Assembly: GCA_047947115.1 (NCBI GenBank)
Contig: CP170459.1
Span: 5,056,001-5,120,000, forward strand
Source of the DNA: Verrucomicrobiota bacterium
GTDB taxonomy: Bacteria; Verrucomicrobiota; Verrucomicrobiia; Limisphaerales; AAA164-E04
Direction of reading: 5' to 3'
Length of the DNA: 64,000 nucleotides
Shown: positions 1 through 64,000 of the stretch, piece after piece
Position numbering within the stretch: position 1 is the stretch's first letter
How the letters are laid out: each line of letters opens with the position of its first letter
Notes under the pieces: model-generated
What the model was told of the DNA's origin: nothing
The model's database searches: none
What the model saw: only the letters and a program-made list of their open reading frames with translations
Made by a program: the position numbers and the translations under genes

Positions 1-2
1 CT

Positions 3-50
3 GATCGGGAGAATGCACGCGACAACGAAAGACGTTCGGAACGTCCCTGA
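3..50 (+). CDS. 3' end of the upstream gene (partial), probably a pseudopilin of the same operon
   Basis: Frame 3 reads DRENARDNERRSERP-TGA and ends 8 nt before the next ATG. Identity is guessed from position only. Confidence 0.35.
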   Translation, partial: DRENARDNERRSERP

Positions 51-58
51 CATTCGCC

Positions 59-889
59 ATGCAAATCAGACACACCGGCAGACGACCTTTCAGAACACGC
101 GCATTCACCTTGGTTGAGTTGTTGATCAGTGTCAGCCTCATGACCGGTATCATGGCGGCGTCGTATGTGTGTTTGCAGGCGGCCCTGACCGGACGTACCA
201 TGGTCAATGACCGGTCCGATGCGATCCAGTCCGCACGCGTGGTGATGGACATGATTGCCGCCGACCTCAGAGCGGCTGATCGCCTCTCTGAACAACACGA
301 GATCCTCGGACTCGACCGCACACTCGAAGGCATTGAAGCCGACAACATCGATTTCGTCACCCGACACTATCGTCCAAAATTCCCTACTGAAGCAGACTAT
401 TGCGAGACCAGCTATTTCGTCGCCAAAAACCCGGAGACCGATCGCTTCGTCCTGTTGCGTCGGCGCGACGCTTCACCGGACGACAAACCGTTGGAGGGAG
501 GGCAACGAGAGGCCTTGATTGATCATTTGCTGGGATTGAAACTGGAGTATTACGATGGCTGGGATTGGTATGATGACTGGGGTGATGCGAAATCACCCGA
601 GAATACATCGGCGGCGGAAGAATCCTCCCTGATCGCCTCCGCCGGCAGAACCGGTTTCCCGGACGCGGTCCGCATCACACTGGCCATTGGCGAACGCACC
701 TCCGACGTTCCCGCACTTGCTCAACCCACCATGACCACCGGGGAAGAGACCGCTCCAACCATACCGGGCGCCTTGATTTTCCAAACCATCGTTCACCTCA
801 ACCATGCCGGAGCAGAGGACGCATCAGGATCCGAAACAAACGCTACCGATGCAAGCAGTGCATCCAACGGCAACACTCAGAACCAATGA
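59..889 (+). CDS. gspJ: Type II secretion minor pseudopilin, GspJ/PulJ-like
   Basis: Class III prepilin signal RTRA/FTLVELLISV with Glu5 and a hydrophobic helix. Late motifs LKLEYYDG and FPDAVRITL are typical of GspJ. Precedes a GspK-like gene. Confidence 0.8.
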   Translation: MQIRHTGRRPFRTRAFTLVELLISVSLMTGIMAASYVCLQAALTGRTMVNDRSDAIQSARVVMDMIAADLRAADRLSEQHEILGLDRTLEGIEADNIDFVTRHYRPKFPTEADYCETSYFVAKNPETDRFVLLRRRDASPDDKPLEGGQREALIDHLLGLKLEYYDGWDWYDDWGDAKSPENTSAAEESSLIASAGRTGFPDAVRITLAIGERTSDVPALAQPTMTTGEETAPTIPGALIFQTIVHLNHAGAEDASGSETNATDASSASNGNTQNQ

Positions 890-890
890 C

Positions 891-2234
891 ATGAAACACC
901 CCCGCGCAAACAACGGATCAGTCCTGGTCGGCATCTTATGGTGCATGGCGCTGCTATCCGTGGTGGTGGTGGGTTCGCTTTATACGTCCCGCATTGACCT
1001 GACGTCCACCAAACTCCATGGCGATCGCATTCAGGCTTACTATCTCGCCCTGGCTGGAGTGGAAACAGCGAAGGCACTGATCTACGAAGACGCCAAGGAC
1101 CGGAGTCAACGCAGCACGCACCACAGTGGAGCGCTTTATGAAGATCCCTCCCAATTTCAGGACATCCCATTTTCCCGGGGCACATTCAGGGTGGGCCATG
1201 CCGGCAAGCAAAACCCGGATGGCATCTGGACCTTTGGAATTCGTGATGAAGAAGGAAGGTTAAACATCAACACGGCCAGCACGGAAGAGCTGGCCAAACT
1301 TCCCGGTTCCAGTGAATCCATCGCAGCTGCCATCGTCGATTTCCGTGACAACGACGATCAGGTGACTCCGGGAGGCGCCGAATCGGATACCTACGCCAGT
1401 CTAACCCCACCCTACCTTCCTAGAAATGGTCCGTTCAAGAGTGTCGATGAACTCCGCATGGTTTATGGAATCAGCCCTTCCATGGTGGTGGGAGAAGACA
1501 GCAATCGCAACATGATCCTCGATCCCGAGGAAAACGACGGTGAAACCTCGGAACCCATGGACAATCAGGACGGCCGCCTGGATCTGGGTTGGAGCGAATG
1601 GCTCACTGCTCACTCCGCCATGGCAAACACCACCGCATCGGGCGACACGCGCATTTCCATTCAGGAGGCCGATGAAACCGAACTGACCGAAATACCCGGA
1701 ATAACCACTGACCTCGCCGAATCCATCGTAAAATTCCGGGAAGACAATGAATTTCAAACCATCGCCAGCCTGCTGGATGTTGTCCAGGCCAGCGATGATG
1801 ACGACGTCAACAATGGACGTGGAGGAGGATCCGCTTCTGGCGAGAAACTGATTTCCACCAGCGAATTCATATCGATGTCCGATTACGTCACGGTGGGCAC
1901 CGACACTTCCCTGCCCGGTCGGATCAACATCAACACCGCACCGGAAGAAATCCTGACGTGCCTGCCGGGCATGACACGCGAATTGGCGCATGCCGTAGTC
2001 AATTACCGTTCGTCCTCGGGCTACTTTGATTCAGTGGGCGCCGTGTTGAATGTGCCGGGCATGACGACGGATATTTTCAAACAACTTTGTCCCCGCATCG
2101 GGGTTCGTTCGGACACGTTCCGTATTCTGAGCGAGGGACGCATCACTTCCACCGGCGCAAAAAAGCAGATCGAAATGATCGTTCGAGTCGAGGACGGCAC
2201 CATTACCACATTGGCATACAGGGAATATCCATGA
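891..2234 (+). CDS. gspK: GspK/PulK-like pseudopilin with three helix-hairpin-helix (ComEA-like) units
   Basis: G/SVLVGILW prepilin start lacking Glu5, QAYYLALAGVETA, DEEGRLNINTA, AAAIVDFRD, RNGPFKSVDELRMVYGI, C-terminal SDTFRILSEG. Start set at ATG 891, right after the gspJ stop. Confidence 0.85.
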   Translation: MKHPRANNGSVLVGILWCMALLSVVVVGSLYTSRIDLTSTKLHGDRIQAYYLALAGVETAKALIYEDAKDRSQRSTHHSGALYEDPSQFQDIPFSRGTFRVGHAGKQNPDGIWTFGIRDEEGRLNINTASTEELAKLPGSSESIAAAIVDFRDNDDQVTPGGAESDTYASLTPPYLPRNGPFKSVDELRMVYGISPSMVVGEDSNRNMILDPEENDGETSEPMDNQDGRLDLGWSEWLTAHSAMANTTASGDTRISIQEADETELTEIPGITTDLAESIVKFREDNEFQTIASLLDVVQASDDDDVNNGRGGGSASGEKLISTSEFISMSDYVTVGTDTSLPGRININTAPEEILTCLPGMTRELAHAVVNYRSSSGYFDSVGAVLNVPGMTTDIFKQLCPRIGVRSDTFRILSEGRITSTGAKKQIEMIVRVEDGTITTLAYREYP

Positions 2235-3697
2235 CGACATCAACACAAACATCAACCCATCGATTGGCCGTTGAAATCCGCGCCGGCTCATGGCGCGGCG
2301 GCACGGCATCCGGCGGGTTTGACATCCCCATTCAACGCAACGCACAAGGCAATATCACGGACGAAAGCAGAGCGACGGTCGTCCAAGCCCTGAATGACTT
2401 GACCGGAAACAATCCCATTCAGTTCACCCATACCACCTGTGCTGTCACGTCAGGCGGAATGTTGCTGCGCACCATGGAGCTGCCGGCCGCCGCAGATGAT
2501 GAGGCGCTGAAAAATCTGGTGGAACTTCAAATCGAAAAAGAATGGCCACTGCCACCGGAAGAACTGGCCTGGGGTTTTCAGCGCATCGTGGAGCCGACCG
2601 GTTCGGACCTCAATCCGGAAACTCCCAAAGTCAAAGTGACGGTGGCGGCGATCAAAAGTTCGGTGTTCCGTCAGTACAAGGAAATCCTGTCAGACTGCCG
2701 TCTCCAAGCAGACTGGATTGTCGGAGCAAGTGTTGGGTCCATGGCAGAGGACATCGCTTCCTCCAAAACAGCCTGGCTCATGGATGTTCAGGCAAAGAAC
2801 ACGGACCTCGTCCATTACGAATGGGGTGTTCCAACGACTGCGCAAACTTTTTCAACCGGATCGAATGAATTAGTCCGGAACACCGAATCATCAGAACTCT
2901 CCAAAGACTTCCTATCCATCATCAAAACGATCCAATGCGAAGGTTCTCCTTTGATGTTGGTGGTCGCTGCAAGTGAAGCTTGCTTGAAAAAATTGCAGCC
3001 CCCCCTTCAAGCCAACTTCCCGGGGGTCCCGATTCAAAGCCAATTAATCGATACACGGCCAGGTGCAAGCCTCGCCACGCAACATCTGATCACCCATACC
3101 TGCCCCCATCCCGGCCGCAACGTGATCACACTGGAATCCCATGAAGTGAAGGCGCCGCCCGCTCCCATCGACAAGGCGCCGTTTATTCGCTGGGGTGTTC
3201 TGCTCGCCGCCTTGATCATGACCATCTTTCTGGCACGTCGAATCGAACCGAGCCTGAAAGCTGGCAAACTCGAAAGCCAACTCACACAGTTCCGCGAGCA
3301 AAAGAAACTGCTACCGGAAATCGACCGGGAACTCAGTTTCCTGGAACATATCCAAAACAAATCCCTGCCTTACATGGATATCATCGGATTGCTGGCAGCG
3401 CATTCAACACCGGGCTTTCAACTGGAATCCATGGATATGGGCAGCGACCGTCGCGTCCAACTGCGCGGTTTGCTCCAGGACGCCCATCCGGAGGACCTGC
3501 GGGCCAAACTTCTCGCCACCGATTGGTTCGATCAAGTGATACTCGATGAACAAACACCTGATCGGGACGGACGCAAACTCACCGTCCGCATCACCCTGTT
3601 GGTCAAGGAACATTTAAAACGCCCCAAAGCCACCGAAACCATGCTCGGCATTGAAACGGAATCAAAAAAGGACGAACCGAAGAAAGGGGGGAAATAA
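2231..3697 (+). CDS. GspL / PilM-PilN-like assembly platform protein
   Basis: ATGA overlap with gspK. N-terminal actin-like cytoplasmic part (LLRTMELP...LQIEKEWPLPPEELAWGF), one TM segment (WGVLLAALIMTIFLA), coiled coil and a PilN-like periplasmic tail. Confidence 0.7.
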   Translation: MTTSTQTSTHRLAVEIRAGSWRGGTASGGFDIPIQRNAQGNITDESRATVVQALNDLTGNNPIQFTHTTCAVTSGGMLLRTMELPAAADDEALKNLVELQIEKEWPLPPEELAWGFQRIVEPTGSDLNPETPKVKVTVAAIKSSVFRQYKEILSDCRLQADWIVGASVGSMAEDIASSKTAWLMDVQAKNTDLVHYEWGVPTTAQTFSTGSNELVRNTESSELSKDFLSIIKTIQCEGSPLMLVVAASEACLKKLQPPLQANFPGVPIQSQLIDTRPGASLATQHLITHTCPHPGRNVITLESHEVKAPPAPIDKAPFIRWGVLLAALIMTIFLARRIEPSLKAGKLESQLTQFREQKKLLPEIDRELSFLEHIQNKSLPYMDIIGLLAAHSTPGFQLESMDMGSDRRVQLRGLLQDAHPEDLRAKLLATDWFDQVILDEQTPDRDGRKLTVRITLLVKEHLKRPKATETMLGIETESKKDEPKKGGK

Positions 3698-3701
3698 CAT
3701 C

Positions 3702-4265
3702 ATGTTGGATTCCATGTCACAAAAAGACAAGCGCACTCTCCTTATCGGAGGCATCTTCATCATCGTTTATCTGGGTTTCTTTTATGGCAACAAGCTGCTG
3801 GGACTGTTCGAGGGCGAACGAAGGGCCTATTTTGATCAATTTGAAGAGGCTCAACAGCTGGGAGATCTTTTCAAATCCTATGAAACCCGCGTCATGAAAA
3901 TAGAAAAACTACGTGAGCAATACAGTTTGAACGTGAGAACCCTCGAAGCCACCAACCTCATCGGCAATGCCGGACGCGCCATCCAGGATCTGGTAAAAAA
4001 CTCGGGTTACAAAATGGGGCAAATACGGGAAGTCGCCAGCCGGGGCGGTCAGGGAATTGCCGCCACACTGCAACTCGAAGGAACAGGCCCCCTCAAATCG
4101 CTCATGCCTTTATTACATCGCTTTCAAACAACCGGCTATCCTCTGATTGTCGATTCCTTCACAGTGCGCGCGGAAAAGCGCAAGCCAGGCGAAGTTCAAT
4201 GGTCCGCCGAGGTGATCCTCCTGGACTATCAAAAGTGGAAAAAACCGGGAGGCGGCAATGCATGA
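3702..4265 (+). CDS. GspM/PilO-like inner membrane platform protein
   Basis: SQKDKRTLLIGG plus TM segment, coiled coil, and a C-terminal ferredoxin-like segment (LQLEGTGPLKSLMPLLHRF...LIVDSFTV). Position after the GspL-like gene. Confidence 0.7.
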   Translation: MLDSMSQKDKRTLLIGGIFIIVYLGFFYGNKLLGLFEGERRAYFDQFEEAQQLGDLFKSYETRVMKIEKLREQYSLNVRTLEATNLIGNAGRAIQDLVKNSGYKMGQIREVASRGGQGIAATLQLEGTGPLKSLMPLLHRFQTTGYPLIVDSFTVRAEKRKPGEVQWSAEVILLDYQKWKKPGGGNA

Positions 4266-4764
4266 CAAATGGCAAAAAGGATTCAAAGGGGCCGCCATTC
4301 TGCTTTGCGTTTTGGCCTTGTGGCCGATCGCACAAATGCTGTTCCGCAAATCGCCCTTGCAGGATATCCAACCCATCCAGTTAAACGCTTCTGAACCAAC
4401 TCCCGCCAAGGAGCCCGATAAAGACAAATCCGGCGGTAGCCTTCCGGGAAGGAGCAACAACCAAATGGACGACCTGCCACCGGACATTGAGAAAAGATCG
4501 GCCAAACTTGAGGAGAGCGGCATTCTGGGAAGAACCCCCAAGCCGCCCCCCATGGCCCTGATCGGTATTGCCGAACCCTATGCCTTTCTGCAAACGCCGA
4601 CGGGGCAAACCGAAAAAATCAAGGAAGGAGAATCCCTGAACGGCGTCAAAGTCCTCCGGGTCGGCTCCAACCGCGTACTGGTGGAGCACGAAGGCCAAAC
4701 CAGTGAATTATCCATTTTTTCGGGCATCGGAAGCGAATCCCTGATGCCTTCAAACAATCAATAA
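4258..4764 (+). CDS. GspC/PilP-like protein
   Basis: N-terminal TM segment, Pro-rich linker, HR-like domain (LIGIAEPYAFL...IKEGESLNGVKVLRVGSNRVLVEHEG). Immediately upstream of the secretin. Confidence 0.7.
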   Translation: MHDKWQKGFKGAAILLCVLALWPIAQMLFRKSPLQDIQPIQLNASEPTPAKEPDKDKSGGSLPGRSNNQMDDLPPDIEKRSAKLEESGILGRTPKPPPMALIGIAEPYAFLQTPTGQTEKIKEGESLNGVKVLRVGSNRVLVEHEGQTSELSIFSGIGSESLMPSNNQ

Positions 4765-4775
4765 GACTTCAGTTT

Positions 4776-7700
4776 ATGAAAACACCCACTCCCAACCAAA
4801 TGAAAGCCGGTCTCGCCGGATGCGCGATTCTGGTGCTTTTGCTGTTCATTTCCCTTCGCCCAGCCAATGAAGGATTAGAAGCTCAAAATGCTCCGGTGAT
4901 TCCACCCAACACGGAACAGGCCAACGCTGTCAATGTCACACCGGACACCACCCCTCCCTCGGAATCAGGCAACGCCAAAGCGGATGAAGCATCAACTCCG
5001 CCCAAGGATAGCGATACGGCCAGCTCCGTATCCGGCGAGGAGACGACACCTTCCTCCCCGGCACCCGCACCCGAACTGAAATCTGATGATGAAACAGCAC
5101 CATCGAATACAGAGATGCCTTCCGAGACAACCGATGAGGACAAACAGGAAGATAAGAAAAAGGACGAAGGCATCCTCTTGAGTTTCAAACAGGCCAACAT
5201 CGACATGATCAGTCAATGGCTCGCAGAAACCACCGGGAAAAGCATCGTCAAACACCCACAGGTCAACTGCAAACTGACCATCATCAGCACGCTCAAAATG
5301 AGCAAACGCTCGGCCATCGAACTAGTGTACCAGGCCCTTGCTTTGGAAGGGTTCAACGCCATTGAATCCACCAAATCCATCTTCATCCTGCCGGAAGGAC
5401 AACAACCGAAAATCAGTCCCACCCTGATTGATTCAGACAATGATGAAACAACCGAAAGCCGCCAGCCTGTCGTCCGCGTCTTTCAGTTGAACAACATCAA
5501 ATCCAGTCAGCTCAAGGAGAAGCTCAAAAACATCCTTTCCAAAACCGGCACCATCGAGACCGACGACGAAGCCAACAAGGTGATCGCAACGGATTTCGCT
5601 CAAAACATCCAGTTATTGAGTGAATTGATACAGGAATTGGATGTGCTCTCTCCATCCGATTCCGTGATTGAAATCTTTGAATTGAAGTATGCCGAAGCTG
5701 AGGAGTTATCAGGACTGTTGGGTGGCATCCTCAATGGTGTCACAGCGCCTCCCAGCCGTTCCTCATCTTCATCTTCCTCCTACTACCGACGAAGTTCATC
5801 CTCAAGATCCAGCGAAAACAATGGATCACAAGACACACGTTTGTGGGCTGATACAACGACGAATCGCTTGATTGTCTCCTGCCCAAAAGCGCGGATGAGT
5901 GAAATCAAACGTCTTGTCTTGATCCTCGACTCTGAAAAACCCACCGATGTGGCGGTGCGTGTGATCCCGTTGATACATGTGGACAGCCAGGAACTCATGC
6001 GTGAAATCGCACCCCTGTATGAAAGACTCAGTGGCACCTCCCTGAAGGAAACCATTGAAGTCACGGCAAACAGCCGATCCAATTCGCTGATCGTTCTTTC
6101 CAGCGAATCGAACTTTGAATCCATGCAGGAACTGATCCGACATCTGGACAACGAAGACGCACAGGAAACAGTGATCAAAGCCTTCCAACTGAATAACGCC
6201 GACGCGACGGATGTCTCCGAACAGCTTCGTGAACTCTACCAGGGCGGCACTGGAAGTTCTTCACGTTATACCTACGTTTACAATTATGGTTCCAGCCGAG
6301 GCGGCAGCTCGGAGAAAAAACCCAGTTTTGTCGCCGACATTCGGCGCAACACAGTCATCGTCCAAGCCCCGCCCGCATCACTTGACGGCATCGAGGAAAT
6401 GATCAAGTCCCTGGACGAACCCATCACGGACGACAGCCTGGTGCCACGCATTTTTCAATTAAAATTCGTCAGTGCCGTCGACATCGAAGAGGTGTTGAAC
6501 GAACTGTTCATCCAGGAAGATAACTCACGGGATTACTTCAACGTTTATTACTATGGATACAATTCTAACAGCTCCAACTCCAACAACACCGGGCGCCTGA
6601 TGGGCAAACTCCAGATCACCAGCGAGCCTTACTCGAATTCGATTATTGTCACATCCAATTCAGTGGAAAACATGACCGTGGTGGAGAACGTGCTGAAACA
6701 ACTCGACGTACCATCAAGTGCGGGTGAAACAACACTGCGAGTTCCGTTGAATTTCGCCAACTCCATCAAGCTGGCAAACAACGTCAATATCCTGTTCGCA
6801 AAAGGCGGCGCTCCCCCCATTCGCCCCAGTCAGAACCAACCCAATCAACCACAGAACAACAACCCAAACAATCCGAACAATCCGAATGGCGGTCAAAACT
6901 CATTCGAACTGGAGCAGGATAAAGAAGAAGATGCCTACTTCCCATGGTTGGGAGGACAACAAGACAACGCACGTGGTTTCGGAACCCAAACTGTCAGCCG
7001 CCCGGTGAGCGATCTGATTGGAAGGGTTCGCGTTGTTCCAGATGCACGAACGAATTCGCTATTGATCACGTCCAATGTTCATTTTTTACCACAAGTGCTC
7101 AAATTGGTGAACGAACTGGACACCCCGACCGCACAAGTGCTCATCGAAGCCAAAATTGTCGAGGTCTCCAGCGATTTCCGGGACAAACTAGGTATGCGCT
7201 GGTCACCGGATGGCACGCAGGTGTTTGATTCGGATGATATGGACGGTTCCCTCCAAACAGCTTCCCTCGCCAATTTCACCAAGGTCTTTGCCGGGGGCGG
7301 AACAGCGGGAAGCTTGAAAAGCGGGGTCCTGGACTCCACCATTAATCTGGACGTATTAGTGCAGTTCCTGAGAAAGAACAGCGATGCCAATGTCATGGCC
7401 GAACCCAAGATCAATGTGTCGGACAACGAACTTGGCAAACTGTTCGTGGGTGCCCGGGTTCCCTTCATCGAGGGTTCACTCAACACCCGCGAAGGCGGCC
7501 GCAACGACACTTTCAATTACCGCGATGTAGGTATCATTCTGGAAGTGACGCCACATATCAACAACTCTGAGGAAGTCGCGTTGAAAATACGTGTGGAATC
7601 CTCCAATATACGAAGCGGGGAAAGCCTCTTCGGGGGTGCCATTCTGGACACTCGCAGTTTCAAGACCGACATGGTGGTCAAGAGCGGCGAAACACTGGTC

Positions 7701-7976
7701 CTTGGGGGAATCATTCAACAGGAGACCACGGAAGTCGTCCGCAAAGTCCCGCTTTTGGGAGATATTCCCATCCTTGGATATGCTTTCAAAAAACGGGACA
7801 AAGTGGAACGGGATGTGGAACTGATGGTTTTCCTCCGTCCCGTCGTCACCAGAAGTCCGGAGGATGTCCGCAAACTCATCAAGGATGTTGAGAGCAAAAC
7901 ACCCAGAATCGAGGCTTGGCATAAGCAGCTAGAAGAGGCCAGGAAGGAAGAAGAGGAGGACGGGCACGAGGAGTAA
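4776..7976 (+). CDS. gspD: Secretin GspD with an expanded set of N-domains
   Basis: N0 domain (LSFKQANIDMISQWLAETTGKSI), repeated KH-like N-domains, and the secretin core QVLIEAKIVEV...DVGIILEVTPHIN...GETLVLGGII...KVPLLGDIPILGYAFK...ELMVFLRPVV. Confidence 0.95.
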   Translation: MKTPTPNQMKAGLAGCAILVLLLFISLRPANEGLEAQNAPVIPPNTEQANAVNVTPDTTPPSESGNAKADEASTPPKDSDTASSVSGEETTPSSPAPAPELKSDDETAPSNTEMPSETTDEDKQEDKKKDEGILLSFKQANIDMISQWLAETTGKSIVKHPQVNCKLTIISTLKMSKRSAIELVYQALALEGFNAIESTKSIFILPEGQQPKISPTLIDSDNDETTESRQPVVRVFQLNNIKSSQLKEKLKNILSKTGTIETDDEANKVIATDFAQNIQLLSELIQELDVLSPSDSVIEIFELKYAEAEELSGLLGGILNGVTAPPSRSSSSSSSYYRRSSSSRSSENNGSQDTRLWADTTTNRLIVSCPKARMSEIKRLVLILDSEKPTDVAVRVIPLIHVDSQELMREIAPLYERLSGTSLKETIEVTANSRSNSLIVLSSESNFESMQELIRHLDNEDAQETVIKAFQLNNADATDVSEQLRELYQGGTGSSSRYTYVYNYGSSRGGSSEKKPSFVADIRRNTVIVQAPPASLDGIEEMIKSLDEPITDDSLVPRIFQLKFVSAVDIEEVLNELFIQEDNSRDYFNVYYYGYNSNSSNSNNTGRLMGKLQITSEPYSNSIIVTSNSVENMTVVENVLKQLDVPSSAGETTLRVPLNFANSIKLANNVNILFAKGGAPPIRPSQNQPNQPQNNNPNNPNNPNGGQNSFELEQDKEEDAYFPWLGGQQDNARGFGTQTVSRPVSDLIGRVRVVPDARTNSLLITSNVHFLPQVLKLVNELDTPTAQVLIEAKIVEVSSDFRDKLGMRWSPDGTQVFDSDDMDGSLQTASLANFTKVFAGGGTAGSLKSGVLDSTINLDVLVQFLRKNSDANVMAEPKINVSDNELGKLFVGARVPFIEGSLNTREGGRNDTFNYRDVGIILEVTPHINNSEEVALKIRVESSNIRSGESLFGGAILDTRSFKTDMVVKSGETLVLGGIIQQETTEVVRKVPLLGDIPILGYAFKKRDKVERDVELMVFLRPVVTRSPEDVRKLIKDVESKTPRIEAWHKQLEEARKEEEEDGHEE

Positions 7977-8264
7977 GATTAGGATTAGGACTATCATTTC
8001 GGCAAGGGGGGTTGACGCGCGCCTTGAGGCATTTGCCGGATTGAGCGTGTTGTTGTGGAGTGCAATCCTTGTGGCTTTCTTTTCCGGCATGTTACCTCCC
8101 GGAGGAAAACCGCGGCGCAAGCAATTCCCAGCATTCGCATCGATCTGCCAGCAAGGGTGGATTGGCTCGATCCGGTCTGCCTGTGTGCTCTTAACCAATG
8201 GAATGAGCTTGCTCATTAAAAGAGTTGTTTTCATAATTCTTCTGTTTCCCAAAACAACTGAATT

Positions 8265-10247
8265 ATGAAAAGACAACACACATTTCCTGTTGCCATGACA
8301 ACGGTTGCGCTCAGTGCGCTCATGGCAATCCCTGCCACCCAGTCACAGAACCTGAGAGATGGGCTGGAAGTTTACTGGAGTTTCGACGAAGGTTCCGGCA
8401 ACATGGCCAACGACACTTCCGGCAATGATCGCGAAGCCGTTCCCGAAGAAAATCTTTTTCCAGGAGCCATGATCGATTGGTCAGGGGGCAAATTCGGCGG
8501 TTCCGTCAAGTTTGATAGCTCCTATATGTTGCACTCTCCTTTCGAGTATTATGGTATCGGCGATGCCAATCCCCGAACCATTTCCATGTGGGTTAAAACA
8601 GATTGGCAGGCCGCCAATTCAAGCTCTGTGGGGGCCATCATGGGATGGGGTGTTCATGCTGGACGTCAACGCTGGCACTTCAAATTCAATGGCGGCACCG
8701 ATGCGGATGGAAATGTCCAACAATTCCTCCGTACGGAGAACCAGGGTGGCAATAATTTCGGCAACACGATCCCCGTAAACGACGGCGAATGGCATCACTT
8801 TATTTCCGTATTCGATCCCGACGTGGACGCCAACGAAGACGGTATCCTTGCTGCGGTTGGCGATGTGGATCACTACGTTGATGGGGTGCTTGAAAATAAA
8901 AACGGGGGTGTCGGCAACCCGGTCGAAACATTGATTGACCCCGAACAAGGCGCGGTACCCGTCACCATTGGTGGTGGTTACTTTCCGGATATCAACGGAG
9001 CTCGCCTGATGGAAGGTCGTGTGGACGAGGTACGCATCTATAGTCGCGCTTTGAGTGTCGAAGAGATCCAGGCTCTGGCCGCCGGTCGGGACGTGGATGG
9101 ACCACCTTCTGTAGAAATCACCAACAACATTGAAGGGGCCGAACTGGTCTCAGAAGACACTCCCATCGAATTCACCATCACCCCACAAGGCGACGCGACG
9201 GTGGCCAAATCCGACATAACGCTCGAACTCAACGGAAGGAGCATCATTGGCAGCACCACCATCGATGGTTCTGTGACAGGCTGGACCGGTAGTTTTACCG
9301 GCCTGGAAAAGAACAAAGTTTACAACGGCAAAATCGGCGCAACCGACAGTAAAGGCCGCAGCTATTCGTTTGAATTCTCTTTCGACACCATCTCGTTGGA
9401 CAATTACTCCATTGAGGCAGAGGACTTCAACTTCGACGGTGGCGAATTCTTTGCCAATCCAGTTCCCTGCGACACCCCGGGCGGTTCCACAGCCAATTGC
9501 TATTTCGATCGCGTCAGTGAAATCGGCGTGGACGCAAACGACGATTTTGCCGACGATCGCCCCACTGATGAAGATGCCGATTTTCAGGCCTTTCTGGACA
9601 ATGGATTCCGCTTCGGCCCAGGTTCCTTCAAGGATGAACTGGTTGACACCTGGGTATCCGGTGACGCACTGCGGGGCAAGTTCACCGACGCAGGCGACAA
9701 CGTCAGGGATTACGATGTGGAACGCGTCAACACGGATGAATGGTACAACTACACCCGCAACATCCCTCAAGGCACTTATCAGGTCCTGCTGAGAGCACGC
9801 GGTCGTGGCGATCAAACCATCGGCTTGGGATCGGTCAACAACCCCACCAGCGCCAACCAAACAGCAACCGCCATCGGGCAGTTCAACGTCACCGGCACCG
9901 GCGGTGCTTACAAATTCTTCCCATTGAAAGATGAAAGCGGACGTGACCTGATCATGGAATACGGCGGCGAACAGACCCTTCGCCTGACGGCCATCAACGC
10001 CGACGGCAATGTGGACTTGAACTACATCATGTTTGTTCCGGCAACCATTTCCGAGGAACCAGTGGAAGTGGAACTAATGATCGCCGCGAACGGCACTCAG
10101 GTTACCTTGAGTTGGGATGGTGACGGCGGTGTCCTGCAGCAGAGCGCCACTGTGAATGGGCCCTGGTCCAATGTGGACACCACAGGAAGTTCCCACACCG
10201 TCACAGCCGATCAAAGCGAAGCCTATTTCAGGGTGGTAGCGCCTTGA
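8265..10247 (+). CDS. Secreted LamG-like jelly-roll / CBM-like protein with a C-terminal beta-rich module
   Basis: Sec signal peptide. LamG motifs GLEVYWSFDEGSG, RTISMWVK, NDGEWHHF, GRVDEVRIYSRALS. CBM6/35-like IEAEDF...EWYNYT...VDLNYIMF. Terminal ...QQSATVNGPWSNV...AYFRVVAP. Confidence 0.85.
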   Translation: MKRQHTFPVAMTTVALSALMAIPATQSQNLRDGLEVYWSFDEGSGNMANDTSGNDREAVPEENLFPGAMIDWSGGKFGGSVKFDSSYMLHSPFEYYGIGDANPRTISMWVKTDWQAANSSSVGAIMGWGVHAGRQRWHFKFNGGTDADGNVQQFLRTENQGGNNFGNTIPVNDGEWHHFISVFDPDVDANEDGILAAVGDVDHYVDGVLENKNGGVGNPVETLIDPEQGAVPVTIGGGYFPDINGARLMEGRVDEVRIYSRALSVEEIQALAAGRDVDGPPSVEITNNIEGAELVSEDTPIEFTITPQGDATVAKSDITLELNGRSIIGSTTIDGSVTGWTGSFTGLEKNKVYNGKIGATDSKGRSYSFEFSFDTISLDNYSIEAEDFNFDGGEFFANPVPCDTPGGSTANCYFDRVSEIGVDANDDFADDRPTDEDADFQAFLDNGFRFGPGSFKDELVDTWVSGDALRGKFTDAGDNVRDYDVERVNTDEWYNYTRNIPQGTYQVLLRARGRGDQTIGLGSVNNPTSANQTATAIGQFNVTGTGGAYKFFPLKDESGRDLIMEYGGEQTLRLTAINADGNVDLNYIMFVPATISEEPVEVELMIAANGTQVTLSWDGDGGVLQQSATVNGPWSNVDTTGSSHTVTADQSEAYFRVVAP

Positions 10248-10281
10248 CGAACCGGTTCATGGATCGCATGTTGGGAGCAAC

Positions 10282-11316
10282 ATGGACCCCGAAACGATTC
10301 GTGAACTGGCGACACCTTTATTGAATGCACTCGGCATCGGAGATGATCCACTGATCTCTCCGATGCCGGGCAGCTCATTGAAACGCACCTTCAAACTCCA
10401 TCACGAGGGGTTGGACTACGCCCTCAAATGGTATCCCATCACCCCCCCCCACCTTGCGGACCCCTTTGATACCGAACGGCATTTTTATCAATATCTCAAA
10501 GAAGCTGAAGTCCATGAAAATCCGTTTGCCTTGAGCTGGGAGATTTCCCATCGAATCGGAGTATTCAGCCTCCTCCATGGAAGAGCCATTCGATCAGATG
10601 AAGTCAACCTGCCGCGAACCCTTACCGCGGGGACCTTTCTGGCGGCCATCAACGAACATCGCCATCTCCCCGAAGCTGGCAGCTTACCCGGCACACCTCC
10701 GAGGGAACAATCCATGACAAACCTGCTGGATGCCATCAACGGTTTCATGCTGCAAGGGGTCCCCGAAGAACTCAGAGACGTGCAACCGCTGGTTTCGTTT
10801 TGGGAAGATGAACTGGTGCCCGGATGGCAAGGGATCATCGGACATTTTCTTTCGACTTGTGAAACCAGCGGCATTGATCCATCTCATGAATTGGAAGATC
10901 AACACGCCATCCTGTCACCGGGCGAATTCACCTTCCACAACACCATTATCACACCAGAGCACAAGGTTTGTTTTTGCGATTTCGACCAGGCTCGTTGGGG
11001 AGATCCCGCATGCGTCATAGCCCGCTTTTTCACTCAACCAGATTTCAATGTCAAAATGGAATATCTGGACCCGTTTCTGGATGAAATGGACGGCATCCCA
11101 GGAAGAGACCCCGTCCTGGGTGTCCGACTGCGCCTGTTGATGCCCATCATTCGCATTGAGCGCTCGCTCACGGCCCTGTTTCCTCATCTGGATTGGGACC
11201 TGCGCCAACTGGGAGCGGACACCGGCAAGGAAGGAAAAGTCATGCTCATCCAGAACCTTTGGCAAGCACGACAACAATTGAAAGCGGGATTGCACCTAAT
11301 CTCCGACTCACAATAA
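10282..11316 (+). CDS. Aminoglycoside/choline kinase-like (APH) phosphotransferase fold protein
   Basis: YALKWY (VAIK equivalent), FDTE, Brenner-like ILSPGEFTFHN and FCDFDQARWGDP. Confidence 0.7.
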   Translation: MDPETIRELATPLLNALGIGDDPLISPMPGSSLKRTFKLHHEGLDYALKWYPITPPHLADPFDTERHFYQYLKEAEVHENPFALSWEISHRIGVFSLLHGRAIRSDEVNLPRTLTAGTFLAAINEHRHLPEAGSLPGTPPREQSMTNLLDAINGFMLQGVPEELRDVQPLVSFWEDELVPGWQGIIGHFLSTCETSGIDPSHELEDQHAILSPGEFTFHNTIITPEHKVCFCDFDQARWGDPACVIARFFTQPDFNVKMEYLDPFLDEMDGIPGRDPVLGVRLRLLMPIIRIERSLTALFPHLDWDLRQLGADTGKEGKVMLIQNLWQARQQLKAGLHLISDSQ

Positions 11317-11342
11317 AGGGGGCACCCTTTCGGATGCCCTCT
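11313..11342 (-). terminator. Intrinsic terminator hairpin between convergent genes
   Basis: Minus strand reads agagggcatcc-GAAA-gggtgccccct-ttatt: a GC-rich stem with one mismatch, a GNRA loop and a short T-rich tail. Confidence 0.55.
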
Positions 11343-11530
11343 CATTGATGTCTCATGAAGTCTGATAGATTGTTCCAGATCTATTTGATTTTCATGGATT
11401 CGACACCAAAGTAATAACCAGATAGACTCCGATGCAGCCAGCGTGGTTACACCGGAAGTTGGCACCGAACAATCATCTGACGAGTGGTCTGTGATATTAT
11501 TCAATCCCATCCTGATAAAACAGGAGGAGC

Positions 11531-12022
11531 CTACTCCTCCTGCCCGTCAGTTGAGGCATCGAGATCAATGAATCTTACGACAGGATTTTTTCCCTGGCAT
11601 TCAAGGATGGCAACAGATCGTCTAACCCCTGGTTTGGGGCGACCGGCGTATCCGGGATTCACATAAATCGTGCTGCCCAGGGTTTCCAGATGGGCCCGGT
11701 GCGTATGACCGAACACGACCATGTCCGGCCGGGTACGCTCAATCCGTTCCCGAATCATCATGTCCGGCGTTGGCAGGTTGACGATATGATGCACAAGAAT
11801 TTTAAAACCAGCCAGTTCCACCGTCTCGGTTTCTCGCACCGGAACATCGTAGTCCGTGTTTCCGAGCACGGCGGTAACCGGGGCGATACGTTCCAGATCC
11901 AGCAATAACCAGGGAAAACCGATATCCCCGCCGTGCAGGATGTGATCCACACCTTTGAAACAGCGCCGGATACGGGGATCCAGAAATCCGTGGGTATCTG
12001 AAATGAGGCCGATTTTGAACAT
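11531..12022 (-). CDS. YfcE/MJ0936-family metallophosphoesterase
   Basis: Calcineurin-like motifs ISDTHG, HGGDIG, VLGNTD, FGHTH, NPG. Start trimmed to MFKIG. Confidence 0.9.
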   Translation of the reverse strand: MFKIGLISDTHGFLDPRIRRCFKGVDHILHGGDIGFPWLLLDLERIAPVTAVLGNTDYDVPVRETETVELAGFKILVHHIVNLPTPDMMIRERIERTRPDMVVFGHTHRAHLETLGSTIYVNPGYAGRPKPGVRRSVAILECQGKNPVVRFIDLDASTDGQEE

Positions 12023-12101
12023 TTGCTGGTAATCCTGAGCAATCAGTGGCTGGGGTGTGAGAATTCCGTCAGTTTCAGTATCTGAATAAAACGTGTACTG
12101 A

Positions 12102-12722
12102 TCAGGCGGGGACTTTTTCAGGTTCGGTTTCCTGCGGCTCGGATTCGGTTTCCGGTTCGGCTTCTTCGACCTCCTCGGCGGCTTCGATCCATTTGGCAGC
12201 ACCAACAAACATTCCGGTATAAAGACCACCGCTCAAAAGCGTGTTGCGCAGAAACATCCAGGTCGGAGGAAACCCTCCGGTGCCATTGGTTAATGCCAGC
12301 AGCCAACCGGTCAGGTCGCGTGTATATTCCTTGTTGTCGAAGGGGTTCAACAACCAGGCGATGGTGTTGGTGAGCAGATAAAAGAAACACGCCCCGACAA
12401 TTCCCCCGCCAACCAGTTTGGCCCAATGGTCTTTTTTGCTCATCCATTGCCCCATACCTATCAGACAGGCATAACCCAGATAATTACTCAACTGATACCA
12501 CTGCGGCCAATATCCATAGTAGGCATTAAGTGCTAGATCCGTAACGGCCAGCGTGCCAAGGGGCAATAGCCAGGCCATGCGGGGAGTAAAGTACAGACCG
12601 GCACAGAACGCCAGCGCATAAGCAGCACTGAAGTTAACCGGCATCACCCCCGGCCAACGCGTGCCAGCAAACACCACCAGCATCAGGATCATCAATCCGA
12701 TATGATTCTTTTTATTCGCCAC
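12102..12722 (-). CDS. Integral membrane protein, DUF6580-like / ECF S-component-like putative transporter
   Basis: About six hydrophobic segments with PVNFSAAYALAFCAGLY, FFYLLTNTIAW, YTRDLTGW and FLRNTLLS patterns. Acidic tail. Confidence 0.6.
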   Translation of the reverse strand: MANKKNHIGLMILMLVVFAGTRWPGVMPVNFSAAYALAFCAGLYFTPRMAWLLPLGTLAVTDLALNAYYGYWPQWYQLSNYLGYACLIGMGQWMSKKDHWAKLVGGGIVGACFFYLLTNTIAWLLNPFDNKEYTRDLTGWLLALTNGTGGFPPTWMFLRNTLLSGGLYTGMFVGAAKWIEAAEEVEEAEPETESEPQETEPEKVPA

Positions 12723-12845
12723 GAACCCTCATGTTAAGGTTTTAGGCCTCGATGACAAGAAGGGATCGGTGAATCAGGTGGAGTTTGTCATAAGAAACAT
12801 GCCTTTGACCTGATTCCACGACTTGACGAAACCCCATCGAAAGGA

Positions 12846-15800
12846 GTGAATGGGGCGTCCGTGAGCACATCGCACCAAAACTTCAGTTCAAGTTGCCACC
12901 CACTTTGCAACGAGTGGAGGAATTCTGCCTGGTGGGATGATATGATCCGCCACCCCGGCAAGCGTCCCTTTCTGCGCTGGACTCCCGCCCCCATCGCAAG
13001 CTGGCCGTTTTTGATGGCCGGTTTTCGAACTACTTTCCCGGATCGCCCTCTGGTTCTGGTGACTTCCGGATTAAAGTTGCAGGAATCCCTGCATCAGGAT
13101 CTGGCGACCTGGATGGACTGGTTCTCGGCAGGGACACAGTCAAATACCACCTCACGCCCATTTTTCTATCCGGCCTGGGAACATCTTCCGCATGAAGCCA
13201 AACTCCCCCATGCTGACGTGATCAGCGAGCGTCTGGAAACTCTGACCGCCCTGCTCAGGTGGCAGGCTGATCCGCTTGATTCCCCCGCTCCGGTCATCGT
13301 CACAACAATCCAGGCGCTGATGCAGCGGACCTTTGAACCGGACGCACTACAGGACTGCCTAAGAACCCTGCGCGTGGGGGACATTCTGGACCCGCTTGAT
13401 CTGGTGGAATGGCTCGAGGAGCAGGCCTATGAACCTGAAGCGAAGGTCACCCAGAAGGGAGAGATTGCTTTGCGCGGAGGCATTCTGGATGTCTTCCCAT
13501 TGAACAGTCCTTGGCCTGTTCGATTGGAATTCTTTGGAGACGAATTGGAATCCATTCGCTATTTTCATCCCGAAACACAACTCACTCGTGATCGCATCAA
13601 CCAGGTCGAATTGCCTCCCGGTGGCGAATTGGGAATCATCAAACGGCAAGTGGAATCAAAATCATGTGATTCGGAACAGGCCTTCTTCAATTTACTGGAT
13701 TACCTGCCAAAGTCGTCCTGTATTTTCGACGCGGAACCCGTCGCTCTTCAGGAAGCCGCCGAACACTATCAAAATCAAATCCCGGAGGATGACCCGTTTT
13801 TTCTGGACTGGTATGGATTGCAATCCCGCCTGAACCAGTCCGGTTGGATGCGCATCGAGCTGAAGGAAGCCGATGCCGAATGGAGTGATACGACGGATGT
13901 CCCCTCTCCCACCCATGACGATCAGGGAATTGAATTGAATCCGGACCTGGAATCAATGGAAGTGTACCGCCCACTGGGCGACCATCGCCCGGAAGCTCAT
14001 ATCGTGGAAAAGCAGCGGATGGATTTCCTGGAGCAGATGCATCGTTGGCTGCGCAAGGGACATACCGTGTTGGTGGTCTGCAACAATGAAGGAGAGAGTC
14101 AACGGTTCCAGGAAATCTGGGAAGAAACCGGATTTAAGGACAAATCAGTTGAGAGCGGAAACCTGAGCCTGCTGACCGGAAGTCTCGGGAGGGGGTTTGT
14201 GGCGGATCAATTGGGATGCGTGGTGGTGACTGATGCCGAAATCTTTGGTCGTTACAAAGTGCAGCGACCGCGCAGATTGAAATCACCCCATGCGGCAGCG
14301 GCGAAGTCCATCCTTCAGATCGATTTCGCAGACCTGGAAGACGGGGATTACGTGGTCCACCTTCAGCATGGCATCGGGCGTTACATTGGACTTCAACGTC
14401 TCCCTCCCGTTGGATCGACCGCCACCCCAGGCAACGATGAAAACGGGCCCGAGTTCCTGGTCATTGAATATGCGGCCAAGAACATCGGCGACGAACCACC
14501 CAAACTCTACGTCCCGGTCAGCGAGGCTCATCTGGTCAGCAAATACATCGGAGCCGGGAAAGGACGCCCCCAACTACACACCCTGGGAGGCAAGCGCTGG
14601 CATAGTGCCAAAGCACAAGCGGAGAAAGCGGTTCGGGACCTGGCCGGCGAGCTGCTGCAGATACAGGCAGCCCGCGCATCCGAAGAAGGTCATTCTTTCC
14701 AACGAGACTCCACCTGGCAACGAGAATTCGAAAGCTCGTTCCTTTATGAAGAGACAGAAGATCAAATCAGTGCGATCAACGCCACCAAAGCGGACATGGA
14801 ACGCGCCAAACCAATGGACCGCCTGATCTGTGGTGATGTGGGCTTCGGGAAAACAGAGATTGCCATTCGAGCCGCCTTCAAAGCGGTGATGGACGGCAGG
14901 CAGGTCGCCATCCTGGTTCCCACCACCGTGTTGGCACAACAACATTACAACACCCTTGCCGAACGCATGGCGGATTACCCTGTGCGCGTGGAATTGTTGT
15001 CAAGATTTCAAAAACCAAAGCAGACACGCAAAGTCATTCAGGACCTGGCCACCGGTTCGGTCGACATTGTGGTCGGCACACACAAACTCATTCAAAAAGA
15101 CGTCACCTTCAAAGATCTTGGACTGGTTGTCATTGATGAAGAACAACGGTTTGGTGTGGCGCAGAAAGAAAAGTTCAAACTCATGCGCAAACTGGTCGAT
15201 GTTCTCACGCTCAGTGCCACACCGATTCCCCGCACCCTGCATCTCGCCTTGATGGGTGCCAGAGACATGAGCACGATCGAAACACCGCCGCAGGATCGCC
15301 TGCCGGTGGAAACCATCGTAATCCCCTTTGACGAGGAAGCGATCAGAAACGCATTGCGCCGGGAACTCAATCGTCAGGGCCAGATTTATTTCCTGCACAA
15401 CCGGGTGGGCACCATCAACACCATGGCCCAACGCATCCAGAAGCTCGTTCCCGATGCTCGCATCGTCGTTGGACACGGCCAAATGGAAGCAAGGGAACTC
15501 GAATCCGTCATGCGCACTTTCATCAATGGAGAGGCGGACATTCTGGTCTCCACAACGATCATTGAAAGCGGCATCGACATCCCCAACGCCAACACCATCA
15601 TCATCGACCGGGCCGATCGATTTGGTCTGAGCGAATTGTATCAGTTACGCGGAAGAGTCGGACGTTACAAACACCAGGCCTACGCTTATCTGCTTCTTCC
15701 CCGTCATGCCGGCGTATTGACCGATGCCAGGAAGCGCCTCAGCGCCATGAAGCAGTATTCCAAGCTGGGAAGCGGATTCAAAATCGCCATGCGCGATCTG

Positions 15801-16481
15801 GAAATTCGGGGAGCCGGCAATTTGCTGGGATCCCAGCAAAGCGGCCACATCACGGCCATTGGGTTCGATCTGTATTGTCAACTGCTGAAACAAAGCATCA
15901 GTTCCCTGCGCGGGGAAAAAATTCCGCCACGTGTTGAGGTCAAAATCGACTTTGACTTTCTGATGATGAATCCTGGAGAAACGGACACCTCCCAACAATC
16001 CACCGAACCAAAACCGGGCCGACGCAAAAAGCAATCCGATTTCGAAATTTCAGTACCTCGAGAAACTGCAGTGTACATTGAGACTCACGGAGACGATGAT
16101 CTGGAAGCCCCCACGGCCAGGACGGCTCCCAAAGAACCCTGTTACTTGCCTTTGAATTACGTCACCGAACCGCAGCAACGTATCGAGTTCTATCGCAAAT
16201 TTGCCGAAGTCAACAACACGGAATCGCTGCAATCCATCAAAAACGAGCTCCGAGATCGTTTTGGTCCGCTGCCCGATCCAGTGGAACGACTGATACTGGT
16301 CAGTGATCTGAAGTGGAAGGCCTTTCTCAAGAACATTTCCGAAATAGCCACCCAGCAGGACAAACTCAAAATCATGCGCAACGGTCAATGGGTCATGATG
16401 AACGGCAAATTCCCTCGCCTGACTCGCAAAACAGCCACAGCCAGATTGAATGAAATCCACAAAATGGTGCAGGCTTTTTGA
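12846..16481 (+). CDS. mfd: Transcription-repair coupling factor
   Basis: UvrB-like RGGILDVFP, CarD/RID GDYVVHLQHGIGRY, MDRLICGDVGFGKTE, DEEQRFGV, SATPIPRT, QLRGRVGR, DLEIRGAGNLLG, and TRCF ELRDRFGPLP. Confidence 0.98.
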   Translation: MNGASVSTSHQNFSSSCHPLCNEWRNSAWWDDMIRHPGKRPFLRWTPAPIASWPFLMAGFRTTFPDRPLVLVTSGLKLQESLHQDLATWMDWFSAGTQSNTTSRPFFYPAWEHLPHEAKLPHADVISERLETLTALLRWQADPLDSPAPVIVTTIQALMQRTFEPDALQDCLRTLRVGDILDPLDLVEWLEEQAYEPEAKVTQKGEIALRGGILDVFPLNSPWPVRLEFFGDELESIRYFHPETQLTRDRINQVELPPGGELGIIKRQVESKSCDSEQAFFNLLDYLPKSSCIFDAEPVALQEAAEHYQNQIPEDDPFFLDWYGLQSRLNQSGWMRIELKEADAEWSDTTDVPSPTHDDQGIELNPDLESMEVYRPLGDHRPEAHIVEKQRMDFLEQMHRWLRKGHTVLVVCNNEGESQRFQEIWEETGFKDKSVESGNLSLLTGSLGRGFVADQLGCVVVTDAEIFGRYKVQRPRRLKSPHAAAAKSILQIDFADLEDGDYVVHLQHGIGRYIGLQRLPPVGSTATPGNDENGPEFLVIEYAAKNIGDEPPKLYVPVSEAHLVSKYIGAGKGRPQLHTLGGKRWHSAKAQAEKAVRDLAGELLQIQAARASEEGHSFQRDSTWQREFESSFLYEETEDQISAINATKADMERAKPMDRLICGDVGFGKTEIAIRAAFKAVMDGRQVAILVPTTVLAQQHYNTLAERMADYPVRVELLSRFQKPKQTRKVIQDLATGSVDIVVGTHKLIQKDVTFKDLGLVVIDEEQRFGVAQKEKFKLMRKLVDVLTLSATPIPRTLHLALMGARDMSTIETPPQDRLPVETIVIPFDEEAIRNALRRELNRQGQIYFLHNRVGTINTMAQRIQKLVPDARIVVGHGQMEARELESVMRTFINGEADILVSTTIIESGIDIPNANTIIIDRADRFGLSELYQLRGRVGRYKHQAYAYLLLPRHAGVLTDARKRLSAMKQYSKLGSGFKIAMRDLEIRGAGNLLGSQQSGHITAIGFDLYCQLLKQSISSLRGEKIPPRVEVKIDFDFLMMNPGETDTSQQSTEPKPGRRKKQSDFEISVPRETAVYIETHGDDDLEAPTARTAPKEPCYLPLNYVTEPQQRIEFYRKFAEVNNTESLQSIKNELRDRFGPLPDPVERLILVSDLKWKAFLKNISEIATQQDKLKIMRNGQWVMMNGKFPRLTRKTATARLNEIHKMVQAF

Positions 16482-16550
16482 ACGTCCACACCGATGGCCG
16501 GAGGGCTGATGCAAACGAATTCGCCTATTCGATTTGGAAGGTGGTCCCCG

Positions 16551-18290
16551 TCATGAATCTCCACGAATGCGCCAGGTGACCCTGCGGAGTTCTTCCAAAC
16601 AGATCCAACCTTCATGAATCTTTAAGAAGGCATTCTCACGCAAGGAACGCCAGCCAAATCTGCGGGCTTCTTCTTTAAGCCGCGTCACGGTCATCCCCTG
16701 GGCGATGGCTTCAGCCAGCTCGTCGTTCATCAAAAAGAATTCATAGATAGCGACACGCCCCCGATAACCTAATTGGGCACACTCATCGCATCCCTCACCT
16801 TTCCAGGCACGCACCTCAGCTGGATCAATGGCAAGGATCTCTGCCATTTCCATACGCAATTCATCATTGATGGCCTCATCCTGAACTCTGCAGTTCGGGC
16901 AAATCCTCCGAGCCAGCCGCTGCGCAACCGAAGCCACCAAGGAAGAACCGATCAAGTGCGGATCCATGTTCATCCCCAACAATCGAGACAACACACCAAT
17001 GCTGTCGTTGGCATGCAATGTCGACAAAACCAAGTGTCCTGTCTGGGCCGCGCGTACGGCAATTTCAGCGGTGTCCTGGTCTCGAATTTCACCGACGAGA
17101 ACAACATCTGGATCATGCCGTAACACCGACCGCAAGCCACTGGCAAAAGTCAGGCCGATATCATCACGCGTTTGGATCTGGGAAATGCCTTCCATCTGGT
17201 ATTCCACTGGATCTTCAATAGTAATGATTTTTCGTCCATCGTCATTGGCCTGGGCCAGGGCTGCGTAAAGGCTGGTGGTTTTACCTGAACCGGTTGGTCC
17301 AGTGATGAGGATGAGGCCCTGCGGCAATTGCACCATTTTGGAAAACAGCTTTTCCTGCGCAGGGTCCATTCCAAGCTGTCCCAGATCCATGAAAAGACTC
17401 TCACGCCCCAGAATGCGCAGACAGATGGTCTCACCGTGTTTGGTCGGGATGACAGACACACGCAAATCGAATTTTTCTCCCTGCGTACTCATGGTGATTC
17501 TCCCGTCATGTGGCAGTCTCTTTTCGGCGATATTAAGATCCGCCATCACTTTGAGACGGGAAACAATCGCGCCATAAAGCTGTTTCAACTGCTCCGGAAC
17601 GGGGACTTTATGAAGGATTCCGTCAATACGATACCGCAATCGAATGGCATCTCGATAGGGTTCGATGTGGATGTCGGTGGCACGCAGCTTCAAGGCTTCA
17701 TCCAGGATCTGGTCGACCAGCTTGGAAATAGCCCCGTCCTTTGGTTTGAGATCCCCCGTCGCTCCTACGTCATAAATGATCTCCTGATCAAGATCGGGGA
17801 TCTGACTTTCGGATCGCAAATGTTCGACGGTATCCGCACCCAAACCAAAGCAACGTTTGATTTCGGACTGCAAGCGACTCGGTATGGCAAGCACCACCTG
17901 GATGCGTTTTCCAAGAATCAATCGCAGATTCCCGAGTTCAATGGAACTGGGAATATCACTGAAAGCCAGGGTGATCTGGTCATCAGCTACTCGAACAGGG
18001 AGTAATTGGTAATGAAACACCAGCTTGACAGGGACGGATTTCAGCAGTTTGTCGCCGGGCTGGTAGTTCTCCAAATCGAGGTATTCAAGGTGCTCCGATT
18101 CAGCAAGCGCACGAATGGTATCCTCTTCTCCGGCCAACCCCAATTCCAGCACAGCCCTGGCGCAGCTTACCTTTCTGCGCAACTGAAAACTGCGTATTTT
18201 TTTGAGCCCTTCTTCGGTCAAGAGGCCGCGTGCCAGGAGCATGTCCGCCGCATCGGCATGACGATTGTCTATGGAATGGTTGTTCGTCAT
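16551..18290 (-). CDS. GspE/PilB-family secretion/pilus assembly ATPase
   Basis: N-terminal T2SSE_N-like domain, ATDIHIEP, Walker A GPTGSGKTT, TIEDPVEY, Walker B DPDVVLVGEIRD, His-box TGHLVLSTLH, tetra-Cys CPNC...CDEC. Confidence 0.95.
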   Translation of the reverse strand: MTNNHSIDNRHADAADMLLARGLLTEEGLKKIRSFQLRRKVSCARAVLELGLAGEEDTIRALAESEHLEYLDLENYQPGDKLLKSVPVKLVFHYQLLPVRVADDQITLAFSDIPSSIELGNLRLILGKRIQVVLAIPSRLQSEIKRCFGLGADTVEHLRSESQIPDLDQEIIYDVGATGDLKPKDGAISKLVDQILDEALKLRATDIHIEPYRDAIRLRYRIDGILHKVPVPEQLKQLYGAIVSRLKVMADLNIAEKRLPHDGRITMSTQGEKFDLRVSVIPTKHGETICLRILGRESLFMDLGQLGMDPAQEKLFSKMVQLPQGLILITGPTGSGKTTSLYAALAQANDDGRKIITIEDPVEYQMEGISQIQTRDDIGLTFASGLRSVLRHDPDVVLVGEIRDQDTAEIAVRAAQTGHLVLSTLHANDSIGVLSRLLGMNMDPHLIGSSLVASVAQRLARRICPNCRVQDEAINDELRMEMAEILAIDPAEVRAWKGEGCDECAQLGYRGRVAIYEFFLMNDELAEAIAQGMTVTRLKEEARRFGWRSLRENAFLKIHEGWICLEELRRVTWRIRGDS

Positions 18291-18829
18291 GGAATGGGCA
18301 CTTTTAATTGAGTGGCTTTTTTAAACGGCACTTGATGTTCCTGGTCATCCTTGCTCTTCACTTTGAGATAATCCGAACGAATCTCCAGCAAGGTAAAATC
18401 CTTGCCCAGCAGTTGGCCAGCCTGTGCAGAGGCTCTTTGGCCATCCAAGGTCACAAAGGCTTCCACAACATGTTTGGAACTTTCAAACCATCCTTGATAC
18501 AATACTTCAACCTGCTTCATGGTCGGTTTGGGAGGCGGAGCCGGTTTGGGAGGCGGTTTGAAATAATCCGTATAAAACGGATTCTTTCCACCGGACATCA
18601 CCTCAGCCACAAGGTTCCGTCCCAAATCCGGACGCTCCAGCAAAGGACGAAAAAGAGGCTCTGCTTCCCTGGCTTCCTCAGACCGAATCGGGGGCAAATC
18701 AGGCAGATCCCCTCCAAGTCGCCATCCGGCGAGCAGCGCGATGATCAACCCTGCAATGATTACCAGCAAAGACACCCACCGGTGTCTCGGCCATGCGGCA
18801 ATTGTCGTTTTCGATTCAGGGGGCACCAT
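18287..18829 (-). CDS. Single-pass membrane protein, PilP/GspC-like
   Basis: GGAGG Shine-Dalgarno before ATG 18829. TM segment, NPF motif, Pro-rich linker and a small beta domain (VLYQGWF...GQLLGKDFTLLEI). Overlaps both neighbours. Confidence 0.6.
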   Translation of the reverse strand: MVPPESKTTIAAWPRHRWVSLLVIIAGLIIALLAGWRLGGDLPDLPPIRSEEAREAEPLFRPLLERPDLGRNLVAEVMSGGKNPFYTDYFKPPPKPAPPPKPTMKQVEVLYQGWFESSKHVVEAFVTLDGQRASAQAGQLLGKDFTLLEIRSDYLKVKSKDDQEHQVPFKKATQLKVPIP

Positions 18830-19673
18830 TGCTGTCCTCCATTGGTTTTTGATAAATAAATCCGTTGATGACAAGCTGCAATTCCACCAGGTCGGAAGGC
18901 TGGGCGACGGCTTTCTTGATGAGTATTCCCTCAACAAACAAGGCAGGTTTTTCCCAGTAAGGAACAGGCAACCCGACCGCCTCCGCTTCGGAACCGCGTA
19001 ATGGCAAGGCTCTGAGAAAACGATGCACGGCATCCATTGTCCCCTGCATCCGAATGCGAAATCTGGATGGATGCAACCGATGATGATCCCTCGAAACCAC
19101 TTCGGGATCGACCGCACGGTCCAGTGTCTGAAAATCAAAGATCTGGACCGGTTGGCACTCGATAGCCAGGGTCAAAATATACCGTGAAAAAGCGAGGTCA
19201 GCCCAGAGCAGCCGTGGTTCCGAAATAGTCACGTCATGATGCGGCAACCCGTCATAAACTCCGGCTTCAAGTGTCACTTTTTTAACGCCGGCCTCCCTTC
19301 TGAGTTGTTCTCCAAGGGTCACGAGGGCATTATCAAACTCCACCAGCTGAAAAGGTTGACTAATCTTTGCCTGATCCGTTTCAGAAAGCAGAACCCGACT
19401 GATCAGTTCGGCTTCGGCATCGGTAAACTGCGTGAATTGGGATTCCATATCCGTGGCCATCTGGTTCATGTGCTGTATATCCAATGTTGCGCCAAGTCGG
19501 TTGGTGTTGATGGCTGCTCCCAATCGCTGCCACGCTTCCTCAAGAGGACGGTTCAGCGATTTCACCTTTTGATCGACCGGGATCAGCACCACGAAATACC
19601 CCAAAATGATCAACACCACCCACAACAAAAGTGTGCGCGTATCGGACACCAAAGATTGGAACAAGGCTTTCAT
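18816..19673 (-). CDS. PilO/GspM-like protein (resembles the Amuc_1100 type)
   Basis: N-terminal TM segment, coiled coil, and C-terminal FRIRMQGTMDAVHRFLRAL...LFVEGILI...VELQLVINGF. Operon position. Confidence 0.55.
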   Translation of the reverse strand: MKALFQSLVSDTRTLLLWVVLIILGYFVVLIPVDQKVKSLNRPLEEAWQRLGAAINTNRLGATLDIQHMNQMATDMESQFTQFTDAEAELISRVLLSETDQAKISQPFQLVEFDNALVTLGEQLRREAGVKKVTLEAGVYDGLPHHDVTISEPRLLWADLAFSRYILTLAIECQPVQIFDFQTLDRAVDPEVVSRDHHRLHPSRFRIRMQGTMDAVHRFLRALPLRGSEAEAVGLPVPYWEKPALFVEGILIKKAVAQPSDLVELQLVINGFIYQKPMEDSNGAP

Positions 19674-21502
19674 GGCTGCGAGGTCTCCATTTTCTCGCCT
19701 GCACTCCCCACTTCAGGCTTCAGTTTTCGCCATACAGGCACGATGTTGCGATCGGTTGCGCGCGGATTGGAAACTGATTCGGTCGACAAGCCTTCGTCAT
19801 CCGGAACAGGCAGTTCCAGACTGAAGGCAAAATGCTTTCCGGCAACCACAAGATTCGAATCAACCAGCATGCGTCGCGTATCTCCCGGAAGGATGTCGGC
19901 ATTTTGCAGATACTCTCTCGATTTGAGAAATCCCACAATTTCTTCCAGCTCATTTCGCATGGCTTCGCCGCTGGAATTCAAGACGGTCTCAACAATAAAA
20001 CCACGTTTGAAAGGAATCTGGTTGGTCGGGACTGGGGCAAAGGTATTCGTACTCGACACCGGATTCGTACGCGCCGTCTCGTCTCCCATGTAGTAGGACT
20101 GCTTGTCGGCCAGCAAGACCATCCAGCCTTGGTAATTGGTTCGGATCTCCTGCATCGCCCCAAGCACATCCAGAGTGGCCAGTGTGTGCTGCTCGGCTTC
20201 TATGATTGGACGCAACATTTTGTATTCTTCCTTCAGCCCCTGCAACACAAGAAGACTCTGATCAAATCGTCCTTCAATGGCATCCACAGCTTCGATCAAT
20301 TCCGCCTTGGCTCTCCAAAGCATGGCTTTCTGCACAACGGCCACCCCCATCACCACGATAGCAAGAACACAGCTCAGGAATGCCAAAGAGCGAAGCACCA
20401 GATTGATCTGCTTTTCGTTCCATGAACACTTGACCGCCTCAGGAAGCAAGGAAGGCACATCCATGGCCCGATGATGTACAGCCTGAAACCCACCCCAATG
20501 TTTTCTCTCCTGACTTGTCAGATTTGGCATGGAATCCCCCCACACCTTGGACGTTTGGAGAGGTTCCAATCCCAACACCGATCGGGCTGCCTCCGCCCAG
20601 GCATCCTGCACTTCAGGTGACGCTATCAGCATGACAGGGCAATCAATGGATCGCACCTGGTTTTCCTTGCGCAGGGACACGCGATACTCCTGCCAAGCGC
20701 GCTGAATATCCCTACCCCATTCGGCGGCTATTTTTGGGATGCCGTTGATAGTGCGTTGTAAGGCAACTTCGCTGCCGACCGATGACCCCGGGCCTATCCG
20801 GATGGGACCCGAAGCCCGCCACCCCTGCTCCCGCGCCATACCGTCACCCACAGGAAAAAACGATGTATAGTGAGGATAATGACCATCGAAAAACGCAACT
20901 GCTGTTCCCCCTTCGCAAACCTCGACCAGCATCCACTCTCCCTGTTGGCAGCCATCAGTCCGAATGGATGCAAAAAAAGCATCCATACTTCCGATCACAT
21001 CACAGATAGCGACATCGAAGAGTCCGAAATCACGAATAATCTTTCGGATTTCCGTTTCCTGACAATAGGTGATCCAGTAAGCGGATATGTCGGGCTGACG
21101 GGATGGAATTTCCTCGTAATCTATGACAATCTGGCTCTCACCCAACCCTACCAGACGCTCAGTTTGTTCCTGCAGCCGGTCTTCGAGCTGATCGGATTCG
21201 GAGACCTTGAGGGACATCCACTGGGAGATGGTCGCCTGATGAGGCAACAGGATGATCCACGACTCATCTTTGTGCCGTCCAACAAAGCGCTCCCAATCGG
21301 TCGCGTCCTCGTTGCCGGCACCCGAGTCCGCATCAGAGTCCAGGTCAAAACGATGCGAGTCCCTGAGGATGGGTCCACGAAGCGTCTCTTCAAAAACCAC
21401 CACATGCGCCGAATCGGATTCCGGCGCAAGGACAATCCACCGGCGGTTGCGCCAAATGAGTTGTTTGAGCCCCGTGATCATATGCATCGAGGCCAGGCTC
21501 AC
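19670..21502 (-). CDS. PilM-PilN fusion / GspL-like platform protein
   Basis: Large cytoplasmic actin-like region (WMLVEVCEGGTAVAFF...FFPVGD), PSLLP before a TM segment, coiled coil and periplasmic domain. 4-nt overlaps with both neighbours. Confidence 0.6.
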   Translation of the reverse strand: MSLASMHMITGLKQLIWRNRRWIVLAPESDSAHVVVFEETLRGPILRDSHRFDLDSDADSGAGNEDATDWERFVGRHKDESWIILLPHQATISQWMSLKVSESDQLEDRLQEQTERLVGLGESQIVIDYEEIPSRQPDISAYWITYCQETEIRKIIRDFGLFDVAICDVIGSMDAFFASIRTDGCQQGEWMLVEVCEGGTAVAFFDGHYPHYTSFFPVGDGMAREQGWRASGPIRIGPGSSVGSEVALQRTINGIPKIAAEWGRDIQRAWQEYRVSLRKENQVRSIDCPVMLIASPEVQDAWAEAARSVLGLEPLQTSKVWGDSMPNLTSQERKHWGGFQAVHHRAMDVPSLLPEAVKCSWNEKQINLVLRSLAFLSCVLAIVVMGVAVVQKAMLWRAKAELIEAVDAIEGRFDQSLLVLQGLKEEYKMLRPIIEAEQHTLATLDVLGAMQEIRTNYQGWMVLLADKQSYYMGDETARTNPVSSTNTFAPVPTNQIPFKRGFIVETVLNSSGEAMRNELEEIVGFLKSREYLQNADILPGDTRRMLVDSNLVVAGKHFAFSLELPVPDDEGLSTESVSNPRATDRNIVPVWRKLKPEVGSAGEKMETSQP

Positions 21503-23508
21503 CGAGGCGTATGCAAGGACAAAGGTTCACCTTCGGCGATCTCGTTGAAGCGGAGAAATTCACCGGTTTCGGACAACAAGGTCGCAGTGACGAAGATTAA
21601 CAAATAACGTGGTTTGTCAATTTCAGTGCGACGACGAAATGCGGAACCAATCAGAGGAATCTTACCCAGAATGGGCACCGCTTCCACAAACGTGGATTGC
21701 TCTCTTTCCAGCACCCCACCCATCACGACGGTTTGACCGGATTGAACAATGACACGCGTGGCCAGGGATTGGGTTCGGGATTGAGGGAGACGAATTTCAA
21801 AACTGTTCCCGGAAGCATCTGAAACTGTCGCGAAAGGAACCAGTTCGACGTCCTGATTCACTTCGGGGCTGAGAGCCAGATAGATGGACTGACCGTCCCC
21901 ACCAATGCTGGCGAGCACATCCAGGGTCACTCCGGAAGTGATCTGCTTGGGGCTGCCTTTAGGAACAAGTGAAGAGACTATGTTTCGTTCGTTGATGGTC
22001 TGAGTTATGGTATATTCTTCGTAATAATACTGTACCTTGCCATCAGAAATCGTGGCGGGGAGATTGTTAACCAAGGTCAGCCGGGGCGCGCTCAGTGTCT
22101 GGGTTTCCCCTTCCTGCTCCAGAGCGGTAAGTGTCACACTCAGATTATCACGATCAAGGATATTGGTAAACGTTTCCTGCAATCCAAGCCCAACATTTTC
22201 AGGGCCGAATCCCAGGAAATCTTCAGATGTACGCCCTTCAGAGGCAGGGTTGCGTCCTGTCTCCCAAAGCGCTCCCAACTGAAGGAAAGCCGCTTCTGAA
22301 ACGGTGATGAAACGTGCTTCGATCAATACCTGCTGCAAATGCCGGTCGTACTCCTCAATAATCCGCTCCAACACGTCCAGCTGCTCACGTGTCCCGGTTG
22401 CCAGAATGATGTTGCGCTCATAGTCGATTTCGTGATCAGAACCTTTGAAAAACTTCTTAATGGCGTTTTCAATGGAGGGTGCCCCTCCCGCACCATCGCG
22501 CACAAAAGTCCGGGCTTTTTGAGTCGTGACCGTGGTCACTGTGCCATCTTTGGCGCGGGTTTCCGTCTTGGTCACTTCATCCGCTCCGAAAATTGCCGGC
22601 AGGATGAATCCTTTTCGAAGCCGATAAATGCGTGTTTCTTCAATGGTCTTGGTGGCATCCTTGCCGTCAACAATCCAGATCAGATCATCACCGACCTGAA
22701 ACTGAAGGTCGAAATTACGGGAAACGTAATCCAGAAACTCACCCAGCCTGACGTTGTCGAAATTGATGCTCAGTTTCTGTTTAAAAGCGGCAAGTGAACG
22801 ATCGGCAACGAAATTGATATCTTCTTTGTCCCCGATCTGGAAGATGATGGTTTCCAGATCGACATCATCCATCTTGACGGATATTTCTTTGTCCAGCTCC
22901 CTGGCCATACGTCCTTGCTGACTCTTGAAATCGAACATTTCACTGCGACGGATAATCGTCTTTGTCTTGTTATATGTTTCTGGAACATAAGGTGTGGCTT
23001 CAATCTCCTGAACTGCATCTCGCAAATCCTTGCGGGGAGGCAGTCCTCTGTCGGTCTGTTCGGTGACCAATGATTTCAGGGTTGGACTGAATACAGAATT
23101 CTTGGAGTCGATCTGGCGAATCTTGTCCTCCAATGCCTGGTCCCGTAGGATTTGAGCTTGTTTGGAGACCCACCGATATACACGTTCCACAGAAGGATCC
23201 ATGGGACCGGGGCTGGCGCTTTCCCGGTTATACACTTCTCCAGCCATAACTTCTGCCTCCTCCCAGTGGCCCTTATTGGCCAGTTCAAAGATCTTTTTGA
23301 ACTCCGCATCATAGGTTTTGTTATAAGTCGTGTCCTCAAGCACGATCTCATCCGCATTCGAAGTTGTTCCTGGGTTTTCCTGATTCGGTGATTCGCTTGA
23401 AACCGTGGCAGAAGCCGGTTCCGGGCCCGATTTGGGTTTGGATTTACAACTACTGAGAACCAGAACCGCCAGCAGGACGGAGCTTCCCAGCCAAATAGGA
23501 CGCATCAT
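21499..23508 (-). CDS. Lipoprotein secretin (PilQ/GspD family)
   Basis: Lipobox VLVLSS/C, STN-like domain, one N3-type domain, and core QVLIEARFITV...TLSAPRLTL...SGQTVVMGG...VPILGKIPLIGSAFR...LLIFVTATL. The ORF could extend to 23598. Confidence 0.92.
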   Translation of the reverse strand: MMRPIWLGSSVLLAVLVLSSCKSKPKSGPEPASATVSSESPNQENPGTTSNADEIVLEDTTYNKTYDAEFKKIFELANKGHWEEAEVMAGEVYNRESASPGPMDPSVERVYRWVSKQAQILRDQALEDKIRQIDSKNSVFSPTLKSLVTEQTDRGLPPRKDLRDAVQEIEATPYVPETYNKTKTIIRRSEMFDFKSQQGRMARELDKEISVKMDDVDLETIIFQIGDKEDINFVADRSLAAFKQKLSINFDNVRLGEFLDYVSRNFDLQFQVGDDLIWIVDGKDATKTIEETRIYRLRKGFILPAIFGADEVTKTETRAKDGTVTTVTTQKARTFVRDGAGGAPSIENAIKKFFKGSDHEIDYERNIILATGTREQLDVLERIIEEYDRHLQQVLIEARFITVSEAAFLQLGALWETGRNPASEGRTSEDFLGFGPENVGLGLQETFTNILDRDNLSVTLTALEQEGETQTLSAPRLTLVNNLPATISDGKVQYYYEEYTITQTINERNIVSSLVPKGSPKQITSGVTLDVLASIGGDGQSIYLALSPEVNQDVELVPFATVSDASGNSFEIRLPQSRTQSLATRVIVQSGQTVVMGGVLEREQSTFVEAVPILGKIPLIGSAFRRRTEIDKPRYLLIFVTATLLSETGEFLRFNEIAEGEPLSLHTPR

Positions 23509-23802
23509 AAATCGGGCTAAAACGACACAAATCCTCCTCCCGATGCCGGAGGTTCGCCGGCGAAGCTGGCAATCAAAATGTGTTCGCGTTCGATCCAAAA
23601 CAATTATTCTAATAAGTTGATCCCTGCCACTACCTGGAAAGGATTCGGTCTCCCGGGCAAAGTGTTTCGATGCACAGCAATTGCTCCGTATTCAATACAA
23701 TGGATGCTATCATCCCCAAATTAGCATCTTACAATATGAATCAAATCGCGTGAAAAGCAAATTTGAATTCGACAAGCAAGGGAGGAACGGAGCCCAAACG
23801 AA

Positions 23803-24741
23803 TCAGTGGGTCCGTTTCAGAAGGTATTCTGCAATGGCGTGCAAGGCTTTGGCTTTGCCTCGAAATGGAGCCAGAGACTGGAAGGCATTCTCGGTTAATT
23901 TGGCCGCTATTTTCCGGGATCGATCCAGACCGATCAACGCCGGATAGGTCGCCTTGTGGGATGCCTCATCTTTGCCGGCCGTTTTTCCAAGGTGCTCACT
24001 GGTCTGGGTAACGTCCAGAATGTCATCGATCACTTGAAACGCCAGCCCCACATTGTAACCGAATTCGGACAAAGCCTTCAATTGGACCGGCGTGCAGTTC
24101 GCGCTCATTCCACCCAGGCGAACCGAACACATGAGCAAGGCAGCCGTTTTGCATTCATGAATGTATTTGAGACGCTGCAAAGTGGTTTTCTGGCCTTCAG
24201 CCTCGGCATCCGCCACTTGACCGGCAATCAGTTCCCTTGATCCAGAGGCTTTGACCACCTCCAGAATCGCGTCTTTGAGCGAGTAACGCCTGGTTGGCGC
24301 AAAATCTGCAGCCATCTCAAATGCGTGCGTCAACAACGCATCCCCCGCCAATACGGCAATGGCCTCTCCAAACACCTTGTGATTGGTCGGTTTCCCCCGC
24401 CTCAGATCGTCATTATCCATGGCCGGAAGATCATCATGGATCAATGAATAGGTATGAATGCATTCCACGGCACATGCGGAAGACATGGTTGCCCCCCAAT
24501 CCCCACCGCACGCATCTGCCGCAGCCAAACACAAAGCGGGCCGCATGCGCTTACCTCCAGCAAAAATGGAATAGCGCATGGCGCGGTGGATGGTGGCAGG
24601 CTTCGTGCGGGCACTGGGCAAATAGGCATCCAAAGCACAGTCCACAGCACAACTTGCCCGATCCAAATAACGATTCAGATCGAACAAATCCTCGGACTTG
24701 CTCAATGAACTCACCTGACTTGTGCCTTTCCTGGTTGGCAT
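23803..24741 (-). CDS. ispA: Farnesyl/geranylgeranyl diphosphate synthase
   Basis: GGKRMRP, FARM HTYSLIHDDLPAMDNDDLRRGKPT, KTAAL, SARM FQVIDDILD, GKTAGKD. Confidence 0.95.
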   Translation of the reverse strand: MPTRKGTSQVSSLSKSEDLFDLNRYLDRASCAVDCALDAYLPSARTKPATIHRAMRYSIFAGGKRMRPALCLAAADACGGDWGATMSSACAVECIHTYSLIHDDLPAMDNDDLRRGKPTNHKVFGEAIAVLAGDALLTHAFEMAADFAPTRRYSLKDAILEVVKASGSRELIAGQVADAEAEGQKTTLQRLKYIHECKTAALLMCSVRLGGMSANCTPVQLKALSEFGYNVGLAFQVIDDILDVTQTSEHLGKTAGKDEASHKATYPALIGLDRSRKIAAKLTENAFQSLAPFRGKAKALHAIAEYLLKRTH

Positions 24742-24983
24742 GTGGGATTAAGTAAAACTAGGAATGAGCCAACTTCAAGCCTGAAACGCAACTCAAAAAT
24801 TTTGAAGTTGCTACTTATCAGGCGAATGATACGCAAAGTGCCCCTCCAAATGCGATTTCCGGATGATCGCCCGGCTTTGCCTTTCGATAGATTCCAAACA
24901 TCCGGCAGGAACCGGACAGCACGGTCGTACCGGAAAAGTGTTTTGCAAATAGTTGAACGGGAATCTAAGCTCATCAAACAGCT

Positions 24984-25997
24984 ATGCCAAAGCTAGAAAT
25001 CAAAACGCTCTTTTGTGCAATCACCTTGGGTTGTTCACTTTTCATCTACCAATCAGTCCCAGCCCAATCCACAGTCACCCCCCAAGCACCTCCCCCACTC
25101 TGGAGCGAAGTTTCGGGAACGATACAGTTGCAGATTCCATCCACATTCGATGGTTCATTACAACATGCCATCTGGAATCCAGCCAAATCCCCCACGGCAC
25201 CTCGTCCGCTGCTAGTCGCATTGCACAGTTGGTCCGGTGATTTCAAACAATCCAGTGGTGTGGACTACCTTCACGAAGCAAAAGAGCGCGACTGGCATTT
25301 CATTCACCCGGATTTTCGAGGCATGAACAATCGTCCGGCCGCGACCTGCTCCGATCTGGTGGTCAGCGATATCCTTGATTCGGTCACTTATGCACAATCG
25401 ATCGCCCAGGTGGATCCCCGGCGCATCTACCTCGTGGGGGCCTCCGGTGGTGGCATGGCTTCACTCATGCTGGCAGCCAAGGCACCGGACGTCTGGGCGG
25501 CAGTTTCGGCCTGGGTTCCGATTTCAGATTTGAGGCGTTGGCATCACGAGACCGGAACGCGTCATTTGCGCTACAAAGACATGATTGAATCCTCCTGCGG
25601 AGGAGCACCGGGAAAAAACATTTCCGTTGATTTCCAATACTGGAATCGTTCACCCATCACCTTTATGGAAAAAGCCCGAGCGGTTCATCTGGATATCAAC
25701 ACCGGCATCATGGACGGCCACACAGGCAGTGTTCCGGTGGGTCACTCCCTCAGAGCTTTCAATGAATTGGCAGCGCCAAAAAAGCAATTCAGCGAAGAAC
25801 ACATCCGTCAAATGGAAGAAAACAAAACCATCCCAAATGCGTTAAGAACAGCCGTAGAACAAGATCCATCCTACGGCGACAAGCAACCCCTGCTGCGCCG
25901 CAGCTCCGGCAAAGCTAGAATCACGGTGTTTGACGGAACCCACGAAATCATCGTCGAAGCCGCTATGCAATGGCTAGAATCAAAGCAGAAAGAATAA
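24984..25997 (+). CDS. Secreted alpha/beta hydrolase (prolyl oligopeptidase/esterase-like)
   Basis: Signal peptide, PLLVALHSWSG, nucleophile elbow GASGG in VDPRRIYLVGASGGG, late His in FDGTHE. Confidence 0.8.
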   Translation: MPKLEIKTLFCAITLGCSLFIYQSVPAQSTVTPQAPPPLWSEVSGTIQLQIPSTFDGSLQHAIWNPAKSPTAPRPLLVALHSWSGDFKQSSGVDYLHEAKERDWHFIHPDFRGMNNRPAATCSDLVVSDILDSVTYAQSIAQVDPRRIYLVGASGGGMASLMLAAKAPDVWAAVSAWVPISDLRRWHHETGTRHLRYKDMIESSCGGAPGKNISVDFQYWNRSPITFMEKARAVHLDINTGIMDGHTGSVPVGHSLRAFNELAAPKKQFSEEHIRQMEENKTIPNALRTAVEQDPSYGDKQPLLRRSSGKARITVFDGTHEIIVEAAMQWLESKQKE

Positions 25998-26118
25998 CAT
26001 CAGCCGGTAGTGCGTCAGAGAAATAGTTCCACAAATCCGACGCAAGACATTGTGTGAGTTTCAACACTGCGTTATGATACGGGCTACTTGCAGTAAGGAG
26101 CAACCAACAAAAACCAAC

Positions 26119-27141
26119 ATGATTCGACTGAAGGACATAGCCAAAGCGGGAAATGTTTCGGTCATGACCGTATCCAAAGTGATGCGGGATGCACCGGATA
26201 TATCCACTGCCACGAAGGAACGCATACGAAAGTTGGCCGATGACATGGGATACGTCCCGGACGTCACAGCCCGCGGATTGAGGAGCAGGAAGACGCGACT
26301 GCTCGGCCTGGTGATTTCGGCCGCCACCAACCCCATTTATGCGCGAGTCATGATGGCCATCGAGGAACGGGCCCACCGTGCGGGATATGACATCCTGTTT
26401 GCCCATTCCCTGAATGATCCGAAGCGGGAAGCAACCAGTATCAAGCGTTTTCTCGCCAGAAGAGTGGACGGCCTCTTCGTGTCGCCAGTCTATCGTCTCG
26501 AAGGCATGGCCCCCATCTACCAGGAAATCAATAAACACGGGACTCCCTGTGTGGTCCTGGGACACCGGGCTCCTTTTTGCCAAGAGTTTGCCAACGTGGA
26601 GACAGACAGTCTGCACGCCACCATGGAAGCAACCAAGCATTTGATCCGGCTCGGGCATCGGCGTATCGCATTTTTCTCGGGACCACTGGCAGCGCCCTGG
26701 GGGAAAGACCGGCTGGAAGGTTACCGACTTGCGCTGGCAGATGCTCGTATTCCCTGGGATGACCAACTGGTTTTCATGGCGGGAGGCACCATTGAGGAAG
26801 GAGCCAACACCGCAGCCAAAATGTTAACCGAGAATTCAAAGGCAACTGCCATCCAGGCTGTCAATGATCTGGTGGCAATCGGAGCCGCAGGACACTTGAT
26901 TCAGCAGGGCGTCCGTATCCCCCTGGAAATGTCAATCGTCGGATTTGGAAACATCCTGACCAGCGAACATTTCCAAATACCGCTCACCACCGTACGCCAG
27001 CCCAAAATGCGCCAGGGGGAAGCAGCGATGGACCTCATGGAATCCCTGTTACAGGGGGAACCTCCCAAATCGATCGTGATACCGGCGGAACTTGTCGTCC
27101 GATCCAGCACCGCTCCGCCCATGCCATCTAAAGTTGAATAG
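26119..27141 (+). CDS. LacI-family transcriptional regulator
   Basis: HTH IRLKDIAKAGNVSVMTVSKVM, YVPDVTARGL, LGHRRIAF, NDLVAIG, PLTTVRQP, ELVVRSST. Confidence 0.95.
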   Translation: MIRLKDIAKAGNVSVMTVSKVMRDAPDISTATKERIRKLADDMGYVPDVTARGLRSRKTRLLGLVISAATNPIYARVMMAIEERAHRAGYDILFAHSLNDPKREATSIKRFLARRVDGLFVSPVYRLEGMAPIYQEINKHGTPCVVLGHRAPFCQEFANVETDSLHATMEATKHLIRLGHRRIAFFSGPLAAPWGKDRLEGYRLALADARIPWDDQLVFMAGGTIEEGANTAAKMLTENSKATAIQAVNDLVAIGAAGHLIQQGVRIPLEMSIVGFGNILTSEHFQIPLTTVRQPKMRQGEAAMDLMESLLQGEPPKSIVIPAELVVRSSTAPPMPSKVE

Positions 27142-27265
27142 GCGGTTTCGCACGCTTGATTTAACAAGAAATGCCTAAACTGGAGCAAAATTAGTTTGGA
27201 AGAAGATGATCGGGACAAGTTGAATGTGGGCCAGCTTCCACAATGTTGAAACACTGCTTATTGTC

Positions 27266-28561
27266 ATGATGACTCGACTTTCTTTTTCGCTCAGGCAATC
27301 GATCCTCTGCCTCTGCGCCACCTTAGCAACGATTGCCAGCGTCGGCACGTCCTTCGCAAACGATGATTTCCAGGGAGCCACCCACATGATGCCGTTTGAA
27401 GAGGATACGATTGGTTACGGCGAACGTCAGGACACGAGTCTCATTGCCCGTTTACAGGAAGCCATCGACGCCGGGGAGGTCACATTGGACTTCAAGCATG
27501 ATGGTCAGGGATATCTTCTTTCCCTATTGGACCACTTGAATATTCCAACGGAATCACAGTTGCTGGTATTCTCGAAAACCTCCTTCCAACGCCATAAGAT
27601 TTCCCCTTCCACCCCCCGGGCGCTTTTTTTCGATGAAAACACCTATATCGGGTTTGTACAGGGATCCAATCTGCTGGAAATCACCGCAGTGGACAAGGAA
27701 CTCGGCGGCGTCTTCTACACTCTGGAACAGGATCCGGACAAGAAACCCAAATTTGTTAGAACCGACCAGTGTCTCGAATGCCACGCCTCTTCAAAAACCA
27801 TGGGGGTCCCCGGACACCTGGTGAGATCGTTTGAAGTCGATGAAATAGGCATTGTGGATCTGATCACCGGCACCAGCCAAGTCAACCATCGAACGCCCTT
27901 TGAGGATCGCTGGGGAGGCTGGTATGTGACCGGCGGACATGGCAAACAGATTCATCGAGGCAATCTATTTGGAAAAGCAGCGTTCGAGAAACAAAAGGAA
28001 TCTCCCAATTTCCGTGGAAATCTGGAGGATCTGAAAGAATTCTTCAACCCATCCCCCTACCCGCACGGCACCAGCGATATCGTTGCGCTGATGGTTATGG
28101 AACATCAGGGCCACATGCACAACTTCATCACCCGCATGCAGTATGAATCCCAGCTCATGCTCAACGCCTACGGACACCTGAAATATCTCAAACACAAAGT
28201 GGACGCCTTTTTGCGCTATCTTCTTTTTGTGGACGAAGCACCACTTACCGAAAAAGTCGGGGAAACTTCCGCCTACGCCAAGGTGTTCGCCGAAAAAGGT
28301 CCGAAGGATTCCAAAGGCAGATCACTGAGAGATTTCAATCTGGAAACGAGGTTGTTCGAACATCCATGCAGCTTCCTCATCTACAGCGAAGCCTTCCAAT
28401 CCTTGCCGAAAAAGCTGAAAGATGAAATCTACACAAAACTCTGGAAAATCCTGACCGGAGAAAACAATCAGCCCGAATTTGAGAAACTCACCGTGGAATC
28501 ACGCAAAGCCATCTATGGGATTTTGAAGGAAACCCTTTCGGACCTGCCTGACTTCTGGTAG
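27266..28561 (+). CDS. Secreted conserved hypothetical protein with one CxxCH heme-c motif (PVC type)
   Basis: Signal peptide, SQLLVFSKTSFQ, TPRALFF, CLECH, RWGGWYVTG, SDIVALMVMEHQ. Confidence 0.7.
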   Translation: MMTRLSFSLRQSILCLCATLATIASVGTSFANDDFQGATHMMPFEEDTIGYGERQDTSLIARLQEAIDAGEVTLDFKHDGQGYLLSLLDHLNIPTESQLLVFSKTSFQRHKISPSTPRALFFDENTYIGFVQGSNLLEITAVDKELGGVFYTLEQDPDKKPKFVRTDQCLECHASSKTMGVPGHLVRSFEVDEIGIVDLITGTSQVNHRTPFEDRWGGWYVTGGHGKQIHRGNLFGKAAFEKQKESPNFRGNLEDLKEFFNPSPYPHGTSDIVALMVMEHQGHMHNFITRMQYESQLMLNAYGHLKYLKHKVDAFLRYLLFVDEAPLTEKVGETSAYAKVFAEKGPKDSKGRSLRDFNLETRLFEHPCSFLIYSEAFQSLPKKLKDEIYTKLWKILTGENNQPEFEKLTVESRKAIYGILKETLSDLPDFW

Positions 28562-28581
28562 CATATTGCCTGGAGCGCAAC

Positions 28582-29079
28582 ATGCAGGATACATCTCAAA
28601 CCGAATTTCACATCGAGCATATCTTCATCTCGGAAGGCCACAACTTTGTCGGTCACCACGGCAAACCACCTGGTACACACCCCATCAAGTCAGTCGAGGA
28701 AGTCGAGTGCAAAGCCGGCAGCGGACTCCTTGGAGATCGTTATTTCAATCACAAGGAAAACTACAAAGGCCAGATCACGTTCTTTGAAATGGAAGTATTC
28801 GAACGCCTTCAAAAAGAACTCAACATCTTTGACAAACCACCCTCCGCCTTTCGACGCAACGTCTTGACACGCGGCGTGGACCTTAACTCACTCATCGGGC
28901 AAACTTTCGAAATCCAGGGCATCCAATTTGAAGGTGTTGAAGAAAGCAAACCCTGCTACTGGATGGACCAAGCCTTTGGGCCAGCTACCGAGGAAGCCCT
29001 TAAAAACCACGGAGGACTCAGAGCGCGCATCCTCACCAACGGCACCCTGAAAGTCTCAACCAAGACCAATCAAAAGTAA
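28582..29079 (+). CDS. MOSC domain protein (molybdenum cofactor sulfurase C-terminal)
   Basis: GLLGDRY, QITF, FRRNVLTRGVDLNSLIG, conserved Cys in KPCYWMD, GGLRARIL. Confidence 0.88.
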   Translation: MQDTSQTEFHIEHIFISEGHNFVGHHGKPPGTHPIKSVEEVECKAGSGLLGDRYFNHKENYKGQITFFEMEVFERLQKELNIFDKPPSAFRRNVLTRGVDLNSLIGQTFEIQGIQFEGVEESKPCYWMDQAFGPATEEALKNHGGLRARILTNGTLKVSTKTNQK

Positions 29080-29257
29080 AACACACCTCTCCAACAGTTC
29101 CATAAGAACAGAATGCATTTATCGGAATCAATCGTAACACGAAATTCCCTGGCAGATTCGTCTGCCAGAACTTCGAAAACATCCTGAACCCGAAAGTGGC
29201 GTCCTGTTCACCGTTTTTGTGTAATCGAATTTTTGAACGCCCGGTTGAAGTTTTGGC

Positions 29258-30325
29258 GTGAATTGTTTGGTGGGGAATGATTGGTTTTGGACGGATGAAA
29301 CTCAATGTGTGGACAATAATCCACACATTGAGTTTCATCCCAGTGAATACGTCAACAATCCCGCCAACATTGCCCGCAATCGCCGGATGGTCGCCATTAA
29401 CAGTGCGCTCGAAGTCGATGTCACCGGCCAGATTGCGGCCGATTCGCTGGGAGGTAAACTTTACAGCGGAATCGGCGGCCAGGTGGATTTTATTCGAGGA
29501 GCGGGCATGAGTGAGGGAGGGCGACCAATTATTGCACTTCCATCAACAGCCAAGGGAGGCACCGTATCACGTATCGTTCCGACACTGACTCCCGGTTCAG
29601 GGGTGGTGACCTCGCGCGGCGATGTTCATTATGTGGTCACAGAATATGGCATCGCACCATTGCGGGGGAGATCTTTGCGGGAGAGGGCATTGGAGTTGAT
29701 TCAAGTGGCTCACCCTAAATTCCGGGAGGAACTTTTGGAACAGGTCATCCACTCCATGAAGGTTCCGGTTCATTCGGTGCCGGTCACGACGACAATCAAA
29801 GAATTAGGTGACGTCGATATGATCAAGCTGAAACTGGGTAACGGAAAGGATTATTTCCTGCGGCCACTGCGTCTTTCCGATCTGCACCGACTGCAGAACT
29901 TCTTCTAGACGCACACAAAAGAAACGCTGCTGCAACGCTATCGTCACATGCCAAAGTCGATGAGTGTCGAATCGGCTTACCATCTGGTCAACATTGAACA
30001 AACCAGGGACGTCGCACTTTGCATAGTGGAGTTTAAAGGACCCAGACAGGTCATTCGTGCAGTCGGTCGTTATTATCTCGACGAGTCCGGGGAAGCGGCC
30101 GAAACGGCCTTTGTTGTGAGCGAATCCAAGCGCAGCCTGGGCATGGCGCGGTCTCTGATGTCCCGGTTGGTTGCCATTGCCAAAGAACACAAGCTCAAGT
30201 CTCTTTATGCGCTGACCAGAAAAGACAACCGATCAATGAACGGAATTGCAAAAAAATTCGGATTCGTCAAGGCACCTTACGACGATCCGAATGAAAACTA
30301 TTTCGTCCTGAAGCTTCGAAAATGA
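29258..30325 (+). pseudogene. Disrupted acetyl-CoA hydrolase/transferase C-terminal domain fused to a GNAT acetyltransferase
   Basis: AINSALEVDVTGQ, SGIGGQVDFIRGA, VHYVVTEYG and IQVAHPKFREEL mark the CoA-transferase C-domain, followed by GNAT (LRPLR...AETAFVVSE...LGMAR). In-frame TAG at 29906-29908 and no N-terminal transferase domain. Confidence 0.8.
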
Positions 30326-31296
30326 GGCATCCATTACTCAACCGGTTTCCGGATCGTGAGAATGCATTCAAGGTTTTCTTTCATCCGGATTGTTTACTTC
30401 ACGAAGGACCTGCCGCTCACCCTGAGCAACCAGAGCGTTTGAAGGCGATTCTTGAGGGTTGCCTGCTGTTACCCAAAAGGACGCCGGTGTCTTTTGACAT
30501 TCCCCAACCGGCCGGTTTTGATCAATTGCTGGTACTCCATGATCAGCAATACCTGAACCGATTGGAGGAGGCACAGCATAAAACTAAGGTTTTCATGTCG
30601 CCTGATAACTACCTGTGTCAGGATTCCTTTGCGGCCATTCAAGCCTCTGCAGGTTGCGCCCTGGCATCAGGAGAATCACTGCTTGAAGGAGTGTCTTCAT
30701 TTGCCCTCACGCGACCTGCCGGGCATCACGCCATGCGTTCAACAGCGGAAGGGTTCTGTTTCATAAACAATGTCGCGTTGGCCACAGAAATCGTGAGGTG
30801 TTCCCGTCCAGGGGCAAAGTGCCTGATTGTTGATTTTGACGCCCACTACGGGAATGGCATTGACTACTTTTACAACCGTGATCCTCAAGTCCTTTACTAT
30901 TCCATTCATGCCGATCCGGATCAGATCTATCCTCATTGCGGATTCCCCGACGAAACAGGCAGAGACAAAGGACGTGGCACCAAGTGCAACGTTGTGGTGA
31001 ACACAGGAGTCACCGGGACACAATGGCTGAAAACTTTTCAGAAAACCCTCCTTGAGTTTGTGACAAAGAACACCCCCGACTTTCTGCTGGTCAGCGCCGG
31101 ATTCGATGCGCACAAGGAAGATCCACTCGGCCTGATGAGCTTGACAGACCGCCATTTTCTGAACGCCATCAACCTGCTGCTTGAAATCGCCGACGAGCAT
31201 TGTGACGGAATCAGCGCATGGTTTCTGGAGGGCGGCTACTCCATCCCGGTACTCAAACGAATAGTCCCCAAAGTCATTAAAAAACTGGCTCGGTGA
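30322..31296 (+). CDS. Zn-dependent histone deacetylase-family (AcuC/AphA-like) deacetylase
   Basis: HPEQPERL, RPAGHHA, GFCFINN, DFDAHYGNG, SAGFDAHKEDPL, LEGGY. ATGA overlap with the GNAT gene. Confidence 0.93.
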   Translation: MRHPLLNRFPDRENAFKVFFHPDCLLHEGPAAHPEQPERLKAILEGCLLLPKRTPVSFDIPQPAGFDQLLVLHDQQYLNRLEEAQHKTKVFMSPDNYLCQDSFAAIQASAGCALASGESLLEGVSSFALTRPAGHHAMRSTAEGFCFINNVALATEIVRCSRPGAKCLIVDFDAHYGNGIDYFYNRDPQVLYYSIHADPDQIYPHCGFPDETGRDKGRGTKCNVVVNTGVTGTQWLKTFQKTLLEFVTKNTPDFLLVSAGFDAHKEDPLGLMSLTDRHFLNAINLLLEIADEHCDGISAWFLEGGYSIPVLKRIVPKVIKKLAR

Positions 31297-31384
31297 CCCT
31301 TACGCTTTGACATACGATCTATCGCAATCCTTTGTTGCAGCTTGTGAAGCATGCAACAAAGGTTTTCGATGAGGATCAAACAAT

Positions 31385-33697
<2,313 letters not shown>

Positions 33698-33872
33698 TCA
33701 GGAAATTATGTCCAGTTTGAAACAGTTGATGTTGCTGCCCCGAACACTTGCCTTGAGCTTGTCTGGCAAGTGAAGTCAAGTTTGGAAGAGGGGCTTAGCC
33801 ATGTCCTCATGAATCCTGTGCTACCCTAAAAACCGAGTTGACCAGAAGAGATTCATGCTTATTTTTTTTCAC

Positions 33873-34948
33873 ATGAAAGGTTTATTGATTCATGCTGCAC
33901 TCCTGGCGGTGGTTCTGTCCACCCATGCGGAAGTCGTTTCATGGAAATTATCGGGGGAATTGAATTACGTCCATCCGGCACTGTCCGAGCAATTCACGGT
34001 GGGCGACACTTACACCATGACCTTGAATGTGGAGAATGGGATTCCCGCCGTCGAAATTGACCGGCCTTTCTTCTACAGTGTGGGAAACTTTGATGATTCG
34101 CTCATCGACGGTTCCCTGGCTTTTGCCAATGGCTACACCATGGAACTTGGCGGACACAGCCCTGGGAGTTTCAATATCATCAATGCCGGAGCAAACAGCG
34201 CTTCCGGATATGACCATTGAACCTCAGTGTTCAAGCATTTGACGACTCGCTGACCGGGGAACCTGTGGCAGGATATTCGGCCGAGATATTGACATTGAAC
34301 TTCACCGATGATGTGCCTCCTCTGAACTTGTTATCCGGATCGGAAGCGGCATTTCCGGCATATGACCTTCCTTTTCCTTCAGCAGAAACATTCCACCTGG
34401 AAGAGACAACCAACGAGCGGTTTCATCTGAGACTTCAATTTTCAGGAGGGCAGCCTGACGGCACCCACTTTGTAAGAGGCTCGATCACCGATTTTTTATT
34501 CACGGATTCCGGAAACACCCATGAACCTTCAGGAGGAGGCAATTTTGAAGAAGCCATCCACAATGCGAATCTTCCTGAAGAAGCCAAAGCTTTCAACGCA
34601 GATGCTAATGGTGACGGGATTCCAAACGGCATTGCCTACGCTCTGGGCATACCAGTCCTGGGGGCATCGGACGCCTTGCGCTACCGCCTCCCCACCTTTG
34701 CCAAAAACCAGTGGCGCATCATTCTTCCCCTTGAACTACCTGCCGACATTGCTTACGAAATACGTGTATCAACCACCCTGGGAGGCGACTGGACTGCGAT
34801 TGCTTCACGCCCAATCAATGGCACCTGGGAAGGAGCGGTCGATATTGAATCAACAGACAAAGAACAAACGGTCAGCGCCGACGTCTCGGTCAACCTCAAC
34901 CATCATCAAGCAGTGTTCTTCAGCCTGCGCGTGACTTTGAATCCTTAA
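33873..34948 (+). pseudogene. Frameshifted secreted protein with a Ca-binding-type repeat and C-terminal beta-rich module
   Basis: The signal-peptide ORF (MKGLLIHAALLAVVLSTHA) stops at 34220. The second frame continues from 34217 to DANGDGIPNGIAYALG...FFSLRVTLNP. One extra T at cat/tga would join them. Confidence 0.6.
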
Positions 34949-34983
34949 AGGCCAACGCCGTGGTTTTATTGCATCATGGAGTA

Positions 34984-35697
34984 ATGCCGACAACGAATAA
35001 CAAAGCGTGGATAGCATCTCTAATGGCTTGGAGCATGGTCCTGGTTGCCTTGAGTCTTGTGGCAAGATCATGGATCTCCCAAGGCATCGTCTGGACTATG
35101 TTGCAGACCGACCTGACTCCCTCCATGAAGGTGGAGGAGATCAAGATCTTCTTCGACAACTTTGGCAAACTCGCACCTCTGGCCTATGTGGGTTGCGTCA
35201 TGGTGGAAGTCCTGGTCGCCCCGATCCCGGGAATCATGCTGTATGCACCGGGTGGCGTTGTCTTTGGGGGATTGATGGGGGGTTTTCTTTCACTTATCGG
35301 GAACACTTTGGGAGCAGGCATCGCCTGCGCGGCTGCCAGGACCATTGGAGAAAGCTGGGCCACGAAATATTTTGCGTCTGAAAAATTAAGATCAACCCAG
35401 GAATTATTGGAAAGAAAGGGATTCTGGCTGATTCTCCTTCTCCGGATCAATCCACTGACTTCATCGGATTTGATATCTTACGCCGCAGGATTGACGCGCA
35501 TCCCTGTCTGGCAAGTTATGCTGGCCACAGCAAGCGGCATGGCTCCTCTGTGTTTCGCCCAGGCCTACCTGGCGGAAAACCTGATGCAACGCTTCCCCTG
35601 GCTGCTATATCCATTGATCGGATGCCTGATTGTTTATGTTGCCATCGTGTTGAAGATCGCCTTCCGCATTCGAAATAAGGAAGTCGCAGCCAGTTAG
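34984..35697 (+). CDS. TVP38/TMEM64 (VTT/DedA superfamily) membrane protein
   Basis: APIPG, GGVVFG, GNTLGA, LLLRINPLTSSDLISYAAGLT and several TM segments. Confidence 0.9.
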   Translation: MPTTNNKAWIASLMAWSMVLVALSLVARSWISQGIVWTMLQTDLTPSMKVEEIKIFFDNFGKLAPLAYVGCVMVEVLVAPIPGIMLYAPGGVVFGGLMGGFLSLIGNTLGAGIACAAARTIGESWATKYFASEKLRSTQELLERKGFWLILLLRINPLTSSDLISYAAGLTRIPVWQVMLATASGMAPLCFAQAYLAENLMQRFPWLLYPLIGCLIVYVAIVLKIAFRIRNKEVAAS

Positions 35698-35888
35698 GCA
35701 AACATGTCAGTTACTAAGGAAATCAAACGCTGAATTTTAAAAAATGATGTTCCTTACCACGGGTGAAGGTGCTTTCCCCCCTCAAACGCCGGCGTTGCGC
35801 AAGCTTCTGAACACAGTGACAGTCTCCAGAAGCAACGCGTTAAGTGAAAGTTCAATCCCTTCCAGACATCCCTAAAAAGACAGCCGAT

Positions 35889-36110
35889 TCACGATATTGA
35901 AATAATATGAACCGGGCAGTTCTCAACACTCTGCTCAAGCTCGTCGCGATCGGCGTCATACCCTTTACCAAATTCCATTTGATCGTGCCGGTGGGTAACT
36001 TCAAGCAAGGAAGCCATCCCGTCTTCATCAATCTTCCAATAACTTGGAGCATGCTCCACACAGGCGTAGCAGCCAATGCAATCGCTTCGTTTGTGTGTTA
36101 TTTGAATCAT
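35889..36110 (-). CDS. Single-cluster ferredoxin
   Basis: CIGCYAC...AP and a distal [12 protein letters not shown] overlap with the U32 gene. Confidence 0.9.
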
Positions 36111-37345
36111 GCTTGCACGGGTTTCATGAGGTAAAGTCGGTCGCCTCGACGGACTTTATCCCCTACTTTGATGGAAAAAACACTGCGCCCTTTGATCCCC
36201 TCGACGGGGTTTTCATCCACTCTGATTTCTTCCGCCACACCGTTCACAACACCTGTTTTGTCGCCGATAATGTTGTATTCATCCCCCACATTGAGTTCAC
36301 CGGCGGTTGCCGTGATTTCGGCTACTTGGATACGGGAAAAATAATTGGTGACGGTGCCTACGGCAATTTTTTGCCTGGTGGCCTTACTCCCATAGGCATT
36401 GCTCCACCCCTGCTTCCGACCAAGATAATAACCATCTGAATGCCCGCGGTTGTACACTTTTTCCAGATTACCCTGTAGCTCCCCAACCAACTCCCGGGTG
36501 TAGCGACCTTCGTTCAGGGCATCGATGGCCGCGCGGTAACTCCGTATCACGGATTCCACATACTCCGGTGCACGACCGCGTCCTTCGATTTTGAGAGTGT
36601 GAATACCCGCGTCCAATATTTGATCCAGAAAATCGATGGTGGAGATGTCGTTGGGGGACATGACAAAGTTGTTGTCGATCTCAAGTTGTTGGCCCGATTC
36701 CTTGTCCGTCACAATGTATTCTTTACGGCAATTCTGTTCGCATGCGCCACGGTTGGCCGATGCGTTGCTGGTGTAAAGCGACATGCCACAACGGCCCGAA
36801 ACAGCAATGCACAGAGCGCCATGCGCAAAAGCTTCCAATTCCATTGGGCGGCCGTTTTTGCCACGGAGATCGGTTTCAAGGATCTGCTCATGAATGCGCT
36901 TGATCATTTTGAGGTTCAGTTCTCGCGCCAGCACAATGCGATCGCAAAAGGGAGCGTAGAACTTGACCGCATCAAAATTGGAGATCGAAAGTTGCGTGGA
37001 AAGATGCACCTCCAAACCGAGTTCATTGGCCATTTGAACCGCAGCCATATCGGCCAGAATCACTGCATCCACGCCATGTTCCTTCGCGGTTTCCAGCATG
37101 CTTCGGGCTACTTTGGCATCGTAATCATACAGCAGGGTGTTGAGTGTCAGATACCCTTTCACCTTATTTTCATGGCAAATGCGTAAAATTTCGGGGATAT
37201 CGGACAACTCAAAACTGCGGCGGGCTCGAGCTCTCATATTCAATTGAGCCACACCAAAATACACCGCATCGGCACCGGCTTTGATGCCAGCACGAAGCGA
37301 AGGAAAACAGCCCGCAGGAGCCAATAATTCGGATTCGTATTTCAT
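36107..37345 (-). CDS. Peptidase U32-family Fe-S protein (TrhP/RlhA-like RNA hydroxylation factor)
   Basis: [27 protein letters not shown], Cys cluster [12 protein letters not shown]...[18 protein letters not shown] and a C-terminal beta-barrel. Confidence 0.92.
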
Positions 37346-37592
37346 TTAAAGGGGACAATACTATGCCAGGATTTCAAAGTCGCCAACCACGTTTCGCACG
37401 CTGAACACTGCAACATCCCAACTCGTTGCAGCAAATAAGCTTACCAAAAAACCCTAGTATCTAACCAACGTCCAGTCGCCTCAAATTGCATCATCAAAGC
37501 ACAAAGTAAAGAACAACTGGCACTTTGATGGAAAAGTTATAAGCTCTGTGGGGGGAATCAATCGAGATAACACCTAAATCTATCATTTTGAA

Positions 37593-40500
37593 ATGAAACA
37601 TGTTCGCATCCGTATCCTGACCGTTGTTTTTTGTTTGGTGTCACTGATATCGACCGTATTTTCCGATGTCAGCAAAAAACCATTGGATCATTCTGATTAT
37701 GATCGTTGGAACACAGCTTCTATGGTTCAAATCTCCAACGATGGTCACTGGATCCAGTATGTGATCAACAGCGGCAAGCCGGATGGTGACGCGACGCTTG
37801 TTCTGCGTAAGAATGGGGCACCCGGGGAATACAAGATTGCCAGGGGTGAATCTGCCACATTTACGTTCGATTCCAGGTTTGTGATCTACAAGATCGCACC
37901 GGATCCCGAACGCGTTGAAGAGCTGAAAAAGGAGAAAACCAAACCAGAGGACCTGCCGAAACCCGTGTTGGAAGTGCTGGAACTGGAATCTGGCGCATCC
38001 TACCGTGTGGATCGCATCAAATCATTCTCAGTTCCCAAAGAAAACGGACGCTGGCTGGCATACCTCCTGGAGAAGCCTCTGGTTGAAAGTCATGTTGAAA
38101 CACTCAAATCGGGTGTGGAAGAAACATACGAAGTCACACCGCAAGGACTGCGCCGTGCCGCCAAACCGATGCTGTTGAAAAAGCGTCCAACTGAGACATC
38201 CCCCGAGGAAAAATCATCACCTGATCCTGATCCCAAAAAGGAAAAAATGAAGGATGCTGACCATGATGAATCCACGAACAAGAAGGACAAGGAGCCAGGA
38301 ACGGTTCTGGCCATTCGGAACTTGCAAACGAATGAGGAACGGAGGTTCTCCAACGTGGTAGATTACCAATTTTCGAAGGATGGCAATGCCGTTGCGTTTG
38401 TGACCTCGGTCGAGTCTTTGCCTGACACGAAGGATGGCACGAAGATTTCAGGGAAAGCAATCAAACCGAAGAGCTCCATCACCGATGGGGTATATGTGTT
38501 GAATCTGAAGAACCAAAAGTTGAGTCAGATACTTTCCGGATCCGGACGATACAAAAATCTTTCCTTCAGTGACAACGGCGAACACCTGACGTTCGTAACC
38601 GACAAGGATGACGATGAATCCAAGACTTCCAGCTGGTCGCTGTATCACTGGAAGAAAGCCTCGGGAAAGGCCCGCCTCATTGCTTCCGAAGATATCGAAG
38701 GTATTCCCGCCGGTTGGTGGATTTCACCCGATGCCACCCCCTATTTTTCCGACGACTGTCGTCGCCTGTTTTTCTTTACCGCCCCCGTGCCCAAAAGGGT
38801 TATTGAGGAACGCAATCAAGGAGCTGAAGAGGAAGCGAAAGAAAATAAGGATGAAGAGAAAAAGGCCAAGTTGGATATCTGGCATTGGGAAGACCCTTTG
38901 CTACAGCCAGAACAACTCCTTCAGGCAGACAAGGAAAAAAGTCGCAGCTACGTGGCTGTATACGATCTTGAGAAAAGGACCATCATTCAGCTGGCCAATC
39001 AAGAGCTTCCTTCGGTTTCAATTGATCGCCGGTCACGTTCCCCCCATGCAGTGGCTGTGAACGACCTCCCCTACAGGAAGCTGCTATCGTGGGATCGCCC
39101 CGGTTTTCAGGATACATATCTGGTCAACCTGGAAACGGGAAGTCGTACATTGATCCTGGAGAAAAGCCGGGCACGTGGAACACTTTCACCCGAAGGCAAC
39201 TATATCACCTGGTTTGATCCGGAGGATCGACAATGGCACGCCACATCGACAGGTCCGGATCGTACAGTGATCAACATCAGCAAAGGTATTGGAATTCCAC
39301 TGCAAGAGGAACTTCACGATACCCCCTCCCTTCCCGGAGCATACGGCAGCGCAGGCTGGATTGAAAAGGATCATGCGTTTTTGATCTATGATCGTTTTGA
39401 CATCTGGCAAGTGGATCCCACAGGCGAACTGCCTCCTGTGTGCCTAACTGAAGGACACGGACGTGCGCACTCCGTGCAATTTCGCTTTGTCCAACTGGAT
39501 CATGAGGCCCGTGCCATTGATCCTGAAAAGGACATGTACTTGTCGGCCTTCAATGAAACATCCAAAGCAAGTGGATACTTTGTCATCCGCGCCGAAGATA
39601 ACGAGGTTGAAACATCAGAGGAAGTGAAGCGATCAAGACTCGAACAACGGATCATGCTCAATGAAAATGTGAACAGCATCGCGAAAGCGCGAAACTCAGA
39701 AGATCTTGTGTTCAGGCGCAACACCTTTCGGCAATGCCCGGACATCTGGACAAGCACCACCGAATTCAGAACCATCCATCGCATCAGTGATATCAATCCA
39801 CAGCAGGATGAATATGCATGGGGAGATGTTGAATTGATCCAATGGAAGGCAACTGACGGACAAATGCTGGATGGTTTGTTGTACAAACCGGATGATTTTG
39901 ATCCTGCGAAAAAGTATCCGCTACTGGTCTATTTCTACGAACGCAGATCAGACAATCTGCACAGCTACTATGCGCCGGCAGCGGGAAGATCGATCATCAA
40001 CTTCAGTTTCTATGTCAGTCGCGGGTATGTATTGTTCGTCCCTGACATTCCATACAAAATGGGAATTCCCGGACAGAGTGCACTCAATTCAGTTGTGTCC
40101 GGCACCCAATCCCTGATTGACAAGGGATTCATTGACGAAAAGCGCATTGGCATACAAGGCCACAGTTGGGGAGGTTATCAAGCTGCCTATCTGGTGACTA
40201 AAACCGACATGTTTGCCTGTGCCGAAGCTGGGGCGCCTGTCAGCAATATGACGAGTGCATATGGCGGCATTCGTTGGGGAACCGGCCTGAGCCGGATGTT
40301 TCAGTACGAGCGCACACAAAGCCGAATTGGCGACACGTTGTGGAATGCCCGCGACCAATACATCGAAAACTCACCGCTCTTTTCAGCCGACAAGATCAAC
40401 ACTCCCCTGCTCATCCTGCACAATGACGAAGACGGCGCCGTTCCGTGGTATCAGGGCATCGAACTGTTTGTCGCCCTGCGTCGTCTCGAGAAGCCGGTAT

Positions 40501-40703
40501 GGTTGTTGAATTACAATGGAGATCCCCATTGGGTGATGGGAGAAGAAAACCGCAGGGATTTTGCCATTCGCATGCAACAGTTTTTTGACCACTACCTGAA
40601 AGACGCACCTGAACCCGAATGGATGGCTGTAGGCGTTCCTGCGATCGAAAAAGGCGAAAACTTTGGACTGGAACTCTTGGAACCCAAATCACAGGTCGAG
40701 TGA
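37593..40703 (+). CDS. Secreted S9-family (prolyl oligopeptidase / acylaminoacyl peptidase) protein
   Basis: Signal peptide, beta-propeller region, KKYPLLVYFYE, and catalytic GHSWGG (Ser), HNDEDGAVP (Asp), GDPHW (His). Confidence 0.95.
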   Translation: MKHVRIRILTVVFCLVSLISTVFSDVSKKPLDHSDYDRWNTASMVQISNDGHWIQYVINSGKPDGDATLVLRKNGAPGEYKIARGESATFTFDSRFVIYKIAPDPERVEELKKEKTKPEDLPKPVLEVLELESGASYRVDRIKSFSVPKENGRWLAYLLEKPLVESHVETLKSGVEETYEVTPQGLRRAAKPMLLKKRPTETSPEEKSSPDPDPKKEKMKDADHDESTNKKDKEPGTVLAIRNLQTNEERRFSNVVDYQFSKDGNAVAFVTSVESLPDTKDGTKISGKAIKPKSSITDGVYVLNLKNQKLSQILSGSGRYKNLSFSDNGEHLTFVTDKDDDESKTSSWSLYHWKKASGKARLIASEDIEGIPAGWWISPDATPYFSDDCRRLFFFTAPVPKRVIEERNQGAEEEAKENKDEEKKAKLDIWHWEDPLLQPEQLLQADKEKSRSYVAVYDLEKRTIIQLANQELPSVSIDRRSRSPHAVAVNDLPYRKLLSWDRPGFQDTYLVNLETGSRTLILEKSRARGTLSPEGNYITWFDPEDRQWHATSTGPDRTVINISKGIGIPLQEELHDTPSLPGAYGSAGWIEKDHAFLIYDRFDIWQVDPTGELPPVCLTEGHGRAHSVQFRFVQLDHEARAIDPEKDMYLSAFNETSKASGYFVIRAEDNEVETSEEVKRSRLEQRIMLNENVNSIAKARNSEDLVFRRNTFRQCPDIWTSTTEFRTIHRISDINPQQDEYAWGDVELIQWKATDGQMLDGLLYKPDDFDPAKKYPLLVYFYERRSDNLHSYYAPAAGRSIINFSFYVSRGYVLFVPDIPYKMGIPGQSALNSVVSGTQSLIDKGFIDEKRIGIQGHSWGGYQAAYLVTKTDMFACAEAGAPVSNMTSAYGGIRWGTGLSRMFQYERTQSRIGDTLWNARDQYIENSPLFSADKINTPLLILHNDEDGAVPWYQGIELFVALRRLEKPVWLLNYNGDPHWVMGEENRRDFAIRMQQFFDHYLKDAPEPEWMAVGVPAIEKGENFGLELLEPKSQVE

Positions 40704-40985
40704 ATGTTCATATTTCATAATTAAATCAGTGCCCGTAGATCCTGTCGGCATGCATCAGTGGTTGCCTGTGAACCCAGAGAGAATAAACCTTTCAACCTTA
40801 AGAAGAAGCCAAGAACAATCTTTCCGACAGCGCTGAAGAACCCGTTGTCAGCACTTGGAAGTGGATATCGCGTTGAAACACCTGGATTATCCAGCAAGCC
40901 TGAAAAACGAAAAGAGGTCTCGCATATTCGATTGGAAAAAATGGATGACGTTACATTTTTATCGACCCAGTTTCCAACAGAGGTT

Positions 40986-41828
40986 ATGTCATACACCACA
41001 ATGAATAACGCACCTTTTTCACATCGCGAAAACTCAACCATCCTGATCACAGGAGTCGGCTTGATGGGGCAACACATGGCAAGAACCGCCTTCAAATGGC
41101 TTGAGCCAAAACAGATCATTTTGGTGGATCATGCGACAGAAATCATGGTTGGAACTGAAAAAACGGCCTTGGTCGATTTTGCTTCGACACTTCAAAGTCT
41201 CTCCGGGGGAAAAACCGAGGTCGTGGCGGAAAGTCTGAACATCGCAGATGAAGGAGAGGTGGCGGACCTTTTCAAACGACGGCAGGGCATCGACTACCTG
41301 CAGCACACGGCCGGCATCTCTCCCGGTCCGCTCACACCTCCTGAGCAACTGGACAAAGACACGGTAATGAAGGCCTGCGAAGTGAATCTTTGGGGCGCGC
41401 ACAACCTGCTCAAACAAGCGGTCAATGCAAAAGCCTTCACCCAAAAAGCGCGCGGTGTCCTGATCCTTTCCACATCCGCCACCGTGGGTTCGGAAGGACG
41501 CGCAAGCGCGGCCTACGAGGAATCCAAGGGAGGCCTCATGAATTTATTGACCCTCCAGGCACGCCATTTTCTGGAGAAACATTCACTTATACTCAACGGC
41601 TTGGCCCCCTCACCGCTGAGAGGTCCGATGGCGGCACAGAACCCGATCTCGGCGGGGCGTCTGCAAGCCGTCGAAGACAGCATGCCCATCGGCGGCCTCA
41701 CCGCCCCCGAGCACATCACCGCCGCCACCTCTTTTTTCTGGGCGGAACAATGCTGGGCAGTGGGCGAAGTCCTGACCGTGGACGGGGGCTACACCAAGCA
41801 CCGACCGATTTACGGACCCTTGGCTTGA
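40986..41828 (+). CDS. Short-chain dehydrogenase/reductase
   Basis: ILITGVGLMG, HTAG (NNAG equivalent), VNLWG, STS, YEESK (YxxxK), GEVLTVDGG. GAGG precedes ATG 40986. Confidence 0.85.
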   Translation: MSYTTMNNAPFSHRENSTILITGVGLMGQHMARTAFKWLEPKQIILVDHATEIMVGTEKTALVDFASTLQSLSGGKTEVVAESLNIADEGEVADLFKRRQGIDYLQHTAGISPGPLTPPEQLDKDTVMKACEVNLWGAHNLLKQAVNAKAFTQKARGVLILSTSATVGSEGRASAAYEESKGGLMNLLTLQARHFLEKHSLILNGLAPSPLRGPMAAQNPISAGRLQAVEDSMPIGGLTAPEHITAATSFFWAEQCWAVGEVLTVDGGYTKHRPIYGPLA

Positions 41829-41872
41829 TTTTCATTCGCCTATAGGGCTGACGCTGTTTCATGACAACCGTA

Positions 41873-41898
41873 TGACCGAGTTTGTAAAAACGCGGTCA
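41873..41898. other. Stem-loop downstream of the SDR gene
   Basis: tgaccg-a-gttt-GTAA-aaac-g-cggtca: 10 paired bases and a GNRA loop. There is no long U-tract, so its role is uncertain. Confidence 0.35.
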
Positions 41899-41986
41899 CA
41901 GATACGCTTTCCGTTAAGCCTTGTAATGTCTGGAGTTATATGAATATACTCTGGATGTTCAACAGGAGGAACCCCCATTACCAGTC

Positions 41987-42382
41987 ATGAAACAAATTCA
42001 TGATTGGACTGCTCACAACAGCAGACTTCACCATCACAAACAGGTCTTTCGTCGACTTGCAAAAACGCTACCAGCTCTGGTGATGTTACTATGCCTACCG
42101 ATTCTAGTAACCGCACAATCGCCTGCTGAGCTCACTCTCTCCATACATCTCAGGGAAAATGTAGCCGGACCTTACACCATCGCCTGGAACAGTGAGATCG
42201 GCGAAGAATATGATGTTTTGGCCACGGATTCATTGAAGGAAGATTGGCAGCGAATCAATTCATCCCCCATCACGGCGATCGCTGCAATCACCGAGTTCAC
42301 GGATACTGAGCCTTTGGAACGCCGGTTTTATCGCGTCGTTCGGTTGACATCGACACCTCCCACCGGTTCTTCAGGTGAATAG
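41987..42382 (+). CDS. Signal peptide plus beta-rich (FYRV-type) module; in-frame N-terminal part of the next ORF
   Basis: Hydrophobic signal ending VTA/Q, then WNSEIGEEYDVLATDSLKEDWQRI...FTD...RRFYRVVRL. Ends in a TAG that is in frame with 42395..47101. Confidence 0.65.
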   Translation: MKQIHDWTAHNSRLHHHKQVFRRLAKTLPALVMLLCLPILVTAQSPAELTLSIHLRENVAGPYTIAWNSEIGEEYDVLATDSLKEDWQRINSSPITAIAAITEFTDTEPLERRFYRVVRLTSTPPTGSSGE

Positions 42383-42394
42383 ATTTACGGTACC

Positions 42395-45300
42395 ATGCAA
42401 CCGGACAGGGCTCAATTGAAGGTGAACCAACAACTGCAGTTCACCGCCTTTTTTCTCTCAGCAGGTTCAGCGGTGTGGAGCCTTGATTCGACGGATCCGG
42501 ATCTTCCGGGCAGCATCAGTGCCCAGGGACTTTATACAGCACCGGCCAGCCTGCCCGACCCAGGACTGATCCTTGTCCGTGCGCACAATGCAGAAGCTCC
42601 CCATGAACAAGTTTCCGCTTTGGTGGCAGTGCTTCCTGAAGTGGTATTTCAAATCACCCGTGAGCAAGCGATCGATATCCTCATTGAAAACGTCATTGCA
42701 CCACTGCCTGACAAGGAGAAAATGATAGCACTCGGTCTGCAGGAAACGCTTGAGGAAGAGGATCGACTGACCGCGTTTGACCCATCCCCCAACGGTACGG
42801 CTGCTCGCCCAATTGATTCACCCTGCTGGTTTTTCATGTTGGATCATGATCCGGGTGCAAGTTGGGCTCATCCGGTCGACTATGTTTTGATCAACTGCCA
42901 GACAGGAGCCATCGAGCAAACATTACGCCGCTTGTGGTATCCTGAATTGAACGGTCTCGCCTTCTGGAATTCCCTGGAATCAAAAGAAAGCAAGAATGAT
43001 CTGGTCTTTGCCGGACGCGAAATATACTCCAATCTGGAGGAACCGGAAATCGTGGCACCCACCCCTGAAGCGAGTGCTGAAGCTTTCGGTCCCCTGTCAT
43101 CTCACGCCACCCCGCTTGCAGATGAATTCCTCCCTCTCAACCGTGTTTTCCCACGTCCGGTCTCAGCATGTGAATGTGAAACACCGGGTCAATTTTATGC
43201 AGTTGTCGGAGTGACAAGCCCGGAAGAAAGCCGGTTGTTACGCTCAGGAAGGCGATGGAAGGAAATTTTCGAATCCAACCGTTATCACACGAAGTACATT
43301 TCAAATCCGGCCGGCAAAAGCATTCTTTCAGCTCTGGATGAATTGCGCCACGTTGTCAGACCATGCGATGTACTGGTTCTTTACCTGATGGGACATGGTG
43401 TGGCCGGCAGTCTGAGCAAATCACCCAGTGGTTCGATTGCTGAAGTCATGGCCCTGATCCCGACCAACGCCAAATACTTCATCATGGAAACATGTGACGC
43501 AGGTCATGTGTTCGGCATCATGAATCAACAACGGCACGTCCCCGCCATGACCATACTCACCGCCTCGAACAAGGTGGACACCAGTTCAAACATTCAATTT
43601 TCCGGAACCGCCCCTTTGGCCACCATCCATCCATTGGGATTATCAGCATTCAGCAGTGCCCTCATTTCCTGCATGTCCAGGCACGACGACTTGTCACTGA
43701 TCCACCAATGCCTGACCAGTGTCACTGAAATAGGCCCCCTGGGCTTGCGCCTCAAATTTGCCGGCCCCCAACTTGGGACTGTGGGAGATCCTGACACAGA
43801 CAACGACGGAGTGACTGACAAGTATGAGCTGGCCTGCGGCATGGATCCCGAAAATCCGGACACCGACGGCGACGGAGTCTGCGATGGCATTGAATTTGGC
43901 GAGCTGGCAACCTTGGAAGAGAAAAGTCAATGGGGTTTGCGTGAGTTTTTCCTGGCTGAAGGTCTGGGTCGCCCCAAATTTGCCACACACACACAATTGC
44001 CGGCAGCGGTCGCATTCAACTCCTATGAACAACAACTGACCATCAGCAAAGGAATCCCGTTCAATGATCGTCCTGTCGGCGAGGAAAACCCTTTTGGCAA
44101 ATCCGCAGGCAATGGATATCGACTGGTATCCGGAGTCTTGCCCGCAGGAGTGACATTCAACACCGATACGGGCTGGATAAGTGGTAGGGCGACGGAATTT
44201 GGCACGTTCAACATCACCGTCCGCTATACCGATGCCATCGGAGCATTCGTGGAGAGCACTTACAATCTCCGAGTGCAGGCCCGCGGCGAAAGAGATCCGG
44301 AAATCGTAGTCTCAACCGCATTGGACGGCAATGTTCGGGACGATGATCTTTCACTCAGAGAAGCTCTCATGCTGGCAAGTGGTCAAATGACACCGGACCA
44401 GTTGCGCCCCGATCCAGACCCCAACAATGGTATCGGGGAAGGTGAAACACGCTGGGTTCGATTTGGCATTCCGTCTGCCGACTCTTCTGACCGCATCATA
44501 TTCCAGGCTCCCACCGATTCCTACACCATCACTCAAGGATCACTTGACGTGGCAGGGCAAAACGACATCATTGAATTCTCCCCCAGGGACAGTTTCTCCA
44601 TCAACCAGGGACCCTTGTTCAAAATCACGGGGAATGGAAATCAGTTCACAAATGCTGGCAAACTTCTGACATCCGCTGCGGGGCCGGTTGTGATGATTGA
44701 AGGCAACGACAATGTAATCGGAGGAGTACGAAACCACACCCAAACCGCATCATTCACCATCACGGGGAATTCCGCAAGCGACGGCGTACACATCTCAGGC
44801 AATGGCAACCGGATCGCCGGCACCATCGTGAGGGAAGCTCAAACAGGCATCCGCATCAGCAACGGATCGGGCAACCAAATCCGTCGGTGCCGCCTTATTT
44901 TGAATCAGGACGGACTTCGCCTGGATCAGGGCGCTCATCACAATGATATCAGGGATTGCATCAGTGGCTTTTTATTTGAAGAAGTCGCCCCTCCAAAGCC
45001 CCATCCCAACACACGAAACGGGATCGTGATTGCCGACGGAGCCCACGACAACACCATTATTGACAGCGGGGTGGGAGCCAATGGCGGAGCCGGATTGATG
45101 GTAACAGATAAGGGCACCGATCGAAATCAAATCATCAACAACCGTATTGGCACAGACCAGGGATTCGGAAGATCCGCAGGCCCGGTCGGCCCAAACCAGC
45201 AACATGGCTGCGTCATTCAATCTCAAGCCTCAAACAATCACGTGACGGGTGGGAGCATCTCCGAGAACACGGGTCATGGTATCCTCATCACCGGCAACGA

Positions 45301-47101
45301 AACATCGAAAAATGAAATCGGCGAAGGAGATACTCGGGGTGTGGAGATCAATAAACCGGATGAAACGGGTGATGCCGTTCGAATTGAAAACGGCGCAAGT
45401 GAAAACAGTATTTCCGTAAACATCGACCTGGCGGGTGCAAATGGCATCAGCATATTGGGAACAGGAACCCGTCACAACCGCGTCGGAATGCGCCGTTTCA
45501 ACCAACTCTCCATTCCAACTCAGATCAACAATGTCAAGGGAATCGGCGTCTTGATTGCGGAGGGCGCAAGCGACAACATCGTGGAAGGAGCACGCATTAG
45601 AACCTCTGAAACGGGCCTCGTCATCCGTGGACGCAATACCGATCGCAATCAAGTACAAGGCGTCTCCCTGACCAGAAATCGAGGCGATGGAATCCAGCTC
45701 ATAGATGGGTGCCAGCATAACCGAATAGAGGCGGAAGGTTTCATCGAAGAAAACGGGGCCAATGGCATTCTGATTGCGGGGCAACAGACAAGTTTCAATT
45801 TAATAGAGGACACCACTTTCAATTCAATCACTCCGAACACACTGCAAGCAATCAGGCTGGACGATCAAACAAACAACAACCGCGTCGAATCCTGCGACAT
45901 CAGACGACATGAAGCCGGAGGCATTCTGATCACGGGCGGTGCGCACTCCAATCAAACCGTCAGCACTTCCATTCGCGGAGGCTTATTTCAGGAAGACGTC
46001 GCCAAGAGCACAACCGGAATCACGATAAACGGAGGCGCACTGAAAAATCTCGTGCTGAAATGCTCGATCTCGAGCAATGGACAACATGGTGTCTTGATTG
46101 AAGGACAGGAAACCCGGCGGAATTTTCTCTATGACAACAACATTCAGAGCAACCTGCAAACCGGGATCCGAATTGAAAACGCCGTAGACAACCGGATTGG
46201 ATCTGCCGCCCGGGGAGGCAACGACATCCAGCGCAGTCCAGGAATCGGCATCCACATCACCGGAGATTCAGCGTCTTTGAACAAAGTGCGCGCGAACATC
46301 ATCGGAGCTACTTTCAGCACCTTTTTCGTGAATGAACACCACGGCATTGTGATCGACCATGGAGCCCATGACAACCGCATCGGAGGTGTCCGGCCACGCT
46401 TCCCAGACCCAGCCACGCCACAAATACTGTTGCCTCCCACAGAAGATCAACTTGCCCACGGAAACCTGATAACAGGGAACGGAGGACACGGGATCGTCAT
46501 TGATGGCGCAAATAACAATCTGGTGCTTGGAAACCTGATCGGCTTTTCAAACCCCAACCGCCCCGTCAAGGGCAATGGTGGCCATGGCATCGCCATTCTG
46601 AACGGAGCCCAAGGAAATCGCATTGGAAATGGTGTGGCCCCAAATTTGCTGAATCCGGGTTATTCCAATCAAATCGTCGGGAACACCAAAGCCGGCATCT
46701 GGCTCAGCGGCGCCGGGACAAAGGCCAACACCATTCGTCGCAATGAAATCTACGACAACGGCGAAGGTCACATCGTTCTGGAACAGGACGCGAACAACAA
46801 CCTCGAATCCCCTGGCGTCTTTGTCGAAGTGGTCGAGCAGCGCATCCAGGGAAGCACATCAAAAAGAGGATACATTGAATTGTTTTCAGATGCTCGGGGA
46901 TTCAATGGTATATTCCATCTCACCGCACTGGTTGGTGGAGGCGATTTCACCATTAACCAGTCAAATCCAGGTCAATCTTTCAACGCCGTCATCATCGAAT
47001 CTGTACGCCCGATTCGCTTTGGCGATCAATATATCTCTTACACAGAATACCAATCAGGAAACACATCCAGTTACAGGCACCTGGACCTGACTTCTCCGTG
47101 A
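42395..47101 (+). CDS. Large multidomain extracellular protein: Ig-like, caspase-fold (clan CD) peptidase-like, Ca-binding repeats, He_PIG, CSLREA and parallel beta-helix
   Basis: GSISAQGLYTAP (Ig), LVLYLMGHG...FIMETCDAG, DTDNDGVTD/DTDGDGVCD, SGVLPAGVTFNTDTGWISG (He_PIG), VSTALD...LSLREALMLA, and many NxI/GIxI beta-helix repeats. Confidence 0.8.
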   Translation: MQPDRAQLKVNQQLQFTAFFLSAGSAVWSLDSTDPDLPGSISAQGLYTAPASLPDPGLILVRAHNAEAPHEQVSALVAVLPEVVFQITREQAIDILIENVIAPLPDKEKMIALGLQETLEEEDRLTAFDPSPNGTAARPIDSPCWFFMLDHDPGASWAHPVDYVLINCQTGAIEQTLRRLWYPELNGLAFWNSLESKESKNDLVFAGREIYSNLEEPEIVAPTPEASAEAFGPLSSHATPLADEFLPLNRVFPRPVSACECETPGQFYAVVGVTSPEESRLLRSGRRWKEIFESNRYHTKYISNPAGKSILSALDELRHVVRPCDVLVLYLMGHGVAGSLSKSPSGSIAEVMALIPTNAKYFIMETCDAGHVFGIMNQQRHVPAMTILTASNKVDTSSNIQFSGTAPLATIHPLGLSAFSSALISCMSRHDDLSLIHQCLTSVTEIGPLGLRLKFAGPQLGTVGDPDTDNDGVTDKYELACGMDPENPDTDGDGVCDGIEFGELATLEEKSQWGLREFFLAEGLGRPKFATHTQLPAAVAFNSYEQQLTISKGIPFNDRPVGEENPFGKSAGNGYRLVSGVLPAGVTFNTDTGWISGRATEFGTFNITVRYTDAIGAFVESTYNLRVQARGERDPEIVVSTALDGNVRDDDLSLREALMLASGQMTPDQLRPDPDPNNGIGEGETRWVRFGIPSADSSDRIIFQAPTDSYTITQGSLDVAGQNDIIEFSPRDSFSINQGPLFKITGNGNQFTNAGKLLTSAAGPVVMIEGNDNVIGGVRNHTQTASFTITGNSASDGVHISGNGNRIAGTIVREAQTGIRISNGSGNQIRRCRLILNQDGLRLDQGAHHNDIRDCISGFLFEEVAPPKPHPNTRNGIVIADGAHDNTIIDSGVGANGGAGLMVTDKGTDRNQIINNRIGTDQGFGRSAGPVGPNQQHGCVIQSQASNNHVTGGSISENTGHGILITGNETSKNEIGEGDTRGVEINKPDETGDAVRIENGASENSISVNIDLAGANGISILGTGTRHNRVGMRRFNQLSIPTQINNVKGIGVLIAEGASDNIVEGARIRTSETGLVIRGRNTDRNQVQGVSLTRNRGDGIQLIDGCQHNRIEAEGFIEENGANGILIAGQQTSFNLIEDTTFNSITPNTLQAIRLDDQTNNNRVESCDIRRHEAGGILITGGAHSNQTVSTSIRGGLFQEDVAKSTTGITINGGALKNLVLKCSISSNGQHGVLIEGQETRRNFLYDNNIQSNLQTGIRIENAVDNRIGSAARGGNDIQRSPGIGIHITGDSASLNKVRANIIGATFSTFFVNEHHGIVIDHGAHDNRIGGVRPRFPDPATPQILLPPTEDQLAHGNLITGNGGHGIVIDGANNNLVLGNLIGFSNPNRPVKGNGGHGIAILNGAQGNRIGNGVAPNLLNPGYSNQIVGNTKAGIWLSGAGTKANTIRRNEIYDNGEGHIVLEQDANNNLESPGVFVEVVEQRIQGSTSKRGYIELFSDARGFNGIFHLTALVGGGDFTINQSNPGQSFNAVIIESVRPIRFGDQYISYTEYQSGNTSSYRHLDLTSP

Positions 47102-47383
47102 TGATTTCCAGGTCTGGAATGAACAGTGCGAAGCCGCAAACAATGTGTTGAGAATCCAGACATGGCGTCAGGAAGCAGAGGGTGGAGTTCAGATCATATG
47201 TAATCATCGTAAAAACCGGACTTGAGCCAATATGGAATTTGAATCAATATCGGACCCGACCAATGCCATTGAACAGATTTGAACCAAACCCATATGGAAA
47301 CAAGCTGCCATGGAATAAATACAGACTTTGCTTCGAACAGTAGTTCCAACAGAGGCTGGCCCTCTATCCTGAGGGCTGCAACC

Positions 47384-49300
47384 ATGCGGCATGCCATTTC
47401 TGTGAAGATAACACGGCTGCTCTTTGTGCTCCTGTGTTCCATCGCGCCAGTCCATGCAGCCGACATTCAAAACATCAGCGAAGAAGCCCTCCGGGCGGAC
47501 GCCAAGAAGACGTTTAAGGAGAAAGTCGGTCCATTCGTTGAACAATACTGCAAAAGATGCCACGGCGGCGGCCGCGCCAAGGCGAACGTCAACCTCGAAG
47601 TGGACTTGAAGGAACCTGGCCGAGGCGTTGCGTTTCAGCATTGGAAGAAAGCCGTTGCCAACGTCAAGGTGCATGACATGCCACCAGAGGACGCGGCCAA
47701 ACAGCCCAGCGACGAAGAGCGACTTCAATTCATCGAGTGGATCGGTCTTCTCAAATACCTGAGCCCGAAAAATCCCGGTTCATTCGTCATGAGGCGCCTG
47801 ACACCTGTGGAGTATGGCAACACACTACGCTACCTTTACGGTGTGGACCCATCCATCGCCGGACAGCTTCCGGAGGAAGTTGTCGGAGAGGGGTATCTCA
47901 ACTCGATCTCTTCAATGCAATCGGAAATATTCCTTGAATTGGCCAACAAAGTTGTCGAGCAGATTGTGGCGCCGGAAGGCAAACCGCCAACAGCTGTGCA
48001 AAAAAGGTTATTCGGCGAGGCGCCCACCGAAGGAAGCGACCCTGGGGAAGTCGTGCGTCAGGTTGCGGGTTCTCTGGCCAGAGATGCCTACCGCCGCCCG
48101 CCCACCGAAGCAGAACTGGATGTCCTCGTGGACGTTTTCAACCTCGCCCGCGAGGACGGGTTGAACTACAACGCGTCGCTGGCCATGATGCTCAAAGCTG
48201 TCCTCGTCTCTCCGCAGTTCCTTTTTATCACACCTTCAACCGAGGTGCCATCGGATGAAGCGATCGTTCGTTTGGACGACCACCAGCTTGCCTCGCGACT
48301 GTCTTATCTGCTTTGGGCAGCGCCGCCCGACTCCGAGTTGTCCGCTCTCGCCGACAAGGGTGAACTGCACAAACCCGAAACGCTGCGAGACCAGACGGAG
48401 CGACTCCTGCTGCATCCTCGAGCGCGGGCTCTGTTCGACGGATTCGGCGCCCAGTGGCTGCGTGTGAACGACCTGGAACGTCAGGTATTCGATCCAGACT
48501 TGTTTCCCCATATGAGAACTGCCATGAGGGAAGCGATGATGAATGAAGTTCGCCTGTTTTTCGAAAGCATCGTCCGGGAAAACCAACGGATCATTCGGTT
48601 TGTGGACAGCGATTACACTTTTCTGAATGAACCGCTCGCGGAGTTGTATGGACTTCAGTCATCGTACATCAAAGGCCCCAACATGCTGAGGGTAAAACTT
48701 GAGAATCCCAACCGTGGAGGCATCCTCGGTATGTCGGCCACGCTGGCGGCCACCTCATTTCCGAACCGGACAAGCCCTGTTCGTCGAGGCGTATGGGTGC
48801 TTGAGCAAATCCTGGGCGAACGCGTCCCACCTCCCCCGCCCGATGTTCCCGAATTGGACGAACAAGAGCAGCAGAGCATAGAAGGATTGACGCTTCGACA
48901 AAGGACCGAACTCCACACCTCCGATCCTGTTTGTGCCAATTGCCACCGGGTGCTGGATCCGATCGGCTTTGGTTTGGAGAACTTCGACGCCATCGGACGC
49001 TGGCGTGAGAAGAACAATACCGGGGCAATAATAGACTCGGAAGGAAACCTTCCAACCGGAGAAACCTTCTCCACTCCGGCACAATTAAAACGTCTTCTTG
49101 CAAAGCGAGAGGCCGACCTGGCACGAAACCTGACCGAACGACTCATGGCCTACGCCCTCGGTCGACAATTGGAGGGATACGATGAGGTCGTCATCGACCA
49201 ACTCATGTCACGCATCGCCGAAGAAGGCTACCGTGTAAGGACGATGATCACCGAAGTCATCGCCAGCTATTTATTTACCCACCGCCAAGTCGAAGAATGA
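47384..49300 (+). CDS. DUF1592/DUF1588/DUF1585/DUF1595/DUF1587 planctomycete-type cytochrome c protein
   Basis: Signal peptide, [76 protein letters not shown]. Confidence 0.92.
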
Positions 49301-50703
49301 ACACCACTCACAGCAAGCAAAGCAGAGTCATGAAAACACATCATCACACATCTATGGTGGATCGTCGCAAATTCCTTAAAGGAGTGGGAGTATCCCTCGC
49401 GCTGCCTTTTATGGATTCGTTGGCCTCCGCCTCCACGCCTGCCAAACCACCCGTGCGCCTCGCGTTTATGTATATGCCGCACGGGGTCATCATGGATCAG
49501 TTCTGGCCCAAGAGTCAGGAAGAATTTCTGAACTCACCACCCCCCATTATCCAGTCACTGAAACCGATCATGGACCAGTGCCTCATGATGAAAGGTATTT
49601 CCGGGGTACCGATCACGCCCTTCAACGGTGCCCCGCACGCGCTGGAGTTATCCACTTGGCTCACCGGACGCCTGCCTGACGCCGATTCGCGTGACCGCAT
49701 CAACATTTCTATTTCCGCCGACCAGATCATGGCCAACTATGTGGGAGCCCAAACGTTGCTCCCTTCGCTTGAACTGGCCACCATGCCGCAGACATGGAAG
49801 GAGAATCAGGAAGGCCTGCATGAGGGATATTACAACTACTGCAGTTTCCGTTCACCCACGCGACCCGTGCCGGCGGAAACCGATCCCCGCAATGTGTTGA
49901 ACCGTCTGTTCGGCAAACAAGGCAGGGAAGGAACGGTTTCCCAGACCAACCCACTGGACCGCAAGATGCTCGACCGAGTGCTGGGCGGCGCTCGCGATCT
50001 ACGCCGCACCCTGGCCAGAGGAGACCAGCAGAAACTCGACGAATACCTGGACAGTGTGCGATCGGTGGAACGCCGCATCGCCGCCATCGAAACGCGCCAG
50101 CAAGAAGCAGCATTCGAGAAAAACGGAGTCAGCCCTGCCAAGCGCCACGCCACCGATTCGGCGCCCATTGAGGTAAAGATTCCCGAGGGCGACAAGCGCA
50201 GCGAGTACATGAAGGTCATGTGCGATCTCACGATCCTCGCCTTTCAGACCGACACCACTCGCGTCAGCACCTACATTGGCTCTCGTCCCAACGGCGCATC
50301 CTATCCCGAACTGGGCTTCTCCAATCAACACCATTCACAAACACATTATGGCACCGATCAGGAAAAGATCAGCAAGGTGGCGGCCATCAACAAATTCAAC
50401 GTTGACCAATATGCCTACATGGTTACGAAGATGCACACACTCAAGGAAGGCAACGGCACGCTTCTCGACAATTGCATCATGATGTGGGGTTCCGGGCTGG
50501 AAGACGGCCACAACCATCGTCGGGAAAACCTGCCATTCATCATCGCCGGAAAAGGCGGAGGTTCGATCAACACCGGACGTTTTCTTCCGGACGTAAAAGG
50601 CAATCAGGGTGATTTGCTCACCACATTGCTAACGTGTGTCGGAATACCTTTGGATCGTCCCATTGGCATTGCGACCAAACAAATCACTGAAATGAAGGCA
50701 TGA
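49297..50703 (+). CDS. DUF1552-family Tat-exported protein
   Basis: Tat motif [66 protein letters not shown] overlap with its partner. Confidence 0.92.
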
Positions 50704-50760
50704 CCAAATACACAAAGATTCATAGGCTTCACAACCGTCATCCTGATGGACCCCATTGAT

Positions 50761-52545
50761 TCACGGCGCCTGAATAAAAAGTTGCTGCAATGCTTCCGGA
50801 CCGATGAGTTCATCCGGACACCATGAAACGAGTGCTGTGCGTTTGGACAGATGTTCGGCAACTTCTTTGATGTATTTGATTTCGTTACGGCCACGAAGTT
50901 GTATCAGGGTATGGGTCGAGTCACATTTTGAAAAACTCTGGTTGATCACCCATGCGAATGGGTCGATTTGGGCCCGTCTCAAGTCATCCTGCAACATGGC
51001 TGCTTCATGCACGGGAGTCGCTTCAGGTAAAGTAACCACGATGACGTGTGTATATCGTGGGTCACGGAGGCGAGGCAGCAAATCCCTTACTTCGCCAGGC
51101 ATGTCACTTGCCTTTTTGGCGACTTCCCGATGATACGATTCTGTGGCGTCGAGCAGTAGCAATGTATGACCGGTAGGTGCCGTGTCGAGGACGACAAACC
51201 CAGTTTCTCCCCGTGCGACGGTGCGGGCGAAAGCTCGAAATACGGCAATTTCTTCCGTGCAGGGAGAACGAAGATCCTCTTGCAACAACGAAAGCGCGTT
51301 TCCGTCCAGGTTCCTTCCTGCCGTTGAGAGCACATAGTCCACATAGGATTGAGTTTCTTTCCGAGGATCAATACGACTGACAGTCAGGCCTTTGAATTCA
51401 CCGGCAGCATCTTCAATATGCGCCGCCGGATCGGTGGTGCTCAAATGAACCTGATGTCCTCGCCTCGCGAGTTCGATGGCAACCGAAGCTGCAATGGTTG
51501 TTTTCCCCACCCCACCTTTCCCCATCGTCATCACGACGCCACGGCCTGATGCTTCAAGTTCGTCAACCACTTCGGTCAAGGATTGAGTCAAGGGCAAGGT
51601 CATTTCCATGTCGTTTTGAAAAGACATGCTTTCGCTTGGGCTTGCTTGAGATAAGGCGCGCAGAGCCGCAATGCCCAGCAGGTTGTGGGGCTGAAGCGGC
51701 ACTTTGGTGATTGCCATGCCGGATAAAAAGACTTTGGCTCCCTCCAAGGCATGCTTGCCACGTTCAAGCAATGCTTTTGCCAGTGGATCGTCACCAGCTT
51801 CCTCGAATAGGCCATTCAGTACGAGGCTTTGATTCCGGATGCCGATTTGCGCAAGTTCTTTGCTTGTCCGTTCGGCTTCTGAAAGCGCTGCCTTTTGAGC
51901 CCGACTGACCAGGATAAGGGTCGTTCGTTCCCCGTCCGAGAGGGAATGCAGAGCATTTTCATAAATACTGCGCTGCTTCTCCAATCCAGCCAAAGGCCCA
52001 AGACATGAATTCCCTGTGGTCGAATCATTCAGGAATCCAGTCCATGCTCCTGGCAGGGTTAAAAGCCTAAATGTATGTCCGGTCGGAGCGGTGTCGAATA
52101 CAACATGATCATATCCCTCCGTGGCCTTGGGATCTCCAAGAATGCGCGAGAATTCATCGAAGGCGGCAATTTCCATGGTGCATGCCCCGGAAAACTGCTC
52201 TTCCATACTTTTGATGACAGACTCGGGCAGTTTGCCCCGGTAAGGGCCAACCATGCGCTCGCGATAGGCGGCAGCCGCTGCGGCCGGATCTACATTCAAG
52301 GCATCCAATCCCGTCACTTCGGGCACAGCTGATGGACTGGATGCAAGTGTTACACCCAGCACTTCGTCCAAATTCGAAGCAGGGTCCGTGCTGACTAACA
52401 GCACCCTTTTTCCAAGGTCGGCAAGCTGGATGGCACAAGCGCAAGCGATGGACGTTTTTCCCACGCCACCTTTCCCTGTAAAGAACAAAAAAGGGCTCGG
52501 TTTTTGAAGTGATTGAAGGAGCGAATGATTGACTGATGCACTCAT
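50761..52545 (-). CDS. arsA: Arsenical pump-driving ATPase
   Basis: Two P-loops GKGGVGKT, two DTAPTGHT motifs, and metalloid-binding Cys in SGACT, SCLGP and SPCTEE. Confidence 0.97.
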   Translation of the reverse strand: MSASVNHSLLQSLQKPSPFLFFTGKGGVGKTSIACACAIQLADLGKRVLLVSTDPASNLDEVLGVTLASSPSAVPEVTGLDALNVDPAAAAAAYRERMVGPYRGKLPESVIKSMEEQFSGACTMEIAAFDEFSRILGDPKATEGYDHVVFDTAPTGHTFRLLTLPGAWTGFLNDSTTGNSCLGPLAGLEKQRSIYENALHSLSDGERTTLILVSRAQKAALSEAERTSKELAQIGIRNQSLVLNGLFEEAGDDPLAKALLERGKHALEGAKVFLSGMAITKVPLQPHNLLGIAALRALSQASPSESMSFQNDMEMTLPLTQSLTEVVDELEASGRGVVMTMGKGGVGKTTIAASVAIELARRGHQVHLSTTDPAAHIEDAAGEFKGLTVSRIDPRKETQSYVDYVLSTAGRNLDGNALSLLQEDLRSPCTEEIAVFRAFARTVARGETGFVVLDTAPTGHTLLLLDATESYHREVAKKASDMPGEVRDLLPRLRDPRYTHVIVVTLPEATPVHEAAMLQDDLRRAQIDPFAWVINQSFSKCDSTHTLIQLRGRNEIKYIKEVAEHLSKRTALVSWCPDELIGPEALQQLFIQAP

Positions 52546-52913
52546 GAACAACACGAACTCCCCCCACAGCAACTCGATTCCGATGTTGATGTGGATTCGG
52601 AAATGTTCAGTTTTAAGAGCTCCGCCAATTCAGAACGCTCGGGATAACGCGATTGAAGCGCAACCTGCCCATTGAACAGGATGACGGGCAAGCAGGCTTC
52701 CCCATCACTCACAAGCAAATTGCTGATCGTTTCTTCTTTGACGAAGGCATCCGGATTTTGGGAAAGATTGAAGCGATGCACTGCCACACCATGGGATTTG
52801 ATCCATTCAATGTCGGCTGCAAACTGAACAAGTTGAGTATCCACATCGGGACCGCAGACTCCCGTGGAGCAGCACATGGCAGGTTCGAAGATTTGTAGGG
52901 TTTGAGTGTTCAT
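52542..52913 (-). CDS. arsD: Arsenite metallochaperone
   Basis: IFEPAMCCSTGVCGP, RFNLSQNPDAF, RYP and C-terminal CCGGSSCC. Confidence 0.96.
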   Translation of the reverse strand: MNTQTLQIFEPAMCCSTGVCGPDVDTQLVQFAADIEWIKSHGVAVHRFNLSQNPDAFVKEETISNLLVSDGEACLPVILFNGQVALQSRYPERSELAELLKLNISESTSTSESSCCGGSSCCS

Positions 52914-52937
52914 AAAAAAATTCAACAGTTTTGATGG

Positions 52938-53300
52938 TTAGCAAGCACGTTTACACAATTCAGACGGATCGACCCGGAGTATTGTTTTGAGATTCCTTTG
53001 GTCCTCTAATATCCTGGGATGTTCCTTGAGCGATTGAATCACCCATTCAATGGCTTCGCTTACCTCCAGAGGAGCATTACTTCCTGGCAACTGGTAAAAT
53101 ATCCACCGACCTTCCTTCCGTGATTCCAAAAGCCCGGCTTGAAACAGGATGGAAAGGTGTTTCGAGATGGTGGATGAAGCGAGACCGAGCAACTCCGTTA
53201 TCTGGCAAACACAAAGCTCACCTTGATGCAAGGCCATCAGCACCCGAACCCGGTTCTCATCCGCGAGCGCCTTGGTGATGTTCATGAAAGATCGCATCAT
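52938..53300 (-). CDS. arsR: ArsR/SmtB-family As(III)-responsive repressor
   Basis: KALADENRVR, metal box ELCVCQI, STISKHLSIL, RKEGRWIFY. First gene of arsRDA. Confidence 0.93.
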   Translation of the reverse strand: MMRSFMNITKALADENRVRVLMALHQGELCVCQITELLGLASSTISKHLSILFQAGLLESRKEGRWIFYQLPGSNAPLEVSEAIEWVIQSLKEHPRILEDQRNLKTILRVDPSELCKRAC

Positions 53301-53312
53301 TACAGAATCTAT

Positions 53313-53332
53313 ATTTCGCCAAACGACGAAAT
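53313..53332. promoter_or_regulatory. Probable ArsR operator (inverted repeat)
   Basis: ATTTCG-N8-CGAAAT palindrome 13-32 nt upstream of the arsR start codon. Confidence 0.6.
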
Positions 53333-53508
53333 GACCATACTTTGTCCCGGGGCTATCGTCAATAAGGTGTCTCCAAAAAGTGATTCCACAACAGAACTCC
53401 TGTCCCTGTCATCATCCTTCAAGTGAGGAACTGTCTCAGCATTAAATTGGGAATGGATCGACATTTACTTTCACCGTCGGCAATGGCAGGATTGTTCTCA
53501 TTGTTATT

Positions 53509-56500
53509 ATGAGTTTCAGAAGGAAAAACCGAATTCGGACATTCATCATCATGGGTGTCAGTGTTGCTTTTCATGTCTCGTTTTTATCGGGAGGTCTAGG
53601 CGCTGTGGAATTCGGACGGGATGTGTTGCCGATATTTTCAGAAAAATGTTTCCAGTGCCACGGTCCGGATGAAAAGAATCGTAAGGCCGATCTGCGTCTG
53701 GACACCATGGAAGGAGCAACCAGGGATCTGGGAGGGTATGCTGCGGTGGTCCCTGGTAATCCCGGGCAAAGCACGCTGATCGATCGTATCGAGCATGTTG
53801 ATCCCGACGAAATCATGCCGCCGCCGGATTCGGAGCTTTTTTTGAATGCGAAGGAAAAGCGCCTCCTTCGCGAATGGATCGAAATGGGGGCTCCATTTGA
53901 AGATCACTGGGCCTTTCTCCCTCCACAAAAGTTGACTCTGCCGAATTCAGGACATCCGATGGATGCTATCGTCGCAGCTCGTTTGGATCGTGAGGGTTTA
54001 TCTTTTTCACCTCCGGCAAGCGCCGAGATACTATGCCGACGTCTCTATCTGGATATCATCGGAATTCCTCCAACACCCACGGAAGTCGATGCATTTGTGG
54101 CGGCAGAGAAGGTAAATCGTGACCAGGCAGTCAAGGACCTCAGCAACCGCTTGCAGAACAGCGCTCAATTTGGCGAACGTTGGGCGCGTCCCTGGTTGGA
54201 TGTTGCCCGGTATGCGGACAGCAATGGTTTCGAAAAAGATCTGGCCCGCGAACAGTGGGCATGGCGCGATTGGGTGATTCAGGCCATCAATAATGACAAA
54301 CCTTACAATGCATTCCTGATTGAACAAATCGCCGGCGATCTCTTGCCGGACGCCACACAGGATCAAATCATCGCAACCGGTTTCTTGCGCAACGGGATGG
54401 TCAATGAAGAAGGCGCGATTGTGCCGGAGCAATTCCGCATTGAAGGCCTTTTCGATCGTATGGATTGTATAGGCAAAGCGGTGCTGGGACTTTCATTGCA
54501 GTGCGCCCAATGTCATTCCCATAAATTCGACCCCATCACCCAGGACGAATATTATGGCATGTTCGCTTTTCTTAACAATACGCATGAAGCTCAATCCTGG
54601 GTTTATTCGAAGAAGCAATTGGACCAGATCCAACACATCCAATCAAAGGTCGAAGATCTGGAGAACAAAATCCGATCGGTGCACCCGGATTGGAAAACGG
54701 AAATCACCCATTGGGAAGCATCGCTACAGGCAAATCACCCCAAGTGGCAGACTCTCGATTTTCACGAACACGTCTGGGAAGGCGGTTTGAATCATCCGAC
54801 CCAACTCCCCGGTCACAGCATATTGGTATTGGGCCACCCCACAGTGGGCGGAAGCATGTATTTGGTTGCCCGTACTGGTGAAACCACAGTGACAGAGTTG
54901 AGACTGGAAGCGTTGCAACATGGCGACCATCCCTTTGGAGGTCCCGGCCGCGGTAGGAAGGGATTGTTCTCGATTGGTGAATTGGAAATCTATCAACGGG
55001 CCTCCGCCGAGGCCGATTGGGAAAAAGTGGCATTGAAGGGAGCCCGAGCTGACTTCGCCACCGAAGAACGTGCGATCAGCCATGAAGCCGAAAAGGAAAA
55101 ACGGTCCCTCATCGGCCCTGCCGCTTTCATGATCGACGGGAATACCAAGACAGGCTGGATGCCCGACAGAGGTCCCGTCTTGCGACATACTGATTCTGTG
55201 GCCGTGGTAACCTTGTCGTCCCCACTGAAGCTCACCGCTGAAAGTGAATTGAAGATTCGGTTACAATTACACCAAGGCGAATCAGCAGACGGTCGGGACA
55301 ATCTGCAATTGGGGCGGGTGCGCTGTTCCATAACGGACACCCCTCCATCCGATGCACCTCTGCCAGATCATGCCGCCTGGCTGGCCATGGAAAAACCAAT
55401 CGCAGAACGCACCCAAGCTGACTTCCGGGTAATTTTCAGGGCCTGGCGCAATAGTCTGGAGGATTGCTCTGAAATCAACACCGAAATCGTTTCACTGGAA
55501 CAAACCTATCCCGAAGCGGAAACCAGCGTACTGAGTCTAGCCGAACCTCCGACTGACCTGCAGCGTGTCACCTATTTTCTGGATCGAGGAGGCTGGAACC
55601 GCCCACGTCATGTGGTGGAGCCTCATGTTCCGACTGCTTTGCATGCGACCCACAACACGCCAAAAACACGCCTCGACTTCGCCCGTTGGCTCGCCAGCGA
55701 TGCGTCCCCTCTGACTGCGAGAGTGCAGGTCAACCGAGTTTGGCAATCCATCTTTGGCGTCGGACTGGTGGAAACCGCCGAAGATTTTGGCACCCGAGCG
55801 CCACGCCCGGAACATCAGGCGCTGCTCGATTGGCTGGCTGTGGATTTCATGGAAAAGGGATGGAGTCTCAAATCACTGATTCGCACCATCGTTTCAAGTC
55901 AGGTTTATCAACAGGATTCCAAATGCCCCCCCGAGCTCGCCGAGCGGGATCCACAGAATCGTTTACTGGCGCGTGGCCCACGCTTTCGAATGGATGCCGA
56001 ATCCATCCGGGACACGGCACTCTCGATCTCGGGATTGCTGCATGAACGCATCGGTGGAGCGAGCTTTCATCCTCCGGTGCCTCAAAGCATGCTGGACTAC
56101 AATTATTTCAAAGTGGACTGGCATGAAGCCCAAGCCCCGGAGCGATATCGACGTTCTCTTTACATGTTTCGGAAGCGATCCATGCCCGATCCGGTCTTAA
56201 CCACTTTTGACGCCCCTAACGGCGATTTCGCCTGCGCAAGACGCATGCGGTCGAACACCCCGTTGGCAGCCTTGACACCGCTCAACGAACCGGTCTTTGT
56301 GGAAGCATCGCGCGCATTGTCACTCAGAATTTTGAAAGAAGGCGGAACAACGGATGCATCGCGCGCCGATTACGGATTCCGGCTTTGCACCGGACGTTCG
56401 AGCACAGCTTCGGAAAGGGAAGCCTTGTTGTCCCTGATTGAGAAGCAACGCTCCCGGCTGGCGGACGGTTGGTTGTCAATAGACCAGATCGGATTCGGCG

Positions 56501-56613
56501 GTGACGACAAGAGAACTGAACTCCCCGAAGGAACGACACCGCAAGACGCAGCAGCCTGGACCATCGCCGCCCGGGTACTTCTGAACATGGATGCCACTCT
56601 CACCAAATTTTGA
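53509..56613 (+). CDS. Planctomycete cytochrome c + DUF1549 + DUF1553 (PSD1) protein
   Basis: VEFGRDVLPIFSEKCFQCHGPD, MPP, HWAF, RRLYLDIIGIPPT, GERWARPWLDVARYADS, CAQCHSHKFDPI, ARVQVNRVW, RMDAESIRD, RRSLY, SNTPLAAL. Confidence 0.95.
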   Translation: MSFRRKNRIRTFIIMGVSVAFHVSFLSGGLGAVEFGRDVLPIFSEKCFQCHGPDEKNRKADLRLDTMEGATRDLGGYAAVVPGNPGQSTLIDRIEHVDPDEIMPPPDSELFLNAKEKRLLREWIEMGAPFEDHWAFLPPQKLTLPNSGHPMDAIVAARLDREGLSFSPPASAEILCRRLYLDIIGIPPTPTEVDAFVAAEKVNRDQAVKDLSNRLQNSAQFGERWARPWLDVARYADSNGFEKDLAREQWAWRDWVIQAINNDKPYNAFLIEQIAGDLLPDATQDQIIATGFLRNGMVNEEGAIVPEQFRIEGLFDRMDCIGKAVLGLSLQCAQCHSHKFDPITQDEYYGMFAFLNNTHEAQSWVYSKKQLDQIQHIQSKVEDLENKIRSVHPDWKTEITHWEASLQANHPKWQTLDFHEHVWEGGLNHPTQLPGHSILVLGHPTVGGSMYLVARTGETTVTELRLEALQHGDHPFGGPGRGRKGLFSIGELEIYQRASAEADWEKVALKGARADFATEERAISHEAEKEKRSLIGPAAFMIDGNTKTGWMPDRGPVLRHTDSVAVVTLSSPLKLTAESELKIRLQLHQGESADGRDNLQLGRVRCSITDTPPSDAPLPDHAAWLAMEKPIAERTQADFRVIFRAWRNSLEDCSEINTEIVSLEQTYPEAETSVLSLAEPPTDLQRVTYFLDRGGWNRPRHVVEPHVPTALHATHNTPKTRLDFARWLASDASPLTARVQVNRVWQSIFGVGLVETAEDFGTRAPRPEHQALLDWLAVDFMEKGWSLKSLIRTIVSSQVYQQDSKCPPELAERDPQNRLLARGPRFRMDAESIRDTALSISGLLHERIGGASFHPPVPQSMLDYNYFKVDWHEAQAPERYRRSLYMFRKRSMPDPVLTTFDAPNGDFACARRMRSNTPLAALTPLNEPVFVEASRALSLRILKEGGTTDASRADYGFRLCTGRSSTASEREALLSLIEKQRSRLADGWLSIDQIGFGGDDKRTELPEGTTPQDAAAWTIAARVLLNMDATLTKF

Positions 56614-56624
56614 AAGCAACTGAC

Positions 56625-58031
56625 ATGACTTCTAAGGACATGATACGAAACGAATTCGCAAAAGGTGTGACCCGCCGGTGGTTTTTAAGGGATTGCGGCG
56701 TCGGCATCGGAGCCACCGCCTTCACTTCGTTGCTCGCTCAGGACCAACTTCTCAAGGGTGGAAGAACGCACTTCCCGCCCAAGATCAAGCGCGTGGTTTA
56801 TCTGTTTCACGCGGGCGCCCCAAGTCATCTGGAACTCTTCGACCCCAAACCGGAATTGACCAAACGGGACGGACAACTGCCACCCTCGGAATTGTTGAAA
56901 GATTACCGAGCCGCGTTCATCAATCCGAACTCAAAACTACTGGGGCCCAAATTCACCTTCAGCCCCCACGGCCAAAGCGGCATCGAATTGAGCGACATGT
57001 TGCCGCATACATCGCAATTGACGGATGACATGTGCCTGATTCGATCCATGCACACCGAAGCCGTGAACCATGCCCCGGCTCAGATCATGCTCAACACAGG
57101 GTCCCAGCAATTCGGACGCCCCAGCCTGGGAGCATGGATGTTATATGGACTCGGAAGCCAAAGCCGTAACCTGCCGGGCTACGTCGTCCTGACCAGCGCC
57201 AAAGGCACCAGCGGCGGAGCGAGCAACTACGGCAGCGGGTTTCTTCCCACCGAGTATGGCGGCATTCCATTTCGCGGCACGGGGGATCCGGTGCTTTACC
57301 TTTCCAACCCCAAAGGATATGACTCCAAGGCCCAAAGAGATTCCCTGGATACCTTGAACGAGCTGAACCAAATTGGTTTTGAACAATCTCCGGATCCGGA
57401 AATCACCGCGCGTATCCAGGCCTACGAGACGGCTTACCGCCTGCAGACAAGCGCCCCCGAACTGATGGATCTAAAACAGGAATCACAGGAAACTTTCGAC
57501 CTCTATGGCATCAAAAACCCACAACAATCAAACTACGCACGCAACTGCCTGTTGGCTCGACGGCTGCTCGAACGGGGTGTCAGTTTCGTGCAACTGTTCC
57601 ATGAAGCATGGGATCAACACGGCAATCTGACCAAGGACATCCAGAAGAACTGTCAGGAAACGGATCAAGGCACCGCAGCCCTGCTCATCGATCTCAAGCG
57701 TCGAGGCATGCTCGATGACACGTTGGTGATCTGGGGTGGTGAATTCGGTCGCACTCCCATGGTCCAAGGCGGCAACGACGGTCGCGACCATCACAATCGA
57801 TGTTTCTCCATGTGGCTTGCCGGCGGTGGAGTGAAAAAAGGATTCGTTTACGGAGAAACCGACGAACTTGGATTCAACATCGCCCGAGACCCGGTACACG
57901 TCCACGACCTCAATGCCACCCTGCTCCACCTGCTCGGATTCAACCACGAACGACTGACCTACCGCTACCAGGGACGGGACTTCAGACTGACCGATGTGCA
58001 CGGGAAAGTGCTGAATCAAATTCTCGTTTAG
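56625..58031 (+). CDS. DUF1501-family Tat-exported protein
   Basis: TRRWFLRDCG, GAPSHLELFDPKP, RSMHTEAVNH, CLLARRLLERGV, WDQH, WGGEFGRTP, GRDHH, HVHDLNAT, RLTDVHG. Confidence 0.95.
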   Translation: MTSKDMIRNEFAKGVTRRWFLRDCGVGIGATAFTSLLAQDQLLKGGRTHFPPKIKRVVYLFHAGAPSHLELFDPKPELTKRDGQLPPSELLKDYRAAFINPNSKLLGPKFTFSPHGQSGIELSDMLPHTSQLTDDMCLIRSMHTEAVNHAPAQIMLNTGSQQFGRPSLGAWMLYGLGSQSRNLPGYVVLTSAKGTSGGASNYGSGFLPTEYGGIPFRGTGDPVLYLSNPKGYDSKAQRDSLDTLNELNQIGFEQSPDPEITARIQAYETAYRLQTSAPELMDLKQESQETFDLYGIKNPQQSNYARNCLLARRLLERGVSFVQLFHEAWDQHGNLTKDIQKNCQETDQGTAALLIDLKRRGMLDDTLVIWGGEFGRTPMVQGGNDGRDHHNRCFSMWLAGGGVKKGFVYGETDELGFNIARDPVHVHDLNATLLHLLGFNHERLTYRYQGRDFRLTDVHGKVLNQILV

Positions 58032-58272
58032 TTCCCTTAAAAAGTGTGCTCAACGGCCTACATGGTACCTTCTGGCGAAGGCACCCACATAGATAGATTG
58101 TGACGTCACGCCGGGCCCCGGTGGCTTCTTTCCCTTTCTTTAGTCGTCATTATGGAAAGCCATGATTGTTGAATCACCCAAAACCATTTACCATGATGCC
58201 ATCGAATGAGAAGAAGGGACGCATGCAAACAAAAAGCTCCCCTCCCCTCAACCCCAAAGGGATAAAGCGAAC

Positions 58273-59034
58273 ATGACACCATCCGATTCAGAACTGTTGG
58301 AAGCAATGGAAACCGAAGGTTTCGTATTCTTGCCTAAGTTTTTAAATAGCGAAGCATTGACAGAGTTGACCGCGCACGTGGATAGATTCATCCGTGACGT
58401 CGTTCCTACATTGCGGCCTGAGCAGGTTTTCTATGAGGATAAGTCGAATCCAGAAACGCCGAAGCAAATCCAACACATGAACACCCACGATCTCTGGTTT
58501 CATGATTTGTTCACGAACAGTCGTTTTCAAGAGCTGGCCGAAGTCCTTCTTAAAGGACCTGTAGTGCCCAAAAACATGCAGTATTTCAACAAACCACCAG
58601 GAGTGGGCCAGCCCACACCGCCGCATCAGGACGGTTATTACTTCATGCTCAATCCATGTGAAGCGATCACCATGTGGTTTGCGCTCGATGTTGTGGATGA
58701 GGAAAACGGCTGTGTGCGTTATGTTCCGGGTTCACATCGTCATGGTATGCGTGAGCATTCCCGCACGCAGACGCTTGGGTTCAGTCAAGGTATCACGGAC
58801 TACCCAACAGATCAGGACCGCAAGGGCGAAGTAACCTGCCCAGCCCAACCCGGCGACTTGCTCGTTCATGATGCTTTGACCATTCATCGCGCCGACGCAA
58901 ACCGTTCATGCACACGATCCCGCCGGGCCTTGGGTTTCATCTATTACAGTGAACGCGCCCGGGAAGACAGGGAAGCTCACACCAGGTATCAACGGAGACT
59001 CGCTGAAGACTTGAAATCTCAGGGAAAAATCTGA
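58273..59034 (+). CDS. Phytanoyl-CoA dioxygenase (PhyH) family 2OG-Fe(II) oxygenase
   Basis: FNKPP, TPPHQDG (HxD), WFALD...ENGCVRYVPGSH, PGD...TIHRA (distal His), SRRAL. Confidence 0.92.
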   Translation: MTPSDSELLEAMETEGFVFLPKFLNSEALTELTAHVDRFIRDVVPTLRPEQVFYEDKSNPETPKQIQHMNTHDLWFHDLFTNSRFQELAEVLLKGPVVPKNMQYFNKPPGVGQPTPPHQDGYYFMLNPCEAITMWFALDVVDEENGCVRYVPGSHRHGMREHSRTQTLGFSQGITDYPTDQDRKGEVTCPAQPGDLLVHDALTIHRADANRSCTRSRRALGFIYYSERAREDREAHTRYQRRLAEDLKSQGKI

Positions 59035-59074
59035 AACTGGAGCAAACGCCAATCATTCACTGAAAAAATTGATC

Positions 59075-60232
59075 ATGAGACTTCGCCAAATGAACATCGC
59101 CGCTCTGTTACTGACATTAACCTGCCTTTCTAAGCCACTTGCTGCAGCAGAGATTCCCATCGAAGGCAACCAGGCTCCTTTCCTTGGCGAACCCGAATTG
59201 AGCATCCTGCCGGTGTTCGAAGAGGGTCGGTTTCCCAATATCGTCATCACGACAAGGGGAACGGTTCTGGCCACCTGGGGAAATGATCACATCCGTGCAC
59301 GGCGCAGTGAGGATGGCGGCCGCACATGGGGTAAGGAAATCACTATCGCCCAATCAGGCATCCATGGTGGCGGCACGACCGTCGATGAAACAACGGGAGA
59401 CATCCTTGCCTTCGTTGAAGCAACGCACCCGCCTGCACCATTGACGCTCTATCGTAGTAAAGACGACGGCAAAAGTTGGCAGGCAGAAGAAATCACGATC
59501 CATCCTGACAACAATGGCAAAATGCCATCCATGCACATGAATGAACATGGCATCACGCTTCTTCACGGGGAGCACAAAGGCCGTTTACTGAGAGCCTCAC
59601 GCAACTATGGTAAAGGAAACCGCCCCGCGAGCCTTTTTCCTACGCACTATACCAATGCCATCTACAGCGATGATGGCGGCAAGACCTGGAACACCAGCCA
59701 TCCTTTTTCCGAATACGGAACCGGCGAAGCAACCATCGCCGAACTATCCGACGGCCGCGTGTATTACAACTCACGTCGTCACTGGGCGCCCGAAGGAAAA
59801 AGTCCGCTCCGGCGATGGACCGCCTGGAGTAAGGACGGTGGAGCGACATGGAGTAAGGCGAGCATTTGCGAAGTCCTGCCGGACGGACCACAAGACACGA
59901 GCTACGGTTGCATGGGCGGACTGGTCCGGCTTCCGATCAAGGGCAAGGACATCCTGATCTACAGCAATTGTGACAGCCCCAAAGGAAGAACGCATGGAAC
60001 GGTCTGGGCGAGCTTTGACGGCGGAAATTCCTGGCCGGTGAAGCGTCTCGTTCACGAAGGCAGCTTCGCCTATTCGTCCATCACTGCAGGCCGGCCTGAA
60101 ACTCCGAGCGAAGGGAACATCTATTTGCATTTCGAAAGCGGCGGGTCAAAGGTGGCACGATTCAATCTCAGTTGGATTCTGGGAGGCACGAAAACAAACG
60201 ACGGCCAAGTACCTCATGATCTGAATCGATAA
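59075..60232 (+). CDS. Secreted sialidase-like (BNR/Asp-box, GH33-like) protein
   Basis: Signal peptide, GRFP (RIP-like), five Asp-boxes (SEDGGRTW, SKDDGKSW, SDDGGKTW, SKDGGATW, SFDGGNSW), TGEAT, NSRR, AYSS. Confidence 0.88.
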   Translation: MRLRQMNIAALLLTLTCLSKPLAAAEIPIEGNQAPFLGEPELSILPVFEEGRFPNIVITTRGTVLATWGNDHIRARRSEDGGRTWGKEITIAQSGIHGGGTTVDETTGDILAFVEATHPPAPLTLYRSKDDGKSWQAEEITIHPDNNGKMPSMHMNEHGITLLHGEHKGRLLRASRNYGKGNRPASLFPTHYTNAIYSDDGGKTWNTSHPFSEYGTGEATIAELSDGRVYYNSRRHWAPEGKSPLRRWTAWSKDGGATWSKASICEVLPDGPQDTSYGCMGGLVRLPIKGKDILIYSNCDSPKGRTHGTVWASFDGGNSWPVKRLVHEGSFAYSSITAGRPETPSEGNIYLHFESGGSKVARFNLSWILGGTKTNDGQVPHDLNR

Positions 60233-60358
60233 GAAAAGGAAGGCACACAAGGTAAGTTCATTTTCAAAACAAAGTCACGCACCTTCAATGCGGTTCATTG
60301 GGCCAATGGTCTTTCATCTCTCCCAAGACTTTTTGATCAGCGTCAGGCATGCATCTGG

Positions 60359-61411
60359 TCAAGTCGGGCGTTTCCTTAGAATGACGCGGTGAAGTTGATC
60401 ATTGATGGATATGATGAAGGCGGCGGAATGAAGCGGACTGCGTGGATCTTTCCTGTCCTCCTCAAACATCAAGGCCATAAAGTCCACCAGATGATCCAGC
60501 TGGTCAAAATCAATACGAACAATCGGGTTCATGGTGCCGTTTTTCTCCAGATATATCCAACCCGACTCCTTCGGCACCAACAGTCCAATGTGATCAACAC
60601 CGATATATTTACCGCGAAGATCCACAAAATGGCACAAGACCACTTTCAACTTCTCCGAGAACACCAGTCCATCTCTCTTCCACCATTCCTTTTTTCTCTC
60701 AAACAATTGAGTCAAGGACATTTCAGTATTCGCGTAATGGGCCGGCATGGCACGTGTGACTCGTAGACTAAGCGCCAGATTCAATTCATTCGTCGAACGG
60801 GACTCCAGTCCTGTCAACATTGAATAATTCGCGTGAGGCGACAAAAAATTTTCCCCAGATGCCATGCCTGGTAATTCCAGAGTTAAAGATTTAAAATACT
60901 TCACTCCTCCTTTTGAAAAAAGTTCCAGGCGACGAAGATGCTTCGTGGCAAAATGTTCCATCGTCTGATCAGCGAAAACCGGTCCTTCCCTGAGCAATAA
61001 AAGAGCCTGATCAAAACAAGTCAGCGCATGGTGATTGGGACGGGTTTGCCAATGGACCAAACCGGAATAACCGGGAGCCCCCTTGGCATACAACTGAGCA
61101 GGAACATCAAATGCGAACACATCCGCCCCATCGGGACGAGCCTCGACATCAGGATGGATCTGCAATCGGAGTTGCTGCCTTTTGATCAGATTATGAAATC
61201 CCTTGAGAGCAATATCACCACAACCGGCGGCCTTCAGGTGCTCCAGAGTGTCCTGCACCATGTCGGGTTGATTCAGAAAGCTGAGCCGGATAGGTGATTC
61301 CGCATGCACAACACACGACAAGAAAGACCATTGCAGCAACAAGACACACAAACCAAGCCTGTTGCGACATCCAAATCCCATCCAGTTCCTTTGCATCAAA
61401 TAGGGCTTCAA
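60359..61411 (-). CDS. Secreted hypothetical protein, DUF4300-like
   Basis: Signal-like segment ending VHA, LTCFDQALLL and VDHIGLLV...WIYLEK...P. Family recalled from motif similarity only. Confidence 0.5.
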   Translation of the reverse strand: MKPYLMQRNWMGFGCRNRLGLCVLLLQWSFLSCVVHAESPIRLSFLNQPDMVQDTLEHLKAAGCGDIALKGFHNLIKRQQLRLQIHPDVEARPDGADVFAFDVPAQLYAKGAPGYSGLVHWQTRPNHHALTCFDQALLLLREGPVFADQTMEHFATKHLRRLELFSKGGVKYFKSLTLELPGMASGENFLSPHANYSMLTGLESRSTNELNLALSLRVTRAMPAHYANTEMSLTQLFERKKEWWKRDGLVFSEKLKVVLCHFVDLRGKYIGVDHIGLLVPKESGWIYLEKNGTMNPIVRIDFDQLDHLVDFMALMFEEDRKDPRSPLHSAAFIISINDQLHRVILRKRPT

Positions 61412-61538
61412 AATAAGTCAATAAGTTCCCTGACATGACGGTTTGAAAAGGAGATGAGTTACAGAGAACCTGAATCATTCTGCCATCGCGATAAAAAAGA
61501 GACATTTACAATGGAATCCCAACTGACAGAATGTCTCT

Positions 61539-62573
61539 ATGCAACAGATGACGCTGAATAGACGTTCCATGCTTCTCGGCAGTTTGGGCATCGGGTTGTC
61601 TCATGCTTTGACCAGGGTTCCTGGTCAGGCTCAAGCCACCCCGAAAATGGTTCAAACGGTGATGGGGCCTATCGAAGCGAAAGAACACGGTGTGGCCCTG
61701 CCGCATGAACATATCTTGTGCGATTTCATCGGGGCAGCATCCACCGGCCCCCATCGATGGGATCAGGAGGAAGTCTTTCAACGCATGCTTGTTTACCTGC
61801 AGGAACTTAAGGAAGCGGGCGCTTCCACATTTTACGACTGTACCCCAGCCTACATTGGCCGCGACCCTGTTCTTTTAAAACGACTTTCCTCAATCACCGG
61901 CTTGCACGTGATCACCAACACCGGATTTTACGGCGGCGCCATGGACAAGTATGTCCCAGATTTCGCATACAAATTGAACATGAATGACATGGCTGACTTG
62001 TGGATCAAGGAGTTTGAGCATGGCATCGGAGATACCGGTATTCGTCCTGGGTTCATCAAAATTGGAGTCGATTCCATCGAAACCGAATCGTCACCATTGT
62101 CCAAGATCGATTCCATCATCGTTCAAGCAGCCGCCCAGGTTTCTGTAAAAACAAATTTAAGCGTCACCTGCCATACAGGAGGAGGCTTTGCGGGACTGGC
62201 GGCGCTACGCTTGTTCATGGATCATGGTGGCGCCGCTTCCAGGTTTATCGTGGCACATGCAGACAGCCACGGATTACCTATCAATCGCAAAGTTGCCGAT
62301 CTGGACGGATGGGTTTCTTACGACGCCATCGGTCGGCGCCCTCTCAAACAACACCTCGAGACGGTGCCTCAAATGCTGTCCCACCGGGCGGATCGACTTT
62401 TGTTGTCTCAAGATAACGGCTGGTATTCGGCAGGAGAGGACCAGGGCGGAGACGTCCGTGGCTATATTGATCTTTTAAAAACCTTTTTGCCTGCCCTGGA
62501 AAAATCAGGTGCTCCCTCAGAGCAAATCCAGCAATTGATTCGCCACAACACCTGGAATGCCTTCGCAAGTTGA
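61539..62573 (+). CDS. Tat-exported phosphotriesterase-related (PHP/PLL) amidohydrolase
   Basis: NRRSMLLG Tat signal, VQTVMGPI, and metal ligands PHEH, GFIKIG (Lys), TCHT, VAHAD, LLSQD. Confidence 0.92.
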   Translation: MQQMTLNRRSMLLGSLGIGLSHALTRVPGQAQATPKMVQTVMGPIEAKEHGVALPHEHILCDFIGAASTGPHRWDQEEVFQRMLVYLQELKEAGASTFYDCTPAYIGRDPVLLKRLSSITGLHVITNTGFYGGAMDKYVPDFAYKLNMNDMADLWIKEFEHGIGDTGIRPGFIKIGVDSIETESSPLSKIDSIIVQAAAQVSVKTNLSVTCHTGGGFAGLAALRLFMDHGGAASRFIVAHADSHGLPINRKVADLDGWVSYDAIGRRPLKQHLETVPQMLSHRADRLLLSQDNGWYSAGEDQGGDVRGYIDLLKTFLPALEKSGAPSEQIQQLIRHNTWNAFAS

Positions 62574-62588
62574 ACGAATTCCTCAGCA

Positions 62589-63200
62589 ATGGATCTTTTT
62601 CGTCGATCATTTGAACAACCCGAAAACCTTCTCCCAAAGGATGGGATCGTCAAATATTACGGTGCCATTTTATCCTGGGAATCTGCAGATGAATATTTCA
62701 AACGGTTGTTGAAATCCATCGATTGGAATCATGACGAAGTCATAATCGCAGGAAAACGTCTGACCACAAAAAGAAAAGTCGCCTGGCATGGAGATCATCC
62801 ATTTGCATACAGCTATTCAGGGACCAGCAAGACGGCGCAAGCATGGACCACGGAACTCCTGGAGCTCAAATCCCTGGTGGAAGAAAAGTCTGGTGAAACG
62901 TTCAACTCATGCCTTCTGAACCTGTACCACGACGGGAGCGAAGGCATGTCCTGGCACAGCGATGCGGAAAAGGCCCTAAAAAAGAATGGGGCCATCGGCT
63001 CGTTGAGTCTTGGAGCTGAACGAAAGTTTTCCTTCAAACACAAGACCACCAAAGAGACCACGTCCATGATGTTGGAACATGGCAGCTTTCTGATCATGCA
63101 GGGCACCACCCAAACCTTCTGGCAACACTGCCTCCCCCCCACCAAAAAAGTGAACGCCCCCAGAATCAACTTAACGTTCCGATCCTTCGTTGGCCTTTGA
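62589..63200 (+). CDS. AlkB-family (ALKBH2/3-like) 2OG-Fe(II) dioxygenase for alkylated DNA repair
   Basis: FNSCLLNLYHDG, WHSDAE, SLSLGAERKF, LEHGS, WQHCLP, RINLTFR. Confidence 0.93.
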   Translation: MDLFRRSFEQPENLLPKDGIVKYYGAILSWESADEYFKRLLKSIDWNHDEVIIAGKRLTTKRKVAWHGDHPFAYSYSGTSKTAQAWTTELLELKSLVEEKSGETFNSCLLNLYHDGSEGMSWHSDAEKALKKNGAIGSLSLGAERKFSFKHKTTKETTSMMLEHGSFLIMQGTTQTFWQHCLPPTKKVNAPRINLTFRSFVGL

Positions 63201-63322
63201 TTCCCTCATTCTCTCCGACCCCAATTCTTCTCGACAGCTTTCCGCTGATCTTTAAAAAATGAGGCGTGACCATTTACAAGCATATTCAAAGGCTGACGAC
63301 AGCATGGAGGAAAGGATCAGGC

Positions 63323-64000
63323 ATGCATTCCTGCCGCACGCATGTTACCACGTTGTTTATTTTCCTTTTTGGATCATCTCAGATCATGGGACAAGACTCC
63401 TTTCCTCAAATCGTCACTCCCAACCCTCCTTACCCGGATGTCACCGAGATGATTGGCGAGTCCTTTGAGGACTTCGAAACAGGAACGATGGCCGGGGGAT
63501 GGGATGCACTGCGCCACCGGATGCGAGGCAATATTTATCTAAGCAACCCAGGGCGGCTTGATCGTCCGCGCCTGACTCAATTTGAAAGGCTGACTCTCGG
63601 GGATTCGGAAGAGGTGGCTGCGGTAAATCGTGAAATCATCGAATACTGTCGAATCAAACAAAGCGCCATCGAAGAAGCCTGGGCTGATCCCAAACGCAGA
63701 CATCCGGCCAAGGAGGTATGCGCTTATCAGACAGAACTGATTCCCCTGGCTATTCTGACCCTCCGTATTGGTGAACGCCTCATCCCGGAGGCACACCAGG
63801 CCATCAAAAATCTCATCATAGCGTTTCGTCCCGAAGCGGCCGATATCGAACCCACTCTCTGGATGCATGCCCCCGGTTACAACGGATCGAACGCTCATGA
63901 CTACCTGAGTTTTCTGGCCTTAAGTTGGGAGGTTACAGGCAATCCGGATCTGCGGGATGCGGCTTACTGGGGACTTCGAGGCGAGCTGGATCATATCAAC
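63323..64000 (+). CDS. Partial hypothetical protein, probably secreted, running off the window end
   Basis: Hand-translated open frame of 226 codons, MHSCRTHVTTLFIFLFGSSQIMG...NAHDYLSFLALSWEVTGNPDLRDAAYWGLRGELDHIN, with no stop. Not in the ORF track because it lacks a stop. Confidence 0.7.
   Translation, partial: MHSCRTHVTTLFIFLFGSSQIMGQDSFPQIVTPNPPYPDVTEMIGESFEDFETGTMAGGWDALRHRMRGNIYLSNPGRLDRPRLTQFERLTLGDSEEVAAVNREIIEYCRIKQSAIEEAWADPKRRHPAKEVCAYQTELIPLAILTLRIGERLIPEAHQAIKNLIIAFRPEAADIEPTLWMHAPGYNGSNAHDYLSFLALSWEVTGNPDLRDAAYWGLRGELDHIN

Follow-up and report, generated by a model that had tools for sequence, protein, structure and literature searches.

A predicted Fn3-like module at the termini of many unrelated, mostly exported proteins of a Verrucomicrobiota genome, and its possible tie to the core type II secretion system

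The window analyzed here is a 64,000-nucleotide stretch of a Verrucomicrobiota bacterium genome (G000; contig CP170459.1, positions 5,056,001–5,120,000). A first-pass annotation described a β-rich module shared by three secreted proteins with different cargo, and proposed that it is a portable sorting or anchoring domain for a dedicated export system encoded by a neighboring secretin cluster.

Protein 1 (8265–10247, forward strand, 660 residues) comprises a signal peptide-like start, a LamG domain, an unassigned middle region and, at its extreme C-terminus, a short-subtype module of ~62 residues (copy 1, 10056–10244, forward). Copy 1 is part of one HMM seed and is matched at E = 5e-7 by a seed of the long type. 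All 19 full-length close homologs of protein 1 among P0053–P0072 end in the module; one partial homolog in this set has none at its end. Protein 2 had been read as a separate 131-residue protein, but the TAG at 42380–42382 that terminates it is TTG (42381 A>T) in four of four sequencing runs, one of them possibly the assembly's own source. The segments 41987–42382 and 42395–47101 lie in the same frame and belong to one gene of 1,704 codons (41987–47101, forward) that is split in the assembly. Its product has a signal peptide-like start, an N-terminal module, a weak caspase-like region, and TSP3, Ig, and β-helix regions. The module (copy 2, 42116–42346, forward; medium subtype, 77 residues) directly follows the signal peptide and is matched at E = 2.4e-6 by an HMM seeded without it. 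A DNA search of the same-genus genome G230 gave no match to the protein 2 gene.

Protein 3 (34217–34948, forward) lacks the signal peptide ascribed to it. It is the 3′ part of a frameshifted gene whose 5′ part (33855–34220, forward) carries a signal peptide-like start in another frame; one extra base after 34215, seen only in run X10 (one of four runs), fuses the two into a 364-codon gene. A region with a DxDGDG-type loop precedes a long-subtype module of ~90 residues at the extreme C-terminus (copy 3, 34673–34945, forward). Copy 3 is borderline with own-genome HMMs (E = 0.069–0.29; 0.019 in another search), and hhalign relates its subfamily to the main subfamily with a probability of 93.6% and E = 2e-7. 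The three segments lie where the first-pass annotation placed them and are homologous: profiles link them, but direct pairwise phmmer comparison and a three-way alignment do not.

Neither these three genes nor this locus is unusual in having the module. Decoy-controlled HMM searches found it genome-wide in ~145 ORFs of G000 once the long subtype was added. At E < 0.01 the main set comprises 133 ORFs with a total of 141 domains, and no reversed decoy matched below 0.1; most proteins thus carry a single copy. In 116 of the 133 the module is C-terminal (117 counted, less protein 2), in ~10, judged by eye, it directly follows the signal peptide, and four copies are internal; in ~126 hosts, the module thus forms one end of the mature protein (median ORF length 838 residues). 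Among representatives with a confident match, the last copy lies within 20 residues of the protein end in 121 of 142. Copies span 60–90 residues in short, medium, and long subtypes, and their median pairwise identity is only 23%. Column conservation over the 141 domains agrees with the consensus put forward earlier: the terminal aromatic-aromatic-Arg is strongly conserved, and conserved residues include Trp, Glu/Gln, Phe, and Arg. Pfam and NCBIfam have no model for the module, although the family comprises 34,966 clusters at 50% identity, and no description of it was found in the literature, as covered mainly by freely accessible journals. The module is a small, uncatalogued domain of mostly exported, otherwise unrelated proteins.

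The AlphaFold2 model of copy 2 (pLDDT 89.3, pTM 0.75) has a predicted Fn3-like β-sandwich topology, with Fn3-like matches at middling Z scores of 6.5–7.8 and RMSD values of 2.1–2.9; the bacterial Fn3 domain 3mpc, for example, aligns over 71 residues (Z 7.4, RMSD 2.9). The model for copy 3 (pLDDT 78) gives Ig-like matches up to Z 6.1. Fn3 domains (PF00041) resemble the module in topology and in the pattern of strands bearing W, Y-x-L, and Y-R-V. Five strands of at least three residues and some short ones are present in the model, which ends on the FYR strand. A full set of seven strands, A–G, was not seen: alignments stop ~15–20 residues before the Fn3 end (3mpc 3–77 of 96; 7jgu 8–74 of 90). 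As this is about one strand short, the last Fn3 strand appears to be missing, and the module is predicted to be an Fn3-like sandwich without it. None of 41 members searched matched PF00041, and a Foldseek search of the PDB gave no match at E ≤ 0.001.

Hosts of the module are predominantly predicted to be exported. Among module ORFs with an early ATG, 97 of 112 have signal peptide-like starts by our own heuristic, compared with 877 of 1,975 other soluble ORFs; internal-ATG controls scored 0 of 68 and 34 of 1,521. This heuristic replaced a cruder scan that was unspecific (46% of controls positive), by which only about half (15 of 30) of even the largest exported proteins (at least 1,500 residues) bear the module. 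The cargo of 39 scanned hosts includes C25, S8, and C11 peptidases, lipases, a β-lactamase, CBM9, PA14, LamG, Ig, and CotH domains, and multiheme cytochromes, one of them MtrC/MtrF-like; in Shewanella, MtrC is a T2SS cargo. Terminal placement on many unrelated signal-peptide proteins is the many-to-one pattern of a sorting domain. In the one cargo family tested, the module ends 89 of 99 homologs and a PEP-CTERM tail (PF07589) takes its place in one, a single instance of the tail interchange seen among sorting domains. Many-to-one, terminal placement on unrelated cargo and this exchange give the proposal of a portable sorting or anchoring domain good circumstantial support; the sorting or anchoring function is what we infer from them.

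Which secretion system might be involved was approached through a phylum sample of 200 genomes and an order sample of 60, using profiles for the module (A1) and for the core GspD N0–N1 domains (A3). A single-protein GspK search at 1e-8 proved too insensitive and was replaced by a GspK family search and A3. In G000 the core T2SS, which is conserved across the phylum, is encoded away from the window, with gspF-H-I-J-K at 2.906 Mb and gspE-L-M-D at 3.062 Mb; such core operons often show no gspC between gspM and gspD. Of the 61 phylum-sample genomes with at least four A1 matches, 60 have core GspD N0–N1, and the exception (G092) has a GspK at 7e-23. Conversely, 91 of the 92 genomes that lack core GspD N0–N1 have fewer than four A1 matches. 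Within the order, core GspK is found in 57 of 60 genomes, core GspD in 58, and one or the other in all 60. The core T2SS is the only secretin system that tracks the module.

Where copies number at least four, the module falls within the distribution of the core T2SS, but the correspondence is incomplete on both sides. Six genomes of genus g6 have the long subtype without this T2SS, which speaks against the link. In the other direction, 26 genomes that possess core GspD gave no hit with either module profile, and core GspD is kept in G207 (no copies) and G234 (two copies), so the core T2SS is not dedicated to the tag. Neither T2SS type B nor the second window secretin explains the loss of the module in these two genomes, and both candidates were rejected; profile A2 had no match in G207, G234, G238, G173, or G014, in a search run without a positive control. 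Since the core T2SS is widespread (found in 108 of the 200 genomes) and related genomes are not independent, the co-occurrence may reflect a free-living lifestyle. Small counts need care as well, as the match in G115 resembles a cross-match to an F5/8 domain, and one to three matches in genomes lacking the T2SS may therefore be false. Outside the phylum, no matches were found in two Planctomycetota-labeled and two Bacteroidota genomes, and 38 in one MAG labeled, as given, Methylomirabilota. Co-folding the module with core secretin N0–N1 scored 0.01 against a mark of 0.32, with no controls folded, and counts neither for nor against the pairing.

We tentatively favor the reading that the module is a portable handle by which the core T2SS recruits exported cargo, possibly also holding it at the surface. 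Cargo would be exported by Sec and then fold in the periplasm. The module would have its two ends at one pole, permitting attachment at either terminus, and the recognized surface may combine the unpaired edge strand with the conserved residues (Trp, Glu/Gln, Phe, Arg). The reader would be a core T2SS component. A precedent comes from PelI/Pel3, in which a loop of the Fn3 domain serves as a T2SS signal and is recognized by GspC and GspD (PMC7949064). The Pel3 Fn3 domain matches the module at Z 6.5, one among many tied Fn3 matches. The Pel3 signal is composite and protein-specific, whereas the module is portable across ~145 proteins. A more elaborate version is conceivable but doubtful: a folded, transplantable targeting domain in the style of the T9SS would have been joined to the T2SS in Verrucomicrobiota, a core T2SS component would supply the missing Fn3 strand, and each genome would route enzymes, adhesins, and cytochromes, numbering in the tens to hundreds, to the surface.

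Avidity modules, too, sit at either end of a protein or recur in tandem, and such placement would suit a surface anchor that, much like SLH or dockerin modules, binds an envelope polymer or scaffold protein independently of the export route, the correlation with the T2SS arising only because such cargo needs some way out. Consistent with an anchor are the one exchange for a surface-anchoring PEP-CTERM tail, and the presence of the module in genus g6, which lacks the core T2SS (GspK family search and A3, each 0 of 16 genomes). Six of the 16 g6 genomes have one to seven long-subtype matches, and in the ten loci read these are C-terminal on proteins with signal peptide-like starts. Seven of 41 members are also weakly similar in sequence to F5/8-type carbohydrate-binding domains (best E = 0.0065; best PDB sequence E = 0.0025), but this covers only part of the module, and the structure search favors Fn3. 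Against an anchor, genomes in which the module is abundant nearly always have the core T2SS. In addition, a search for cognate genes beside module genes, a strategy taken from PMC3237569, showed no scaffold or recurring neighbor in six loci, drawn from five genomes with few copies. On balance, an anchor independent of the export route appears somewhat unlikely.

Middling Z scores, tandem and internal copies, and the low median identity would fit an ordinary Fn3-like domain, serving for binding, capping, or spacing, that expanded in this lineage and became terminal by domain accretion, with no role in sorting. Terminal placement in ~126 of 133 hosts, usually as a single copy on unrelated cargo, argues against this, as do the PEP-CTERM exchange and the strongly conserved terminal aromatic-aromatic-Arg, and we consider it quite unlikely. 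A general tag for any type IV filament secretin, the Amuc_1098 type included, would account for g6, where just two secretins were found in the three genomes checked, Amuc_1098-like where examined, and for G000, where three of the four ORFs directly downstream of an Amuc_1098–1101-like operon (5.785–5.802 Mb) are module genes. The Amuc_1101 family, however, extends to 174 of 200 genomes, among them many that lack the module, while module-rich f22 (0 of 5) and G071, with 6–29 copies, yielded no member of this family; moreover, ten of the 16 g6 genomes have no module match. Such a general tag is very unlikely.

The systems in the window itself fare worst. The T2SS operon (gspJ-K-L-M-C-D, 59–7976, forward) is the 3′ part of a cluster whose gspE, F, G, H, and I were read from translations just upstream of the window, completing the canonical set of core genes; GspD exceeds its Pfam/NCBIfam cut-off, and J, K, L, M, and C match below theirs. 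G000 has three T2SS types that include a GspK, of which this is one. The second cluster (16551–23598, reverse) contains a secretin (21499–23598), three unassigned genes and a PilB/GspE-type ATPase. Protein 1 does directly follow gspD, as had been noted, but with eight secretin genes in G000 the chance that one lies within 1–2 kb of a module gene is 0.6–0.7, and the adjacency is thus expected by chance. Nor is it conserved: in none of nine orthologous operons is the next gene one with a module, and none of four close orthologs of protein 1 lies beside T2SS genes. Orthologs of the window T2SS and of the second secretin occur in 10 and 28 of the 60 order genomes, against 59 for the module. Absence of the module where the window secretins are missing had been an expectation of the first-pass annotation; at least 19 copies are nevertheless present in 47 of the 50 genomes that lack the first system and in 24 of 27 that lack both. 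The median count is 63.5 both with and without the second secretin. The ten genomes with a window-type T2SS do have a median of 86.5 copies compared with 54.5 (p = 0.01, uncorrected for kinship and genome size, counts of 96 being at least 96). Neither co-occurrence nor linkage supports the window T2SS as the partner of the module, and a tag dedicated to either window cluster is scarcely credible, being largely refuted by distribution; a false lead is thereby removed.

Several known systems follow a similar logic. The T9SS CTD is a small folded β-sandwich borne by many cargo proteins and read by one system. As with this CTD (TIGR04183/PF18962; type B TIGR04131, Bacteroidota), the module is C-terminal on many unrelated signal-peptide proteins, and C25 peptidases, CotH, and LVIVD proteins are common to both; it differs in occurring N-terminally and in tandem as well, and in another phylum. 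No match to TIGR04183, TIGR04131, or PF18962 was found at E up to 1 among 41 members, and the top structural matches are Fn3/Ig domains, the T9SS CTD not being among those listed. The translocon SprA/Sov (TIGR04189) was absent from three module-bearing genomes (G000, G087, G137), with two of two Bacteroidota controls positive, and had no match in five in a further search without a control. Dockerin and SLH are 60–70-residue modules found at either terminus of diverse enzymes and sometimes repeated; their folds differ from that of the module, which has no Pfam match, and a non-systematic search identified no cohesin-like scaffold.

The GlyGly-CTERM/rhombosortase, PEP-CTERM/exosortase, and MYXO-CTERM systems likewise use a portable C-terminal suffix in many-to-one fashion. 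Their tails consist of a motif, a TM helix and a basic tail, and are cleaved by an intramembrane protease, whereas the module is soluble, all-β, and lacks a TM segment: by our own heuristic, none of the 145 module ORFs has a TM stretch in the last 40 residues, and the tripartite signal is thus absent. G000 encodes an exosortase but only ~3 credible PEP-CTERM tails. Within a protein family, such a suffix can replace another tail (PMC3237569). The statement that classical T2SS cargo has no portable tag was too strong, given that PMC6219818 and PMC13393428 describe GlyGly-CTERM as a portable domain at the C-terminus of surface proteins that depend on a T2SS.

How the T2SS recognizes folded cargo that shares no signal is a long-standing open question (PMC7949064). 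If the module, a portable domain of 70 residues, is enough for recruitment, it would make this recognition directly testable and provide an engineering handle. Even as an anchor alone, it would allow the surface proteome of Verrucomicrobiota to be predicted with one HMM; in one order, genomes have from tens to over 100 such genes each. Members of this phylum are important in polysaccharide turnover. Tandem arrays also occur: one G000 protein has eight copies, and many such proteins stand among the best-scoring module matches. These arrays and the internal copies are unexpected for a signal used once per protein.

The window encodes three proteins that share one beta-rich module (protein 1, 8265-10247; protein 2, 41987-42382; protein 3, 34217-34948; all on the forward strand), and the three segments lie at the positions and take the form claimed in the first-pass annotation. 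Their alignability was borne out at the level of profiles only, as direct pairwise comparison gave no link among modules 1-3. The genome (G000; one contig, 6.08 Mb) has 16,217 ORFs with a length of 100 aa or more in six-frame translation, and an iterative profile search of these seeded with module 1, with reversed ORFs as decoys, identified 141 module domains (E<0.01) spread over 133 ORFs; no decoy scored below 0.1. Module 2 was matched at 2.4e-6 before its inclusion in any seed. Module 3 was borderline with the main profile (0.069-0.29), and its relatives from five other genomes, C-terminal in 22 of 23 loci, define a longer subtype in which a DxDGDG loop precedes the module. The main alignment (A1) comprises 41 domains, namely modules 1 and 2 together with 39 chosen for diversity among 112 candidates; the long-subtype alignment (A2) comprises module 3 and 19 of its relatives, leaving out one non-terminal match, one near-duplicate and two strong matches to the main HMM. 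Aligning A2 to A1 with hhalign gave a probability of 93.6% (E 2e-7), and inclusion of the long subtype brings the genome to about 145 module ORFs.

Median pairwise identity among module copies is 23%, with conserved W (80%), F/Y (92%), Y/F (92%) and R (75%) positions. No family describing the module was found in Pfam or NCBIfam, nor any description of it in the literature searched (mostly open papers, main texts). An ESM Atlas search with the module returned exclusively unnamed Verrucomicrobiota clusters; with the profile, matches were obtained in 34,966 clusters (50% identity), among them some repeat proteins that reach their score by summation. Protein 1 has named relatives in Verrucomicrobiota, Pedosphaera sp. 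and Limisphaerales, so that Limisphaerales/Pedosphaerales is the probable order. A MAG labelled Candidatus Methylomirabilota (G264; L104, L110, L211-L216) contains 38 module matches and protein 1 relatives, and is possibly a mislabelled Verrucomicrobiota genome. DNA nearly identical to the window is present in marsh, estuary and seawater runs.

Counted by terminal position, as the annotation had proposed, 117 of the 133 hosts (median length 838 aa) have a copy no more than 15 aa away from the stop, or 116 without protein 2. By eye, the module stands just behind the signal peptide in nine further hosts besides protein 2, is followed by a 22-30-aa tail in three, and is internal in four. Signal-peptide-like starts were detected by heuristic scan in 97/112 module hosts with an early ATG; the corresponding figures are 877/1,975 for the remaining soluble ORFs and 2% for internal controls. 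The scan found a C-terminal TM segment in none of 145 module ORFs. Cargo in the 39 hosts scanned is unrelated, spanning proteases, lipases, a beta-lactamase, lectin and Ig domains, CotH and multiheme cytochromes. Within one cargo family of 99 homologues, 89 end in the module and about five more in a module-like segment judged by eye. A 3,023-aa protein (G000:C1:476355-485426, reverse strand) ends in eight tandem module copies. At G000:C1:1618108-1620186 and 2216234-2217178, and at L106-L108, an extra domain of ~125 aa follows the module; in L106 it is a Cache domain, and in the window's genome we take it, by motif, to be CHRD-like. Another internal copy stands ahead of a presumably spondin-like domain.

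Two of the three proteins require corrected gene models. ORFs 41987-42382 and 42395-47101 share a frame, and the TAG between them reads TTG in all four public runs (possibly including the source of the window DNA), giving a single 1,704-codon gene. Protein 2 thus keeps the module directly after its signal peptide, and is the start of this gene instead of a separate short protein. The C-terminal module of protein 3 likewise stands; the signal peptide ascribed to it was not found in ORF 34217-34948 and is located on the upstream ORF 33855-34220. One extra base after 34215 in run X10 joins these ORFs (three runs carry the frameshift), so protein 3 is a frameshifted allele of a 364-codon gene. An early ATG is missing in 20/145 module ORFs, which are fragment-like, and several genes are split, which suggests that the assembly contains indel or stop errors, or pseudogenes. 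At 29258-30325, upstream of a histone-deacetylase-family gene, an acetyl-CoA hydrolase C-terminal part and a GNAT part occupy separate ORFs, perhaps through breakage or mis-assembly of a fusion.

The AlphaFold2 model of module 2 is all-beta and confident (pLDDT 89.3), and that of module 3 is weaker (78.0). In structure searches the best matches were to Fn3 and Ig domains at middling Z scores (7.8 and 6.1, respectively), the alignments reaching up to about one strand short of the end of those domains. We infer an Fn3-like sandwich without strand G, alike in fold to Fn3 but lacking one strand and any Pfam match, in which both termini would share one pole. In protein 1 homologues P0094 and P0097, the first two module strands appear by eye after the FYR strand, an apparent circular permutation consistent with this geometry. 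The module is not a tripartite CTERM signal; it shares its working logic with the T9SS CTD, yet belongs elsewhere, and the T9SS protein SprA was not found in three module-bearing genomes (two of two Bacteroidota controls positive).

A sorting or anchoring role in some form is very probable. Our tentative preference, at somewhat below even chances, is that the core T2SS reads the module as a portable handle once cargo has been exported by Sec and folded; recognition may involve the conserved W/E/F/R face and an unpaired edge strand, both deduced from strand alternation. PelI/Pel3 offer a precedent, in which GspC and GspD recognise a loop of the Fn3 domain (PMC7949064). Profiling secretins system by system is new here, and it rejects the neighbouring operons and nominates the core T2SS. 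This system is split in the window's genome (gspF-H-I-J-K at 2.906 Mb, gspE-L-M-D at 3.062 Mb) and nearly universal in the order (GspK in 57/60 genomes, GspD in 58/60). In the interval between core gspM and gspD, an ORF is present in G081 and absent from G000, G241, G207 and G089. The core-secretin N0-N1 profile matches strongly in 108/200 phylum genomes (113 minus five weak matches). The core secretin occurs in 60 of the 61 genomes with at least four A1 matches, and 91 of the 92 genomes without it have fewer than four; kin in the sample make these counts non-independent, so we give co-occurrence p-values no weight. Twenty-six secretin-positive genomes have no module copies, and the core T2SS is retained in G207 (no copies) and G234 (two); the distribution is nested rather than one-to-one. 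An identical duplicated block in G070, a genome without the core secretin, places a module-bearing gene beside transposase-like ORFs (G070:C2:29348 and 66686; L217, L218), a possible mobile import of cargo.

The clearest counter-example to the core T2SS link, also new here, is genus g6, probably Akkermansia: 6 of 16 genomes have 1-7 matches to the long subtype, which in the ten loci read stand at the C-terminus of proteins that look exported, and neither GspK nor core GspD was found. These T2SS-less carriers, the tandem copies, and one of the 99 cargo homologues, in which PEP-CTERM replaces the module at the identical position, favour a surface anchor independent of export, which we consider somewhat unlikely. 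That the module is a plain Fn3-like accessory domain is improbable. A tag for any secretin, pilus type included, is a decidedly poor prospect: the g6 secretins examined are all Amuc_1098-like, a pilus secretin according to PMC4960237, but the Amuc-type system occurs in 174/200 phylum genomes and was not found in module-rich f22 and G071, and was rejected as sole explanation of the family.

The annotation had tied the module to the secretin operon beside protein 1 (59-7976, forward strand), a reading now highly improbable and rejected on distribution and unconserved adjacency. That T2SS type occurs in 10 of 60 other genomes of the order (plus one fragment) and the window's second secretin in 28/60, against 59/60 for the module, mostly at 19 to >96 copies; at least 19 copies are present in 24 of the 27 genomes with neither system. 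Median copy number is somewhat higher with the window's T2SS than without (86.5 vs 54.5, uncorrected). The genome has three GspK types and eight secretin genes, and the chance of some secretin within 1-2 kb of one of the 133 module genes is 0.6-0.7. No T2SS genes flank the close protein 1 orthologues (n=4, 55-91% identity; one flank ends at a contig end). A module gene directly follows none of nine orthologous operons with a visible downstream gene and lies within ~6 kb of three, matching chance expectation.

Upstream of the window's T2SS, L040:756-4460 (reverse strand) encodes a 1,234-aa exported protein (PKD, CARDB, HYR-4C) that lacks the module and ends in a tail rich in Gly, Asn and Pro. 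In the second cluster (16551-23598, reverse strand), three genes have no match in Pfam or NCBIfam, and the highly conserved secretin shares 48-63% identity with its counterparts in 27 other order genomes and 87% with that of G230. In a third T2SS (L043, G000:C1:2365138-2379365), the secretin is divided between two genes encoding 514 and 405 aa, a transposase-like ORF separates gspJ from gspK, and the GspK type is found in about 40/60 order genomes. At L041 (G000:C1:5785517-5802517), an Amuc_1101/1100/1098-like pilus operon, immediately preceded by an exosortase/EpsI/sugar-transferase cluster, is directly followed by four genes for exported proteins; three of these carry the module, an S8 protease among them. 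In G238:C5 (L152:4008-15893, reverse strand), a 3,962-aa secretin with ~34 Secretin_N repeats lies downstream of gspK and gspL, its repeats forming a predicted giant periplasmic extension.
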